Assembly (NCBI GenBank): GCA_030390025.1 | Contig: CM059432.1 | Span: 64,172,001-64,236,000, forward strand | Direction: 5' to 3' | From: Squalus acanthias | Taxonomy: Eukaryota | Length of the DNA stretch: 64,000 nucleotides | Part shown: piece after piece, positions 1 through 64,000 of the stretch | How the letters are laid out: the number at the start of each line of letters is the position of its first letter | How positions within the stretch are numbered: the first letter of the stretch is position 1 | The notes under the pieces: generated by a model | What the model was told of the DNA's origin: nothing | Database searches by the model: none | What the model saw: only the letters and a program-made list of their open reading frames with translations | Made by a program: the position numbers and the translations under genes

Positions 1-115
1 AGTTCATTTCACGAGCGGCGCAAACTTCGCCGCGCCTGGGTGCTAGATGCTTTGCGCCCCATTAGCGCCCTCTTAAGGCGCTAATGGGAGGCGCAACCAA
101 CTGAATTTTTCCCCC
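1..115. mobile_element. Right end of a Harbinger-type MITE, cut by the window edge
   Basis: GC/CpG-rich stretch ending AATTTTTCCCCC, the same terminus as the Harbinger at 41900-41911; abuts a CR1. Confidence 0.5.
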
Positions 116-116
116 T

Positions 117-2360
117 AAGTGTGGTCTAACCAAGGTTCGATACAGGTTTAGCATATCTTCCCTACTTTTCAATTCTATCCCTCTAGAAATAAACCCTAGT
201 GCTTGGTTTGCTTTTTTTATGGCCTTGCTAACCTGTGTCACAATTCTTAGTGATTTGTGTATTTGTGATCCCTTTATTCCTCTACCCCACCTAGACTCGC
301 ACCCTCCAAGTGATAAGTGACCTCCCTATTCTTCATACCAAAATGTAATACCTCACATTTATCTGTATTGAACTTCATTTGCCAATTATATGCCCATTCT
401 GCAAGTTTATTAATATCCTCCTGTAAATTGTTGCAGTCCTCCTCAGTATTGACTATCCCGCCCAATTTGGTGTCCTCCGCAAATTTAGAAATTGTGTTTT
501 TCATTCCTAAGTCTAAATCGTTAATGTAAATTGTGAACAGCAGTGGTCCCAGCACTGATCCTTGTGGTACACCACTACCCAACTTCTGCCACTATGAATA
601 GCTACCCTTTACTCTTACTCTCTGCTTACTGTCCTGAAGCCAGCCAGCAATACATTCTGCTACTTGTTCCTTGACTCCGCATTCTCTGACCTTGTTCATC
701 AGTCTATTATGGGGTACCTTATCGAAGGCCTTTTGAAAATCCAGATAAATTACATCTACTGCATTACCATTGTCTACTCTCTCTGTTACCTCTTCAAAAA
801 ATTCAATAAGGTTGGTCAAGCAAGATTTTCCCTTTTGAAATCCATGTTGACTATTCATTATTATATTTTTGGTTTCTAGATGTTCTTCTATTTTCTCCTT
901 TAGTAGGGATTCCATTATTTTTCCTAACGCCGAAGTTAAGCTGACCAGTTTATAATTCCCTGGACATGTTCTATCCCCCTTCTTAAATATAGGTATTATG
1001 TTAGCTATCCACCAGTCCTCTGGCACTACACCTTTTTCTAATGAATTATTAATTATGTGTAGTAATGCCTCTGCTATCTCTTCCCTAGATTCTTTTAAAA
1101 TGCGTGGATGCAAGCCACTTGGACCAGGGGTTTTATCCTCTTTGAGTTTGATTAATTTATTTAATATACCCCCTTTTTAAATTTTAAATGCACTTATCCC
1201 ATTACTAATTTCATCATCCAATTTCATGTCCACCTGTTCTATCTCCCTGGTAAATACTGAAGCAAATTAATTGTTTAATATTTCTGTCATCTCTCTATCG
1301 TTACTTGTGGTATTGTCCTGTCTATCCCTTAATGGCCCTATTCCCATCCCAACCTTCCTTTTTTTATTGATGTGCCTATAAAATATTTTACTACTTTGTT
1401 TTATGTTCCTTGATAATTTAATTTCATAGTTCCTCTTTGCCTCCCTAATTGTTTTTTCGACTTCTCTCCTAATCTTTTCATATACTCTCTTATCATGCAC
1501 TCCCCTGCTGTCTGTGTACTTAATGTATGCCTCTTTCCTTACCCTTAATTTTTCCCTTATGGCTTTATTCATCCATGGAGTCTCATTATTGTTTAGTTTG
1601 TTCTTTCCTTTTAGCGGAATATATTTTTCCTGCACTCTGTTGAACACCATTTTAAATATTTCCCATTGCTGTTCTACATTGTTGTTTACCAATATTGTTG
1701 CCCATTTTTTCCCCAAGTTCTATTTTCAGCCTCTCAAATCAGCTTTTCTCCAATCTATTAACCTGGTTTTTATCATACTTATATCCTTCTCAATTATCAT
1801 CTTAAAGCGTATTATATTATGGTCACTATTGCCTAGATGTTCCCCTACCTTTACTTCTCTTATCTGCTCTGGCTCATTCCCCATTACTAGATCCAATATG
1901 GAATCCTCCCTTCTTGGGCTTGTTACATATTGGGTTAGAAAGGAGTCCTGTACACATTGTAGGAACTCCATTTCCTTATCCCCTTTACCTACCTCTGCTG
2001 TCCAATTAATATTGGGGTAGTTGAAATCCCCCATGATTATTATTCTATGTTTTTTACTCATTTCCCTAACTTGTCTGCATATTTCTTCCTCCACCTCCCT
2101 TCCTCTATTAGGTGGTCTGTAGACTAGCCTATTAGTGTGATTCATCCTTTATTATCTTTTATCTCTATCCATATGGATTCTATTTTTGTCTTGCTGATAT
2201 CTGCGTCACTTTTTTCGACTGCCATTATGTTATCCCTAATAAGCACAGCTACTCCACCTCCCCCTATTCCCTCCCTATCTTTTCTAAATATGTTATACCC
2301 TGCAATGTTTAATTCCCAGTTCTGATTTTTCTGTAGCCAAGTCTCAGTAATCCCTACTAT
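117..2360 (-). mobile_element. CR1 LINE ORF2 (APE endonuclease plus RT), frameshifted
   Basis: ORF pieces: VGITETW, MGDFNYP, SDHN (APE); [37 protein letters not shown] (RT). Confidence 0.95.
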
Positions 2361-2361
2361 G

Positions 2362-2553
2362 GTGGAAATTGCTCCCCAAAAGGATGCTGGATCAATTAAA
2401 ATTTTCAAGACTGAGATCAATATATTTTTGTTAGGTAAGGGTATCAAGGGATATAGAACAAAGGCAGATAAATGGAATTGAAGTACAAATCAGCCATGAT
2501 CTAATTGAATGACCTAACAAACTCGAGCAGCTGAATGACCTATGTTCCTATGC
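2362..2553 (+). mobile_element. CR1 3' end fragment
   Basis: aagggtatcaagggata...atcagccatgatctaattgaatg...tatgttcctatg tail shared with the other CR1 3' ends in the window. Confidence 0.75.
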
Positions 2554-3259
2554 TTTTATGTTGAAGAAAATATGCTTGAGAATAGGCTATTCAGCCCATT
2601 AGGCCTGTTCCTTCTTCAGGCCATGTACAATCAGCTCCATTACAGAGTCTACCTAACCGTTTTCATCTCCTGGAGACTGGTATGTGCACAATACTGGGGA
2701 AAAGCAGTGGGAGAATAGAAGAATTGGAAAGCAAATTTTTGTAAAAGTTGAACAGTAAATTGAAATGAATTTTGCATTACTTCCAGAACAATTTCATGCA
2801 GCATGACCGACCAGGTCTAACCAATTCAATGCCAATTAAATGGAAACTGTAATTGAGAGAGCTAATGTACTGGAGGGATGATTTTCAACATGGATAAATG
2901 GCCTTTTCTTATGCCTGACTTTCCATAACTTCTTATTAAAAGTAATGATGAGAAAGAAAGAAAAGTTAGATTCTAAACTAATTTTAAGGCCCATAAATTG
3001 CAAAACTGAACTTATTAAATCAAAATTGAATAGCATTTCAGTAGGAACATTGTAGAAATAACTGAGTAAATATGTAATAAGACGGTAAAAAGAGTCACAC
3101 AACTGGATGAAAACACAATTACAGAATGTTTTATTTTAAACAGAAAGATCATTAAATACTAAACTTGCCTTTTACTAATTTGGATTAATGTCCTCTTGTA
3201 CTAGAGTCATGATTTAACTTGAAATAGTGCTCAGGATCAACCTATGCATTCCCCTCTAC

Positions 3260-3400
3260 GGGGTGAAGTTGGTCTTCAGCAGTAGAGCAATACAGGTAAT
3301 AATGAACCGGCAGCCCATTTTACACCCCACCCAATTTTCTTTTCCATTAAAAAAATAATCAGGTGGGGTGTAAAGTGAGCTACCGATTTGCTATTGCCAT
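3260..3400. mobile_element. Decayed palindromic MITE
   Basis: Imperfect inverted arms tttacaccccacc / ggtggggtgtaaa around an A/T spacer. Confidence 0.45.
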
Positions 3401-3529
3401 TATATCTTATGTAACTTTGTATGGGTCCCTCTCATTTTACTCCTGTCAAGTCTAAAGAGTCCATTATCTTTCCTCATAACTCTTACGCTTCTGAAATGAC
3501 ATTAGTTGCCTTTTACTAGATTATAGGTA

Positions 3530-4180
3530 ATCCTTAAATTTGTTCTTAATTATTGATTCCATTATTTGCCAGTCATTGATATAAGACAAAAGGGTCTGTG
3601 ATTATCCAGGTTTCTTTTGTTGCCTTTTTGAAAATAGATTTATTCCCAATCCAGTGGTACCTCCTCTTAACTCCCTGAAGACGTCTATTAACACTGTAGC
3701 TTTTATCTCTAATCACAGTAGCACCCTTGAGTAAAAAACCGTCCCCCCTGGGATTTATTGGTTTAGAGCTCTTTAAGCCTATCCAGGCCCCCATATAAAT
3801 TCATTCAGATTAGCTGTAAAATCTCCTATGATGATTCTGAGGCTATTAGTTTCTTCTCTAGTGAATACTTCCCAGAGGAAATCATTTAATATGTTGACTA
3901 TCTTTAATTCATCCTCAGTTTCAGTCCTATTTGTTTCCTTGAGACATCTCAATTGTTTTGATGCCCTTGCTGTTATAATATTAGAAATAATTTCTTACAA
4001 CCTGTACAGCTATTCTCATTTCTATTTCCATTATTTCCCTCTGACTGTCTTTTTTATATTGCTGGAAGTTCTTGTGTGCCTCCCAGTGGTTTCCCCCATT
4101 TTTATCTCTACAAATTGTGACCATTTAGGGCCATGCTTGCTTCATCTGCAATTACTAGTCCTTAGTATGTGTTTATCCAT
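3530..4180 (-). mobile_element. Very old CR1-like remnant
   Basis: Weak resemblance to the CR1 VFT...KSPGPDG region (ORF 3573-3794 LKSSKPINPRGDG). Confidence 0.3.
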
Positions 4181-5020
4181 TGTGGTCAGTAGTATGCTCT
4201 TAAATGTATTGCAGTTGTCCTCAGCTAAGGTTGACTGTCAGTTAAATGTCAGTATAAATTATATGCCAAAGAATAATGCTAGCAGCATTTATATTCAAAA
4301 TTCCATTAAATGCTTTTTAATAATGAATAACATACATTGATTTTTAATTTTTTTTGTATCATCTGTAGAAGAGAATCAGAGTAACTTAATAACTTAAGGC
4401 ATGCAATTTCGGACTTTCCTCATTTTAATGAAAAATAAATCATGAATTAAAAATTGGGACATTGGAGAAAGATGACAATAATAGACTACCTGTTCACGGT
4501 TAGTGCTGATCTAACCTGTTTTGTTAAAAAGTAAACGGAGTGAAAATGAGTGGGGGAAAAAAAGCTGATTTTTGTTTCTTAAGGCTGTGTTAAAGTCATT
4601 AATAAGGAACTTGTACACCAACTGCTTAGTCAACTCAAAAAGTGTGTACTCCTTTCTGGACCTTTAAAGAGCTAATGAAGTGTAAGATTTCAAAATATTG
4701 CCACAGGCAAAGGCAGAGGCCAGGCAGCCCATAGACTCACTCTGTTCCTTTTCGATGCTATCATGAAATGTATAATGAAATTTACATAACACTATTATCA
4801 TGTATAATATCTTGTTATGATTCAGGATTTTTTGTTTATTTCTCTTACAACTACAACTTCCCTTCATCTGCAATATATCCTGTGTTGCTACTTTAGAGTA
4901 ATGTTTGTGCCTTTGCTTTGTGCATTTTTTTGTTGTGCACCTTCTTTCAGGCCTCCTCCTGAATGGTGGATACAGCATTGACATTATCTGTCACACCTTG
5001 GCATGCCTTATGCTCACTTT

Positions 5021-5252
5021 AGGAACATAGGAACAGGAGTAGGCCATTTAGCCCCTCAAGCCTGTTCCACCATTCAGTGAGATCATGGCTGATCTATGAT
5101 CTAACTCCATATACTCGCCTTTGCCCCATATCCCTTAATACCTTTGGTTAACAAAAATCTATCAATGTCAGATTTAAAATTAACAATTGATCTAGCATCA
5201 ATTGTCGTTTGTGTAAGAGAGTTCCAAACATCTGCCCTTTGTGTGTAGAAGT
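5021..5252 (-). mobile_element. CR1 3' end, interrupted by the Gypsy element
   Basis: Tail aggaacataggaacagg and CR1 3' UTR; sequence resumes at 9721. Confidence 0.85.
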
Positions 5253-5461
5253 TGACATGAATCTTGTATGAAGTAATACTGGGTGGCCTACTGGTGGCGC
5301 TGTCCAGGGAGAGTATAAATACTCGGGCATGGGCCCAGTTTGCTTAGGACAATCCTCAACAGGAACTAGTGAAGGACACAACTAGATCTCCATGTTGGAA
5401 AACTGTTGATTAAAGCTTTGTTTAACGCTTAGACCAAGTGCCTAGTAGTTTTCTTACGTCA
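5253..5461 (+). repeat. 5' LTR
   Basis: Direct repeat of 9512-9720 with 5 substitutions by eye; TATAAATA near 5314 and ATTAAA at 5409. Confidence 0.97.
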
Positions 5462-5561
5462 ATTTAATCAACTGGACCTGCTCCACGCTCTGAGTGGTTT
5501 TGGGAACAGACGGCTACGACTCAAACGGTAGAAGGGAACCAGACGTAGTAATCAATCCATC

Positions 5562-6728
5562 ATGGAGAAACTACTCCAACCTGCCTGTCTCGACCTGGAC
5601 CCGAATTCACCTACAACTGCTAAGGTATGGAAACACTGGTATCGTACCTTCAGCAACTTCCTCAGGGTGTGTGGTGAAAATGTCTCTGATAAGTTAGAGA
5701 TACTTGCCAATTATGTATCCCCTTATGTGTTTGACTATATCGAAGACTGTGTAGACTATGACTCCGCTATCCGAATACTACAGCAACTATATGTTAAGGC
5801 CCCAAACAAAATTTTTGCTCGGCATCTACTGGCCACAACTCGACAACAACCCGGGGTATCACTTGACAAATTCCTTCAAAAGCTTCGCAGGCTCAGCAAA
5901 CATTGTAATCTCAAGGCTGTCTCAGCTGAGCAGTACCAAGAGGAGTTAATCGTGATTCTTTTATTAATGGAATTGCGTCTCCCTTCATACGCCAGCATCT
6001 GCTGGAGAATAAAACCCTCGAGTTACAAGTTGCCTATGACCAGGCATATTCTCTGGACTTGGCAAAAAAAAATGCAGATCCCTATCTTTTACCACGTGCA
6101 CGGACTGCTGCTATCACTTTTAGTGACTCCTCCGATAAGCCTCAGGCGGAAGCCCTCACTGATGACGACTCTATCCTAGCTGATGACGACCCTACCCTAG
6201 CGGAATGTGGCAATCTAAATGAAGTGTTTCTTTTGTGGAGGTGCATTTCATTATAGGAAATTTTGTCCTGCTCGTAATGCAATCTGCAATCATTGCAGTA
6301 AGAAAGGTCACTTCTCGAAAGTATGTCAGTCAAGAGCCTCTTCTAGGGTTACAGCTGCTCCCTATAAAACTGCTCCTCCCCCAAGAGCTACTACTAATGT
6401 TACAGCTGTCATCTATAAAACTACTCCTCCCCCAAGAGCCACTACTAATGTTACAGCCGTCAAGGATAAAACTGCCCCTCCTCCCATCACAGCTGTTTTT
6501 CCCCAAAGCCTGTCCCATGCAGCCACGAAGGTTTCGGTAAATGGGCACATTTTGAGTGCATTAATCGACTCATGCAGCTCTGACAGCTTCATCAGTGAGC
6601 AGGCTGTCAGTAAGTTAAAACTGCATATTTACCCCTCGGACAAGGAAATTGCAATGGCTCTGACGATACTGACCACTAACTCTTCCGGCTTTTGTCTTGT
6701 CGACCTTATTCTCAATGGCCGCACTTAA
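5562..6728 (+). pseudogene. gag: Gypsy gag plus aspartic protease, frameshifted
   Basis: TTRQQPGVSLDKFLQKLRRL gag motif; Zn knuckles CFFCGGAFH and CNHCSKKGHFSKVC; protease ALIDSCSSDSF; split across ORFs 5562-6179 and 6219-6728. Confidence 0.88.
6348..6486 (+). repeat. 51 bp in-frame tandem repeat, about 2.7 copies
   Basis: Units start at 6348, 6399 and 6450 (gttacagc...); encodes VTA..YKT.PPPRATTN. Confidence 0.9.
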
Positions 6729-6746
6729 TTCTCTACCCGGCTCGGG

Positions 6747-9471
6747 GTGCTCAAAAACCTATGCAGTGATGTGCTCCTGGGACAGGATTTCCAGAAACAA
6801 CACAAAAGACTCACTTTCGAGTTTGGAGGATCAAAGCCGGAGCTTACTATTTCCAAAGTACCGTTTTGTGCACTTTCGGCAGCTTTGCTCGACGAGCCCT
6901 CCTTGTTTGCCAATCTTTCCCCCCGATGTAAGCCCATAGCCACTAAATCACGACGTTTCAGCCAAGATGACCTATCCTTTATCGAGGCAGAGATCTCTTG
7001 CCTTCTAGCTGAGGGTATCATTGAGCCATGTTCATCTTCCTGGCGGGCTCAAGTCGTCGTTGTTAAAAATTCTCTGAAGCAACACAAGAAACGTCTTTGC
7101 ATCGATTACTCGCAAACTATTAACCAGTATACCGACTTGGATGCCTACCCACTACCACGCATCGATGACATGGTCAATAACCTTGCTAACTACAAGGTAT
7201 TTTCAACTTTTGACTTAAAGAGCGCATACCATCAAGTACCGTTAAAGGACTCTGACAAAAAGTATACGGCTTTTGAGGCCAATGGTCGGCTTTACCAGTT
7301 TTGTCGCCTTCCATTCGGGGTCACCAATGGGGTGGCCGTCTTTCAACGGGCAATGGATAGCCTAGTCAAACAGGAGAACTTAACAGACACTTTTCCATAT
7401 CTGGATAATATCACCATTGCTGGTCATGACCAGAAGGAGCATGATGCCAACCTCCAGAAATTTCTTGACGTTCTCCGTCGTCGCAACTTAACCTTAAATG
7501 AGTCCAAATCTGTGAAATCAGTACCATCAGTCAACATCCTTGGCTACTGGGTGGGCAATGGTGTCATCAAACCGGATCCGGAGCGACTTCATCCGCTTCA
7601 GGAGCTCCCTCCTCCTACGAATCTCAGCTCTCTTCGTCGGGCCCTTGGTATGTTCGCCTATTATGCGAAGTGGATACCTCACTTTTCCTACAAGATCCAG
7701 CCCCTGCTTCACGCAAAGTCATTTCCGTTGGAGGCGAGGGCTATTTCAGCTTTCGACCTCCTCAAGCAACAACTGAAAAAAGCCACGCTTCATTCCATCG
7801 ATGAAAATCTCCCTTTCGTGGTCGAGTGCGATGCATCGGAGGTGGCGATCTCGGCTACCTTGAATCAAGGCGGTCGACCCGTTGCATTTCTGTCTAGAAC
7901 TTTGCAGGGTAGCGAGCTCCATTATCCCCCTGTCGAGAAGGAGGCTACGGCTATCATCGAAGCAGTACGTAAATGGAGTCATTTTCTCGCTCGTCGCTAT
8001 TTCACGCTCATAACCGATCAGCGCTCGGTGGCCTTTATGCTGGATAATCGGAAACGCACTAAAATCAAGAATAACAAAATACAGCTCTGGAGGATGGAAT
8101 TGGCCGCCTTTGGCTACACCATACAGTATCGACCCGGCAAGGAGAATGTGGCCCCGGATACCCTCACGCGTGCATTCTGCTCTTCCATGTTAACTTCGAC
8201 TCTTGTGGATCTTCATACTGACTTATGCCATCCTGGCGTTACCCGTATGTTGCACTTTGTGCGATCTAAAAATCTCCCATTTTCGACGGAAGACGTGAAA
8301 AGAACATGCTCCACTTGTAGAATTTGCGCGGAAATAAAACCGCAATTCTTCCGTCCGTCGGATGGCTCGCTCATACACGCTATACAGCCTATGCAGCGAC
8401 TCAGCATTGACTTTAAAGGGCCATTGCCTTCCTCAACGCGAAACACCTACTTGCTTACTATGGTGGCTGAATATTCACGCTTTCCCTTTGCTTTCCCCTG
8501 TCCCAATATGCTTACTTCCAGTGATCAAATGCCTCGATCAGGTCTTTTCCCTTTGCGGTACGGCCAATTTCATCCACTCTGATCAGGGTCCCTCCTTCAT
8601 GTCAAGCGAACTCAAAAGTTATCTTTCCCAATGGGGAATCACCACAAGTAAAACGACACCGTATCATCCTATTGGAAACGGACAGGTTGAGAGATACAAC
8701 GCTATCATTTGGAACGCTGTTCGTCTTGCACTGAGGTCACACAATCTACCAGACCAGCAGTGGGAAACTATGCTCCCTTACGTGTTGCATTCCATCAGGT
8801 CTCTTCTTTCTACATCCACCAATGTTACTCCTCACGAACGATTCTTCGGGTTCCAGCGTCGCTCCACTCATGGGACGTCCCTACCATCATGGTTGGCAGC
8901 TCCTGGCTCCGTGCTGCTCCGAAGATTCGTCCGATCCTCCAAGAGTGATCCCCTCGTCGACGAGGTGGAACTAACGGATGTCAATCCTACATACGCGTAC
9001 GTGCGGTACCCTGATGGCCGGGAGTCCACAGTTTCACTTCGGGATCTGGCTCCCTGCCCAACCGGTCCCACAGACCCCATCAATAGAGAGATCCGTATTA
9101 ACGACGCCGATACTCCGCGCTCCTCCGAGGATGACGCCCTACCCGGGACATCAAGGGATCTGGCAGCTACTCCGCTGGATCAACCCGGGGAACAGAACGC
9201 TCCCCGTGGGATGGCCACCCGAAGCCAGGACGCCGGTCAATCACCGGCTACTGAGCAGGATGAAGCCAGCTCTGCGCCGGTGGGGACCCGCACCCGGAGC
9301 CACGATCTCCCCAGTTCCCCTCAGGTCGATCGAGGCGACACGGACTCTGCCAGCCTGCCGGTACGAACCAAGCGACACAGGGACCAAAACACAGTCCGAG
9401 GAGACGTGCCTTCCGGCCTCCAATGGAAATCCAAACGACTGCGTCTATTGTTAGTCCAGCTAATTCGGTAG
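6747..9471 (+). pseudogene. pol: Gypsy pol (RT, RNase H, integrase), frameshift near 8520
   Basis: RLCIDY, YPLPRI, DLKSAYHQ, LPFG, YLDN; ECDAS, EKEA, TDQ (RNase H); H..CHPG..C..C, IDFKGP, HSDQG, GNGQVERYN (IN). Confidence 0.95.
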
Positions 9472-9511
9472 AAGGAAGCCGCCGGACTTCCAATCTTTCA
9501 GGCGGGAAGAA

Positions 9512-9720
9512 TGACATGAATCTTGTATGAAGTAATACTGGGTGGCCTGCTGGTGGCGCTGTCCAGGGAGAGTATAAATACTCTGGCATGGGCCCAGTTT
9601 GCTTTGGACATTCCTCAACAGGAACTAGTGAAGGACACAACTAGATCTCCATGTTGGAAAACAGTTGATTAAAGCTTTGTTTAACGCTTAGACCAAGTGC
9701 CTAGTAGTTTTCTTACGTCA
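9512..9720 (+). repeat. 3' LTR
   Basis: Copy of 5253-5461, ends CA, followed by the TSD. Confidence 0.97.
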
Positions 9721-11366
9721 GAAGTGTTTCCTAATTTCACTCTTGAAAGGTCTGGCTCTAATTTTTAGACTATGCCCCCTAGTCCTAGAATCCCCAACCA
9801 GCGGAAATAGTTTCTCTCTATCTACCCTATCTGTTGTCCTTAATATCATGAAAACTTCAATCAGATCACCCCTTAACCTTCTAAATTCTAGGGAACACAA
9901 CCCTAATTAAGTACTTTCAAAAAAGTACTTAATTGGCTGTAAAGTGCTTTGAGACGTCCGGTGGTCATGAAAGGCGCTATATAAATGCAAATCTTTATTT
10001 CTTTCTAATTTGTGTAATCTCTCCTCTTAATTTAACCCTTGGAGTCCAGGTATCATTTTGATAAACCTTCCTCCAAGGCTAACACATCCTTCCTCAGGTG
10101 TGGTGCCCAGAACTGTTCACAGTACTCCAGGTGTGGTCTAACCAGGGTTTTGTACAGCTGCAGCATAATTTCTACCCCCTTATATTCTAGTTCTCTAGAT
10201 ATAAAGGCCAGCATTCCATTAGCCTTTTTGATTATTTTCTGTACCTGTTCATGACATTTTAATGATCTATTTACCTGAACCCCCAAGTCTCTTTGGACCG
10301 CCACTGTTTGTAACTTTTCACCATTTAGAAAGTACCCTGTTCTATCCTTTTTAGGTCCAAAAGTGGATGGCTTCACATTTGCCTACATTGAAATCCATTT
10401 GCCACAGTTTTACCCATTCACTTAACTATCAATATTCTTTTGTAATTTTATGCTATCATCTACATCGCCTACAATGCCGCCTATCTTTGTGTCATCGGCA
10501 AATTTGGATATGTGGCTTTCTATCGTTAATAAATATGGTGAATAATTGCGGCCCCTGTGAAACGCCACTAGTTACATCCTGCCAGTTAGAGTACCTGCTC
10601 ATTATCCCTACTCACTGTCTCCTGCCACTCAGTCAATTTCCTAACCAGATCAATAATTTGCCTTCAATTCCATGGGCTTCAACCTAAGGTAACAGTTTCT
10701 TATCAAATGCCTTCTGGAAGTCCATATAAATAACATCCATAGACATTCCCCTGTCCACTACTTTAATCACCTCTTCAAAAAAATTAAATCAGGTTCATCA
10801 GACATGACCTACCTTTTACAAATCCATGCTGGCTCTCTCTGATCAGCTGAAAATTTTCAAGCTGTTTTGTCACTCTATCTTTAGTTATTAATTATAGACA
10901 CTAGTAATTTCCCAACAACAGGTTAGGCTAACTGGTCTATAATTCCCTGGTTTCCCTCTCCCACCATTCTTAAACAGCAGAGTGACATGCGCAATTTTCC
11001 AATCTAAAGGAACGGTTCCTGAATTGAGAGAACTTTGGAAGATTATAGTTAGAGCATCTGCAATGTGCTCACCTACTTCCTTTGAAACCTTGGAATGGAA
11101 ACCATCTGGTCCTGGGGATTTGTCACTATTTAATGCCATTATTTTCTTCATTACTTTTGTTTTGCTTATGTTAATTTTGTTGAGTCCCTGTCCCTGATTC
11201 AATATTAGTTTCTTTGGGATGTCCGGCATGCTATCCTCTTCCTCTACTGTAAATACTGATGCAAAGTAATTATTCAACATGTCCGCCATTTTCCTTATTA
11301 TCATCGACAATATCACCGATATCAGTTTTCAAGGGGCCAACATTGCTCCTGACCACCCTCTTTTTC
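9721..11366 (-). mobile_element. CR1 ORF2 RT fragment, continuing 5021-5252
   Basis: [41 protein letters not shown]. Confidence 0.92.
9909..10004 (+). mobile_element. L2-type SINE/LINE 3' tail inserted in CR1
   Basis: aaggcgctatataaatgcaa tail (compare 28647-28670); ctaatt repeated at both flanks. Confidence 0.7.
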
Positions 11367-11729
11367 CGAAATATAATTGTTAGGAAATTGGCTGAGCGGC
11401 AGGAGACAGAGAGTAGTTGTATAATTTGTATATTGGAGGGACAATTTTCCTATCCCTGGTGCTTCAATCGCACCTGTAGCAGAAGTGCAGGTCATGCCTA
11501 AGCTCCTATATAAAAACAGAATGCTGAGTATTCAATGGCAATGTTTTGAGTGCTGCGAGCCTGGATTTAAAGAGAGAAAAGAGTTACACTCCATTAAACC
11601 TGCGCCACATTATGATGCCTGGATCATCATGACTAGGCACTTCCTCCCCCCCACAAAAATCTGAATCTCCTGTGACCTTGCTCATGGAGAGTCGAAACCA
11701 AGCATAGTCTTGAGGCAAAACAGGGTTAC

Positions 11730-12060
11730 AACGCGGAGGATAATTGGACTGGGGCCAAGGAGGACTGTGATCCTGGAGGCCATTGAAGGGAGGTGGACTG
11801 AGTTAGAGGTTGGAGGAAAGAAGAAGGTAAAGTAGGCGAATTTGGAGGAGGTGAAAGGAGGGTTAAGAGAACAGAGTTGGAGGTCTGATCAGAGCAGAGC
11901 TGGTGGGGAAGAAAATAAACCGAGAAAATAACGGTGTGGTGGGGGGTGGTGGAGCTGGACAGCATCCATAGTGGCGATGAATGGCCCCCAAGTAGGCTAT
12001 AAACCAGATTACCAGGTGAGCAACTGCAGTGCAAAAAACTATGTCAAAGGGAACGTCATA
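11730..12060 (-). mobile_element. Possible decayed L2 fragment
   Basis: Pro/Ser/Leu-rich minus-strand composition like the other L2 copies; no catalytic motif seen. Confidence 0.3.
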
Positions 12061-14177
12061 GGTCAAGTAAAACTACAAGTGGCCTGTGAGTTTTCTAGGA
12101 TGAGGACCAGTGCCTAACTACAGATCGAGAATAACGGGGTGTGGGGGAGGGGGGTGGCGGGGTATATGGCTAAACATTTCAGCTGTGTCCATTAAACAAG
12201 GGCTCCAGCTGTCCATAACATTCTCTTGCCGGATACTGGATTTAGAAGTTTGTCAAGGAAAAATATGAAAATATTTGGTCCATTGAATAAAAGAATCAAA
12301 GTGTGCTCACCAAATGTCCCAGGGATTGAGGCATGGCAGATTATTTTCTGTATCACAGGAAAACTTCAAGGGAGGGTCAGCAAGTATATCGCACCCAGCC
12401 AAGACTGGGCCAGGAGGCAGGGTTGGTTAGCAAGGGCTGATTGGAAAATTGATGGAGATTGAAGAGCTTTTGGATCAAGGTATGTCCATTCACATTGACA
12501 AAAACTTTTGACAAGTCCAATTTTTACTGACTTTTTAAAAAAAAAATAGAAATATCACCCCAATTTTTACTAAAGATTTACTGTCCATCTTGTAATGCTC
12601 CTTATTCTGGTTTTCTTTCTCCCAATTTTTGGAGCTCGCACTGGCCCTATTCTATTCAGACAAAGACAGCAGAAGATTAGATCTACATAAAAGAAGTCAG
12701 TCACGTAACATTAGTGCACAAGCAGCATGCTTAATAACATTGAAAATTGTATCACAGTGCCACTTACAGGCATAACAGACACTTTCAAAATGAAAAATAT
12801 AGATGTTGTCAATGTATTTTGAAATGGAATGCAGTTGCCCACCTACCATTTTTTATATATAACAGACATTTTCTATGAAAAAGCAAAAACAGAAACATAC
12901 ATACAAAAGAAATGAATGAAGAATGGAAAGAAAAATGGAAAAATAGTAGCAATTGAAAGAAGAACTGTAATACTTTTAGGTGTACACATCTTTAAGAATT
13001 CATACATTTAACATCAATGAGTTTATTATACTAGATACGAACACTGCGAATTTCCTTGGCAGGTCTTTCGATCGGCCGCTGTAACTTCGGTGGAAGATCG
13101 GCAGAAACCCCGGATAGACGCGTAAAAGCATTTCCGCTGAACAGGGCTGGTACTAAAAGTTTAAAAAATATATATCTCCGTTGCTTGATGTCTTGTCCAC
13201 TTCCGTGGCCTGGACCCATTAGCCTGCTGGGGCCGAGTCCTGTCACCACCCCAACCAAGGCTATTGATGCAGGAGGGAGTAGGGCCGCAATGAGACCTCC
13301 GAACACTGGGAGTTCCCATGTCCTTGGCCTGTCAGAGGCTCAGTGGAGCATTAGCAGACTATAAGCCTGGTGAGTTGTAGGCCCCATCTGCAGGTCCAAA
13401 CCAGGATTATGGAGCAAATTTTCAGGCCAAACCTTGGTTCTTTCTGAGGGATGGCCTGATACTCCTCCCCAGACTGGTTTGTATCTGCTGCACTTTATGG
13501 CCTTGGGGAAAGCAGGAACCGGAGATGTCGTGAACACCTGTAGTGGTGGACACCTGTGCTGGGGCCTTGCAAATCAGGTGACCGCCCACTGACCCCACAA
13601 ACCCCAGTGGGGTGAGAACCAGCGGTCACAATTGGTTGTCCTGGCACTTATGACAGGATATTGCTACCAAAATGATTTGAAGTGCTTTAAGTTTTGCTAG
13701 TTTGTTACTAACTGAACTTAACAACAAACACTATGGCCTAGAAATTCGAGAGCGCTGGAAACCTGCTGGTGTCACCACGGGCCGCAGTTAGCAGCTGCCA
13801 AAATGAATGGTGCTGGCAGCACCGGGATATTGGTGCTGCTCCATAATTAACATTAGCGCAGCACTAAACTCACTGTGCAAGGCCAGTTCTCCTGGCGGTA
13901 GTACCAGCAGGAGGCCCAGTGTAGTGTGGCCATAACATCATTGCAGCAAGAACAGCCTTCTCTTAAAGGCTGTCAGTTTAGAAAGCAGTATGGTCCCTTA
14001 AAGGGGAACTTCTAAAATATATTTTTTTTTTAAAAGGCAGTTTTTAGCCCTTAGAGCTCAACTGCCTTCTGAAAAAAAATGATTAAAAAGAATTCCCAAA
14101 TGGTAGGCTAAAGCTTTTAAAGCTGAATTGCCTTCCGCACCTAAAAAGATGAGGAAAGTACTTCGGCACAAACACAA

Positions 14178-14395
14178 ATGGCTCAGCAAGCTAGGGAAGG
14201 GCTCTCAGGGTCTCGCATGCAGCGCTCCAGCTTTGTGCAGGGGGTCAACGCTGCAAGAGAGGTCCTCTACCCACAGGCGCCAGGAGGCCCTCCGGAAAGA
14301 AGGATGTGGGACCAGATCACCAAGGCCGTCACTGTCAGCAGTATCACCCCCACCACCTGGCTCCAGTGCCCAAAGAAGCTTCATGACCTCCGGGC
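14178..14395 (+). pseudogene. Harbinger Myb/SANT-like DNA-binding domain remnant
   Basis: MAQQARE...WDQITKAV...TWLQCPKKLHDL matches the W..(x)..QC.KK..DL trihelix pattern and resembles 39961-40186. Confidence 0.75.
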
Positions 14396-14596
14396 TGAAA
14401 GGATACAAGATGCTGGTATTCTCATATGTTATTCTCCTTCTGGCATACACCTCTTGATTTCCCACCCTCCCCTCACCACAACTCCACCCTTGTGCCTTTC
14501 TCAACCCAAGAAATGGAGCCTGCCCAGCCAGTGGGTGACCAAGAAGAGGAAGGGGAGAGTGAAGTAGAAGAAGAAGAAGAAACACCATTACTTGAT

Positions 14597-15246
14597 TAAC
14601 AGGTAGTTAACAGGCAGTTTTTTGCCTAATCCCTATTTTTAGCCCTGAAGTGTGGGCTTCCGGACAGGTCCGAACCATGCCGTTTTAGCGAGGCGGACCG
14701 TGGGTCTGCAGGGGTTGGAGGGGTCGATATGTCCGGTGGGCAGGTGAGTGATGGGTGCATGTGTGCAGAGGTAAGTGTGTAAGGTAAGTGTAAAGTGTGG
14801 AAAAAAGCTTTACTTACCTTAACTTCCTCCTGCAGGTGTCAGCCCTTCAGGTCTCGGGAGTCAGAAATCTCACCGGCACAGAAAGCAGAATGGCCGTTGA
14901 GCTGTCAAAAGCTGCAGCCTCTGCTTTTTGTTCTGCAGAGATCTCTAAATCAGCCTGAGAGGAAGGAATTAACTTGGAGGACAGATTGTCAGTGTTTGAC
15001 AGCTTCAAGGAGCTGTCAAACGTTGATATTTCATCTGTCAAAAGCTCTTGACAGATGAAATGTCAATCTGTGACGTCACCTGTTTCTGGGTGACCCTTAA
15101 TTGGCCTGCTGAGCCCGCTGGGCGAGCTCAACAAGGTCAATCAAGGGAAAATCGAGTGGGTTGGCCACAAGTCGATGGAGGCGGGACTACAACCCAAAAA
15201 GTGGGAGTCCCGCCTCCATCACGTCCCCATTGACAAAATCCAGCCC
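14597..15246 (-). mobile_element. Harbinger-type MITE, same family as 32710-33553, one end missing
   Basis: Reverse-complement similarity to 32710-33365; ends AAAATCCAGCCC. Confidence 0.75.
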
Positions 15247-15249
15247 ATG

Positions 15250-15311
15250 AACTCTGTTTCTCTCTCCACGGATGCTGCCTGACCTGCTGAGTATTTCCAA
15301 TATTTTCTGTC
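15250..15311 (+). mobile_element. Short remnant of the 44242-44690 Penelope-type terminal repeat
   Basis: aactctgtttctctctccacggatgctgcctgacctgctgagtatttcc matches 44585-44632. Confidence 0.8.
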
Positions 15312-18039
15312 TTCTAAGAGGCCTTCCTTTACAATCCAAGGTCTTGCATGCATCCAATAGCACTCCCTGCACACTTTAAAAACTTCCAACATGTATTGCA
15401 CCAAGCCACTACTTCAATAAATTATTAAAAATCCAGTCCAAAAGCTTAAATGCAAACTTGCCTGGAAGATGCGTGTGTCCATTTAAGAAGTGCTGACAGC
15501 ATCTCTGTCAGTCTGCTGCATGCTCGCTTTTCAGAGCGAGCTTAGGACCCAACGCTAAACTCAGCACAAAGGTCCAAGTTCGCAGAGCGTGGTGTTAAGT
15601 TGGCGTTGCACACCGACTGATGTATCACTCTCCAGATTTGCCTGTCCAGGACCAGCGCTGCTCACGGCAGCACTATGGCCCTCACCAAAATGGCGGCCAG
15701 CGAGACCTGCGCCAGAGGTGGGCTTCAGAGAAGCGGCCACCATTTTTTTCCAGGATTCTGGTGCAAACGGGTGGCAGTAAGTAGCCCAATTTTTCTCCTA
15801 CACGTGTAGTTGAAGGTCCTGACTGACAAATAACTGTAATGTTAATATCTGCCAGATGGAAATTCATATGCATTGTACCTGTTTTTGCTAGTGCTTGCAT
15901 GCTGCCTGTTGTTAAAAGTACAGGCAAATTAGTAAGTGCAGATATTTATGAGTTAACATGAAATAGTCCAAATCAAGTCACATAAGTTCAAAATCCATAA
16001 AATTTCTATATCACTCTTATCATAGGTCATACCATTTGCTGCCCGAGTATCGTAATTTTGCATAAAATGTCTCTGAGGCAGTAAGGATGCTGGCATTTGA
16101 TGCCAGCTTTCATTGTAAATAATTTAATTTGAATTATTAGGGCCAATTTTGAGAGACACTGTGGTGCCTACAGAGCCTTGCACTGCAGAGCGTGATTTGG
16201 AGAGAGATAATCGAAGCTGCATTACAGGGATGTATGAGCCTGATTGACATTCCCTAATTATTAAAATTAGGTCCCATGGTTTATAATAGTTTTTAGCTTC
16301 CCAACTTTTTGGGGGCTAATTTTAATTAGTAACTGTGGAAAAGCAAAATATGTGCAACGGATTAGGGCATGAGCCAAAACAAGCTGGACTAACAGATTGT
16401 CAAAGAAGTGAAGCTACCTTCCATGAACATAGTTGTCTTTTGACTTGCAGCTTAGCCCCAAGTGTAGCTGGAAATAGCTCTGCAGTACTTTGTCAAGGAA
16501 CATTCATCTCTTTTTAGATTTCTTTCACCTTTGTTTTTCAGCTACTTTTTAAGGTTGGTTGCCACACTTATTGGCTTCAACTTCGGATCAGTGACATCAC
16601 ATTGTCTGCTCCTAGTGGGTCATTTTGTTTTCTTAGTTAATTAATCTCTCCTTTGGCTGAGATTTATGTACTAGTTTATTGTTGGGGAAATTATTGATTA
16701 GCATGTGATCTCTTCACTGTGCTGTTTTAATTGATGTAACCTTGTATGCTTCAAGCAGACACCTTACAGAAAAGGATAGAGATTACATCCTGAGAAACAA
16801 ATTCCTCCCTCAAGTAGAGCATGAGCAGTTTTTACATAAGAGAGATAGTTGCTGATCACTGTTTCTTGGAGCGGATGGTAAATATTTTAATTGTCCGAAT
16901 GATCCAGTTTTACAAAGTGTAAGTAGGTACTTTATGAAATTGAATAAGTTTCAAATTTTAATTTATGTCAAACTAGTCAGAGCTCATCAAAACACAGAAA
17001 ATCTGTCAGAAAATATGGATTTTCCATTTTGGTCTGTGTTGAGCTCAAACTGCATAAATCATCTTCAGTGCAAGTAATGCTTGCTCTACTGATGGTGAGG
17101 TTAGTAAATTAGTCTTGAGCTGATACTTTTGTCTGTAACCTTTCCACAACAAAGTTGTGCTTTTACAGTCTGATCCACATCCTGATCATTTCCAAACACA
17201 CGTACAAAGCACTCAATTTTATTACAGTCTTCCATTTTGCCTGCTAATTTGCCTCAATTTTTTTCCACAAAATGTTTGCCTCATATAACTTCTTTCAAAA
17301 TAGGGTTCCATTGAGAATCTGCTTTGTTCACTACTTGGTAAATTTCTGATTGACTTCTACAAGGCTCCTCTATTGACCCACTGTGTTATTAGAATAGTGC
17401 ATTCATAGCACATGAAAAATAAAAAGGTCTTTGCCAATTTGTTATGTTTACACAGATTTGGTAGCAAATATCCAATTCATTCTATTAAGTTAAATAATCA
17501 TATGATCTAGTTTATCTGGTTTGCACATATATTGTCAGTTAAAACTAATTGAAGGATATGTTATGACATGAAGCTTAAGAATTCCAGATTGGCAGGAGGG
17601 ATGCTGAATGACAAGAGTTATGTTGCTTGAATCACACATTATTGGCCCCGACATTTGCGGAGGCGACTTTTAGTGGCCGATTCGGGGAACATGAAGGTCC
17701 TGCCGAATTTAACAGCAGGACCTCATTTGAAATTTTTTCACTCTGTTTGCTGCCTGGCAGCTGGCCAGATTGAGAGGCTGGTCGCTACTGGGCATGAAGG
17801 CCTATGGTAGAAGGCCGCAGCCGAGGAGCAGAGAGGAAGGAAGGAGGGAGCGATTGCGGGGTGGGGTGGGAAATAGATCATGGGAGGAGAGATTGAGCGT
17901 CTGCATCGGATCATGATGGGGGGCTGAAGTTTGAATCATGGGGGACTGAAGTTCGGATCACGTGGAGAAGGGGGGGGGGGGGCAGATCGTGGCAGGTAAG
18001 CTTGGAGGGCCTGCTCCTCCTGGCCCATAAGCATTGCTG

Positions 18040-19290
18040 GGGTACGGTAGCATAGTGGTTATGTTACTGGACTAGTAATCCAGAGGACCTAGCCCAATGA
18101 TCTGTGCGACATGAGTTCAAATCTCACCACAGCAGCTGGGGAATTTTGAATTCAGTTAATTAAATAAATCTGGAAAATAAAAAGCTAGTATCAGTAATGG
18201 TGACCATGGAACTACTGGATTGTCAGAATAAACCCATCTGGTTCACTAATGTCCATCCTTACCTGGTCTGGCCTGTATGTGACTCCAGACCCACAGCACT
18301 GTGATTGAACATAAGAAATAGGAGCAGGAGTAGCCCATCCTGCTCTGCCATTCAATAAGAGCATGGCTGATCTGATCTAGTCCTCAACTCCACTTTTCTG
18401 CCTGTTCCCCATAACCCTGGACTCCCCTGTCGTTCAAAAATCTGTCTATCTCAGCCTTGAATATATTCAATGACTCCACCTCCACAGCTCTCTGGCGTAG
18501 AGAATTCCAAAGATTCACGACCCTCAGAAGAAATTCCTCCTCATCTCTGTCTTAAATGGGCGACCCTTATGACCCCTAGTTCTAGATTCCCCCACGAGGG
18601 GAAACATCCTCTCAGCATCTACCCTGTCAAGCCCCCTCAGAATCTTATATGTTTCAATAGGATCACCTCTCATTCTTCTAAACTCCAATGAGTATAGGCC
18701 CAACTTGCTCAACCATTCCTCATAAGACCACCCCTTCATCCCAGAAATCAACTCTGAACTGCCTCCAATGCAAGTATATCCCTCCTTAAATAAGGAGACC
18801 AAAACTGTACACAGTACTCTAGGTGTGGTCTCACCAACGCAGTAAGACTTCCCTACTTTTATACTCCATCCCCCTTGCAATAAAGGCCAACATTCCATTT
18901 GCCTTCCTAATTACTTGCTGTACCTGCATGCTAACTTTTTGTGTTGCATGTACGAGGACACCCAGATCCCTCCTGCAGCATTCTGTAGTCTCTCTCCATT
19001 TAAATAATATTTTGCTTTTCTATTCTTCCTACCAAAGTGGATAACCTCACATTTTCCCACATTAAATTCTTCTGCCAAATGTTTGCCCACTCACTTAACC
19101 TGACTCTTAACAGCCCTCTGAAATGGCCCAGCAAGCCACTCAGTTGTACCAAACCGCTACAAAGAAGTATACCTTCACCTCACGGACTGCAGTGGTTCAC
19201 TACCACCTTCTCAAGGGCAATTAGGGATGGGCAATAAATGCTGGCCTTGCCAGCGACGCCCACATTCCACATGAACAATTTTTTTTAAAA
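18040..19290 (+). mobile_element. tRNA-derived SINE in two pieces (18040-18307 and 19101-19290)
   Basis: A box tagcatagtgg, B box gagttcaaatc; 3' tail ggcaattagggatgggcaataaatgctggcc shared with the LINE ends at 42290-42360 and 58402-58470. Confidence 0.8.
18308..19100 (-). mobile_element. 5'-truncated CR1
   Basis: LGLYSLEFRRMRGD, FKTEMRRNFF; aacataagaaatagg tail. Confidence 0.92.
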
Positions 19291-19751
19291 AGCACTTACC
19301 TCTGGATCTCGCAGTTCTCGCTTCCCTTTAATGGCGTGGCTGCTAAAATCTGAGGCATGCAGCCTCATTTAAATAGTATAATTCCTGACTGGCCTCTCGA
19401 GAGCAGGTTATTCGCCTGACCCCCAACCCGCCCAATTAAACTGAAAATAGACATGTTCACCGCAGCTTAGGATCAGGTTTCCCATTGTTAACCACTTTCC
19501 TCTGCCCGGTAATTCCACGGTTCTTTTCAAATGTGTTTACAATCTCAGTAGAAATAACAAATAGAGGAAATCTTCATGAATGCAATTAACATATTACTAC
19601 AAATCACAATGGGCTGAATAGTATCTTTGTATCTATCTATCCTTCCTTCCCTCCTTCCTCCCCTCCTATGATGAGTAAGATATGTATTATACAGCTGAAC
19701 ACACTCCAGTTCAGTTTTCTAATTTTTATCATATATAGGGTTTTGTATTAA

Positions 19752-20756
19752 TAGAAACATAGAAGATAGGAGCAGGAGTAGGCCATTCGGCCCCTCGAGC
19801 CTGCTCCGCCATTCAATGCGATCATGGCTGATCATCCAAATTCAGTACCCTGTCCCTGCTTTCTCCCCATATCCCTTGATCCCTTTAGCCTTAAGAAATA
19901 TATCTAACTCCTTCTTGAATATATTTAATGAATTGGCCTCAACTGCCTTTTGTGGTAGAGAATTCCACAGGTTCACCACTCTCTGGGTGACGAAATTCCT
20001 CCTCATCTCTGTCCTAAATGGCTTACCCCTTATCCTTAGACTGTGACCCCTGGTTCTGGACTCCCCAACCATCGGGAACATCCTTCCTGCATCTAGTCTG
20101 TCTAGTCCTGTTAGAATTTTATAAGTTTCAATGAGATCCCCTCTCATTCTTCTAAACTCCAGCGAATATAAGCCCAATCGACCCAATCTCTCCTCGTACG
20201 TCATTCCTGCCAACCCAGGTATCAGTCTGGTGAATCTTCCCTGCACTCCCTCCATGGCAAGAACATCCTTCCTCAGATAAGGCGACCAAAACTGCACACA
20301 ATACTCAAGGTGTGGTCTCACCAAGGCCCTGTACAACTGCAGCAAGACATCCTTGCTCCTGTACTTGAATCCTCTCGCTATGAAGGCCAACATACCATTT
20401 GCCTTCTTAACCGCCTGCTGCACCTGCATGCTTACCTTCAGTGACTGGTGCACAAGGACACTCAGGTCTCGTTGCACTTCCCCTTCTCCCAATCTATTGC
20501 CGTTCAGATAATAATCTGCCTTCCTGTTTTTGCCACCAAAGTGGATAACCTCGCATTTATCCACATTATACTGCATCTGCCATGCATCTGCCCAATCACC
20601 CAACCTGTCCAAATCATACTGGAGTTTCTCAGCATCCTCCTCACAGCACACACGCCCACCCAGCTTTGTGTCGTCTGCAAACTTGGAGATATCACATCTA
20701 GTTCCCTCGTCTAGATCATTAACATATATTGTGAATAGCGGGGGTCCTAGCACCAC
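19752..20756 (-). mobile_element. 5'-truncated CR1 with an uninterrupted 304-codon ORF2 C-terminus (19842-20756)
   Basis: [38 protein letters not shown]; no stops or frameshifts; tail at 19752. Confidence 0.96.
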
Positions 20757-20760
20757 TAAT

Positions 20761-21479
20761 GGGCCAAAATTTGCTGCAAAATAACAGTGAGGCTAATGCC
20801 ACAGCAACTTTAGGCTAGAGCAGATGCGTGATTAAACGCAGAAATCGAAAAGTTCACGAAAACGGCATCTCACATCTAGCTCCTCATTCGAATTGAGCGG
20901 CGTTAAGTTCCTGAACTTGCACGGTAGATACGAAGTAAACTCGCCACAGAAAGTTAAGTCAAGTCATTTCAAGTCTACGTACCCTTTTAACAACATGATG
21001 AGTGTTCATTACTGCCAATCAACTTCTCTGGCACTGAAAATTAACTATTACATGTGTTGAGTCTCATTCCTTCAAGTTTTAATTGTTGCTGGAGATTTTT
21101 TTTTTAATTTAACATTTTTTTTTTACTTTTTCCTTTCTGTCTCTTTTTTTCTCTCTCTGTTAATCCAATCTTTCTTTCCGTCTCTTAATTTCTCTTTCTG
21201 TACCTGGTTTGGCATTGAATTTACCCACTCTAATTTACAATTCTTCCTCAGTCCTTGCGCTGTTAATTTCACAATGCCTCAATCTGATTGATTAGGGAGA
21301 TACACAGTTGCTTGGCCTGTTCACTCAGGTCCCAGATGCCCTGTAGAGGGCGCCGCACCATTTCCATCTCGCACTCCCAGTAATTTGCAGCACAAAATAT
21401 TGTCGCCATTAAATGGGCACGGGCAAGTCTAATTAACAGCGGGCGCTGGCTGTTGCCCTGCCACAGGAAATTCTGGGCC
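20761..21479. mobile_element. Harbinger-type MITE
   Basis: Imperfect TIRs GGGCCAAAATTT / AAATTCTGGGCC; flanks aat and att. Confidence 0.7.
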
Positions 21480-21976
21480 ATTACTTTTTTTATATTTTAA
21501 GTTCATAACCTAGAAATTTCTGCAGATAAAGGATTATGTCAACAGCAATTGTGTGGTAGAGTACAGCAAATTATGGGAGTTCCGAATTTCTGTGCTTCCT
21601 CTCCTTTGTAAGGTTATTTGCCATTGATACTCAAGAGGAAAGCCTGTAAAATTGCTATCTTCACACACCAGATTTGCAATTTGTTAATCTTGCCAAAATG
21701 ACAGGTTGTTAGAGCTCAGGCATGTTCTTGCATGTGAGGAATCAAGGTAACTGCTGAGTTTTGAACTCTTGAATCTCCGTGTATCAGTTATTGAATTCTT
21801 GCCTTAGATAGGGATGAGTACAAGAGTTGTTACTGATTCTAAGCAGAATGATTGGGAGTTCTTTGCAGAAGACATTGCTGTCTTTAGTGTAATCTATGCA
21901 CTGAGCAACTCGAAGTTAGTAGCACAGGAGATATATTAATAGTTAGAGGACTTCTTGAATTTAATTTTTTTGAAAT

Positions 21977-23035
21977 AAGTTTCTGGTCAATGGTGACCCC
22001 CCCAGGATGTTGATGGTGGGGGATTTTAATGCTGTTGAATGTCAAGGGGCGGTGGTTAGACTCTCTTTTGTTGGAGATGGTCATTGCCTGGCACTGGTGC
22101 GGCTCGAATGTTACTTGCCGCTTATCAGCCCAAGCCTGAATGTCATCCAGGTCTTGCATGTTGGCATGGACTGCTTCATTATCTGAGGAGTTGCGAATGG
22201 AACTGAACACTAACATCAGCAAACATCCCCACTTCTGACCCTATGTTGAAGGGAAGGTCATTGATGAAGCAGCTGAAGATGGTTGGGCCTAGGACACTGC
22301 CCTGAGGAACTCCTACTGCGATGTCCTGGAGCTGAGATGATTCAACAACAACAACCACAACCATCTTCCTTTGTGCTAGGTATGACTCCAGCCAGTGGAG
22401 ATCCTTCCCCCTGATTCACATTGATTTCAATTTTACTAGGGCTCCTTGATGCCATACTTGATCAAATGCTGCCTTGATGTCAAGGGTAGTCACTCTCACC
22501 TCACCTCTGGAATTCAACTCTTTTGTCCAGGTTTGGTCCAAGACTGTAATGTGGTCTTGAAATGAGTGGTCCTGGTGGAACCCAAACTGAACATCGGTGA
22601 GCAGGCTATTGGTAAGTGCCGGTCGACGACACCTTCCATCACTTTGTTGATGATTGAGAGTAGACTGATGGGGGGGTAATTGGTCGGATTGGATTTGTCC
22701 TGCTTTTTGTGGACAGGACATACCTGGGCAATTTTCCACATTGTCGGGTAGTGTTGTAGCTGTTCCAAAACAGCTTGGCTAGAGGCGCTGCTGGTTCTGG
22801 AGCATAAGTCTTCATCTTCAGAATGATAGTTGTTGTCAGGGTCCATAGCCTTTGCTGTATCCAGGGGAAGCAGCCATTTCTTGATATCACGTGGCGTGAA
22901 TCGAATTGGCTGAAGGCTGACTTCTGTGATGATGGCGACCTCAGGAGGAGGCCGAGATGGATCAACCACCTGGCACTTCTGGCTGAAGATGGTTGCGAAC
23001 GCTTCAGCCTTTACTTTTGCATTCACTTTTGCTAG
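21977..23035 (-). mobile_element. CR1-group LINE RT fragment, second family
   Basis: [39 protein letters not shown]. Confidence 0.9.
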
Positions 23036-23189
23036 TCTGTGGGACAGCTCTCTGAATTTCGGCACAGGTCCCCAGATGTTAGTGAGGAGGACTTAACAGC
23101 ATCGACTGGGCTGGGTGTGCCTTTGTCGTGTCCGGTGCTTAGGTCGATGCCGGGTGGTCCGTCTGGTTTTATTCTTTGTATACTTCTTT

Positions 23190-23517
23190 GTAGCAGCTTG
23201 GTACAACTGAATAACTTGCCAGGTCATTTCACAGGGCAGTTACCAGTCAATCACATTGCTGTGGGTCTGGAGTCACATATAGGCCAGACCAGGTAAGGAC
23301 GGCAGATTTCCTTCCCTAAAGGACATTAGTGAACCAGATGGGTTTTTCCGGTTGTTTCATGGTCACTATTACTGATACTAGCTTTTTATTCCAGATTTAT
23401 TAATTAACTGAATTTAAATTCCCCAGCTGCCGTGTTGAGATTTGAACTCATATCCTCCGGATCATTAGTCCAGGCCTCTGAATTACGAGTCCAGTGACAT
23501 AACCACTATGCCACTGT
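23190..23517 (-). mobile_element. tRNA-derived SINE, same family as 18040
   Basis: Reverse complement of the 18040-18307 and 19101-19150 sequence; B box seen as gatttgaactc. Confidence 0.8.
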
Positions 23518-23759
23518 TCAGCAAACTTTCAACCAGTTTCACATCTTTCAACAAAGATGGCCTTCTCAATTCTATGCTACCGAACCCGAGTTGCCAGTGT
23601 TGTCAAATGGCGCCTGTGCCTCCCATTGCATCTACAGGTCCAGTCACAGATACTTGGCAATGATTGAATACCAGTGACTCCAGAGTCTCTGGTTTAGCAG
23701 GAAGACAGTTCCAGTGTGACGGGACGCGCTTTTACCTCTCCCTGCCTGGTGCAAACTGG

Positions 23760-24386
23760 GCATAGGAGCAGTTAAAATGAGGGAAATCACTTCCTTCCTC
23801 TGATTCTGCTGCCTGCCCACCGTGCCCTGATCTTGACCTGCTCATTTGAGCAGGCGAGTGGGACACCCGCAGACAGGAAGTGGGGTCATTATTTAAATAT
23901 GCTGATCAGGTTCCAAATACTCCCGACAGCAATATTAGTTGGAGGCCCGAGCAAGGGAAGCATTGATGGCTTCATCATCAGCCCAGACCTGCCGGAAGCT
24001 GGATTGTGGACCAGAAGGGGCCCAGGCAGGTAAGTTTAAAATAAAAAGTGTAATTTTAGGTTTTCTTGAGTGTGCTCCCTCAGGCCTCTTGAGGAAGACT
24101 TGTGCCTCCACCAATCGCCACCAGAGCTCCCCTTCCCCCCTCAACTAACTGCTGGGAACCATTCCCAAGTTTCCCCAGTTGTGGCCTCCTGCCGTTGAAT
24201 TACCTGCTCCTGCTCACCAGCCAGGTTGTGGGTCTGGCCGAGTTTAGGTGCGATTCCAGGAGAATTTATGTAAATGAAGCCGGGCCCGTAAGATCAGCCA
24301 AGCCTCTACGTCCCCAGACTCCCCAGGTTCGCCACCCGCTTCGGGGCTCACGCGCACCTACCCGACCCCTCTTTAAAATCGGGGCC
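23760..24386 (-). mobile_element. Harbinger-type MITE
   Basis: Ends AAAATCGGGGCC; shares tcattatttaaatat and ttacctg motifs with the other MITEs. Confidence 0.5.
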
Positions 24387-24809
24387 ATGCTGTCTGCTTT
24401 TGAAAGATCTGCAGAGGACCTTGAGCACAGGTACAGAAATAGCATGGTTGGCAAGGTGACTGAGGCCATCAATTTTTAAGTCACCCAGCTTCTTCTAAAC
24501 TACCACAATGGGACATCTGCAGTATCAGCTAGATTGCTGTGTATAGATGTAGCAACAACAACTTACATTTGTAAAGTGCCTTTAAGAGACTGATGGTCTA
24601 ATGTTGTGGTGGGTGGGGGGTGGGGGGGGGTCAGGCAGGGTTAGCTATCCTACCATTATTTTCGGGACCGTCCTGGTGCATGTTCGGGCCTTGTTATTTC
24701 AATTCATGGGGCACTGGCACCAGTACTGGGGAAAGAGGGAGCTGTTCCGTTAGAATGGGCTCCACTTAAACCGGGCTGGGACCAGTGTCCTGGCAAATTG
24801 AATAACTAG

Positions 24810-27800
24810 GGCTGAAATAGGGCTTTAACCTAAATAATGGAGTGGGGAGGGTTCAGGTCAGGGGAAATTTAGAAATCCAAAGAGAAAAGTCAAGGCAATG
24901 GAGCAGTGTAGCGATTTGGGTAAAGATAAGCAGCGTGTGACAGGAAGGGACAGAGAGTTTAACGGCAATAGTGCATCAGCGAATAAGGTGAAAGCAGGGA
25001 ATAATGGTAAAAATTTAAAATTAAAGGCTCTTTATCTGAATACATGAAGCATTCGTAACAAGATAGATAAATTAATGGCACAAATAGACATAAATGGGTT
25101 TGATCTAATAGCCATTACAGAGATGTGATTTCAAGGTGACCAAGGTTGGGAACTAAATATTCCAGGGTATTTGATGTTTCAAAATGACAGGTAGAATGGA
25201 AAAGGAGGGGGGTAGCCCTGATAATAAAGGATGACATAAGGACAGTAGTGAGGAAGGATCTTGGCTCGGAAGATCAGGAAGTAGAATCGGAATGGGTGGA
25301 GATAAGAAATAACAAGGGGCAGAAAACACTGATGGGAGTAGTTTATAGGCCCCTTAACAGCAGCTATACTGTTGGACAGAGTATTAACCAAGAAATAATA
25401 AGAGCTTGTAACAAAGGTAATGCAAGAATCGTGGGGGACTTTAATTTTCATATAGACTGGACTAATCAAATTGGCAAAGGTAGTCTGGAGGACGAGTTCA
25501 TGGAGTGCATTCGAGACAGTTTCCTAGAACAATACATTGTGGAAGCAACCATGGAACAGGTTATTTTACATCTTGTATTGTGTAATTAGAGAGGGTTAAT
25601 TAGTAATCTCATAATAAAGGATCCTCTGGGGAAGAGTGATCATAATATGATAGAATTTTATGTTGAGTTTGAGTGACATACTTTAGTCTGAAACCAGAGT
25701 CTTAAACATAAAACAAATTACATAGGTATGATGGGCGAGTTGGCTAAGGTAGACTGGAAAATTAGGTTAAAAGGATGGTGGTAGATAAGCAGTGGCAAAC
25801 ATTTAAAGAAATATTCTAAAATTCTCAATGAATATACATTCCATTGAGAAATAAAAATTCCATGTGGAAAGTGATTAATCCGTGGCTAACTAAAGAAGTT
25901 AAGGATAGTATTAAATTAAAAGAAGAGGCTTATAATGTTGCAAAAAATAGTAGTAAGCCTGAGGATTGGGTGAGCTTTAGAAACCAGCAAAGGATGACCA
26001 AAAAAAATTGATTAGGGAGAAAATAGAATATGAGAGTAAACTAGCAAGAAATATAAAAACAGACTGTAAGAGCTTCTACAAGTATGTAAAAAGGAAGAGA
26101 GTAGCAAAGGTCAGTGCTGGTCCCTTAAAAGTTGAGACAGGAGAAATTATAATGGGGAATAAGGAAATGGCAGAGACTTTAAACAAATGTTGTATATCTG
26201 TCTTCACAGTAGAAGACACAAAAAGCATACCAAATATAATGGGAACTAAGGGGCTAATAAGATTGAGGAACTTAAAGTAATTAAGATCAGTATAAAAAAA
26301 GTACTTGAGAAACTAATGGGACGAAAAGCTGACAAATCCCCTGGACCTGATGGTCTACATCCTAGGGTTCTAAAAGAGGTGGCTGCAGAGATAGTGGATG
26401 CATTGGTTAAGATCTTCCAAAATTCCCTAGATTCTAGAATGGTCCCAGCGGACTGGGAGGTAACAAATGTAACCCCGCCATTCAAGAAAGGAGAAAAAAA
26501 ATGGAACAACAGGCCAGTTAGCAGGACATCAGTCATTGGAGAAATGCTGGAATCCATTATTAAGGAAGTTGTAACAGGGCACTTAGAAAATTATAATATG
26601 ATTAGGCAGAGTCAACATGGTTTTATGAAAGGGAATCATGTTTAACAAATTTATTACAGTTTTTTGAGGATGTAACTAGCAGGGTAGATAAAGGGGAACC
26701 CTTGGCTGTAGTATATTTGGATTTCCAAAAGGCTAAAAAATAAAGTGCCACATAAAAGGTTGTTATGCAAGATAAGGACTCATGGGGTTGGGGGTAATAT
26801 ATTAGCGTGGATAGAGAATTATTTAACAGACAGAAAACAGAGTGTAGGGATAAACGTATCATTTTCAGGTTGGTAGGCTGTAATTAGTGGGGTGCCGCAA
26901 GGATCAGTGCTTGGGCCTCAGCTATTTATAATTTATATTAATGATTTACATGAAGGGCCCGAGTGTAATGTATCTAAGTTTGCTGATGATACAAAGCTAG
27001 GTGGGAAAGTAAGCTGTGAGGAGAACACAAACAGCCTGCAAAGGAATATAGACAGGTTAAGTGAATGAGTAATAAGGTGGCAGATGGAGTATAATGTGGG
27101 GAAATGTGTGATTATTCAATTGGTAGGAAGAATAGAAAAATAGAATATTTTTTAAATGGTGAGAAACTATTCAATGTTGGTGTTCAGAGAGATTTAGGTG
27201 TCCTTGTACAGGAATCACAGAGTTAGCATGCAGGTACAGCAAGCAATTAGGAAGGCAAATGGCATGTTGGCCTTTATTGCAAGGGAGTGGGAGTACAAGA
27301 GTAAGGAAGTCTTGCTACAATTGTACAGGGCCTTGGTGAGACCACACCTGGAGTACTGTGCACAATTTTGGCCTCCTTATCTGAGGAAGGATATACTTGC
27401 CTTAGAGGCGGTGCAACAAAGGTTCACTAGATTGATTCCTGGGATGAGAGGGTTGTCCTATGAGGAGAGATTGAGTAGATTGAGCCTATACTCTCTGGAG
27501 TTTAGAAGAATGAGAGGTGATCTCATTGAAACATAAAATTCTGAGGGGGATTGACAGGGATCGCCTGGTTCCATTCCTATCTATCTAACCGTAGCCAGAG
27601 AATCACCTGCAATGGCTTCTCATCACACTCCCACATTGTTATCTCTGGTGTCCCCCAAGGATCTATCCTTGGCCTCTTCCTATTTCTCATCTACATGCTG
27701 CCCCTCGGCGACATCATCTGAAAACACAGCGTCACTTTCCACATGTACGCTGATGACACCCTCATCGCCACTTCTCTCGACCCCTCCACTGTCTCTAAAT

Positions 27801-29020
27801 TGTCAGACTGCTTGTCTGACATCCAGTATTGAATGAGCAGAAATTTCCTCCAATTAAATATTGGGAAGACTGAAGACATTGTCTTCGGTCCCCGCCACAA
27901 ACTCTGCTCCCTATGCACTGACTCCATCTCTCTCCCTAGCATCTGTCTGTGGCTTAACCAGACCGTTCAAAAATGTGGTTTCATATTTGACCCTGAAATG
28001 AGCTTCCAACCACATATCCGCGCCATAACTAAGACCGCCTTTTTCCACCTCCGTAACATCGCCCGTCTCCGCCCCTGCCTCAGCTCATCTGCTGCTGAAA
28101 CCCTCATCCATGCCTTTTTTACCTCTAGACTTGACTATTCCAATGCACTCCTGGCTGGCCTCCCACGTTCTACCCTACGTAAGCTTGAGGTGATCCAAAC
28201 ACGCACCAAGTCCCGTTCACCCATCACCCCTGTGCTTGCTGACCTACATTGGCTCCTAGTTAAGCAATGCCTCGATTTTAAAATTCTCATCCTTGTTTTC
28301 AAATCCTTCCATGGCCTCGCCCCTCCCTATCTCTGTAATCTCCTCCAGCCTCACTACCCTCCGAGATATCTGCGCTCCTCTAATTCTGGCCTCTTGAGCA
28401 TCCCTGATTTTAATTGCTCAATCATTGGTGGCCGTGCCTTCAGCTGTCGAGACCCTAAGCTCTGGCATTCCCTCCCTAAACCTCTCCGCCTCTCTACTTC
28501 TCTTTCCTCCTTTAAGACGCTCCTTAAAACCTACCTCTTTGACCAAGCATTTGGTCATCTGCCCTAATTTCTGCTTATGTGGCTCTGTGTCAAATTTTGT
28601 TTTATAATACTCCTGTGAAGTGCCTTGGAGCGTTTTACTACGTTAGAAGGCGCTATATAAATACAAGTTGTTGTTGCGGATGCTGAGAGGTTGTTTCCCT
28701 TGGCTGGAGATCTAGAACTAGGGGTCATAGTCTCAGGATAAGGAGTTGGCCATTTAATACTGAGATGAGGAGGAATTTCTTCACTCAGAGGGTTGTGAAT
28801 TTAGAATTCTCTACCCCAAAAGGCTGTGAATGCTGAATTGCTGATTATATTCAAAGCTGAGATAGATAGATTTTTGGTCTTTAGGGGAATCAAGGGATAT
28901 GGGGATTAGGCGGGAAAGTGGAGTTGAGGTCGAAGATCAGCCATGATCTTATTGAATGGCGGAGCAAGCTCGAAGGGGCTGAATGGCCTACTCCTGCTCC
29001 TTATTCTTACACTCTTATGT
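24810..29020 (+). mobile_element. Near-complete decayed CR1 ORF2 plus 3' UTR, interrupted by L2
   Basis: [31 protein letters not shown]; resumes at 28678 with a ggat duplication. Confidence 0.93.
27561..28677 (+). mobile_element. 5'-truncated L2 LINE
   Basis: NFLQLNIGKTE, FHLRNIARLR, SRLDYSNALL, LHWL, FKTLLKTYLF (ORF 27833-28567); ggcgctatataaatacaa(gtt)n tail. Confidence 0.93.
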
Positions 29021-29093
29021 ATCTATAAAACGGTGCCTTCTCTCCCTGAGTCATTACAGAAATGTTTGCAGTTCCTAGCTAATCAAAGCATCT

Positions 29094-29699
29094 TTTCTCA
29101 CTCAATAACACCCAAAGCTATAGCAATTTGCTGAATAAAGAGCTAGATTTGCCTCTCAGTGCTATTTCAGGTGTTTGACTGCATCCTAATTATAATGCAA
29201 GGGTGATTTACAGGATTTCGTGCTGCTTCCTTCTTATTGGCTGGCTCACTGTATGGAAGAGATTTCCCACATTTTAACCCATACACTGAAAATAGCAAAA
29301 TTTTGTGTAAACCAACAGGGGAGAACTCTCCCAATAATGTTTAGTAACCCACAGTTATCCCTTGATTAGCAATTTGCAGGCACAATTTGCTCAGGCATCT
29401 TCACTGAGCACCATTATGTTTCTCCTTGCCACAATTAATGGTCACCCACTTAGGTTGCTAAGCTTGGCAGCATAGCTTTGCATCATTGGACAAAAAGAGG
29501 AGTTTAGACTGAGAAACTATGTACTCTGGTTTTGTTATTGTTGGGTAATTATACTCATGTATTCACATAGAGAATAATCGATATTTGTTCTTAGGACTTG
29601 CACTTAGGATGCAGTCAAACACCTGAAATAGCACTGAGGGGCAAATCTAGCTCTTTATTCACCAAATTGCTATAGCTTTGGGTGTTATTGAATGAGAAA
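29094..29699. repeat. 96 bp inverted repeat pair (29094-29189 and 29604-29699)
   Basis: Arms are reverse complements with about 3 mismatches; spacer about 414 bp. Confidence 0.9.
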
Positions 29700-29769
29700 T
29701 GCTGGCATGGCTGTATTCATTGCCCATCCCTAGTTGCCCTGAAAAGGTAGTGGTGGATGCTTCTCGCAC

Positions 29770-30544
29770 TTTACAGCAAACTGTAACTCACTCCAACTGC
29801 GTTCGCTGTTATTACCCCTTTGAAACTGACCACAGCTTCAGGATTTAGCGCATGTGCATCCTAACGCGGAAATCCTGAAGTTGCGGTCAATCATTCACTG
29901 CTCCGACACTGCCTGTGCTGTGGCCGCCCCCGCCCCCCCCCCCATCCCCATAGCCGGCAATCAGTGTAATCAGGGAATTCAGTGAAACTGACGAAAACTT
30001 GGGCTTTTCCGCGGTAATGTCGCTGTTAAATACCCCATTAAAATTTAGAGCTTGTTAGGGTTAGCTATAACTGGGGTTTTAGCAGCATATTGACTGCTAA
30101 ACAAACGTTATGGCCCTGAAAATATAATTTTGATTTTCTGGAGTATCACAGTCTTCACAATGATGAAAATTATAATTTAAGAAACTTAAAAAAAAAAATT
30201 ATATTTTTTTAAAGTTTCTTTATATTTATTTTAGGCTTACCATTTCCCAATGTGAGAGCCCCAATCTTTGTTTTGCTCTCTAACATTTTTAAAAAGTCAG
30301 TCTAAAAGGAGCTTCTTCACTTCCTGGTTGCCTGTCTGTGAGAATTCTGCATTGTGATTGGCTGCTTAGACAGCTTTGTTGACTTCACACCAGCTGTGGA
30401 ATTCCCACTAAACTGCACTGATCTCAATTGAACGTCGAAAAAGCCGAACTTCTCGCCACAGAGATCGCGAGATCTTTGTGGGAAGCTTTCTTCAGGGCCA
30501 GCGGCGAGCACCTTAGCTTCGCCGCTGACCGCAAATTACAGGCC
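29770..30544. mobile_element. Harbinger-type MITE, left end unclear
   Basis: Ends AAATTACAGGCC then aat; GC-rich ends and AT-rich core like 20761-21479. Confidence 0.5.
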
Positions 30545-30689
30545 AATGTTTGAAGTCTGTGACCATCCATCAAAACAATCGCTTTTTAGTGGTTGTTATT
30601 ACAACGGAGTGGTTTGCCACAGCACTTCAAAGAGCATTAAGGGGCAGTCACATAGCCTGGGACTGGAGTCATGTATATTCCAGACCGGG

Positions 30690-30858
30690 TAGGAACACAG
30701 GAACAGGAGTAGGCCGTTCAACCCCTCGAGCCTGTTCCACCATTCAATTAGATCATGGCTGATCGGTGTCTCAACTCTATTTACCCGCCTTGGTTCCATA
30801 TCCCTTAATATTCTTGCCTAACAAAAATCTATCAATCTCAGTTTTGAAATTTTCAGCT
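30690..30858 (-). mobile_element. CR1 3' end fragment
   Basis: Very similar to 5021-5185. Confidence 0.8.
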
Positions 30859-31943
30859 GAACTAGCGAACCAGTTTATGACAAGATGGCAGCTTTCATGG
30901 TCATTTTATTCTGATCCTAGGCCACAAGTTACCAGACTTATTGAATTCAATTTCACAATTTGCTATGGGAAATGGGGAAGAAAGAGGGAATTGAACTCAC
31001 GAGCAGCACCATAGCCACTATCCTACTGTACCCGCCAACGTGATAGTCTCATTGAGGGGTTTTGGATAATGTCATGGACTGTGAATGAAAAGCTAAAACT
31101 ATGGCAATCTGAAGATGAAATTGGAATCTGATCACTGCCAGGTAGCCATTGCCATTTTATAATATATTCTGTGAAGTTCATGTGGTCATTTTAGTCAGTT
31201 TGGGTCTGTTGGCTTTGTGACAGCAACTGTCATAGCCAGTATGTACCAAGTTAATATGTGGTGATGGCCGCACTGAAGTATTAACAGCTCTCATATAATC
31301 ACTGCATATTTATTAGGTGATGATTGACAGTTCAATACTGAAAATAGTACCATAGTCTGAACATTACTGAAACACCACTTTTCAAGCCTATTTATTAGGC
31401 AGTCCCACTGGAAATTAAATACTCCCATTTATCATTCTGACTTTAGCAAGCCCAATCCATTAGTCCTTATTAATTGGTGCATTAGAATTGACCTGAGAAT
31501 CTCCACATGTTCATTGCAATATACTTTAAACACCTCAAAATAACTAGGCAAGCAAAAGCCTTTCTTCCAAGTTTACAAGCAACCTAGATAGTTACGAATG
31601 CATCAAATGAAATAAATCTCTCACTTTCAATTTTAGCTGAACATATTTTCTCCTTTCAGTTGTCACCATACATTTTATAATAGAGTGGACTTGGTCATTA
31701 AAGCAAACAGTATATAAGCTCTCCCAATGGCTTAGTGGATGAAGGCACTGCCAAGTACGGAGCAAAATAGATCAGAAAACCCTAGCTTTGATCCCCTGCC
31801 TGTGCTGGTTTAGCTGATATCAGATGGTGGAGCAACAAGGGGTGCTACAACTGGCCTCAGTACTGAGAGGTTAGGAAGCAGAAGAATCCGACAGGAGTTC
31901 CCACTTTTGAAAGCTGTCCAGTGACTCCTGCTGGAGAGTTCAC

Positions 31944-32627
31944 GGGCTGGATTTTCATTGACCCGTGGAGGTGGGTTTGGAGGCGTGTGGGGGGTTAAAA
32001 TTGCGAAAACTGGTGGGCGGGCACAAGTCCGCCTCCATCCCGCCTCCACGCAATTTTCATTAAATCGTGTCTGCTGGTCCTGACTCCGTCCCGCCTTTAA
32101 GAGGCGGGATAGGTTGTTAAGGCCCTTAACAAGCACTAAATTGGCTCTATAATGCCATTTTGAAAGACCTTTGTGATTTTAACCCTTGTTCTACGTGAAG
32201 CACGCCTGTTCTGAACCACGATTGTGAAACCTGGCGGGAGCACATTTGGATATGGATAGTGCTGGCTGGCTGTGGGGATGCATATGTGGATGGATGTATA
32301 TATGGATGGAGAGGAGACATATATGGGAGTGGTGGTGTAAAAATATCTGGGAGCAGACTTAGGGCTGCTGCTGCTTATTTTGCAGGTCCTCTCACAGCAA
32401 AGGCCAGGCAGTCTTTGCAGACCTTCAATGCAGCAGCAATGATGACATCATCAGAGGCGACTTTCAGACTGAAAACACTAATTGGTTCATGGGTTCCCAC
32501 ATGCTGGAACTCAATAGCCCAATTAGGTGAAAATTGCATCAATCTCCCACATCCAATTGCAGTCGGGTGGATAACACGAAAAGTGGATGACACGACCCCA
32601 ACCCGTCCCAGTATCAAAATCCAGCCC
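31944..32627. mobile_element. Harbinger-type MITE
   Basis: Perfect 12 bp TIR GGGCTGGATTTT / AAAATCCAGCCC; 3 bp TSD CAC. Confidence 0.88.
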
Positions 32628-32709
32628 CACGTGTGTAAACATCAGGTGAGAACAGAATTGGGCTCTACTGTGATGCCCTCCAGAGTCAAATAGCTTGCTG
32701 AACCTCACT

Positions 32710-33553
32710 GGGGGCGATTTTGTCAATGGGGGCGTGTTGGAGGCGGGACTGCTACTTGTCGGGTTTTAGGCCCGCCTCCATCGACTTGTGGCCAACCCAC
32801 GCTATTGTCCCTTGATTGACCTTGTTAAGCCCGCCCAGCGGGCTTAGCAGACCAATTAAGGGGAAGCCGGTTACAGAGAACGTCAGTGTATGACGTTTCA
32901 TCTGTCAAAAATTTTTGACAGATGAATTGTCATCGTTTGACAGCTCTGTGAAGCTGTCAAACACTGACATTCTCTGTTGTTTGATGAGTTCTTGTACTCA
33001 AGACTCATCAAACCTCTTTTGTGAGCAGAAATCAGATGGATGTTGCATCGGAGAATGCAGCAGCTATCTGTCATCTCTGCCAGTGAGATGCGAGAGTCTT
33101 CGGTTCCCCAACTGTTGAAGCCTGCAGGAAGAAACAAAGGTAAGTAAACATTTTCTATCACTTTTCACTCACCTCACACACTTACCTCTCCACACTTGCA
33201 CCCATCACTTACCTCCACAGCGCACTTTTGCACCCCTACAACCCCCGCAGACCCACTGCTCGCCTCGGTGACCCTGGCGGGGTTTCCCGACGTCGGGAAG
33301 CCCGCGCCTCTGGTGGAAAAATGGGATAATCCTCTTAACTGCCTGCTAACTACCTGTTAATAGGCAGTTAAATAGCTGTAATCCCCTTCCCGCCTCCAGG
33401 AGATGGAACCCGGCGTGGGTCGGCTACCCGCTTCCTGGGAAGATGGCACGGAGGCGGGTTGGGGGCAGGATGGGCACCCGCCCCCAGATTCTGCCATTTT
33501 CCCGGCAGTCCCGCCTCCATACCCGCCTCCCCAGGGCTGGCAAGATCGTGCCC
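32710..33553 (+). mobile_element. Harbinger-type MITE
   Basis: Imperfect TIRs GGGGGCGATTTTG / CAAGATCGTGCCC; TSD ACT; further copies at 14597 and 43255. Confidence 0.85.
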
Positions 33554-35579
33554 ACTGTCTAGGATCATACATGAAGAATGGCTACTCGGGCAAAGTACCA
33601 GAGAGCTGCAGGCACCTGTGGCGCTCTACCTCAGCAAAAGTCGTTTCCTGCAATTGCGGAGGGGAAAAAATGGTAATAAAAATTGCAAATTTAACAGAAA
33701 TATAGCACAGTAGGGCCAAACCTGAGATCCTGTGCTTTTAATGGAGAGCCGTATGTGGAGGGAGTGCCTCACAGGGGCATGCGGGCATGCGGCTAGTGAC
33801 TTTCTACTCATTAATATGAATGGATGGAACATCACAGGCTGTGCGTCTGCAATTTCCCGCAATACGCTTCCTGCGCTCTCAGCTGCCAACTGTGAGCACG
33901 GGATCAGCCCATATATTTTAATGTTCGATGAGCCCACTTACAGTGTTGTCAATTACCTCCAATGCGACTGTAGCCAGGTAACTGGCCTGATGACAAAACA
34001 CCCATAATTCTCAATGTATTCCGAATCTACATAAACACACCTTTTCTTTAATAGTTACACACACTATCCAAAAAATGAAGCTACTACTTTACCTACTGCA
34101 TATTATAATGTTGCATTATAATTAGCCCTTTCCATCAAACTAATGATTTACTATGAATAGACCATATCTGAAGCCTGGAGCAGATGCTGTCTTATCATGT
34201 TCAAGGTCTTCCTATTTTGTGATCAGTCTCAAATTGAAAGTAAAGGAAAGTTCACCTTTCTTTAAAATAATTGGTTTTGCAGCCAATACCTTTAGGTTGA
34301 CACCATGTTCTCGTTACATTTGACTTTGATTGTGTGAAACTCAGCTTGTAACTTTGGCATTTTTCAGTGATATTCTTTTCTCTGCTGTTTCTGTTGATTC
34401 AATAATTAACAAAATGTCCCAAAGGGGAATCATTATGCATATTATTTGGCAGCAAGTATTTTCCTGTCAGTGACAGTATTTTCCAATCGATTACTTCAGT
34501 TAAAACACCCTACCTAAGCTATTTTCAGCTTCCTTAAAAACCAGCCGACTATTGAATTGACAGGTACTGATGGAAGGACTGTTTTGGTCCTTGTGAACGT
34601 TGATTGCAATGATGCAATTCAGAGCTTCGTCTCTGAAGAGCTAACCAATATGATAAGAGCACTATAGCGGAAAATTGGGTGGCATGTAAAATATTTATCC
34701 AGCAGCAAAATCTGGTTAACTGTTGTTTTCAATCGTGGATACTAGACCCCACAAGTTCACAGGTCAATTCTCCTGATGTTTGCCCCCTGGGAATGCCATT
34801 TTTCCTTCATGCAAAGGTTAGGAAAAAGGGGCGGAGACCTGGCAAAACATTGCCCTGCGATTAGTGGGACTTTCTCGGGGATGTGCAGCTGGCCCAATGC
34901 CTGCAGTAGATGCAGAGCTATTGCAGAGATGCAAATGAGATAGGAGTGGAGGCGATCCTGGCCTCCCAGCACATTTTCCTGTTGCAACATTCACTAAGTG
35001 CCCCAGTGGAGGGACACCCAGTCACATGTGGTTCTATGGTTTGCCCCTAGACCCCTGCCAAACAGAGGGTCAAGCAGGGGTCCCAGGAGCAGGCCAAAGA
35101 ATTGCAAGTGAGTGCTCCATTGTTGTAACGCCCCCATCCAGGATGTTTGCAGGCATTGGTTGGAATTCAGCATCCAAAAGACTCCAATCTCAGAGGCCCA
35201 TTGCGCGCATACGTTTTACAGATGCAAGGCCCAGACAGGGCAAGCCTGGGCCATGTTAACGTACTGGAGTAGGAAATAGCGGAGCTCCTACGCCTGGATA
35301 GGAGCAGTACCCTGGTATCTGGTTAGTCGGGTGTTCCATTTCATTCTAACAATCTAGAATAATCCTGTAGTATTTGAACTGGAATTAAGACACGAGGGAT
35401 CATTTTAAAGGGTCTGCACTCCTGGCCGGGAGCCTAGCCCACTGGGAGCACATGTTGGAAATTCAAGTGCGCACTGCTCGTGATTTTCCAACCCTTTGTG
35501 GTTGGAAAATTGTGGTCAGTGTATTCTTGAATTTCTGATATGTGCTGCTAATGGGCACATCTCTCTCCCGGCAGCACAG

Positions 35580-35950
35580 ACTTCTAAAATTCCAAGCTGC
35601 CACTAGGGACATCACTAACATTAACCAATCAGCTATGCACAGATGCATCAAGCCAGTCATGGATGCATTGCTTGCATGATTTGCAAATAATTTTATCTCC
35701 TTTCCCACATACAACTGACGGCAGCACAAGTGGGCACTGCAATTTTACAAAGTGGCAGGAGTTCAGAAGGTCCATGAATCACAACCACATGGTCCTACGT
35801 GCTCCCTTGCACAACACTGCTAACTAGATGGACAAGAAAGGATTCCAGTCTCTCAATACGCTGTTCATTTGCAAACATCAGCACTGCATTAATCAAATAA
35901 GGCTTGCTTCTCTGGAATCTATTGTGGTGTTTCTGTTGTAGGGCAATAGA
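35580..35950 (+). pseudogene. Decayed Harbinger transposase
   Basis: Manual translation FQAATRDITNINQSAMHRCIKPVMDAL...NFISFP...KKGFQSLN parallels 37300-37600. Confidence 0.7.
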
Positions 35951-36099
35951 CTCTGCTCACCCCTCTTTGACAATGCTCCCTCAATGGCATTCATGACGAG
36001 TGATTAAGCACTCTAACACAGGGGGGAATGGTAGTTGTAAGTGACAGCCATGCTTAGAACAGTGCATTCTTGGATGCTTTTGGTGGCTTCTCTTACTTT

Positions 36100-36285
36100 C
36101 CTTGACCTGGTAAGGTCTTTCTTCACTGCTAGGCTGTGCATGGGGTGGTAGAATTAGCACTCACAGCCCTGGCCACCTCCTTCCATTGCCCTCAGCAGCT
36201 CTCTTTGGGATCTTGCGGCGCTCTGCACTGCCGTACTTCCTCCAAAAGCACTTCCATTGCTCCATCTGAAAACCTGGAGCTATTA
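36100..36285 (-). pseudogene. Decayed Harbinger Myb/SANT exon
   Basis: Manual translation FSDGAMEVLLEEV...WKEVARAVSA...DLTR; convergent with the transposase remnant. Confidence 0.65.
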
Positions 36286-36948
36286 ACCATACTGCAGACA
36301 TGCTGGATACACTTAATTCTCTGAACTTTCTATTGATCATCAAAAAAATAATTATGATGATGGCTTTTAAATCCTAGAGCAGCACACTATGTCCCACCCA
36401 AATCAATACTTGGAGTTTGCCCAAAAAATTATAATGAGACTCACCCTGGATAATAGTAGGGGAGAAATTGGGCTCTGTAGCACCCGGTCTTTTAGGTACT
36501 ACGTGGTCTCCTAATGCTTGAAAATGGCATCTGAGATGCGCATGCACACTTCCGATGAAAAGCACGCTGGCCGCCATCTTGGTAAAGGGGTTTGTGACTA
36601 CTGGCAGCATGCAGAGAAGGCAGATCATGAAGTCAATCAGTCTGTAACGCTGCTTTGACGCCACGCTGCCATTTTTGAACTCTATGCTCCAGCCTACACC
36701 CTGTCTTAAGCTCGTACAGCTGAACACTTGTTAAATAAAATGAAGGACCCCCTCCCACCAGCTCTATTTAAAGGGATCATGAACTACTTACAGATTAGTT
36801 GCTGGATTATTTCTTTTGGCTGCTGGTACAATTGTACGCAATTTTGGAGCTTTCCTATACTTGGCTAACATTTGAATCATCTACAGGGAGTAGTCTGGCT
36901 GGTGCTGAAGTACTTTTATGTTCATTTAAGAGCTTGTGCTGAAACATA

Positions 36949-37990
36949 TTGTTTCCAGATATGGGTGGGCTGGTAGGACTTTCTCTTGGAATTGAGCATG
37001 ACTGGGAGAAAGAAGAGAGGCCATGCAGAGCAGGACAAGCTGCTAGAAGAGGGAGGAGGAGGAGGGGGAGAAGGGCTCTCAGCAGGAAGCCATATCTGCA
37101 GAGTGTCTTTAGGGAGCAATTCTCTTACCTCAACTTCAGCGAAAACCAATGCTCGAGACGTCTTCACTTCACCAAAGATATTGTGACAGAAATCTGCCAA
37201 TTGCTGCAGCCACAACTGCAACCTCAAAGCAGGGCAAGGACATCATTGCCTGTGACTGTCAAGGTGACCGTGGCTCGTAACTTTTATGTGCCTGGCTCCT
37301 TCCAGACTGCTGCTGGAGATATAAGCAACATCTCAGTTTGCAGTACACTGCTGCATAAGGATGCCACTGAGGCTCTCTATACAGAGATAGACAGCTTCAT
37401 CTCATTCCCTCTTGCCAAAGACAACCAGGCAGAGCGAGCACGAGGATTTGCATGGATTGCAGGCTTCCCCAAGGTGGAGGGTGCCATTGACTGCATGCAC
37501 ATTGCATTGCATGTGCCTCATGTGAACTCAGCCATTTTCACGAACCGAAAGCGATTCCACCCCCTCAATGTGCAGCTGGTGTGTGACCACAGGCAACTCA
37601 TCATGCAGGTGAATGCCTGTTATCCTGGCAGTAGTCACGATTCCTTCATCCTGCGGCAGTCCTCTGTGCCACCTGTATTTGAACTACCACGGCAAGTCAC
37701 AGGCTGGCTGCTGGGCGACAAGGGTTATCCACTCATGACATGGCTCATGACTCCGGCCCAAAGCCCACGCACACATGCAAAACAACCCAAAATGAGAGCC
37801 ATGCCCCCACAAGGAACATTTTGAGCACACCATCGGCATCCTCAAGCAACGCTTCCACTGCCTGGACCGTTCTGGAGGAGCCCTACAGTACTCAGCTAAG
37901 TGGGTATCAAGATTTGTGGCAGTATAATGCATACTGCACAACTTCGCCATTATGAGGGAACAGCTCTTACCACCACCTATGAGAAACTGA
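36949..37990 (+). pseudogene. Harbinger (HARBI1-like) DDE transposase, frameshift near 37800
   Basis: GFPKVEGAIDCMHI, NVQLVCD, YPGSSHDSFIL, WLLGDKGYPL; then, in another frame, EHTIGILKQRFHCLDRSGGALQYS. Confidence 0.93.
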
Positions 37991-38333
37991 GGAGCAGAAG
38001 CACGAGGAAGAGGTCGAGGAGGAAGAGGAAGAGAGGCTACATGTAGACAGCCCCATTCTGTCAGGCTGTAAGTGATCAAATAATTCATGAGTGATACCAG
38101 TAACCTTAACCAAACCTCCCCATTCACCAACAGTCCCACACTCCTTACCCTTCCTCTATCACTGTTCATCACATCGTCCTCTTTCCAACAACACAATAAT
38201 AAAAACTACCAGAAAATGCACATTCTAATTTTATAAATTCAATCATGACATAATGCATACAAAAATAAACTAATCACCCTTGTGCATTCCCTTAGTGCCT
38301 GTCTTCCATGTGCCTTTGCCTCTCCTAGTGCTT

Positions 38334-40186
38334 CTACAAGGTGGTTCCCCAGTGGATGCAGCAAGGGTGGTTGAAGGCTACTGACCTCCAATTGGGGAGA
38401 CTGCAGATGGCGACTTCAAGCAGCTCTGGTATTAGAGGGCCCGGCTTCAAACTGCACCATTTCGGCCTGGGCTGCAGTATTCTGGGATAGCTGGCTGACA
38501 GGCAACAGCAAGGGTGCTGGTGAAGGGGCAGGGCTGGAGCAAGAATGATGTCATCCTGAGGGAGGACAGCAGATTCGTGCTCCATGGAGCCACTGCCACT
38601 CTCCTGGGGCGGCACCTCAGAAATCCTACTGATCTGTTGGAGAACAGATTAATGGACTGCTGTGATGTCCTGGAAGCCCCTTTGAACGGTGGTATCCAAA
38701 GCCATGATGACAGTAGTCTGAGCTTCCACTACAGCACTCAGACCTTTCATGGAAGCTGTTTGCGCTGTACTGGATGCTGTGACATCAGCCACCAAAAGCT
38801 GCATCATGGTGGGTTCCACAGGTATGCTGATGGAGGTGATCACCTGTTCCATGTTGGAAAGGATGAGCTCCAAGCTCTGCCCAAATCCCTGAGCCAAGTT
38901 GGTGCTTGACTTCTCCATGCCACTAGGAGCAGTCTTTCTGGCAAGCTTTCCAGTGCATCAAGCATTTGGTTATGTACACCCATCAGCCTTCTTTTGTAGT
39001 CTGGCCCATCAAAGTACTCATCTGACTCCTCTGCAGCAGAAGTTCAGATTGCACCATCTCGACCTGGGCTGCAGCAGTCTGGACTGGCTTGCTGGCAGGC
39101 AACAGAAAGGGCACTGGCGGAGTGGCAGGGGTGGGATCTTCCCCTCTGGTGAGCTGGCACCTGCACTATCCTTTCCCACTGCCCTGGCTCCTGCACTCTT
39201 GTGCCTGGTGTCTCCCTCCTGTATCCTATCCTCTAAAATACACGCAATGTCAGTCTCTGAGCTGGTGGCTCTGACTGTAAGATCGAGTGATGGTGTCTCT
39301 TCATCTTCACTGTCTTCTTCTTCCTACTCCTCCACTGACTGGGAAGGTTCTAGTTCTTGGGTATCTGATATGAAAAAGGGACAAGGGTTGGGTTATGGTG
39401 AGGGGAGAGGAGAAAGTAAAAAGTGCGTGCTTACACCATCTGCAGCTTGTGAGTCAGAAGGATTGTGGAATGAGGGAGAAGTAGGAAGAGAGAAGGAGGA
39501 TTAGGTATGCAGACACCCTCATCATTGATCCCTCCAGCCCTGTTAATGGCCATGGCCTCAGTGATGCCCCTTCTCATGATGGCCAGCACTGTCTCCTCCA
39601 TGGGGTTAAAACATGCAGGTACGCTTGTCCTCCTCCAGTTCTTTCCTGCTGCCTGCTGTTGTGTGCCACCCTCGCCTGCAAGAAAGAGGGAAGTGTGTCA
39701 GTGAATGTCATGCAATATATTTGGGTGATGTGGCTGTCCTGGTGCATAGCTGCCAGTGTGTGCGTGCTGTGAGTTGTGGGTGCAAGGCTTGCAACAGTGC
39801 TAAGTGTGTGAGGGTGAAGTAAACCATTTCAATGGTAGGGTTGTGTACTGATTGATAGAGATTGTTGGTAGGTGGGTGATGGGGGTGCTGAGAATTGATC
39901 AGTGGATGAGGCAAGTGGTACAGTTGGTAGGATATGCTATTTGAAGATGAACTAACTCACCTTGACAACTCGTGTTAGATAATTACATTTCTTCCTGCAC
40001 TGCATCCATATTCTTGGAGCAACACTCCTGGCGTGGATTTCTGCCACTACTTGTTCCCACTGCCTCCTGAGCATATGTCTGGAGGGTCACCTGCCCCACT
40101 GTGGATACAGGACATTTCTCCTTCTTTCCACCTTTTCCATCAAGACCTGAAAACCTTGGTGCTCGTTCTCTCGCATGTTCAGCCAT
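38334..40186 (-). pseudogene. Harbinger Myb/SANT-like gene, multi-exon, decayed
   Basis: MAEHARERAPRFS...TWMQCRKK; GTGAGT donor at 39960; polypyrimidine-AG acceptors near 39677 and 39365; acidic and coiled-coil-like downstream part. Confidence 0.75.
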
Positions 40187-40866
40187 TGCTCAAAGTATCA
40201 CAGCCCAGATTGCCTTTTGAAAAAAAAAACACTTCTTGCAGCCACAATGCACCTCCCAAAGAGGTGCAGGCTGTCTTTAAGTAACTAGCCATTCGAGACA
40301 TTGGGCCCCCTGCTGATGTGTGCAGCCAATGAAGAGTGTCCATGATGTTTTACTGGAAATCACACCTGTGAACAAGCCAACGACGACTCGAGTCTGGATG
40401 ACTCTACGTCAGGTGGGATTACATGTAGCGTGACATGAACCCAAGATCCCGGTTGAAGCCGTCCTCATGGGTGCTCAACTTGGCTATCAGTTTCTGCTCG
40501 ATGATTTTGCGTTGTCGTGTGTCTTGAAGGCCGCCTTGGAGAACGCTTACCCGAAGATCCGAGGCTGAATGTTCTTGACTGCTGAAGTGTTCCCCGACTG
40601 GGAGGTAACAATCCTGCCTGGCGATTGTTGCGCGGTGACCGTTCATATGTTGTCGCAGTGTCTGCATGGTCTCGCCGATGTACCATGCTCCGGGGCATCC
40701 TTTCCTGCAACGTACGAGGCAGACAACGTTGGCCGAGTCACATGAGTATGTACCATGTACCTGGTGGGTAGTCTCCTCACGTGTGATGATGGTATCTGTG
40801 TTGATGATCTGGCATGTCTTGCAGAGGTTGCCGTGGCAGGGTTGTGTGGTGTCGTGGTCGCTGTTC

Positions 40867-41339
40867 GCAGCAAATTACCCAGCTTTCAGGAGAACAGCGA
40901 CCACGACACCACACAACCCTGCCACGGCAACCTCTGCAAGACATGCCAGATCATCAACACAGATACCACCATCACACGTGAGGACACCACCCACCAGGTA
41001 CATGGTACATACTCATGTGACTCGGCCAACGTTGTCTACCTCATACATTGCAGGAAAGGATGCTCCGGAGCATGGTACATCGGCGAGACCATGCAGACAC
41101 TGCGACAATGTATGAACGGACACCGCGCAACAATCGCCAGGCAGGAGTGTTACCTCCCAGTCGGGGAACACTTCAGCAGTCAAGGACATTCAGCCTCGGA
41201 TCTTTGGGTAAGCGTTCTCCAAGGCGACCTTCGAGACACACGACAACGCAAAATCATCGAGCAGAAACTGATAGCCAAGTTCTGCACCCATGAGGACGGC
41301 CTCAACCGGGATCTTGGGTTCATGTCATGCTACATGTAA
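40867..41339 (+). pseudogene. Penelope GIY-YIG endonuclease, C-terminal ORF fragment
   Basis: PCHGNLCKTC linker, NVVYLIHC...WYIGET, R..GH, EHF, EQKLI, GLN. Confidence 0.92.
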
Positions 41340-41669
41340 CCCCACCTGACGTAGAGTCATCCAGACTCGAGTCGTCGTTGGCTTGTTCATAGATGTGATT
41401 TCCAGTAAAAAAAGTAAAAAGTTTAAAGTTTTTGGTTTTCCATACAGACTGCAGCATCTGACACATTAGTCCCCTGTGACCCCACCTCATTGTCTGAGTT
41501 GTATTTTGTTATGTCTTTGATATAATGTCTTCCTGACTGACCTGATTGTCTCTCTGCCGAGGTGTGATAAAAGGCAGTCAGAAAGATTAACTGTAGTCGT
41601 CTGACATTGTACGCTACACAGGCATTGTTCTCTGTCTATATATGCTGTGCCGATTTGTATTTCTTCACT

Positions 41670-41707
41670 TCACCTGACGAAGGAGCAGCCGCTCCGAAAG
41701 CTTGTGA
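41670..41707 (+). ncRNA. Minimal type-I hammerhead ribozyme motif, family A
   Basis: tcac-CTGACGA-a-ggagc(agcc)gctcc-GAA-AGCT-T-gtga. Confidence 0.8.
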
Positions 41708-41949
41708 TTTCAAATAAAACTGTTGGACTATAACCTGGTGTTGTGCGACTTCTCAATGAAGAGTGTGGGGAGCATTGGCTGTATGCAGCAATCATTTAAA
41801 AGAGTAGGCAGCACCAATTTAACATGCTGCCTGCAATGCAATGAACGGACGCGAGTTAATCGCGTACCGCAATCCCCATGCCCGTTTTCGGAGTTAGCCA
41901 ATTTTTCCCCCTATGACTTTAGGCCTCATTACTTATAAGAGCACGAATC

Positions 41950-42365
41950 CACCACCTTAAACATTCACTCCCTCCACCACCAGCGCACCGTGGCTGCAGT
42001 GTGTACTATCTATAAGATGCAGTGCAGCAACTTGCCAAGTCTTTTTCGACAGCACCTCCCAAACCCGCGACCTCTACCACCTGGAAGGACAAGGGCAGCA
42101 GACGCATGGGAACACCAACGCCTGCAAGTTCCCCTCCAAGTCACACACCATCCTGACTTGGAAATATATCGTCGTTCCTTCATAGTCGCTGGGTCAAAAT
42201 CCTGGAACTCACTCCCTAACAGCACTATGGGAGTACCTTCACCACATGGACTGCAGCGGTTCAAGAAGGTGGCTCACCACCGCCTTCTCAAGGGCAATTA
42301 GGGATGGGCAATAAATGCTGGCCTTGCCAGCAGCGCCCACATCCCATGAACGAATAATAAAAAAA
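41950..42365 (+). mobile_element. 3' end of the second CR1-group LINE family
   Basis: SKSWNSLP...FKKVAHHRLLKGN; reverse copy at 58402-58800. Confidence 0.88.
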
Positions 42366-42656
42366 ATCATGTTTTCCATACTTCCAATTCAGGCTCATGC
42401 CCTATTGGAAAAGCTTGTGAATGTACAAATTTAAATGTAGCTTGATATCCCTTAACATATGCTCCATGTTTCAAGTTGCTTTGCATATAGTGTTGCTGGC
42501 ATTATTAAACGACTTATCGGTTTCACAATATATTAGGAGAAACATGAATAAGTGTTGAAGTACTTATCCACTATTACCTAATCAGCAATCCAAGAATTAG
42601 TCATAGCTATACTACAAATTTATCTATCAAGCTATTATAGTGGGCATCCCGAAGAT

Positions 42657-43012
42657 ACAGGAAACTCTTTGGTATCTGGCACCGACGAGACCGGGATGGT
42701 GCCGGTTGATTAAAAATTCCGGATAACGGAGAGGTATATCTACCGAGGCTATTTTTAACTAACAAAAATAAAAAAATCAAGAAATGTGCAGTATAATTGG
42801 GTACTCCCCGACAGAATGTTGTGTTAACTGGATGGTGGAAGATGCTTGATTAAGTACAGTAATGCCAGTTGAGGGTAATCCATAACTCTTTAATTACTTA
42901 ACAGTAAAACAAAACTTATAAACGACTGTATACTGTAGTTTTCGGAGTATGAATTCTGCCGGTTATTGGAGAATTCCGGATATTTAGGTGCCGTTTAAAC
43001 GAGAGTTCCCAC
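42657..43012. mobile_element. Probable Tc1/mariner-pogo (Tigger-like) MITE
   Basis: ta-CAGGAAACTCT start, AGAGTTCC near the end; repeated subterminal tccggata and gccggtt motifs. Confidence 0.45.
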
Positions 43013-43254
43013 ATTAGAATTTTTTTTTTTTTACTCACGGGTTGGATAAATGTGGGAAACAATTTGACAGGAAGGTTAGTGGCGAGCAAGTATTAGGGTC
43101 ATTCAAAATGCAATTAAAGGCTAATGTGGAAGAGCTGGTAATTAGAGATATGAGTTTTGGTGACTGAATAGCCATTTCATGTCTGAGACTTTTCTAATAT
43201 TTTTATGACCGAAGATGCACAGCAATTCCTATTTTAGCACACTTCATCTGAGAA

Positions 43255-43865
43255 TTTGAGAAGCTGTCAAACACTGACATTCTCTGTTGTTTGGTGAGTT
43301 CTTGTACTCAAGACTCAACAAAACTATTTCCTGAGCAGAAATCAGATGGCTGTTGCATTGGAGAATGCAGCAGCCATTCTGTCATCTCTGCCATTGAGAT
43401 GTCGGAGCCTCCGCATCCCCAACGATTGAAGCCTGCAGGAAGAAACAAAGGTAAGGTAACTTTTTCTAACACTTTTCACTTACCTCACATACTTACCTCT
43501 CCACACTTGCACCCATCACTCACCTCCACAGCGCAGTTTTCGACCCCTCCAACCCCCGCAGACCCACTGCTCGCCTCGCTGACCCTGGCGGGGTTTCCCG
43601 ACGTTGGGAAGCCCGCACTTGTGTTGGTAAAATGGGGATAATCCTCTTAACTGCCTGTTAACTACCTGTTAACAGGCAGTTAAGTGGCTGTAATCCCCTT
43701 CCCGCCTCCAGGAGACGGGACCTGATGCGGGTCGGGTACCCGCCTCCTGGGAAGATGGCACGGAGGCGGGTTGGGGGCGGAATGGGTACCCGCTCCCAGA
43801 TTCTGCCATTTTCCCGGCAGTCCCGCCTCCAAACCCACCTCCCCAGGGCTGGCAAAATTGCCCCC
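43255..43865 (+). mobile_element. Partial copy of the 32710-33553 MITE
   Basis: High similarity to 32950-33553; ends CAAAATTGCCCCC. Confidence 0.85.
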
Positions 43866-43961
43866 AGAGTAATAAATAGGCAAAAGACCAAAAAGAGTGC
43901 ACATCCAAATTTTTATATTACTCCTGAAAAGCTGTGAGTAAGATGATGTCTGCGGATAGAT

Positions 43962-44120
43962 GGGGCGGATTTTGAACTTGCCGCCCAGGCGTAATCCTGG
44001 CGTTGCGAATTGGCCGCCCATTATAGAAATCAATGGAAGTGAACATTGGGAAGTTTCTACAATGGATGGCTGATCCGCAACGCCAGTTTTACGGCTGGGC
44101 AGTAAGTTCAAAAATTGGCC
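43962..44120. mobile_element. Short palindromic MITE
   Basis: Imperfect arms of about 65 bp: ttttgaacttgccgcccag / ctgggcagtaagttcaaaa. Confidence 0.75.
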
Positions 44121-44304
44121 TCTCAGATGTAGAAGGGGAGAGTTTGGCCTGCTCACTAGGTGTAACAACCTTGTAAATGCATTCTTTTTGAGTGGATTTA
44201 CAACGTTGTACACAGTGAGCAGAGCAACTATCATCTTCCTTATAAAAACAGAAAATGCTGGAAATACTCAGCAGGTCAGACAGCATCTGTGGAGAGAGAA
44301 ACAG

Positions 44305-44341
44305 AGTTAACGTTTCAGGTCGATGACCCTTCGTCAGAACT
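44305..44341 (-). ncRNA. Minimal hammerhead motif, family B
   Basis: Minus strand: agtt-CTGACGA-a-gggtc(atc)gacct-GAA-ACGT-T-aact. Confidence 0.8.
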
Positions 44342-44551
44342 GGAAAAAGTTGGAGATGGAGCAGGTTTTTAAGTAAGTGTAGGGGCAGGGAAAGGGGGGA
44401 GGGGAGGAAAGAACAAAAAGGGAAGGTCTGTGATAGGATGGAAGGCAGGAGAGATTAAGAAACCTTCCTCTTTGTTCTTTCCTCTCCACCCCTCCCCCCT
44501 TTCCCTGCCCCTACACTTGCTTAAAAACCTGTTCCATCTCCAACTTTTTCC

Positions 44552-44588
44552 AGTTCTGACGAAGGGTCATCGACCTGAAACATTAACT
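44552..44588 (+). ncRNA. Minimal hammerhead motif, family B, stem III mutated
   Basis: Same as 44305-44341 but ACAT instead of ACGT. Confidence 0.65.
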
Positions 44589-45329
44589 CTGTTTCTCTCT
44601 CCACAGATGCTGCCTGACCTGCTGAGTATTTCCAGCATTTTCTGTTTTTATTTCAGATTTCCAGCATCCGCAGTATTTTGCTTTTGTATTATCTCCCTTC
44701 AAGTGTATCTGTGCACTTTATCCATAGTAGCTGAATTCTTAATGGAATAATTAACACATTTAGTAACACAGATTGAAGCATAAACAAGTTAATCTGTCCA
44801 TTTTATGGATCTCCTTTCTCATGCTCTGCACGGGTCAGAAAATCCAGCCCTGATCTTGTGTACCTGTCTCATGTCATGCACAATCTGCTCATGACCAAAC
44901 ATGTTAGGCTGCACTATAGGCATGTGCAGGTCTCATTGGAGTTAATTAAAACAGATCCCACACCAAATCTTCTGACTTCATGCTAAACTCCAACCAAAGC
45001 GCACACCTCACCATATAAAATGGAAGCATGGAAGTCCTCGTACTTGGCCTGCTGAAACAGGCTTCTTAAACGGAAGATGACGGTTTTGGTTGGTGGTAAA
45101 AAAAAATTGTGGTTTTACGTACATTTTTCTGGATTTTGTTCAATTAATTAGTTGATTTTGCTGAGTAGGCTGCAATTATTGCATTCTTTGACTTTTTATC
45201 CTGCCAGTACTTCCCTTCAATATTCTTGGTTATCACTGATATTTAATTTGCACCATATAAAAGGGTAAGGCTGGATATTTGTTTGGGTGTTCTGATCATG
45301 CTGCAGATTTAAAGGAGGAGCCAACAAAT

Positions 45330-45745
45330 GCAGATGCGATGATACATGAGGTGTCTTGTCCACACCCATCACTACCCTAGGGCCCATGTACGTAGACCCC
45401 TCCACATGTACATGGACACACCAGTGGAGACCGGTCTTCACAACCTCTGCTTCACAAGATTTGTACAATCTGCTACAGGATGACATGCAGTCAACATCTG
45501 GAACAGGTAGGCTTTGCCTATAGAAGGGAAGCCTTCAATCCACCACATAGGACGTGTATAACATGTGTACACACCTGTATCAAGCAATTGCCAGTTGCTA
45601 TATTTGAAGTAGGACCACTTTCATCACTTTTCCTATGGAAAGGAGATATCAACTAGACCGTATGCATAGTTTCACCAGGTGGTAGATTTCCCTCTAGTGC
45701 AGGGCATTGTAGACACCAATGTAGGTATCAGTGCTTTTCGTATCA
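45330..45745 (+). pseudogene. Decayed Harbinger transposase
   Basis: Manual translation DLYNLLQDDMQSTS...FITFPM...FPLVQGIVD parallels 37190-37500. Confidence 0.6.
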
Positions 45746-45767
45746 ACCTCATTGCACTCAATTGCTA

Positions 45768-45960
45768 ACAAAAAGCAAAACAAACTGCAGATGCTGATAA
45801 TCTGAAACAAAATTTGAAACTGCTGGAAACACTCAGCAGTCAATCAGCATCTATGGAGAGAACAGTTGAGTTAACAGTTCAGATGTAGAACCTTCATGAG
45901 AACTGGAAGTTAATACAGATGAACAGCATTTAAAAAGGAACAGAAGGAGGAAGAAAGAGA
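45768..45960 (-). mobile_element. Decayed family B Penelope-type terminal repeat
   Basis: Resembles the reverse complement of 44520-44690; hammerhead core is mutated. Confidence 0.7.
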
Positions 45961-46228
45961 ACACATACACGCGCACGCAGACACACGCACGCACAGACAC
46001 AGGAGAGAAAAAATAGAAAGGTGTGCAAAGTGCTTAATTGGAAAACAGGAGACAACTTCCATTGTTACCTGCCTTACCTCCCCTGCCTCAGATATTCACT
46101 GTCTCATAAATGTCTTTAATATCTTTGATTTCTTTCATTATGCCTCCTATTGTCTCAAGTTAATATCACTTCAGCCATTTAATAATTTCCTGTTTTCCAC
46201 TTAAGCACAGGTCAATCTATATCTTTTC

Positions 46229-46230
<2 letters not shown>

Positions 46231-46269
<39 letters not shown>

Positions 46270-46276
46270 TGTGTGT
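46231..46276 (+). repeat. (GT)n microsatellite
   Basis: About 23 units with one interruption. Confidence 0.95.
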
Positions 46277-46689
46277 AGACCTGACTTTGATGCAGAACAG
46301 AAATCAGGCGGGTAGGGGGAAAAGCGAATGCCAAAAACCCCAGCCCTTGGCAGCGTGAGGCCTGAGAGGTTTTAACCTCTCTCCATGCAGTTTGCACCTG
46401 GTCCATAATTGGTCTATTTTTCAGTCACAACTACAACTTTTCCTTTCACGGTGAACTGCAGCCCTTTAAGAACTGCAGCTTCATCAGATTTTTTACTCCC
46501 CAGCCAAGCCAAATTTTGAACGTGGCAGTAGCCTATACAAAATTAAGGGGATGGACACTGATTAGGAAATTCGGCACAGGCCGCCCTCTGCCAATGAGCC
46601 TGTGCTATGGGACATTCAACAACATTTGTAGCAGATTAGAAAATTAGGTGTTTTATTCCCTGCTTCAAATTGATTAGAAAGAATTAGAA

Positions 46690-47730
46690 AGACTGCAAAT
46701 CAAAGCTGGGGTTCTTTTCTCTAGAATAGAAAAGTCTGAAAAGTGACATGACAGAGGTCTTTAAAATTATGAAGAGGTTAGATAGAGTAGATGTTTCCAC
46801 TTGTGAGGGAGTCCAAAACTATGGGTCATAAATACAAAAAATAGTCACTAATAAATCCAGTAAGGAATTCAGGAGAATCTTTGGCCCAGATATTGACTGG
46901 GGCAAGTTTCGTAAGCAGGGGAGGGTGGGGGCAAGGAGTTTGTCAGGAAGCCCGGGTTTCCCCCCATGCTGTGGAGCAGGTAAGGAACCAGTTGCTGAAT
47001 TAGTGGGGGTGTCCGATCCCTGACCCCGGGGGTGCATCTGACCCTGGCGGTGGGGGGGGGGGGGGGGGTGATCTGATCCCAGGGGGTTCTTTGGATTGGC
47101 GGGGGGAGGGGGGATCTGAAGGCAGGGAAGAAGGTAGCTAGGCGTGCCGGGACTGGGGGTGGGGCAGAAGGGGAAGCACTCCTGATCCTCCTGGCCCACA
47201 AGCAGTGCTGAAAAGGCAGTTACCTTTTCCCTGAAGATGTCCGCACCTCCCTTGAGCTACTGGGTTTCCGGAGGCCTGGAAAACCCGGCCGCCCAGGGTT
47301 AAACCTGTAAGATAGGTTAAATGTGAGGCTCCCAGCCTCATTATAATATTTAAGTGGCCAACCCGCCTCCTGGGAGCGGGTTGGCTGCCCACCCCCGTCC
47401 CACCTCCATTAATCCTGGAAGTGGGCGGGTTGGGGTTGGGTTTGAAATTTTAGTAATTTTTACATCTCACCTGATCCCAACTCATACATTTTTGAGGGTT
47501 AAAATTACCTCCGAGAATGTGGAACATGGAGTGGTTGAGGCAAACATCATAGATGCATTTAAGGGGAATATAGACAAGTACATAAAGAGGAAGAAATAGA
47601 AGAAGAATATGTTGATGAGGTTAGATGAAGTAAAGTGAAGTAAATAGAGTGAGAGGAGGCTCATGTGAAGCATAAACACTGGCAAGGGTCGAATGGCCTG
47701 TTTCTGTGCTGAAAATGTAAATTCTATGTA
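46690..47730 (+). mobile_element. Old CR1 3' fragment split by a MITE at 46883-47512
   Basis: ttttctctagaa...aagtgacatg...ggtcataaata, then gtggttgaggca...ggtcgaatggcctgtttctgtgctg; MITE starts GGCCCAGATATT. Confidence 0.7.
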
Positions 47731-47832
47731 GCTATACATCAGCTAATTAAAGGAGCATGCAATCTAGCCTATTTTAAATGGAAGAACTGAACAGCATTTA
47801 TATTCGTTGTTTAGAATGACATTTTTTACAAT

Positions 47833-48574
47833 GGCCCAAAAATTCGTGAGTGAGCCTTCGTGCGAGGGTAAGGCCTCCCCGCGATCTCTCACTGCGCGCT
47901 GGCTTTTTCAGTCCGAGCTCGCACGAACTTGATGTTCTGGACAGCAGCTGTGCAGGGCTTCCGTATCCCACAGGCGTAGTTAATTCGTGCGAGCTGTGGG
48001 ATCACGTGACTCAGTTAGAGCCAATGGCAGCACACCATCTTTCATTCATAGCTTTCACATAAGTGCTGTGAAAGCTATGAATACTATACCCCCCCAAAAG
48101 AACAGCTAAACCTCAATTAAATTTAAAAAAAAACCATCACATTAATAAAATAAGTATAGTTAAATAAATTAACCATTTTAAACAAAAAATTAAATTTTTG
48201 AAAATTTTTAAATCTTTTAAAAAGTTATAAAAATAAACTTACCTGTCTTTAAAGTCTCTAAAAAAGATATACCTGTTAAAAAAAATTCAAAATAATACTT
48301 AATTAACTACTTACCTTGTTAAAAGAGGGTCTTACGCCTCCTTTCTTTATGTCTAAAATGTTCCATGCTTACCTGCGCGTCCAAAGCACTAAGTGCACTG
48401 CGTGCGCGCAGCCTGTAGCGCGCACGCAGTTCACCTAGGAACCGCCCCCTTTTGAATTCACCAAGTGCCGGTTTTCAGCGCATGCGCAGTGCATGCAGAA
48501 AACCGGCAATTGGAGACAGAATACGCGAGAGTATACAGTGCGTACTCTCGCGTAGCGGCACTAATTTTTGGGCC
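47833..48574. mobile_element. Harbinger-type MITE, probably young
   Basis: Perfect TIR GGCCCAAAAATT / AATTTTTGGGCC; TSD AAT; CpG-rich ends. Confidence 0.9.
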
Positions 48575-48618
48575 AATATTTCATACTTTATCACAACCAA
48601 TATAGTTCTAAAAATATA

Positions 48619-49070
48619 GGCCTAGAAATTCATCTCGGGCGGTGGCGCAGCACGGACAGCATCGGATAGGCCGCCCGTTATAGACAGCCCCGATATTCAG
48701 TTCCATTGCAGTTAACCTTTACAATGAGTTGAGGTTATTTTTGGCCCCTTTAAAAATGTTTATATTTATTTTTCAAAAAATTTAATTTGTTTTAAATGTT
48801 TAATTAAATTGTATTTTAATTAATTTGAACAGGTGATGATTTATTTTTATTTAAGTGCTGTGAAATGTATTTTTTAGGGGATTCCTAATTATGCTTATGG
48901 GGATTCTGTACGGAAATGGAATCCCCCTTTGTCATTGGTTGGGCCGGCCTATGTGATCCCAGGGACGCTTGCGAACCACATGCGCCCCTGGGATACGTGG
49001 GCCTTTACGCAGGCATACACTTGCAGGCCCAGTAGTGCAAGTGTTCGAAGGCCCGGAGCAATCAGGTAGT
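48619..49070 (+). mobile_element. Partial Harbinger-type MITE
   Basis: Starts GGCCTAGAAATT; 48925-49005 is similar to 50490-50570. Confidence 0.5.
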
Positions 49071-49499
49071 TGCTACCTAACAACTCATACCATCCACGGT
49101 TTGTGGGTAGGAGCAGGAAGTGACATTAGTCAGGTGGATAGGTCAGGAAATTGAATTGATGTCTTCATGAAGTCACACGACCCCAATTTGAACATATTTA
49201 TGAGGCTCCTAAATGCTTTGGATGGGAGCTCTGGTCACCAGGAATCCCCACACAGGAAAATCTTGAACAGGCTAATGATTGCGGGCTGTAATTTTATTGC
49301 AGTCGTTAGCCTGTTCAAGATAAATGTGTTAACAACTGTATTAAATTAAAACAGGCAAGAAGTTAACATGAGCGTATTACCAATGTGCTCAAAATAGACC
49401 AAACTAAATTCATTTGTATTTCTGACTTCAAATGATTTTACAAAACTCAAAGCAACCCATAACAAAGTAAACTAGCCAGGATTAGACTTCATTTAATGA

Positions 49500-49576
49500 T
49501 AAGTCGCACAACACCAGGTTATAGTCCAACAGATTTATTTAAAATTACAAGCTTTCGGAGCTGTTGCCCCTTCGAC
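49500..49576 (-). mobile_element. Short family A Penelope terminal fragment with a partial hammerhead
   Basis: gtcgcacaacaccaggttatagtccaacag...caagctttcggagc; the CTGA core is missing. Confidence 0.8.
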
Positions 49577-49947
49577 GGAGCTTATTTTTTGAACAGACAG
49601 AAAAACTATTGAAACCTTGTGCATGTTGATGTAAATCACAATGTGAGGGTGTCAAGATGTGAAATTTCACAGTAATGTGAAACTCGTACCACTTTCTTGC
49701 TTTAAAGTGGATGAGAATGTAAGGTGCTGTAACATAGGTATAGATGGAGAGGTTACTGGAATTGTTTATTAACACATATTAAAAACAATTGGCTTTCTTT
49801 CATAGTGGAGTCTGGTAAATGAAAGTCTTGTGAGAAACTGGCAGCTGAGTTTGCATATGGAGATAATGAACAGCACTAAGAATGAAACAGGGAAAGGATT
49901 CTTGCTGTCACTTGGTTTTCCAGAGCTATTGCTTAGGGCTTAATAAT

Positions 49948-50620
49948 GGGCCGGATATTCCGACCCCCACGGGTGCATACGAGGTGTGTACACACCCGTA
50001 GGGGCCTCGCAAGTGCCGGTTTCAGGCATGCGAAACGTATGCACTAAAACCCGGCACTTCCGATCTGTCATGAATTCTCTTGACAGATCATCTGCCTGCC
50101 CAGGAAAAGGGCCTCCGCGGGTGGAGAGTTCCGCTTTCTGCACAACCTCCGCCCGCTGAAAACCTTTAAAAATCTTATGCCTGGTAAAAGCAGTAAGGCA
50201 TAAGGCCTGCTTTTACCAGCATAAGAGTTTTAAAAATGTTTTTAACTTTTTTTTGACTCATCTTTATAATTTAAAAATACTTTAAAAAGGTAAGTTTATT
50301 TTTAGCCCTGTAAAAAACTTTAATTATTTTTGTTTAAAATATTTAATTTAATGTAATTTTAACTAATTTTAAATACGTGATTTAAAAAAAATTATTTAAT
50401 GTTTAACTGCGTTTTTAAATGTGATCCCCATTCATAAATTTGACAGATCTGTGCGTAAAGACCTGTCAAAAGTGTGCAGGGGGGTTCCCTTCTTTGATTG
50501 GTTCTCCATGGCCCACGTGATCCCAGCGACACTTGCGAACCGCATGAGCCCCTGGGATACCTGGGCCTCTGCGCATTTCGTTTCAACCAAGGTCAGTGAA
50601 GGCATCACAATCTGAGGATC
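49948..50620 (+). mobile_element. Partial Harbinger-type MITE
   Basis: Starts GGGCCGGATATT; shares internal blocks with 47833-48574 and 48619-49070. Confidence 0.55.
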
Positions 50621-50811
50621 AGCAGTGGGGGGAGGAAGGAATCTGTCGATAACCAGAAATCAAACCTTTTAATGTGAGTTGAACTTGAAAGAACAGAAAA
50701 TTTCAAGTTCCATTTTTTCTTAGTATTTGTACTAGCAATTGTGCTATAAAGTGAATTTACACACTGGAGTTTGAAACAGCTGAAACTAACACAAAAGGAT
50801 CCAATTTAGGT

Positions 50812-50999
50812 GTCATTCTTGGCTCAGTGGTAGCACTCTCGCCTCAGACAGAAGGTCGTAGGTTCAAGCTCCACTCCAGAAACCTGAGCACATAATCCAG
50901 GCTGGTATGTCAGTGTAGTGCTGAGGGAGGGCTGCACTGTCAGATGTGCCGTCTTTCAGATGAGATATTAAACTGAGGACCTGTCTGCCCTCCCAGGTG
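50812..50999 (+). mobile_element. tRNA-derived SINE, 5' part
   Basis: A box tggctcagtgg, B box ggttcaagct; body resembles Deu-domain shark SINEs (from memory). Confidence 0.75.
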
Positions 51000-51648
51000 T
51001 CTTTTGGAGGTCTCCTTCACCTATCAGCAGGGAACAGGACCTCCCTGCGTGCTCTCACTGCCTCCACCAGAGTATGCAGGGATGCGTCAGAAATCGTGGT
51101 GCAGCCCTCACCTTTGCCACACTCACCGTTGACTATCCATCATTGTTCGTTTAGAACAGTACTCAGCCCTTTGTATTTCAGCTTCCACACTCCTCTAGCA
51201 ACCTTCAAATGAGTTGAGTGCAAGGCTGCTTTAAGTATTGGCGCTGGAAGCGAGTCATCGATGACATCATCAGACCTGCTCCATTTAACTGGTCCGAGAA
51301 ATGCGCTTGACTGCTTTAAGTGGGGCCATTAAGTTAAAGTCATCCTGAAGAATGCACTGAGCAAAGCATTGCGTTCCCGACCCGCTACGCAGCCTATACG
51401 CTCCCGACCTGACTCCACGGTAAAAATTCCATCCCAAGTTTTTGTCAGACAATTGAATTTCTACTTTATTAACATTTTTCTAAACCACCCAAAACAGTCA
51501 AAACAGATTTTAGCACAGCTGTTGGCATGTTACAGTGATCAGCTCACTTGATTGTTTTATGATGCGGAGATGCCGGTGTTGGACTGGGGTGGACAAAAAT
51601 GAGAAGTCGCACAACACCAGGTTATAGTCCAACAGTTTTATTTGAAAT

Positions 51649-51683
51649 TACGAGCTTTCGGAGCGCTGCTCCTTCGTCAGGTA
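51649..51683 (-). ncRNA. Minimal hammerhead motif, family A
   Basis: Minus strand: tac-CTGACGA-a-ggagc(agc)gctcc-GAA-AGCT-C-gta. Confidence 0.8.
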
Positions 51684-51917
51684 CAGTGAGGGAATACAAA
51701 TCGGTTACAAAGTATATATAGACAGAGAACAATGTGTCTGCAGAGATACAATCCGTCAGGAGGCATTACATCAAAGACACAGCAGAGTACAGCTAAGACA
51801 ATGAGGTTGGGTTACAGGGGGTCCAACGTGTCAAATGCTGCAGTCTGCAGTTAAGCTTTTTACTTTTTTTTTAATAAAACTGGAAATCACATCTGTGAAC
51901 CAGACAACGACGTCGAG

Positions 51918-52517
51918 TCACGTCCTGTAGCGTGACATGAAACCGAGATCCCGGTTGAGGCCGTCCTCATGGGTGCGGAACTTAGCTATCAGTTTCTGCT
52001 CGATGATTTTGCGTTCTCGTGTGTCTCGAAGGCCGCCTTGGAGAACGCTAACCCGCAGATCCGAGGCTGAATGTCCTTGACTGCTGAAGTGTTCCCCGAC
52101 TGGGAGGTAACAATCCTGCCTGGCGATTGTTGCGCGGTGTCCGTTCATACGTTGTCTCAGTGTCTGCATGGTCTCGCCGATGTACCATGCTGCGGTGCAT
52201 TCTTTCCTGCAACGTATGAGGTAGACAATGTTGGCCGAGTCACATGAGTATGTACCATGTACCTGGTGGGTAGTGGCCTCACGTGTGATGATGGTATCTG
52301 TGTTGATGATCTGACATGTCTTGCAGAGGTTGCCGTGGCAGGGTTGTCTGGTGTCGTGGTCGCTGTTCTCCTGACAGCTGGGTAATTTGCTGCGAATGAT
52401 GGTACTTTTGAGGTTAGGCGGCTGCTTGAAGGCAAGTAGTGGAGGCGTGGGGATGGCCTTAGCAAGGTGTTCGTCGTCATCGATGACATGTTGAAGGCTG
52501 CGAAGAACATGGCGTAG
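51918..52517 (-). pseudogene. Penelope linker plus GIY-YIG endonuclease, left arm
   Basis: Mirror of 52527-53126. Confidence 0.9.
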
Positions 52518-52526
52518 TTTCTCCGG

Positions 52527-53126
52527 CTACGCCATGTTCTTCGCAGCCTTCAACATGTCATCGATGATGACGAACACCTTGCTAAGGCCATCCCCACGCC
52601 TCCACTACTCGCCTTCAAGCAGCCGCCTAACCTCAAAAGTACCATCATTCGCAGCAAATTACCCAGCTGTCAGGAGAACAGCGACCACGACACCACACAA
52701 CCCTGCCACGGCAACCTCTGCAAGACATGCCAGACCATCAACACAGATACCATCATCACACGTGAGGACACTACCCACCAGGTACATGGTACATACTCAT
52801 GTGACTCGGCCAACGTTGTCTACCTCATACGTTGCAGGAAAGAATGCACCGCAGCATGGTACATCGGCGAGACCATGCAGACACTGAGACAACGTATGAA
52901 CGGACACTGCGCAACAATCGCCAGGCAGGATTGTTACCTCCCAGTCGGGGAACACTTCAGCAGTCAAGGACATTCAGCCTCGGATCCGGGGGTTAGCGTT
53001 CTCCAAGGCGGCCTTCGAGACACACGACAACGCAAAATCATCGAGCAGAAACTGATAGCTAAGTTCCGCACCCATGAGGACGGCCTCAACCGGGATCTCG
53101 GTTTCATGTCATGCTACAGGACGTGA
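52527..53126 (+). pseudogene. Penelope linker plus GIY-YIG endonuclease, right arm, 5'-truncated
   Basis: LRHVLRSLQH...PLLAFKQPPNLK...PCHGNLCKTC...VVYLIRC...WYIGET...GLN; the Cys-rich linker suggests the Neptune group. Confidence 0.9.
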
Positions 53127-53358
53127 CTCGATGTCATTGTCTGGTTCACAGATGTGATTTCCAGTTTTTAAAAAAAAGTAAAAAGCTTAACTGCAGACTG
53201 CAGCATTTGGCACGTTGGATCCCCTGTGACCCCACCTCATTGTCTTAGCTGTACTCTGCTGTGTCTTTGATGTAATGCCTCCCTGACGGATTGTATCTCT
53301 GCAGACACATTGTTCTCTGTCTATATATACTTTGTAACCGATTTGTATTCTCTCACTG

Positions 53359-53393
53359 TACCTGATGAAGGAGCAGCGCTCCGAAAGCTCGTA
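53359..53393 (+). ncRNA. Minimal hammerhead motif, family A
   Basis: tac-CTGATGA-a-ggagc(agc)gctcc-GAA-AGCT-C-gta. Confidence 0.82.
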
Positions 53394-54243
53394 ATTTCAA
53401 ATAAAACTGTTGGACTATAACCTGGTGTTGTGCGACTTCTCATTTTTGATTGTTTTAATCATTGCAATGTCCCCCTATTTTCTTCCCTCTCCAACATTCA
53501 TACTTAGCTCCCCCTTGCACTTACCAATGTTCTATTTCTTGGCAGGGAGACTGGATGACTCAACTGGTAAGCCTGCTAATATCGCTACAGACTCTGTGAC
53601 TGGCATTCCTTGTTGGCTGTGCCAGAAGATATACCTGAGTAGTGAGGGAAAGGTGTGCTTTGTTAATTTTCCCATCTTTCCATTAAAGTATTATTTATAT
53701 ATTTATTAATTCCAGTAAATGAAATGGCTTAATTGGATAAACCATGGTTGGTTTGGGCAGCAGTCCTTTAGTGACTTAACTAAGAGTTAACAAATGATAA
53801 CTAAGTGAACAGATTCAAGCAGCAACAGCAATTGAACCTGAGAGATCAATCTACTGCCGCTTATACTCGGCCAACTTGTATGGTATCAATTTATGATGTT
53901 GTTGAGTTCGGGGTTATCTTGTTGGGCCATAATCTTGCTGTCTGATCTGCAGACAAGAAAACTAGTTGAGCAGCAGGACTCTGCTATTTGGTGTGGGGGA
54001 TTGATCGGTTTATATCTATGGCCACTAGGTCTTAACTGGTAAAAAAAATCCTTTGGAGCATGTTTTCAGCCAATCAAAGCTGAATTATTTAGATTTGGTT
54101 CCCTCCTCAAATTAGTGATCAGCCCCAAAAGCCCAAGGAAATCAGGTAAGTAGGATAAGGGTTGTGAGCACCACTTACAGGAGTGACCAGTGACACTGAG
54201 CCAGAGAGTACATTTAGCACAAAAACATGAAAGGTGTGACAAT

Positions 54244-54819
54244 GGCCCTGATATTTACAGGGGAGGTGACGGGGGAGCATATTTGTGGGCGGGAAATGCT
54301 TGGAACGCGGAGGTGCTGCTGAATTTAATGGCAGGACTTTATCATCATTTTTTAAACTCTAAATTAACAGACTGGCGACTGCCGGGTGGGAAAGCCAGCG
54401 GTCGTCCCCAGCAATTGGGAAACATCGCGGGTTGGTGGGGGTGGGCTGGACTGGCAATCTGGAGGGAGGGGGGACCGGGAGAGAACGCGGGGTTGGTGGG
54501 TGTGGGGGTGGGACCAGTAATCGGGAGATGGGGTGGGGGGGGACCAGGAGAGATCACGGGGTTGGTGGGATGGGAGGATCGGCCACTCGCGGCAGAAGAT
54601 TTGCTTGAGGCCCTGGGGGGAACATTCCTGCTTCTCCTGGACCAGAAGCAGTAATCGGCTGCTCCCGTTTCCCTTTAGCTTCCAGGTTTCCCGAGCCCTG
54701 AGAAACCCATGCAGGAAGCATTAAATTCAAATCGCTGCCAAAATATCAGGAACAGAGCCTCATTTACATATTATAATTATGGACCTGCCTCTTCAGTTGT
54801 GGGGGATTAAAATTTCCCC
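54244..54819 (+). mobile_element. Harbinger-type MITE
   Basis: GGCCCTGATATTT ... AAAATTTCCCC; TSD AAT; related to 17644 and 46883. Confidence 0.7.
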
Positions 54820-55539
54820 AATGTCTCGTGAACAATTACCACCTCAAAACCTTTAAGAGCAACTTAGGAAATATACATGGGTGGACAAAAAGCTGTTTCT
54901 GTTTCCTGGACCATGACATCTATTGCTGGAGGATTGTAAGAGAAACAATTAAGATAACTAAATAAATAATTGGTTAACTCAATTTAATATTGATTTTTGG
55001 TGAATGAATTTTTGGCACATGTTTCATTTATTGAGTTGAAGCCCACTAGCAATTCAAGTAATTCTAGAAAATTGGACTGGGCGGTGATTGATTTAAAAAA
55101 AAATGAATGTAAAACCTACTGTGAAGGCTGAGAGATTCAACAACAAAAGGTGGGTCCTTCACAGCTAAAAGCATGTAATCTGAGGAAATTTGCATCTCCA
55201 TATCCAGCTGCCACAGGAAAGTGAGCACCAGATAGAGGAACGCAGTAAGATTTCGTGGACAATAAGTCCCTTTCCTTGCCTTGAACCGCAGCAGGTTTTT
55301 GACATTCAGTTTTGTTTCTTTATGGTCATTTGCAAATCTTCCACATTTTCTCTTCCAAATGATTTTATAGGAATTCATTTCTGAAATGCTTTATATTCAG
55401 CACTGGACAAAGCTCCACTGGGAATTTGTAAACAGAAAACAAAGAACTTAAAGAACATATTGGTTCCTGATGTAATGTTATTAAATAAGAAATGCTCCTT
55501 TAAGTCCAAAGGATACAGACTTGAATGTTTATGGCATTC

Positions 55540-58401
55540 TCGCCAGATCTGACTGGACCACATAAAGCACTATTGGGACCTGCTCTCCTCTGCCAAATCT
55601 GCTCATTATTCCAGGATCATCCTGGAATGCAATTGGCTTATATTCTCCACTGCAAACCATCTTCTTAAACTCCTCTCCCCTGCCTCCTCCATCCTCATCT
55701 CCAACAAGAAGTGTGAGGAGCTTACGGACTTCTTTGTCACTAAGATTGAGACCATCCATTGAGCTAATTTGCTCCCTTCCCCTAGCCCACCCAACCAAAC
55801 TTCCCCATAGGTTCCCACTGCCCTAGCCCTGAACTCGCATCTTTCTCTAGTTTCTCTCCTATCTCCCTTCATGCCCTCTCCAAGCTCATCTTGTCCATGA
55901 AACCTACTTCATGCTCCCTCATCCCTATTCCCATCAAACTGCTGCCCGCCCCCCTCCCCCCCTCCCCCCCCGCCAGCTTCCCTTCCTGGCCCCCATGTTA
56001 GCTGATATTGTTAACAGTTCCCTCTCCTCAGGTACTGTCCCGTCCCAATCAAATCTTTCCCAAATCTCCATATTTGAACCCCTCCAATCAGGTTTCCAAC
56101 CCTGCCGCAGCACTGAAACGGCTCTTATCAAAGTCACAAATGGCATCCTCTATGACTGTGACCATGGTAAACTGTCCCTTCTCATCCTTCTTGACCTGTC
56201 TGCAGTCGTTGACATGGTTGACCACACCATCCTCCCCCAACACCTCTCCTCCGTTGTCCAGCTGGCTGGGACTGCCCTCGCCTAGTTCCATTCCTATCTA
56301 TCCAGTCATAGCCAGAGAATCATCGGTTTCTCTTCCAGCACTGTTACCTCAGGAGTCCCCCAAGGATCTATCCTTGGCCCCCTCTTATTTCTCATCTACA
56401 TGCTGTACCTTGACAACCTCATCTGAAAAAACATCAGGTTCCCCATGTACACTGACGACAACCAGCTCTACCTCACCACCACCACCACCTCCCTCGACGC
56501 CTCCACTGCTTCTGATTTGTCATCCTACTTGTCCGACATCTAATATTTGATGAGTAGCAATTTCCTCTCATTAAATACTGGGAAGACCAAAGTCATTGGG
56601 CTGAGATTTCCGGGGTGGTAACGGGCGCGAATGGTGGTGGGTCGGGGGTTCGAAAGTTGTTATTTTTGACTGGGTCAGGAACCCGCTGCCATCTCGCTCC
56701 CATGTGCCTTTCCCCCAGGCGCGCCTGTCATCGCAGAGCCGACCTGACTGGCAGTGACGGGTGACCCAATTGAAATGATCATCAGGTAGTTTGCAGGCAC
56801 TTAAGAGCCTTTTTTCACTTACTTTTTAAATTTCCCTGCATGGCCACAGGATTCACACAGCTCGGGAACCACGTCTGTCAACCTGTGGCGGGAGTTCCGT
56901 GGCCATTGCTCCAGCTGATTACCCGACAGCATGAAAAACAAAAGGAATTTGGACATGAGTCTAGGTTCGGATCGGTCATGGCCCTGTGGGTAGTGGAGCG
57001 GGCCCAGGGACCGTGTAGGCTGATTCTGCTCCTATTTCGTGTGTGCAATTCTGTTAGATGCAGGAGATGGTTCTGTGATAGTAGATAGTAGATTGGCGGT
57101 TAGGATCAGATCAGCCATGATCTTATTGAATGGCGGAGCAGGCTCGAGGGGCCGATTGGCCTACTCCTGCTCCTATTTCTTATGTTCTTATGTTAAACCA
57201 AAATGAAAACATGTTGATTACATCAGCTGACAGATTGATGGAGATCCTGTTCTACTTGAAAAGCTACTGGTAAATGTTAGTTCAGAAATTCCTGAAGGGA
57301 TGTGAGTGCTGAAGGCTCCCCTCCTACCCTGGATGGTGAGGGAAATACACTTTTCACTGGCCATTCTCGGCTGTTGCCTTCCAACTCAACACTAATTGCA
57401 GTGAATTGTTCTGCACTATAAAAAAATAAATATACCATTTATATAAATTTTTGTGTTGTTTCTGGTCAGGTTTTTCTAACAGTATACTGTGATTGCCCAG
57501 TTACAGGTTAAATCAAGTCATCAACTGTAACAATTTAATTCTCATCACTCATTCGACTGGTTCAATTTGCTTTCAGTCCCTGAATATAACTAATTTAATT
57601 TTTCAGTCTGAGACTTAAGGGTTGAATTTCTGCAGAGGATCTCTCATTTGTCCATTGTTAACGTCAACGGAAGAGCTGCAGAAATCCCTGAAACACATAA
57701 GCACCACTTATACTGTTTATCAGGGTTTCCGCAGCTCTTCCGCTGAACTTGCATAAGATTGTAAATCCACCCTTTACAATTACATTTAAAATCTGCTTAA
57801 TTTTATATATTACCAATACACACACATCTTTTATTTGTACCAATTACTGATACAAAAGTCGATAGATTTGTGACTAAGGAACCAATAACTTCCCAATTAA
57901 TGTACTGTTTTAATTATGTTCTTGATCATATTTGTAGATGATGTCATATTACTTAATGATAATATTATTTAAATATTTCTTTGTCATTCATATGTAACTT
58001 ATTATTTTATTGTAGAGTAAAAATTCAGCACCCACTTTGTTATATTAAACTTCAAATCCAATGTGGCCATGGTCCCTTTAAAGATCCCGGCTGAAAACGC
58101 GTCATGAATGACGTCACCAGGCCCAGCTCCATCTCATTGGGTCGGGTAACGCGCTGGGCGGGCTGAATAGGCCCCATTAAGGTAAGTTCATTTTCAACAG
58201 CGAGATGGAGCCAGCAGCGGGGTCGGGACCTGCCACGGACACCGCCCGCACCGGGACCCGTCCAGGTAGGCAAAATTCCGGCCAGTATCTTTGATCCCCA
58301 CCAGAAACTCCTTTCTCTGATCACTGACATCATCCCTCTCCCTGGCAACTGCCTGAGGCTGAACCAGACCGTTCACAACCATGGCATCCGATTTGACCCG
58401 A
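55540..58401 (+). mobile_element. Decayed L2 RT fragment in two pieces (55540-56597 and 58284-58401)
   Basis: [37 protein letters not shown]; resumes after an insertion. Confidence 0.88.
56598..58283. mobile_element. Harbinger-type composite insertion containing a CR1 tail (about 57060-57195) and a small palindromic MITE (about 57618-57772)
   Basis: Ends GGGCTGAGATTT / AAATTCCGGCC precisely interrupt the L2. Confidence 0.55.
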
Positions 58402-59365
58402 TTTATGGGATCTGGGCATTGCTGGCACGGCCAGCATTTATTGCCCATCCCTAGTTGCCCTTGAGAAGGTGGTGGTGAGCCGCCTTCCTGAACCGCTGCA
58501 GTCCGTGTGGTGAAGGTACTCCCACAGTGCTGTTAGGTAGGGAGTTCCAGGATTTTGACCCGGCGACGATGAAGGATCGGCGATATACTTCTAAGTCAGG
58601 ATGGTGTGTGATTTGGAGGGGAACTTGGAAGTGGTGGTGTTCCCATGCACCTGCTGCCCTTGTCTTTCTAGGTGGAAGAGGTCGTGGGTTTGGGAGGTGC
58701 TGCCGAAGAAGCCTTTGCAAATTGCTGCAGTGCATCTTGTAGATGGTACACACTGCAGCCACAGTACGCCGGTGGTGGAGGGAGTGAAAGTTTAAGGTGA
58801 TGGATGGAGTGCCAATCAAGTGGGCTGCTTTGTCCTGGATGGTTTTGAGCTACTTGAGTGTTGTTGGAGCTGCACTCATCCAGGCAAGTGGAGAGTATTC
58901 ATCACACTCCTTACTTGTGCGTTGTAGATGGTGGAAAGGCTTTGGGGAGTCAGGAGGTGAGACACTTGCCGCAGAATACCTAGCCTCTGACCTGCTCTTG
59001 TTGCCACAGTATTTATGTGGCTGGTCCAGTTAAGTTTCTGGTCAATGGTGACCCCCAGGATATTGATGGTGGGGGATTCGGCGATGGTAATGCCGTTGAA
59101 TGTCAAGGGGCGGTGGTTAGAATCTCGCTTGTTGGAGATAGTCATTGCCTGGCACTTCTGTGGCGCGAATGTTACCTGCCACTTATCAGCCCAATCCTGA
59201 ACGTCATCCAGGTCTTGTTGCATGTGGGCATGGACTGCTTCATTATCTGAGGAGTTGTGAATGGTGCTGAACACTGTGCAGTCATCAGTGAACATCCCCA
59301 TTTCTAACCTTATGTTGGAGGGAAGGTCATTGATGAAGCAACTGAAGATGGTTGGACCTAGGACC
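58402..59365 (-). mobile_element. 5'-truncated CR1-group LINE, second family
   Basis: MFTDDC, WQVTFAPQKC, LGVTIDQKLNW, SKSWNSLP. Confidence 0.9.
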
Positions 59366-59889
59366 CTACATTACCACTACTGTTTGGGGTCCTATAAACA
59401 ACTCCCACCAATGTTTTCTGCCCCTTGCTGTTTCTTAGCTCCACCTAAACTGATTCTACTTCTTGATTTTCAGAGCTAAGATCCTCTCTCCTGTCTTTAT
59501 CCCATCCTTTATTATCAGGGCGTCTTTTCCATTTTGCCAATCTCTTCTAAAAGTTAAGGGTCTTCTAAGAGTATGTTGACTCCCGTGATTTTTAAAGTGA
59601 CTGGACAGAAAATTCCCAGATTCCCTGATGGGTAAAGCACCATGCTGGGAAAGCGATCTTGTAAAAAATATCTCCTAAATCAGCAATCCCACTCAGAGAG
59701 GCCACAGGGTGGCTCCTGTGGGAATGGACAAACGTTACACTGGTACAGTAAGGGTTCGAAGTGGTAGATACTACAGTCCTGATATTACCATCTATTTTTA
59801 TGCTGGACAAATTGGGTGCATTGACCTACATGTAAGATTTTCCAACCCAGGCTCTGGGTGAGTGAAACCCCGTTCTGCGGCAGAGTCTT

Positions 59890-60030
59890 GCAATTTGAGA
59901 GAAATGTAGAGGAACAGAGGGACCTCGGAGTGCATGTCCACAGATCCCTGAAGGTAGCAGGACAGGTAAATAAGGTGGTTAAGAAGGCACACGGGATGCT
60001 TTCCTTTATTACCTGAGGCATAGAATATAA
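59890..60030 (+). mobile_element. CR1 fragment
   Basis: gaacagagggacctcggagtgcatgtccacagatccctgaagg encodes QRDLGVHVHRSLK. Confidence 0.75.
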
Positions 60031-61515
60031 GAACATAAGATGTAGGAGCAGGAGTAGGTCATTTGGCCCCTTGAGCCTGCTCCGCCGTTCAATAAGATCA
60101 TGGCTGATCTGATCTTGGCCTCAACTCCACTTCCCTGCCCGCTCCCCATAACCCTCGACTCCCTTACCATTCAAAAATCTGTCTATCTTAAATATGTTCA
60201 ATGACCCAGCCTCCACAGCTCTCTGGGGAAGAGAATTCCATAGATTCACGACTCTCTGAGAGAAGAAATTCCTCCTCATTTCCGTTTTAAATGGGTGCCC
60301 CCTTATTCTGAAATTATGCCCCCAGTTCTAGATTCCCCCGCGAGGGGAAACATTCTCTCTGCATCTACCCTGTTAAGCCCCTTCAGAATCTTATATGTTT
60401 CAATAAGCTCCCTCACATTCTTCTAAACTCCAATGAGTATAGACCCAACCTACTCAACCATTCTTCATAAGACAAACCCTTCATCTCCAGAATCAACCTC
60501 ATGAACCTTCTCTGAACTGCCTCCAATGCAAGTATATCCTTCCTTAAATAAGGAGACCAAAACTGTACACAGTACTCCAGGTGTGGTCTCACCAATGCCC
60601 TGTACAGTTGTAACAGGACTTCCCTACTTTTATACTCCATTCCCTTTGCAATAAAGGCTAACATTCCATTTGCCATCCTAATTTCTTGCTGTACCTGCAT
60701 GCTAACTTTTTGTGATTCATGTACAAGGACCCCCAGATCCCTCTGTACCTCAGCATTTTGTAATCTCTCCCAATTTAAATAATAATTTGCTTTTTTATTT
60801 TTCCTACCAAAGTGGATAACCTCGCATTTTCCCACATTATACTCCATCTGCCAGATTTTTGCCCACTCACTTAGCCTATCTATATCAGCCTATCTATATC
60901 CCTTTGGAGATTCTTTGTTTCCTCCACACTATTTGCTCCGACCTATCTTTGTATCATCAGCAAATTTGGCTACATTATACTCGGTCCCTTCATCCAAGTC
61001 ATTAATATAGATTGTAAATAGTTGAGGCCCCAACACTGATCCCTGCGGCACCCCACTAGTTACAGTTTGCCAACCTGAAAATGACCCATTTATCCCGACT
61101 CTCTGTTTTCTGTTAGTTAATCCTCCACCCATGCTAATATATTATCTCCAACCCTGTGAGCTCTTATCTTGTGCAGTAACCTTTTATGTGGCACCTTATC
61201 GAATGCCTTCTGGAAATCCAAATACACACCATCTACTGGTTCCCCTTTATCCACCCTGCTTGTTACATCCTCAAAGAACTCGAGCAAATTTGTCAAATAT
61301 GATTTCCCTTTCATAAAACCATGCTGACTCTGCTTGACTATATTAGGATTTTCTAAATGTCCTGCTACCACTTCCTTTATGATAGACTCCAGCATTTTCC
61401 CAATGACAGATGTTAGGGTAACTGGTCTACAGTTGCCTGCGTTCTGTCTCCCTCCTTTCTTAAATAGGGGCGTTACATTTGTGGTTTTCCGGTCCGCTGG
61501 GACCTCTCTAGAATC
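60031..61515 (-). mobile_element. 5'-truncated CR1
   Basis: [48 protein letters not shown]. Confidence 0.95.
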
Positions 61516-61664
61516 ACCACTGGTCTTCATGCTGCAGTCTGGTAATAATAGATTCTCTCAACTAGTCGGAACCACTTGACACCACTACCATGGGAATTAC
61601 AGTCCTCACTGACTCATTCTTCCTTTATTATTTCAACAATAGTGATTATCAAAATAATAATAAT

Positions 61665-62471
61665 TAAAATCCATGACGAGGCCTTGGACAACGTGAACCA
61701 CATTCCATACCTCGGGAGCCTACTGTCAACGAGGGCAGACGTCGATGACGAAGTCCAACACCGCCTTCAGTATGCCAGTGCAGCCTTCGGTCGCCTGAGG
61801 AAGAGACTGTTTGAAGACCAGGACCTCAAACCCAGCACCAAGCTCATGGTCTACAGAGCAGTAGTGATACCCACCCTCCTGTATGCTTCAGAGACATGGA
61901 CCATGTACAGCAGGCGCCTCAAAGCACTGAAGAGGTACCACCAACGCTGCCTCCGCAAGATCCTGCAAATCCACGTCAATGTTCTCGCTCAGGCCAACAT
62001 CCCCAGCATCGAAACTTTGACCACGCTCGATCAGCTCCGATGGACGGGCCACATCGTCCGCATGCCCGATACGAGACTCCCAAAGCAAGCGCTCTACTTG
62101 GAGCTCTGACATGGCAAGAGAGCCCCAGGTGGGCAGAGGAAACGCTTCAAGGACACCCTCAAAGCCTCCTTGAAAAAGTGCAACATCCCCACCGACACCT
62201 GGGAATCCCTGGCCCAAGACCGCACAAAGTGGAGGAGAAGCATCTGGGAAGGCGCCGAACACCTCGAGTCTCTTCGCCGGGAGCAAGCAGAAGCCAAGCG
62301 CAAGGAGCGCACGTCAACCCAAGCACTCCACCCACCCCTTCAACCACTGTCTGCCCCACCTGTGACAGAGACTGTAGGTCCCGCATTGGACTCATACGTC
62401 ACCCGAGAACTCATTTTTAATGTGGAAGCAAGTCATCCTTGGTTACGAAGGACTGCCTAAGAAGAAGAAGA
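61665..62471 (+). mobile_element. 5'-truncated RTE-clade LINE
   Basis: YLGS, ASAAFGRLRKR, VYRAVVIPTLLYASETW, LRWTGHIVRM, C-terminal CPTC...IGL..H..TH; (AAG)n tail. Confidence 0.9.
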
Positions 62472-62905
62472 GTGACAACAGAGTCTGACACATTTTTGCA
62501 CAGCTTGAAATCACACTCTGTGATATTAGTAACGAGCACGCTAACCCATTGCCACATTTCAGCATTTGGAAAAAGCGTTTCTTTTAATGGGTTTTTAAAT
62601 GGAATGTGTATTCGCACAAATATGAAAAATAGAGCACCAAGATGACGGGTGGTTAATAAACTGAATGTATATCCAGAGACTTGACAATAAACAACTTGCT
62701 AGCTTGTCTAGGTAATCACAAAGCACCTCTCACCTATTGTATTGTAAACCTCTTTGACCTCTTTGAGGCGAGGGTTAAAAAAAGAGACACAGATACAAAG
62801 GCTGGCTTTTAGAATCAGGATGCGGAGATGCCGGTGTTGGACTGGGGTGGACAAAATTGAGAGGTCGCACAACACCAGGTTATAGTCCAACAGTTTTATT
62901 TGAAA

Positions 62906-62947
62906 TCACAAGCTTTCGGAGCTATCGATTGCTCCTTCCTCAGGTGA
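62906..62947 (-). ncRNA. Minimal hammerhead motif, family A
   Basis: Minus strand: tcac-CTGAGGA-a-ggagc(aatcgata)gctcc-GAA-AGCT-T-gtga. Confidence 0.78.
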
Positions 62948-63387
62948 AGTAAATTAGATACAGAATCGCCAAAGCATATATAGATAGAAAACAAAGCATG
63001 TGTACCTTACAATTGCAGACCACTAAATTAAATCATCCTGACTATCTGCCGAGGTGTGATAAAGTTAATTAAGTCAGCCAGGAAGGTACCACATCAAAGA
63101 CATAGCAAGATACAACTGAGACAATGAGGTGTAGTAAAAATTTTAAAGCTTTTCGTTTTACATACAGACGGCAGCTTTTGACATGTTAGAACCCCTGCGA
63201 CTACACCTCATTGTCTCAGTTGTATCTTGCTATGTCTTTGATGTGGTACCTTCCTGGCTGACTTAATTAACTTTATCACACCTCGGCAGATAGTCAGGAT
63301 GATTTAATTTAGTGGTCTGCAATTGTAAGGTACACATGCTTTGTTTTCTATCTATATATGCTTTGACGATTCTGTATCTAATTTACT

Positions 63388-63429
63388 TCACCTGAGGAAG
63401 GAGCAATCGATAGCTCCGAAAGCTTGTGA
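63388..63429 (+). ncRNA. Minimal hammerhead motif, family A
   Basis: tcac-CTGAGGA-a-ggagc(aatcgata)gctcc-GAA-AGCT-T-gtga. Confidence 0.78.
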
Positions 63430-64000
63430 TTTCAAATAAAACTGTTGGACTATAACCTGGTTTTAGAATCAGGACATTCCACAGGCAGTCAGGCAGCAAA
63501 AGACTGAGAAAAACAGGAGGCTACAGGAATATTCTATCCTGGGCTGCTAGACAGAATGCAGAGGACTTAGTCTGTTTAAGACAAGCAAGATGACCCACTG
63601 AAGTGGGATAGTGTAGCATGTTCATTATTTTTATGTTATTATGCAAAGTTAAGTTGTATTGATTGAACTAAATAGTCTGATAATAATTATTGCTTACTTT
63701 GGAATAAAGTAACTTAATGATTCAAACCAAGCCTCACCTCATCTGACGTTAACTCAGTTTGCCAACAGAGAAATTACAGAAATACATACGCAAAAGATAT
63801 AGATATTCAGTTTGGATCACAAGGGGGTTCTACTGCTATATCCCTGGGTCCTGCTATCATACAAGTAGATATAGGGCAGTGTGAGTCAACACTCATTGGT
63901 AAAATGCATAGACCACTTACAGAATGATACCAATACCATTGAACACAAGAAGGTATCTACAACAGCACTTATTTTTGACACCTGTTCATAAAAGATTCTA

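Follow-up and report, generated by a model that had tools for sequence, protein, structure and literature searches.

A Gypsy retrotransposon in the Squalus acanthias genome, lying in the 64,000-nt stretch of DNA that we analyzed (the window), very probably primes reverse transcription with a short arm of its own LTR, whatever the exact geometry by which that arm becomes the primer. Judged from comparison of copies and relatives, its conserved self-priming signature and a mutation footprint at the end of the primer are real, and they support self-priming because arm and primer-binding site covary across families and because the footprint falls at the primer's end. This is apparently a second, independent case of self-priming, in an animal lineage with relatives in cnidarians, molluscs and crustaceans. 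To our knowledge, self-priming has been proven only for Tf1 of fission yeast (Schizosaccharomyces pombe), and it is regarded as characteristic of the Tf1/sushi chromoviruses.

The element spans 4,468 nt in total (Table 1), and its TG..CA LTRs, target-site duplication, polypurine tract and protease, reverse transcriptase (RT), RNase H, integrase order are those of Ty3/Gypsy. The two LTRs differ at five positions (5290, 5325, 5346, 5352 and 5404). Frameshifts and one stop disrupt gag-pol in the window copy; full-length relatives have single open reading frames of about 1,200 amino acids. The gag-protease region holds tandem repeats (three of 51 nt at 6331-6483 and two of 21 nt at 6154-6195), and the insertion site is itself a high-copy repeat, whose halves (5220-5252 and 9721-9760) are joined in other contigs. 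Near the element, a frame at 10053-10382 is presumably akin to the RT end of a CR1-type LINE. Contigs cover the LTR 10 to 100 times as deeply as the internal region, pointing to solo LTRs in large excess, and an Rfam search of 5200-5700 returned no match.

Table 1. Features of the Gypsy element and their positions in the window
Feature	Position	Strand	Remarks
Target-site duplication GAAGT, 5 bp	5248-5252	+	Second copy at 9721-9725
5' LTR	5253-5461	+	209 nt, TG..CA
TATA box (TATAAATA)	5314-5321	+	Start predicted at about 5345-5346 from the usual spacing
Predicted hairpin P0, upstream of the arm	5356-5398	+	One compensatory pair in sister families, by eye
LTR arm, putative 12-nt self-primer	5403-5414	+	Contains ATTAAA (5409-5414); one mismatch in this copy
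Second helix P2	5415-5439	+	5415-5418 paired with 5436-5439; begins at the first base past the arm
Primer-binding site	5463-5474	+	Complementary to the arm
Hypervariable base directly 3' of the duplex	5475	+	Putative end of plus-strand synthesis on the primer
gag-pol	5562-9471	+	Two zinc knuckles, protease, RT with YLDN, RNase H, integrase
Polypurine tract	9500-9511	+	Immediately before the 3' LTR
3' LTR	9512-9720	+	209 nt; arm at 9662-9673 exactly complementary to the primer site

The initial annotation had reported that the primer site is complementary to the element's own LTR, and both a repeat search and LTR comparison confirmed it: the 12 nt that begin one base past the 5' LTR are the exact reverse complement of the arm in the 3' LTR, and the arm in the 5' LTR has a single mismatch to them, at 5404, one of the LTR differences, as had also been claimed. 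Its statements that the arm overlaps a poly(A) signal and lies about 90 nt past a TATA-like box were likewise borne out, with ATTAAA inside the arm and TATAAATA beginning 90 nt before the arm's AGT. The pairing is not due to chance, since none of 1,480 dinucleotide shuffles, scored under a looser search rule, reached 12 pairs (two reached 11). Of 40 copies of the family selected solely on gag similarity, 39 were scoreable, with perfect arm-site pairing in 27 and at most one mismatch in 35, and a pattern covering arm and primer site had 346 matches in the genome against none for the reversed control. Divergence in the 40 copies was 0.037 for the arm and 0.038 for the site, compared with 0.064-0.113 for the flanking LTR and leader, which differ from them in CpG content. 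No compensatory double change was found inside the window's own family (none at arm position 6), and there is thus no direct sign of the site being rewritten from the arm.

Beyond the host, relatives identified by Gag come from crustaceans, a sea anemone, a snail and a coral. We fetched 50 loci from two collections and examined the 35 that had a gag start and upstream DNA; the other 15, of which 12 were among the 44 metagenome loci and 3 among the 6 from the genome collection, were set aside ahead of the count. Where the initial annotation had allowed that the complementarity might be lost in relatives, 28 of these 35 loci keep at least 11 pairs with no more than one mismatch; five of the remaining seven resemble decayed copies of passing families and two have no visible arm. 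A further Gag similarity search returned arthropod-rich Gag clusters only, and a search of viral contigs found no relatives of the element. Elements of the same animal lineage also occur in contigs filed as bacterial metagenome-assembled genomes, probably as host contamination. The host genome itself holds three further families, which we call B, C and D. Family B has 37 matches (77.5% identical), and family D, which is 79% identical to the window's element and very young, has 667 pattern matches (3 for the control) and LTR pairs that mostly show 0-3 differences over 215 nt.

Comparison of the pairing across families, a check that the initial annotation had proposed, revealed clear covariation. 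The 16 families compared have 12 different arms, and 175 of their 176 site positions form Watson-Crick pairs with the family's own arm, against 7.75 of 11 when arms are swapped between families; none of 100,000 permutations reached the own-arm pairing, in a test that ignores relatedness and, with each family represented by a copy showing the pair, gauges covariation and not prevalence. At least two pair types occur in 10 of the 11 columns, some of them only via one family with a shifted register. Families B and D are near-identical in U5, yet carry a compensatory change in both arm and site. As a control, we looked at 20 other Gypsy loci of the host; all seven with scoreable LTRs have a TGGCG-type site (one reads TGACG) and pair with themselves over at most 7 nt. 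These other host Gypsy families, with their TGGCG-type tRNA site, are only 26-33% identical in Pol. A candidate wobble-arm sub-lineage in family B was rejected: among 28 copies with both LTRs, 10 carry the change, and in nine of these it is present in only one LTR, like CpG decay. In the same family, 14 of 37 copies carry a change in the CpG of the 5' arm and only 2 of 37 in the complementary CpG of the primer site.

A tRNA-primed Gypsy element has a TGG-led site 0-5 nt past the LTR that is complementary to a tRNA 3' end, and no such site is present here. The window copy does have a TGG at 5473, which the initial annotation had singled out as the place where a tRNA end might match. It lies 11 nt from the LTR end, reads TGA in 14 of 39 copies, is absent from families B, C and D, and has no match among 10 host tRNA sequences of four isotypes, leaving next to no probability that a tRNA 3' end primes there. 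If the primer were instead nt 1-24 of host tRNA-Thr, a 5' fragment with its end in the D-arm, the LTR arm would be a by-product. The host tRNA-Thr genes with AGT and TGT anticodons can form an 11-nt duplex with the site that includes one G.U, and the arm with its next two bases matches the D-loop at 12 of 13 positions (at least 11 in 10 of the 16 families), a likeness for which our chance estimate is below 1%, a rough and post hoc figure based on an assumed tRNA set size. This tRNA would, however, template a C at site position 6, seen in 0 of 180 sites; the invariant 12th pair suits the arm and not the tRNA; and in 10 of 16 families the best tRNA pairs over no more than 7 nt, against 13-17 for the own arm, in a comparison where the 10 host sequences served as stand-ins for the other families' hosts. 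We therefore consider tRNA-Thr very improbable as the present primer. It is possible that the tRNA-Thr D-loop was the origin of the arm. In this likeness to part of a tRNA, the arm recalls half-tRNA priming, in which the primer ends inside the tRNA (Osser and Bryco with tRNA-Met, Bianca with tRNA-Ile; PMC6317226), with the differences that those elements are Ty1/copia and that the site here tracks the element's own arm and not a tRNA.

The second line of evidence for self-priming by the arm is a mutation footprint at the base directly past the duplex, found first in family B and tested afterwards in the window's family. In family B, where the duplex is 13 bp long, this base can be any of the four or be deleted; with 13 changes on trees of internal sequence it ranks first of 3,447 non-CpG internal sites, and it is the sole one of them with all four bases in at least two copies each. 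The equivalent site in the window's family, 5475, ranks first of 3,545 non-CpG internal sites, with 11 changes on the tree (mean 0.61), and has G in 22 copies and A in 12, both bases being found in all six LTR-defined lineages. The last base of the duplex is invariant in the window's family (34 of 34) and in family B (35 of 35). Family D has A in 26 and G in 6 of 32 copies at this site, on two backgrounds; here it is not the top site, as 15 of 3,584 sites match its variability in a set of 20 copies, and the copies appear to have recombined, which can inflate homoplasy. Read-through into the upstream LTR would be expected to leave a T, which occurs in no copy of the window's family and in 3 of 35 in family B. 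The variants are mostly not this T, and the primer therefore appears to have a clean 5' end at the first base of the arm. From these fossil copies we infer that plus-strand synthesis runs off the 5' end of the primer and that an untemplated base is added there. In Tf1, RT adds untemplated bases and the primer is copied into the cDNA end (PMC11042837, PMC3185545).

Alongside the arm-site duplex, the predicted structure includes a second helix, P2. In 13 of 16 families it begins at the first base past the arm (null mean 4.1; 0 of 20,000 shuffles), which would place the junction of the helices at the putative cut site, between 5414 and 5415. Ten of the 16 families have the motif AGG(C/T) in U5. 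The predicted folds of 5403-5520 and 5345-5520 are not more stable than those of shuffled sequences (z of 0.87 and 0.12). In the Tf1 'pretzel', the sequences on both sides of the primer site pair with the LTR (bioRxiv 2022.12.06.519325); the second helix here is instead inside U5, and the predicted folds have no duplex with the leader side. The initial annotation had also raised the possibility of a hairpin that hides the 5' poly(A) signal. In favour of this being all that the duplex does, with priming achieved by other means, 10 of 16 families have a hexamer inside the arm, which in the window's LTR is the sole A(A/T)TAAA. The other six families keep the duplex although their arms lack the hexamer, so that poly(A) hiding can be at most secondary. 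No other primer site was seen, and the footprint would be left unexplained, which makes hiding alone extremely improbable.

Self-priming thus stood, on covariation and footprint, while for the variant route that the initial annotation had proposed, which we read as a primer internal to the RNA, the argument is the spacing from the TATA box. The distance from this box to the arm's AGT is 90, 92, 92 and 74 nt in the four host families; the sequence upstream of the box is GC-rich, and two of the four have a C-A step at +31/+32. A TATA-like word 20-45 nt before the arm is absent in 15 of the 16 families. In contigs aligned to the element, neither a transcript start nor a poly(A) end nor a usable step in depth was visible. 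The self-primer of Tf1 is the first 11 bases of its transcript (PMC7175516), and under the same strict geometry the arm would be the first 12-13 nt of the packaged transcript, freed by one cut, which is simpler than two. The arm is of the same length class as the 11 nt of Tf1, Tf2 is described as having alternative starts (PMC5341516), and by eye the non-host relatives have no obvious TATA box. In 13 of 16 families an AGT starts 11 nt ahead of the end of the arm. We take this AGT to resemble an initiator. Transcription usually starts at a purine that follows a pyrimidine, and the primer 5' end suggested by the footprint, a C after an A, would be an unusual start by this rule. Together with the conserved TATA box and the C-A steps, this makes the strict Tf1 geometry somewhat unlikely. 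Because the TATA box is 74-92 nt upstream, an internal piece released by two cuts is a more probable primer than the 5'-terminal bases of the RNA, and an internal primer is favoured by the promoter anatomy.

The same arm could also be supplied by the 3' repeat of the RNA or by a second RNA, with minus-strand synthesis continuing past the 5' arm up to the cap near 5346. A footprint of the first jump at the last base of the arm, expected if the 5' copy is cut, was sought and not found (5414 is unchanged in all 40 gag-picked copies), as this geometry would have it, and in the window's family three adjacent sites at the predicted start, 5344-5346, are variable. This cluster is, however, partly CpG, is not seen in family B, and corresponds in family D to one shared change in 2 of 19 copies, which look related. 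Moreover, the P2 partner lies 20-40 nt past the arm in several families and may be absent from the polyadenylated 3' end. On balance, we regard this origin of the primer as quite unlikely. A separate group of non-CpG positions within hairpin P0 (5369-5371, 5387-5389 and 5398) often differs between the two LTRs of one copy: at 5387 and 5398 this is so in 8-9 of 31 copies, compared with 0-1 of 31 for the lineage markers 5354 and 5357, and comparable sites exist at LTR positions 154 and 160 in family B and 145 in family D. Site-specific hypermutation, gene conversion and heteroduplex repair are candidate causes of these differences; a four-base-palindrome mutation context failed to account for the variable LTR sites upstream of the arm.

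For the preferred internal primer, we propose the following course of events. Transcription would start near 5346, about 57 nt upstream of the arm, as the promoter anatomy suggests. At the 5' end of the RNA, the arm would pair with the primer site in the predicted fold, their complementarity and covariation being seen in the sequence, as is the conserved start of P2 at the first base past the arm. The priming 3' end would come from cleavage between 5414 and 5415, probably performed by the RNase H of the element on the analogy of Tf1, and a second cut would make the 5' end at the C at 5403, to which plus-strand synthesis would copy according to the footprint. An untemplated base added at this end would sometimes become fixed at 5475 after the second strand transfer. 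An added benefit of the pairing may be that the 5' ATTAAA is masked. That a 12-nt internal piece of the RNA's 5' end, cut on both sides, is what primes reverse transcription seems to us close to an even call, falling just short of it. The literature that we consulted on self-priming contains no precedent for the second cut.

The element cannot readily be filed under Tf1/sushi, because its relatives lack a chromodomain and its RT, compared by eye, looks Mag-like. Neither a chromodomain nor a GPY/F-type SH3 domain (SH3_Tf2-1) was detected in any of six full-length relatives at E<=0.1 or in the integrase frame of the window. In the alignment of PMC2871265, again by eye, the RT spacing differs from that of Sushi, Maggy and Del, and the longer DY-x-x-(S/T)-(I/L)-N spacing is the same as in Mag and Jule. 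Two Gag zinc knuckles are likewise shared with the Mag lineage (Mag, Jule, Gulliver), under which Cigr-1 has been placed (PMC6238403 supplement). The element departs from that lineage in having YLDN instead of Y/F-x-DD, and this RT motif was not found in the full-text literature or the supplements searched. Profile searches of the host genome for a chromovirus reference found none. Matches to PF24626 in the host genome are retrovirus-like wherever a Pol match was seen (17 of 20), with a Y-V-D-D RT and some long open frames; profile searches of the host genome with PF16297 and PF03732 gave no match, and neither did their controls.

Among known systems, the closest in mechanism are the Tf1/sushi chromoviruses Tf1, Tf2, Tj1, Tosmo1-3 and Tcry1, which share with the element the lack of a tRNA site and an LTR-site complementarity of 11-13 nt, as well as an extra helix beside the duplex and untemplated additions at the primer copy (PMC7175516, PMC4600332, PMC11042837, bioRxiv 2022.12.06.519325). 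It differs from Tf1 in that its primer may be internal to the RNA. Self-priming is listed for Tf1/sushi, the Tcn1 clade and the Ty1/copia TAR lineage (PMC6317226). For the plant TAR lineage (Houba, Osr-1) and the Tcn1 clade, it was predicted in that source from an LTR-site complementarity of at least 10 nt, and the predicted case in TAR means that self-priming can arise outside Tf1/sushi. These elements belong to another superfamily or clade, in plants, and are known as self-priming by sequence prediction. Our literature search, which covered openly accessible papers, turned up no report of self-priming for a non-chromovirus animal Gypsy lineage, and term look-ups in the main text of mollusc, annelid, rotifer and placozoan surveys found primer sites undiscussed.

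A fuller scenario would be that a widespread non-chromovirus animal Gypsy lineage evolved self-priming independently, that its LTR captured or mimicked the tRNA-Thr D-loop, and that an internal primer of 12-13 nt is cut on both sides at the two-helix junction and masks the 5' poly(A) signal; taken as a whole, this is rather unlikely. If the D-loop capture were true, the element would be a fossil of a switch from tRNA-fragment priming to self-priming. A primer that is internal, or derived from a tRNA D-loop, would be a new route to a primer. As a second and apparently independent case, present in hundreds of copies in a 3.7-Gb host genome, the element shows that LTR retrotransposons can drop the tRNA primer repeatedly. 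Such elements are overlooked by tRNA-based annotation, and the primer-end footprint offers a means to map primer ends in fossil copies from sequence only. They would also escape control by 3' tRNA fragments.

What the first reader, a model, noticed from the sequence alone, without database searches (positions are those of the whole stretch)
41670..63429. Seven minimal hammerhead ribozyme motifs with covariation, in two families
Seen: CTGANGA / stem II / GAAA cores at 41670+, 51649-, 53359+, 62906-, 63388+ (family A) and 44305-, 44552+ (family B). Stem I covaries (cac/gtg, tac/gta, agtt/aact), loop II varies from 3 to 8 nt while stem II holds, and stem III is reduced to a palindrome (AGCT or ACGT). 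Predicted cleavage follows CUU, CUC or GUU. Known: Penelope-like elements carry such minimal type-I hammerheads, thought to cleave as dimers. Caveat: paired copies here are inverted, so one transcript holds only one sense ribozyme and its antisense arm could block it.
Basis: partly seen in the sequence, partly recalled or inferred. Interest (0 to 1): 0.8.

Follow-up and report, generated by a model that had tools for sequence, protein, structure and literature searches.

The report
Hammerheads in shark Penelope retroelement ends
The motifs are real minimal hammerhead-ribozyme sequences at the ends of four truncated, fold-back copies of two Penelope-like jumping genes in what is likely a shark genome, a kind described in 2014; these copies are likely dead and self-cleavage is untested.

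Summary
Six of seven motifs fit a minimal type-I hammerhead (shuffles average 0.05). The seventh, 44552+, has ACAT instead of ACGT, so its palindrome is broken. The seven come from four TSD-flanked, 5'-truncated fold-back insertions of two Penelope-like (PLE) families (RT + Zn-linker + GIY-YIG, 31% identical). The genome holds at least 92,000 such motifs.

The core differs at 1.6% of sites against 4.3% upstream, and at one CpG the tolerated C7T outnumbers core-breaking G8A 2,094 to 542.

Copy 5' ends pile up at a TATA/initiator-like site at the ribozyme's 5' edge, not at the cut (1 of 100 A, 3 of 71 B). Short copies therefore likely came from uncleaved RNA.

Motif class, fold-back units, tail and putative TATA/Inr are all published; this scan noted the same on other DNA and in this genome. 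Verdict: new members of a known kind. Cleavage itself was not tested.

The parts
40327..41766 (.). Insertion E1 (family A): head-to-head fold-back of a PLE 3' end; left arm 40348-40866(-) stops before the ribozyme, right arm about 40863-41755(+); 13-bp TSD at 40327-40339 and 41754-41766
   Evidence: tblastn of the PLE protein, residues 763-897
41637..41669 (+). TATA-like box (starts 41637) and initiator-like TCACTTC with its A at 41667, 30 nt apart; predicted transcription start
   Evidence: geometry; 5' ends of copies; function inferred
41670..41707 (+). Minimal hammerhead A: stem I 4 bp, extra A, stem II 5 bp, loop 4, AGCU palindrome; predicted cut after CUU at 41703; no inverted partner
44229..44699 (.). 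Insertion E2 (family B): fold-back, arms about 44242-44423(-) and 44464-44686(+), tail on the right arm; degenerate 13-bp TSD (11/13) at 44229-44241 and 44687-44699
44305..44341 (-). Minimal hammerhead B: stem I AGUU/AACU, stem II 5 bp with G-U at 10.1-11.1, loop 3, ACGU palindrome; predicted cut after GUU at 44309
44552..44588 (+). Hammerhead B with broken palindrome (ACAT); TTAAAA at 44521 and initiator-like CCAGTTC whose A (44552) is the first base of stem I
51548..53457 (.). Insertion E3 (family A): fold-back, arms about 51560-52525(-) and 52527-53445(+), about 97% complementary; tail of about 40 nt on the left arm only; 12-bp TSD at 51548-51559 and 53446-53457
52518..53126 (+). C-terminal fragment of the PLE ORF: C-x4-C-x2-C linker and GIY-YIG endonuclease; mirror copy at 51918-52526(-)
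   Evidence: PF01541, E 4e-4, below the curated cut-off; 90-96% identity to the 897-aa ORF of L031
51649..51683 (-). Minimal hammerhead A: stem I 3 bp UAC/GUA, loop 3; predicted cut after CUC at 51652
53359..53393 (+). Minimal hammerhead A, mirror of 51649 with N7 = U; predicted cut after 53390; TATATA at 53322-53329
53394..53445 (+). Conserved leader 3' of the cut; the copy ends here, at the inferred reverse-transcription start; a 30-mer of it has 90,712 exact matches in the genome
   Evidence: role inferred from PMC11167929
62807..63474 (.). Insertion E4 (family A): non-coding fold-back, 265-nt arms 99% complementary, tail on the left arm; 14-bp TSD at 62807-62820 and 63461-63474
62906..62947 (-). 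Minimal hammerhead A, loop 8; predicted cut after CUU at 62910
63388..63429 (+). Minimal hammerhead A, loop 8; predicted cut after CUU at 63425; TATATA at 63353, initiator-like A at 63385
49495..49574 (-).
45816..45909 (-).
15250..15310 (+). Family-B leader-only copy that begins at the first base after the predicted cut

Best explanation
The motifs are minimal type-I hammerhead sequences in the pseudo-LTRs of two Penelope-like retroelement families, left here in four 5'-truncated, TSD-flanked fold-back insertions that are likely dead, while in source elements the ribozyme likely cuts only part of the RNA and likely needs a partner copy or the element's protein. Shown: the anatomy (ORF end, pLTR, TATA/Inr-like site, hammerhead, leader, optional tail); tandem same-strand hammerheads about 3.1 kb apart in long copies; constraint on the catalytic core; and 5' ends of short copies piling up at the ribozyme's 5' edge. 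Inferred: RNA polymerase II starts at the initiator 0-3 nt 5' of stem I, so the RNA begins with the hammerhead and reads through the ORF into the second pLTR. The element's RT primes on nicked DNA and starts inside the leader, about 55 or 90 nt 3' of the cut in family A, which gives copies without or with the tail. Starting at the 5'-proximal leader it runs off the uncleaved 5' end and leaves very short copies. Starting at the 3' leader it gives longer 5'-truncated copies such as E1-E4, with the inverted second arm made during the same insertion. Slow, assisted cleavage between the two tandem copies would trim precursor RNA to unit length, possibly followed by re-ligation. That step would matter only for the rare insertions that rebuild pLTR-ORF-pLTR, which is where selection on the core acts. 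In the window's fold-backs a read-through RNA is predicted to bury each motif in a long duplex.
For: Descriptor vs shuffles: 6 vs mean 0.047; 19 in 80 evenly spaced 10-kb stretches vs mean 0.35. TSDs of 12-14 bp around all four insertions. L031: hammerhead, 897-residue frame with RVT_1 (E 6e-8), C-x4-C-x2-C linker and GIY-YIG, then a second hammerhead on the same strand. L264: inverted copy plus tandem unit; L263: 943-residue family-B frame upstream of a B hammerhead. Best protein hits are shark proteins at 81-90%. Genome counts: 60,236 A and 32,259 B exact motifs, reversed controls 0. Constraint: in 64 nearest-neighbour pairs (of 115 leader-anchored copies, neighbour chosen on upstream sequence) non-CpG differences were core 11/673, palindrome GC 0/128, upstream 117/2719, loop II 20/244, N7 11/37. 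Six subfamily groups: core 97% alike, upstream 73%, loop II 43%. One CpG: CG 17,587, TG 2,094, CA 542, where neutral decay predicts TG = CA. N17 was U or C in 161 of 161 parsed copies. Pair counts on 13 hand-picked motifs: 98.5% of cells paired vs 20-51% for slid controls. 5' ends, family A: 28 of 100 within -1..+12 nt of C3 (3 are duplication artefacts), 13 in the next 48 nt, 1 at the cut +-2. Family B: 15 of 71 within -1..+5, 8 in the next 40 nt, 3 at the first base after the cut, one of them an internal deletion. TATA-to-Inr spacing 30-33 nt in all four variants. Tail on exactly one arm in 30 of 31 head-to-head pairs. Literature: PMC4209133, PMC11167929, PMC8557442, PMC3846280.
Against: No cleavage, transcription start or RNA end was observed: only assembled contigs were available. 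The modelled double hammerhead is no more stable than two monomers (-21.7 vs -22.6, -13.3 vs -13.6, -21.9 vs -22.8, -8.5 vs -11.8 kcal/mol). Only 2 of 6 isolated motifs fold into stems I+II as MFE, and no z-score is below -1.7. One amplified subfamily carries U4C in the core (majority form, 9 of 19, in one group). Family B has G-U or A-U instead of G-C at 10.1-11.1 (11.1 is U in 79 of 84 with G12). The leader 3' of the cut is as conserved as the core (97%, though biased as the anchor). The CpG asymmetry may rest on few source lineages. The A1 initiator match is imperfect. The 5'-end samples come from one end of one contig. In an anole PLE, ribozyme mutants did not affect insertion in vitro and no RNA-seq reads ended at the cut (PMC11167929).
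Confidence: 0.8

Rival explanations
1. Circle model: both tandem hammerheads cleave efficiently, the unit-length RNA re-ligates, and the circle is the main template for reverse transcription (proposed in PMC4209133).
For: Tandem same-strand motifs one unit apart; core under constraint; an intact hammerhead in long copies is also expected after re-ligation.
Against: A circle has no 5' end, yet about a quarter of sampled copies stop at the TATA/Inr-defined site and almost none at the cut. It can still be a minor route that makes the full-length copies.
Confidence: 0.2
2. The motif is kept as a structure or protein-binding/promoter element, or as a passenger, and no longer needs to cleave.
For: A U4C subfamily amplified; G-U at 10.1-11.1 in family B; weak predicted folding; ribozyme dispensable in vitro in an anole PLE; Naiad PLEs thrive without one (PMC8557442); the motif overlaps the predicted start site, so DNA-level promoter constraint is possible.
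Against: The pattern of freedom matches hammerhead chemistry: N7 takes all four bases, loop II is free, N17 is never G, G8 and G12 are held, stems compensate, and the palindrome switches AGCU to ACGU between families.
Confidence: 0.15
3. The pile-up of 5' ends reflects RT stalling or fold-back microhomology at the structured motif, not the RNA's 5' end.
For: 14 of 100 A and 13 of 71 B ends lie inside the core or stem II; many ends are fold-back junctions.
Against: The peak lies 5' of the structure, at an initiator-like A 30-33 nt from a TATA-like box, and shifts with it between families (offset 7 in A, 4 in B). Single, non-fold-back copies end there too.
Confidence: 0.25
4. The insertions are retrozymes or MITE-like elements that move as hairpin units in their own right.
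For: Terminal inverted arms with TSDs; 65 of 100 sampled A leaders have a head-to-head partner within 4 kb.
Against: Inversion points and arm lengths differ from copy to copy; the arms are 3' ends of autonomous PLEs; retrozymes are defined by tandem direct units (10.64898/2026.07.22.740005), which the window lacks.
Confidence: 0.05
5. Chance matches to a short consensus.
For: CTGANGA alone occurs 59 times in the window vs 38 expected; Rfam finds no hammerhead.
Against: Full descriptor 6 vs 0.047 expected; fixed position in the elements; more than 92,000 copies with reversed controls at 0.
Confidence: 0.01

Closest known systems
Minimal hammerheads (min-HHR) in pLTRs of metazoan Penelope-like elements, including Xena, Poseidon and Neptune of fishes (Cervera and De la Pena 2014, PMC4209133; parts 1-2 of 4 read, supplements not seen)
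   Same: Type-I topology, short helix I, unpaired base between 9 and 10.1, palindromic 15.2-16.2, thousands of mostly solitary copies in several sequence families, tandem pairs about 3 kb apart flanking an RT ORF, and close pairs on opposite strands.
   Different: Host is likely a shark (not named in the parts read); at least 92,000 copies against 4,000-9,000 reported for coelacanth and Xenopus; stem II is 5 bp; family B has G-U or A-U at 10.1-11.1; one subfamily has U4C.
Canonical EN+ PLE insertion unit: pLTR, adjacent inverted 5'-truncated copy, 30-40 bp tail on one end (Craig et al. 2021, PMC8557442; Arkhipova et al. 2013, PMC3846280; passages read)
   Same: Head-to-head inverted arms, tail on one arm only (30 of 31 pairs), TSDs, and a putative TATATATA plus TCACT initiator in the pLTR.
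   Different: TSDs here are 12-14 bp (8-10 in the rotifer passages). The passages read do not relate the initiator to the ribozyme or to copy 5' ends.
Poseidon of Anolis carolinensis, PAc (Frangieh et al. 2024, PMC11167929; parts 1-2 of 4 read)
   Same: Two internal RT start sites explaining the tail, hammerhead just upstream, unprocessed RNA as dominant template, protein-assisted cleavage.
   Different: PAc belongs to the Penelope/Poseidon clade; both families here carry the Zn-finger linker of Neptune/Nematis. The first ATG of family A follows the tail, whereas the PAc ORF starts in stem II.
Neptune-clade PLEs (as defined in PMC8557442)
   Same: C-terminal GIY-YIG with a CX2-5CxxC linker in both families.
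   Different: No tree against named Neptune references was built, so the clade call rests on the motif and domain order.
Animal non-LTR retrozymes (PMC7229834, listing only; 10.64898/2026.07.22.740005, part 1 of 5 and passages)
   Same: Type-I hammerheads in non-coding PLE-derived repeats; reported in one chondrichthyan genome.
   Different: Retrozymes are tandem direct arrays; the window's copies are solitary or inverted.

Membership tests
Minimal type-I hammerhead (min-HHR) | Core CUGANGA ... GAAA ... UH in type-I order | tested here: met
   7 of 7 have the core; H is U or C
Minimal type-I hammerhead (min-HHR) | Stems I and II, with an unpaired base before stem II | tested here: met
   stem I 3-4 bp, stem II 5 bp, extra A in 7 of 7
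Minimal type-I hammerhead (min-HHR) | Palindromic 15.1-16.1 segment allowing a dimeric helix III | tested here: met
   6 of 7 (AGCU or ACGU); not met for 44552+ (ACAU)
Minimal type-I hammerhead (min-HHR) | G10.1-C11.1 pair (typical, not universal) | tested here: inconclusive
   met in family A; G-U or A-U in family B
Minimal type-I hammerhead (min-HHR) | Core more constrained than flanks, N7 and loop II free | tested here: met
   not met against the downstream leader, which is equally conserved
Minimal type-I hammerhead (min-HHR) | Self-cleavage after N17 | not testable with these tools
   needs biochemistry or raw end-mapping reads; only contigs were served
Rfam hammerhead models | Score against a curated covariance model | tested here: not met
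   no hammerhead among 42 matches at E<=5
EN+ Penelope-like elements | Single ORF with RT and C-terminal GIY-YIG | tested here: met
   L031, L264 (family A) and L263 (family B); the window holds only the EN end of family A
EN+ Penelope-like elements | Partial-tandem pLTRs carrying the hammerhead | tested here: met
   family A: L031, L264; family B: only the 3' pLTR seen after the ORF
EN+ Penelope-like elements | Inverted 5'-truncated copy, one-sided tail, TSD | tested here: met
Neptune clade | CX2-5CxxC linker between RT and EN | tested here: met
   C-x4-C-x2-C in both ORFs
Neptune clade | RT phylogeny with named Neptune elements | not tested
   no named references were at hand
Non-LTR retrozymes | Tandem direct repeats, each with a hammerhead | tested here: not met
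   window copies are single or inverted

The most novel reading that the evidence does not exclude
In these PLEs the hammerhead is the first structure of a capped transcript, and it works like the R region of an LTR element. RT starting in the 5' leader makes a strong-stop-like cDNA ending at the cap (a G precedes the start base in 10 of 16 copies that end exactly there). The tens of thousands of stubs and mini fold-backs are failed transfers. Cleavage of only the 3' hammerhead would leave a terminal repeat of about 35 nt onto which that cDNA jumps to rebuild pLTR-ORF-pLTR. This would give the PLE ribozyme a defined role and make it testable.
Probability: 0.15. Interest if true: 0.7.

Novelty: new member of a known kind. 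Interest (0 to 1): 0.25.

Why it matters
As a discovery it matters little: the motif class and the fold-back anatomy are published, and the window is only about four times denser than the genome average (6 intact vs about 1.6 expected). Its value is as material for an open question, namely what PLE hammerheads do in vivo, which PMC8557442 calls unclear. The copy number allows two sequence-only tests: selection on the catalytic core in transposing elements (supported), and whether cleaved RNA is the template for insertions (mostly not). The 5'-end pattern also predicts a precise transcription start at the ribozyme's edge that one CAGE or RACE experiment would check.

Tried and rejected
Rfam cmscan: no hammerhead hit; the miRNA-like hits are the fold-back hairpins, all below gathering scores. 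A descriptor without the extra A found 1 of 7. The first 5'-end mapping was spoiled by references that were themselves fold-backs and was redone with hand-picked long references. RNA evidence: 22 runs listed, all contigs, only one on record as RNA. Four were laid on L031; three cover 29-30 of 30 bins with the highest depth over the ribozyme-leader bins, but contigs cannot show ends, strand or level, so this is not used as evidence. No solved structure matched the family-B protein. Same-strand family-B motifs 1.2-1.7 kb apart in L260-L262 sit inside larger tandem repeats, and the 4-kb pair in L259 shares only 100 bp; not shown to be retrozymes. Hairpins at 3258-3445 and 29089-29704 have no hammerhead and did not match either PLE unit. 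No TSD was found for the 49.5-kb relic. Literature: the search shark + Penelope + hammerhead ribozyme gave one review where 'shark' refers to the ribozyme's name; none of the 20 listed papers (of 41) holds 'strong-stop'; one search found no paper with all of Penelope-like, TATA box, pLTR and hammerhead among 7 listed. The library lacks most subscription papers, and supplements (for example figures S3-S4 of PMC4209133) were not seen and may list cartilaginous-fish motifs. Rows dropped: 3 of the first 74 family-B leader matches (in the tandem arrays) were left out; 51 of 115 copies had no usable neighbour; 42 of 203 did not parse, whose regex favours intact cores.
Full report
Observation. A descriptor without an extra base before stem II found one. 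Allowing that base found six, against a mean of 0.047 in 300 shuffles. Each has stem I of 3-4 bp, CUGANGA, an extra A, a 5-bp stem II with a loop of 3, 4 or 8 nt, GAAA, a two-base spacer and UH. The seventh, 44552+, has CA instead of CG, so the palindrome is broken and the triplet is AUU. Rfam has no hammerhead among its 42 weak matches.

Anatomy. The motifs belong to four insertions, each bounded by a 12-14 bp target-site duplication and each a head-to-head fold-back. E1 (40327-41766) and E3 (51548-53457) contain the end of an ORF with a C-x4-C-x2-C linker and a GIY-YIG motif. E2 and E4 are non-coding. In E1 the inverted arm stops short, so 41670 is unpaired. The order on each arm is ORF end, pLTR, TATA-like box, initiator-like site, hammerhead, conserved leader, and on one arm an extra tail. 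The rest of the window, as far as 22 of its 53 long frames were scanned, is other mobile DNA.

Source elements. Extending genomic relatives gave L031: a hammerhead, an 897-residue frame with RT (PF00078, E 6e-8), linker and GIY-YIG, broken near its end, and a second hammerhead on the same strand 3,031 bp on. L264 shows an inverted copy next to a tandem unit of 3,136 bp. L263 shows a 943-residue family-B frame followed by a B hammerhead; the two proteins are 31% identical. The closest database proteins are from sharks at 81-90%, so the 3.71-Gb host is likely a shark. Those are predicted to fold into duplexes (87-90% paired) and lack RT, so they are likely dead.

Abundance. Exact patterns count 60,236 family-A and 32,259 family-B motifs, with reversed controls at 0, and 90,712 copies of a 30-nt A leader. 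Eighty evenly spaced 10-kb stretches gave 19 descriptor hits against 0.35 in shuffles. About 1.6 intact motifs are expected per window.

Is the core under selection? Across six subfamily groups the 12 core positions are 97% alike, the upstream 60 nt 73% and loop II 43% (161 of 203 copies parsed, with a bias to intact cores). One subfamily has a largely different upstream pLTR but the same core and leader. In 64 nearest-neighbour pairs chosen on upstream sequence, non-CpG differences were 1.6% in the core, 0 of 128 in the palindrome and 4.3% upstream. At the N7-G8 CpG, neutral decay should hit both bases alike, but the genome holds 17,587 CG, 2,094 TG and 542 CA versions of one 30-mer. N7 takes all four bases and N17 only U or C. 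On 13 hand-picked motifs 98.5% of cells pair, against 20-51% for slid controls, though most two-sided changes separate A from B. Against: a U4C subfamily has amplified, family B has G-U or A-U at 10.1-11.1, the leader is as conserved as the core, and lineages were not counted independently.

Is cleaved RNA the template? Earlier notes of this scan suggested looking at 5' ends, so I anchored on the leader, 3' of the cut. Among the first 100 family-A matches on contig C1, 40 extend more than 60 nt 5' of C3, 13 end 13-60 nt 5', 28 end within -1..+12 (three are duplication artefacts), 16 end inside the core, stem II or stem III, 1 at the cut and 2 beyond it. Among 71 of the first 74 family-B matches, 27 are long, 8 end 6-45 nt 5', 15 within -1..+5, 15 inside, 3 at the first base after the cut (one is an internal deletion) and 3 beyond. 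The peaks coincide with an initiator-like A lying 30-33 nt after a TATA-like box in all four variants (the A1 match is imperfect). Among copies ending exactly at that A, the preceding base is G in 6 of 8 (A) and 4 of 8 (B), by my reading. That could be a cap-derived base (a known trait of LINE cDNAs, recalled), but all six A cases are fold-back junctions and the sample is small. A tail sits on exactly one arm in 30 of 31 head-to-head pairs. No RNA ends could be read: only contigs were served.

Mechanism. The best reading is a transcript that starts at the ribozyme's 5' edge and reads through both pLTRs; RT starts inside the leader, as shown in vitro for an anole PLE (PMC11167929); and cleavage is slow and assisted. 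My energy model gives the double hammerhead no advantage over two monomers, in line with the low activity reported for dimers (PMC4209133) and with protein-assisted cleavage. Short copies come from RNA not cut at the 5' hammerhead. Long copies keep hammerhead and leader joined, which fits uncut RNA or a re-ligated circle. Selection on the core would act through the rare copies that rebuild a tandem unit. Anatomy, counts and end positions are shown; start site, cleavage and its role are inferred.

Comparison. PMC4209133 describes this motif, including the extra base, the palindrome, tandem pairs about 3 kb apart and close pairs on opposite strands. PMC8557442 and PMC3846280 describe the inverted copy, one-sided tail, TSDs and a putative TATA plus TCACT initiator in the pLTR. 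Drosophila Penelope instead has a TATA-less internal promoter (PMC2377424, passages). The linker points to the Neptune type, untested by tree. Searches found no paper on shark PLE hammerheads or linking copy ends to the initiator, but supplements and subscription papers were not seen. The scan has noted this class before, in this genome and others.

Verdict. Observation partly confirmed (six intact, one mutated, four events); interpretation supported; new members of a known kind; interest 0.25. The boldest reading not excluded, a strong-stop and strand-transfer role for the ribozyme region, has a probability of about 0.15.

Noticed in passing
window 5253-9720: LTR retroelement of Ty3/gypsy domain order (protease, RT, RNase H, integrase) between 209-nt direct repeats 98% identical, so probably young; ORFs are split over frames.
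   Followed up: no
window 36943-37824: DDE_Tnp_4 (Harbinger-type) transposase frame, with a possible partner gene on the opposite strand further on.
   Followed up: no
window 592-2148, 18400-20800, 26500-28900, 58876-61600: Several decayed LINE-type RT fragments, related to each other in direct and inverted orientation.
   Followed up: no
L192:3940-3977(-) and relatives: Amplified family-A subfamily with U4C in the catalytic core and a compensatory C-G to U-A change in the last pair of stem II; a natural test variant.
   Followed up: partly
L031:3473-3558(-): The reading frame is open, without ATG, from just after the predicted cut through the leader and tail into the ORF; the tail ends at the first ATG (same in L264).
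   Followed up: partly
window 44581-44607: The family-B cut site and leader read like a branch point, pyrimidine tract and CAG followed by ATG (consensus recalled); the AG is not kept in some subfamilies.
   Followed up: no
G000:C1, list: Of 8 head-to-head pairs less than 20 nt apart among the first 100 matches, 5 have exactly 6 nt between the cores, suggesting one favoured fold-back junction at the predicted start site.
   Followed up: partly
L260-L262: Family-B hammerheads on one strand 1.2-1.7 kb apart inside larger tandem repeats; candidates for dimer-competent arrays.
   Followed up: partly
window 29089-29704 and 3258-3445: A 101-nt inverted repeat (95%, 414 nt apart) and a weaker hairpin, with no hammerhead and no match to either PLE unit.
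   Followed up: partly

Follow-up and report, generated by a model that had tools for sequence, protein, structure and literature searches.

How does a retroelement come to lie in a genome as a nearly perfect palindrome, with its 3′ tail at one end only? The question is raised by a 1.9-kb palindrome in the 64,000-nucleotide stretch of Squalus acanthias DNA analysed here (the window, in whose coordinates all positions are given). The palindrome is genuine. Its left, tail-bearing arm (51594-52517, element sense on the minus strand) is 924 nt long and holds the 3′ end of an ORF, the 3′ UTR and the pLTR, while the right, tail-less arm (52527-53448, element sense on the plus strand) measures 922 nt. 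The two arms are alike at 900 of 925 alignment columns (97.3%), with a longest perfect run of 92 nt, and differ by 21 substitutions (15 transitions; 9 of CpG type) and two indel events. They are separated by a 9-nt spacer (52518-52526, minus strand) consisting of 8 nt that natively continue the left arm and one extra base. The native letters upstream of the arm were read from loose ends of public contigs before 52527 (runs X1, X5 and X22), and the proteins of relatives read GAEKL at the spacer position. The alignment of the arms stops at 51594, where the left arm alone runs on into the 34-nt Penelope ‘tail’ (51560-51593, minus strand), which resembles the tail at 62821-62870; loose ends behind 53448 in the public contigs (X1, X5 and X6) start with tail letters. 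The whole unit is enclosed by an exact 12-bp target-site duplication (TSD) at 51548-51559 and 53446-53457 (plus strand), the first 3 nt of the right copy being common with the end of the right arm. As a chance control, 30-nt windows were paired at random, and of 19,925 such pairs 2 had an exact match of at least 12 nt. The arms of about 920 bp, the 9-nt spacer, the 12-bp TSD and the 3′ tail on one arm only that were given in a preliminary description of this DNA are all borne out. The surroundings of the locus yielded no host gene.

That the palindrome could be a fold-back artefact of assembly, or the product of two independent insertions, can practically be discounted. Among the public contigs listed none spans the centre, and those that cross the right junction in X1 and X5 have only 16 and 25 arm-side letters against a bridge threshold of 31, which would be compatible with an artefact. 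Against this, the substitutions between the arms are CpG-rich and include changes private to either arm: at 443 positions that could be polarised with the copies at 40340 (described below), five private substitutions are found in the left arm and three in the right. Such arm-private changes argue against a fold-back artefact, and the two arms have decayed independently since insertion. Contigs from two samples also pass from the end of the tail-less arm into the right flank (X1, 53433-54201; X5, 53424-53947). A single TSD around the whole unit, a tail on one side and the rare alleles that the arms share also speak against an artefact or independent insertions. The public contigs, compared over the spacer, right arm and right flank (X22 without cover over most of the flank), showed no empty site. 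It had been argued earlier that an artefact was unlikely given the TSD and the arm mismatches, and with an exact 12-bp repeat and 21 substitutions this judgement stands.

The arms derive from a Penelope-like element (PLE) with a GIY-YIG endonuclease, the identity originally proposed. An open frame of 202 codons in the left arm (51918-52526, minus strand) encodes the end of the RT thumb, a CX4CXXC linker and a CCHH-type GIY-YIG endonuclease, without the RT core and without a start, and an open frame of 199 codons in the right arm (52527-53126, plus strand) encodes the same linker and endonuclease, so that the earlier claim of both domains on both arms is sound, with about 200 open codons each. 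The top match to the arm protein is a 643-residue shark RT protein that is 88% identical (36 longer proteins were found among 489 candidates). The PLE-type RT that is absent from the truncated main copy is carried by P0001, a relative with 88% identity across the query, and by the further relative P0006 (RVT_1), and RT-bearing relatives show the same domain order of RT, linker and endonuclease. Within an alignment of 14 sequences, the endonuclease residues Y102, C106, C110, Y115, G117, H130 and H146 are invariant in all 14 and R124, E176 and N191 are kept at 90% or more, and the linker cysteines C63, C68 and C71 are likewise invariant. The Pfam GIY-YIG model matched one of three window proteins, the right-arm frame, at a score below its cutoff (21.1 versus 22.6 bits, E 4e-4). 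The CCHH motif, with two cysteines between GIY and YIG, is found in the main-copy endonuclease. A linker of the form CX2-5CxxC, which that of the main copy matches, and a GIY-YIG domain at the C terminus with the CCHH motif are given as features of Neptune-type elements in the accessible text of PMC8557442. With the RT core missing, the assignment to the Neptune clade is made by linker and endonuclease, and Nematis elements also have the linker motif. The main locus is almost certainly a dead-on-arrival, 5′-truncated Neptune-type insertion that arose in a single integration event; without an RT core it is non-autonomous and unable to move alone. A full-length copy of the element, with the direct pLTRs of a partial tandem, is absent from the window. 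A new class of element was considered and is ruled out by this homology and by the published layout of such insertions. Both main arms read YRT-stop where relatives read YM-stop (53118-53135 and its mirror), a further common trait of the source copy. Pieces of the endonuclease, at 53-86% identity, are also contained in shark gene models that bear the names of host genes, among them septin 5a, XRCC5, a cytochrome P450 and USP8 (proteins P0005, P0012, P0015, P0018, P0020, P0032, P0034 and P0036); these pieces are either exonised copies or annotation errors.

Each arm also carries a minimal type I hammerhead motif, at 51648-51684 (minus strand) in the left arm and at 53358-53394 (plus strand) in the right, recognised by a match to the core, by pairing in helices I and II and by covariation; cleavage in the right arm is predicted after 53390. 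The preliminary description had the arms ending in a hammerhead, which needs correction, as 62 nt of arm still follow the hammerhead core. For the pairing test the structure was drawn by hand and compared over six distinct but related window copies: pairing was found in 58 of 60 cells, and all four helix I pairs change on both sides. None of 500 shuffles reached the score of the motif, and slid controls gave 23-40%. Rfam, at its gathering score, returned no match of any kind in the whole window, hammerheads included. Minimal PLE hammerhead motifs are described as cleaving poorly and as dimers in the accessible text of PMC4209133.

The general arrangement of the insertion is familiar. The canonical PLE layout, as the consulted part of PMC3846280 gives it, has an inverted pLTR, an optional 31-bp tail and TSDs of 8-10 bp, and an inverted 5′-truncated copy, together with a tail of 30-40 bp on one end, is called typical of endonuclease-bearing (EN+) PLEs in the legend of Fig. 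2 of PMC8557442; the earlier remark that Penelope elements often have inverted terminal copies thus agrees with published layouts. Shared with the canonical EN+ unit, Pen2a_Av, are the head-to-head inverted copy, the tail at one end, the short TSD, the pLTR hammerhead and the 5′ truncation. Unlike Pen2a_Av, the main locus has no ORF-bearing direct pLTR unit, and both of its arms are 5′-truncated and nearly equal, so that the whole insert is a palindrome. Its inverted arm of 922 nt extends 600 nt into the ORF, compared with 181 bp in Pen2a_Av, and its TSD is 12 bp rather than 8-10. The main insertion is therefore of a known kind, with an inverted arm longer than the published example of an inverted pLTR.

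If both arms arose in one event, were they copied from one template? The alleles carried by the arms were compared over 35 family variants inside the arm, among those listed, with contig depth serving as a rough measure of allele. The main arms agree at 16 of 17 sites that are polymorphic in the family, a CpG being the one at which they differ, and share two rare alleles (52647 and 53060) that are missing from about 99% or more of the family depth. Both main arms are also unlike both 40340 arms at 8 of the 443 polarised positions, which again points to one template. Independent insertions are thereby excluded, and the earlier view that both arms stem from one insertion and one template is upheld. 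The shared alleles fit either a fold-back or two RNAs from one source, and later gene conversion between the arms is possible. The two arms at 40340 have different family alleles at 3 of 10 polymorphic sites, one of the three being a CpG (rough p 0.001-0.008 for all three).

Further insertions of this form in the window allow the main locus to be placed in a series. The insertion at 40340 (40327-41766) belongs to the same family and has an exact 13-bp TSD. On its tail side there is only an 8-nt stub, the last 5 nt of which match the tail end, followed by a 519-nt arm and a 25-nt spacer that comes from the 889-nt tail-less arm; the tail-less arm carries 345 outer nt that are missing from the left arm. 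A search with residues 1-200 of P0006 (3 matches) found no shark N-terminus by which to define the ORF start for the stub. In the short arm (40348-40866), two A-to-G changes in element sense are private and lie 5 nt from each other, at the equivalents of 52822 and 52827; they are too few to call template-RNA editing. A related non-coding copy at 62819 (62807-63474) has an exact 14-bp TSD, a tail on the left and a 64-nt spacer from the tail-less arm; its arms are 99% alike (263/265), and the tail-less one ends some 22 nt before the tail boundary is reached. The insertion at 44242 (44229-44699) is of another, non-coding hammerhead family and has a 35-nt tail on the right and a 34-nt spacer that is continuous with the tail-less arm, a polarity read from a single window copy. 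Its 13-bp TSD has two mismatches, and an exact repeat of at least 5 nt is absent. A tail on one side and a TSD of 9-14 bp had been described as a recurring pattern. The TSDs of 14 bp at 62819 and 13 bp at 40340 and 44242 agree with this, with the reservations that the repeat at 44242 is mismatched and that 40340 retains only a stub of tail.

The spacers at these sites differ in their origin. Those at 40340 and 62819 align with other copies in the orientation of the tail-less arm, so that with 44242, judged from continuity only, the spacer belongs to the tail-less arm at three of the four sites and to the tail-bearing arm at the main locus alone. Spacers are short (9, 25, 34 and 64 nt) whatever the length of the arms (about 190-920 nt). 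The turns show a little microhomology: at the main locus one extra base after the 8 native spacer bases is followed by a possible 2-nt pairing, while at least 3 of 5 nt are paired at 40340 and 3 nt at 62819. Solo tail-less ends of two hammerhead families, both 5′-truncated (49495-49574, minus strand; 15246-15313, plus strand), stop at 49495 and 15313 within about 6 nt of the tail boundary, without an inverted partner, and an old tail-bearing copy of the 44242 family (78%) lies at 45771-45908 on the minus strand. No convincing TSD was found around these three solo copies. Within public contigs, 3 of 15 joints among those listed are to the opposite strand, indicating that inversion recurs in the family, and long unlike continuations are seen in 4 of 24 loose-end entries among those listed, all at 53440-53448 and with 41-83 contigs each. 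Motif scans of two metagenome collections, one viral and one prokaryote genome collection found no loci in any.

What reaction would leave insertions of this form? From the four sites, we consider there to be about an even chance that both target nicks were primed, from a pair of RT start sites lying on either side of the tail, and that fold-back followed. The element protein would cut AT-rich DNA with a stagger of 9-12 nt, to which the observed TSDs point. Both 3′ ends would then prime reverse transcription, one at the tail-end site and the other about 34 nt upstream. One cDNA would run long, stall and turn back on a match of 2-5 nt; presumably this was the tail-primed cDNA, of 967 nt, at the main locus and the tail-less one at the other three sites. 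The returning sense strand would finally anneal or be joined to the short cDNA made at the opposite target end, with repair sealing the product. Two nicked ends priming at different start sites would give a tail on one arm only, and one long cDNA that turns back would give a short spacer of either polarity together with a single template. That either arm can own the spacer (the tail-bearing arm once, the tail-less arm three times) speaks for this sequence of steps, and short spacers regardless of arm length are what a hairpin turn predicts. Also in its favour are the microhomology at the turns, the single template of the main arms, the solo tail-less copies that stop near the tail boundary and the long unlike loose ends at 53440-53448. 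The insertion at 40340 would be a case caught with an unfinished return strand joined to the stub, and needs no later deletion under two-primer fold-back. The more general proposition, that inverted Penelope insertions are the footprint of two-primer integration by a dimeric RT, with either or both cDNAs supplying the palindrome, seems to us somewhat better than an even prospect.

Biochemical work on another element provides a parallel. The protein of PAc, a Poseidon element of Anolis carolinensis, cleaves and extends both target strands in vitro, and its RT begins at two RNA sites that bracket the tail; a dimer is predicted (PMC11167929, accessible text). The likeness to the insertions described here lies in a tail that would be set between two start sites, in the AT-rich target and in little or no homology between primer and template, with 0-3 nt at the arm ends of the main locus. 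Poseidon is a different clade, that text does not show extension of both strands on a single molecule, and the portion available does not tie both-strand priming to inverted copies, the word ‘inverted’ occurring there once, for a dT block. A paper making this connection was not found in our search; one may exist, as most subscription journals and supplements lay outside it. Several observations weigh against two-primer fold-back. The evidence comes from four sites only, and the main locus by itself cannot separate dual from single priming. A pure fold-back would not produce the differences between the 40340 arms at 3 of 10 polymorphic sites. The tail-less end at 62819 is displaced by about 22 nt from its usual position, no TSD could be detected around the solo copies, and the in-vitro work concerns a clade other than that of the shark element.

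The model first put forward for this locus had a single tail-primed cDNA folding back and being recopied to just before the tail. Such a cDNA would form its loop from the tail-bearing arm and leave the second arm contained in the first. This is allowed at the main locus, where 8 of the 9 spacer bases continue the tail arm, and indeed fits it fully, with a right arm contained in the left, one template and a 3-nt overlap with the TSD. As a shared mechanism it fails as stated at three of the four sites, where the spacer comes from the tail-less arm and neither of the arms is contained in its partner. A tail-less spacer could also result if palindrome centres suffered asymmetric deletion once inserted, and a single primer could be rescued by ascribing the other polarities to such deletions. 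At 40340, however, two separate later deletions would be required, while the 62819 arms are so alike that the insertion is young, yet it already shows the opposite polarity. A single primer also gives no reason for ends to cluster and stop at the tail boundary. We regard it as distinctly unlikely. A somewhat less doubtful alternative, though still an improbable one, is dual priming without fold-back, in which a dimeric RT makes two long cDNAs in step, on two RNAs or two tandem units, and their 3′ ends are joined at microhomology. Either spacer polarity would then be seen, and the alleles that differ between the 40340 arms, two of them non-CpG, hint at two templates and keep this alternative alive. 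It also draws on the both-strand extension and predicted dimer of PMC11167929 and on a report that the reciprocal end in L1 insertion was extended on a different mRNA (10.1101/2024.12.14.628481, as far as its accessible part goes). The two cDNAs would, however, have to end no more than 9-64 nt apart at all four sites, the main arms share rare alleles, and 40340 would call for the additional loss of some 370 nt.

Twin priming of L1, as described by Ostertag and Kazazian in 2001, reportedly inverts an adjacent, non-overlapping segment of one RNA. Joining of two long cDNAs would resemble it in being head-to-head, with segments that overlap rather than adjoin. The main locus would share with it the priming of cDNA at both target ends, together with a microhomology junction and one TSD (partly from the accessible portion of 10.1101/2024.12.14.628481), and differs in that its arms duplicate the same sequence. 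Self-priming has already been proposed for inverted PLE structures: on the account of Arkhipova et al. 2013, in the consulted part of PMC3846280, a bidirectionally transcribed pLTR template would yield a head-to-head unit before or during integration by self-priming on the antisense transcript. The short palindromic matches at the turns are in its favour. As an explanation of the present sites it is very improbable, since the turn points differ at every site and are not inherited from one template, a one-sided tail is not explained by self-priming alone, and synthesis in vitro was target-primed on sense RNA (PMC11167929, accessible text).

The available text of PMC8557442 calls the way in which PLEs form tandem and inverted structures undefined, and that of PMC11167929 describes what follows priming as unvalidated. 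The main locus is a fossil, of value for the data it provides. Spacer polarity, the end points of the arms and their haplotypes each offer a countable prediction by which one-primer fold-back, its two-primer form and the joining of two cDNAs can be told apart; the polarity test corrects the single-primer model and makes an open mechanistic question countable. Were two-primer integration true, the one-sided tail and the inverted copy would be explained by one reaction. The central 89 nt, the centre having 50% G+C, fold as a DNA hairpin of -52.5 kcal/mol, so that a hairpin or cruciform is possible on paper. Palindromes of this sort would be sources of long dsRNA if they lay in transcribed regions. 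A>G and T>C differences are about equally frequent in the DNA contigs (9 and 9 in X1), and DNA contigs are uninformative on ADAR.

The remainder of the window holds other mobile elements. An LTR retrotransposon at 5532-9471, whose domains for RT, RNase H and integrase fall in different, broken frames, is putatively Ty3/Gypsy-like by its domain order. A fragment of a Harbinger-type DDE transposase lies at 36943-37824 (Pfam DDE_Tnp_4, E 5e-17). Inverted repeats of 101 nt (95%) at 29089-29189 and 29604-29704, 414 nt apart and present as a single copy in the window, look like a non-autonomous DNA transposon. There are many decayed RT fragments of LINE type, the family being putative, at 592-2148, 19842-20792, 26250-26645, 27833-28567 and 60413-62420. 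Short imperfect palindromes (70-83%) that are unrelated to Penelope ends are found at 43970-44113, 35437-35556, 57664-57746, 3305-3388 and 15015-15074.
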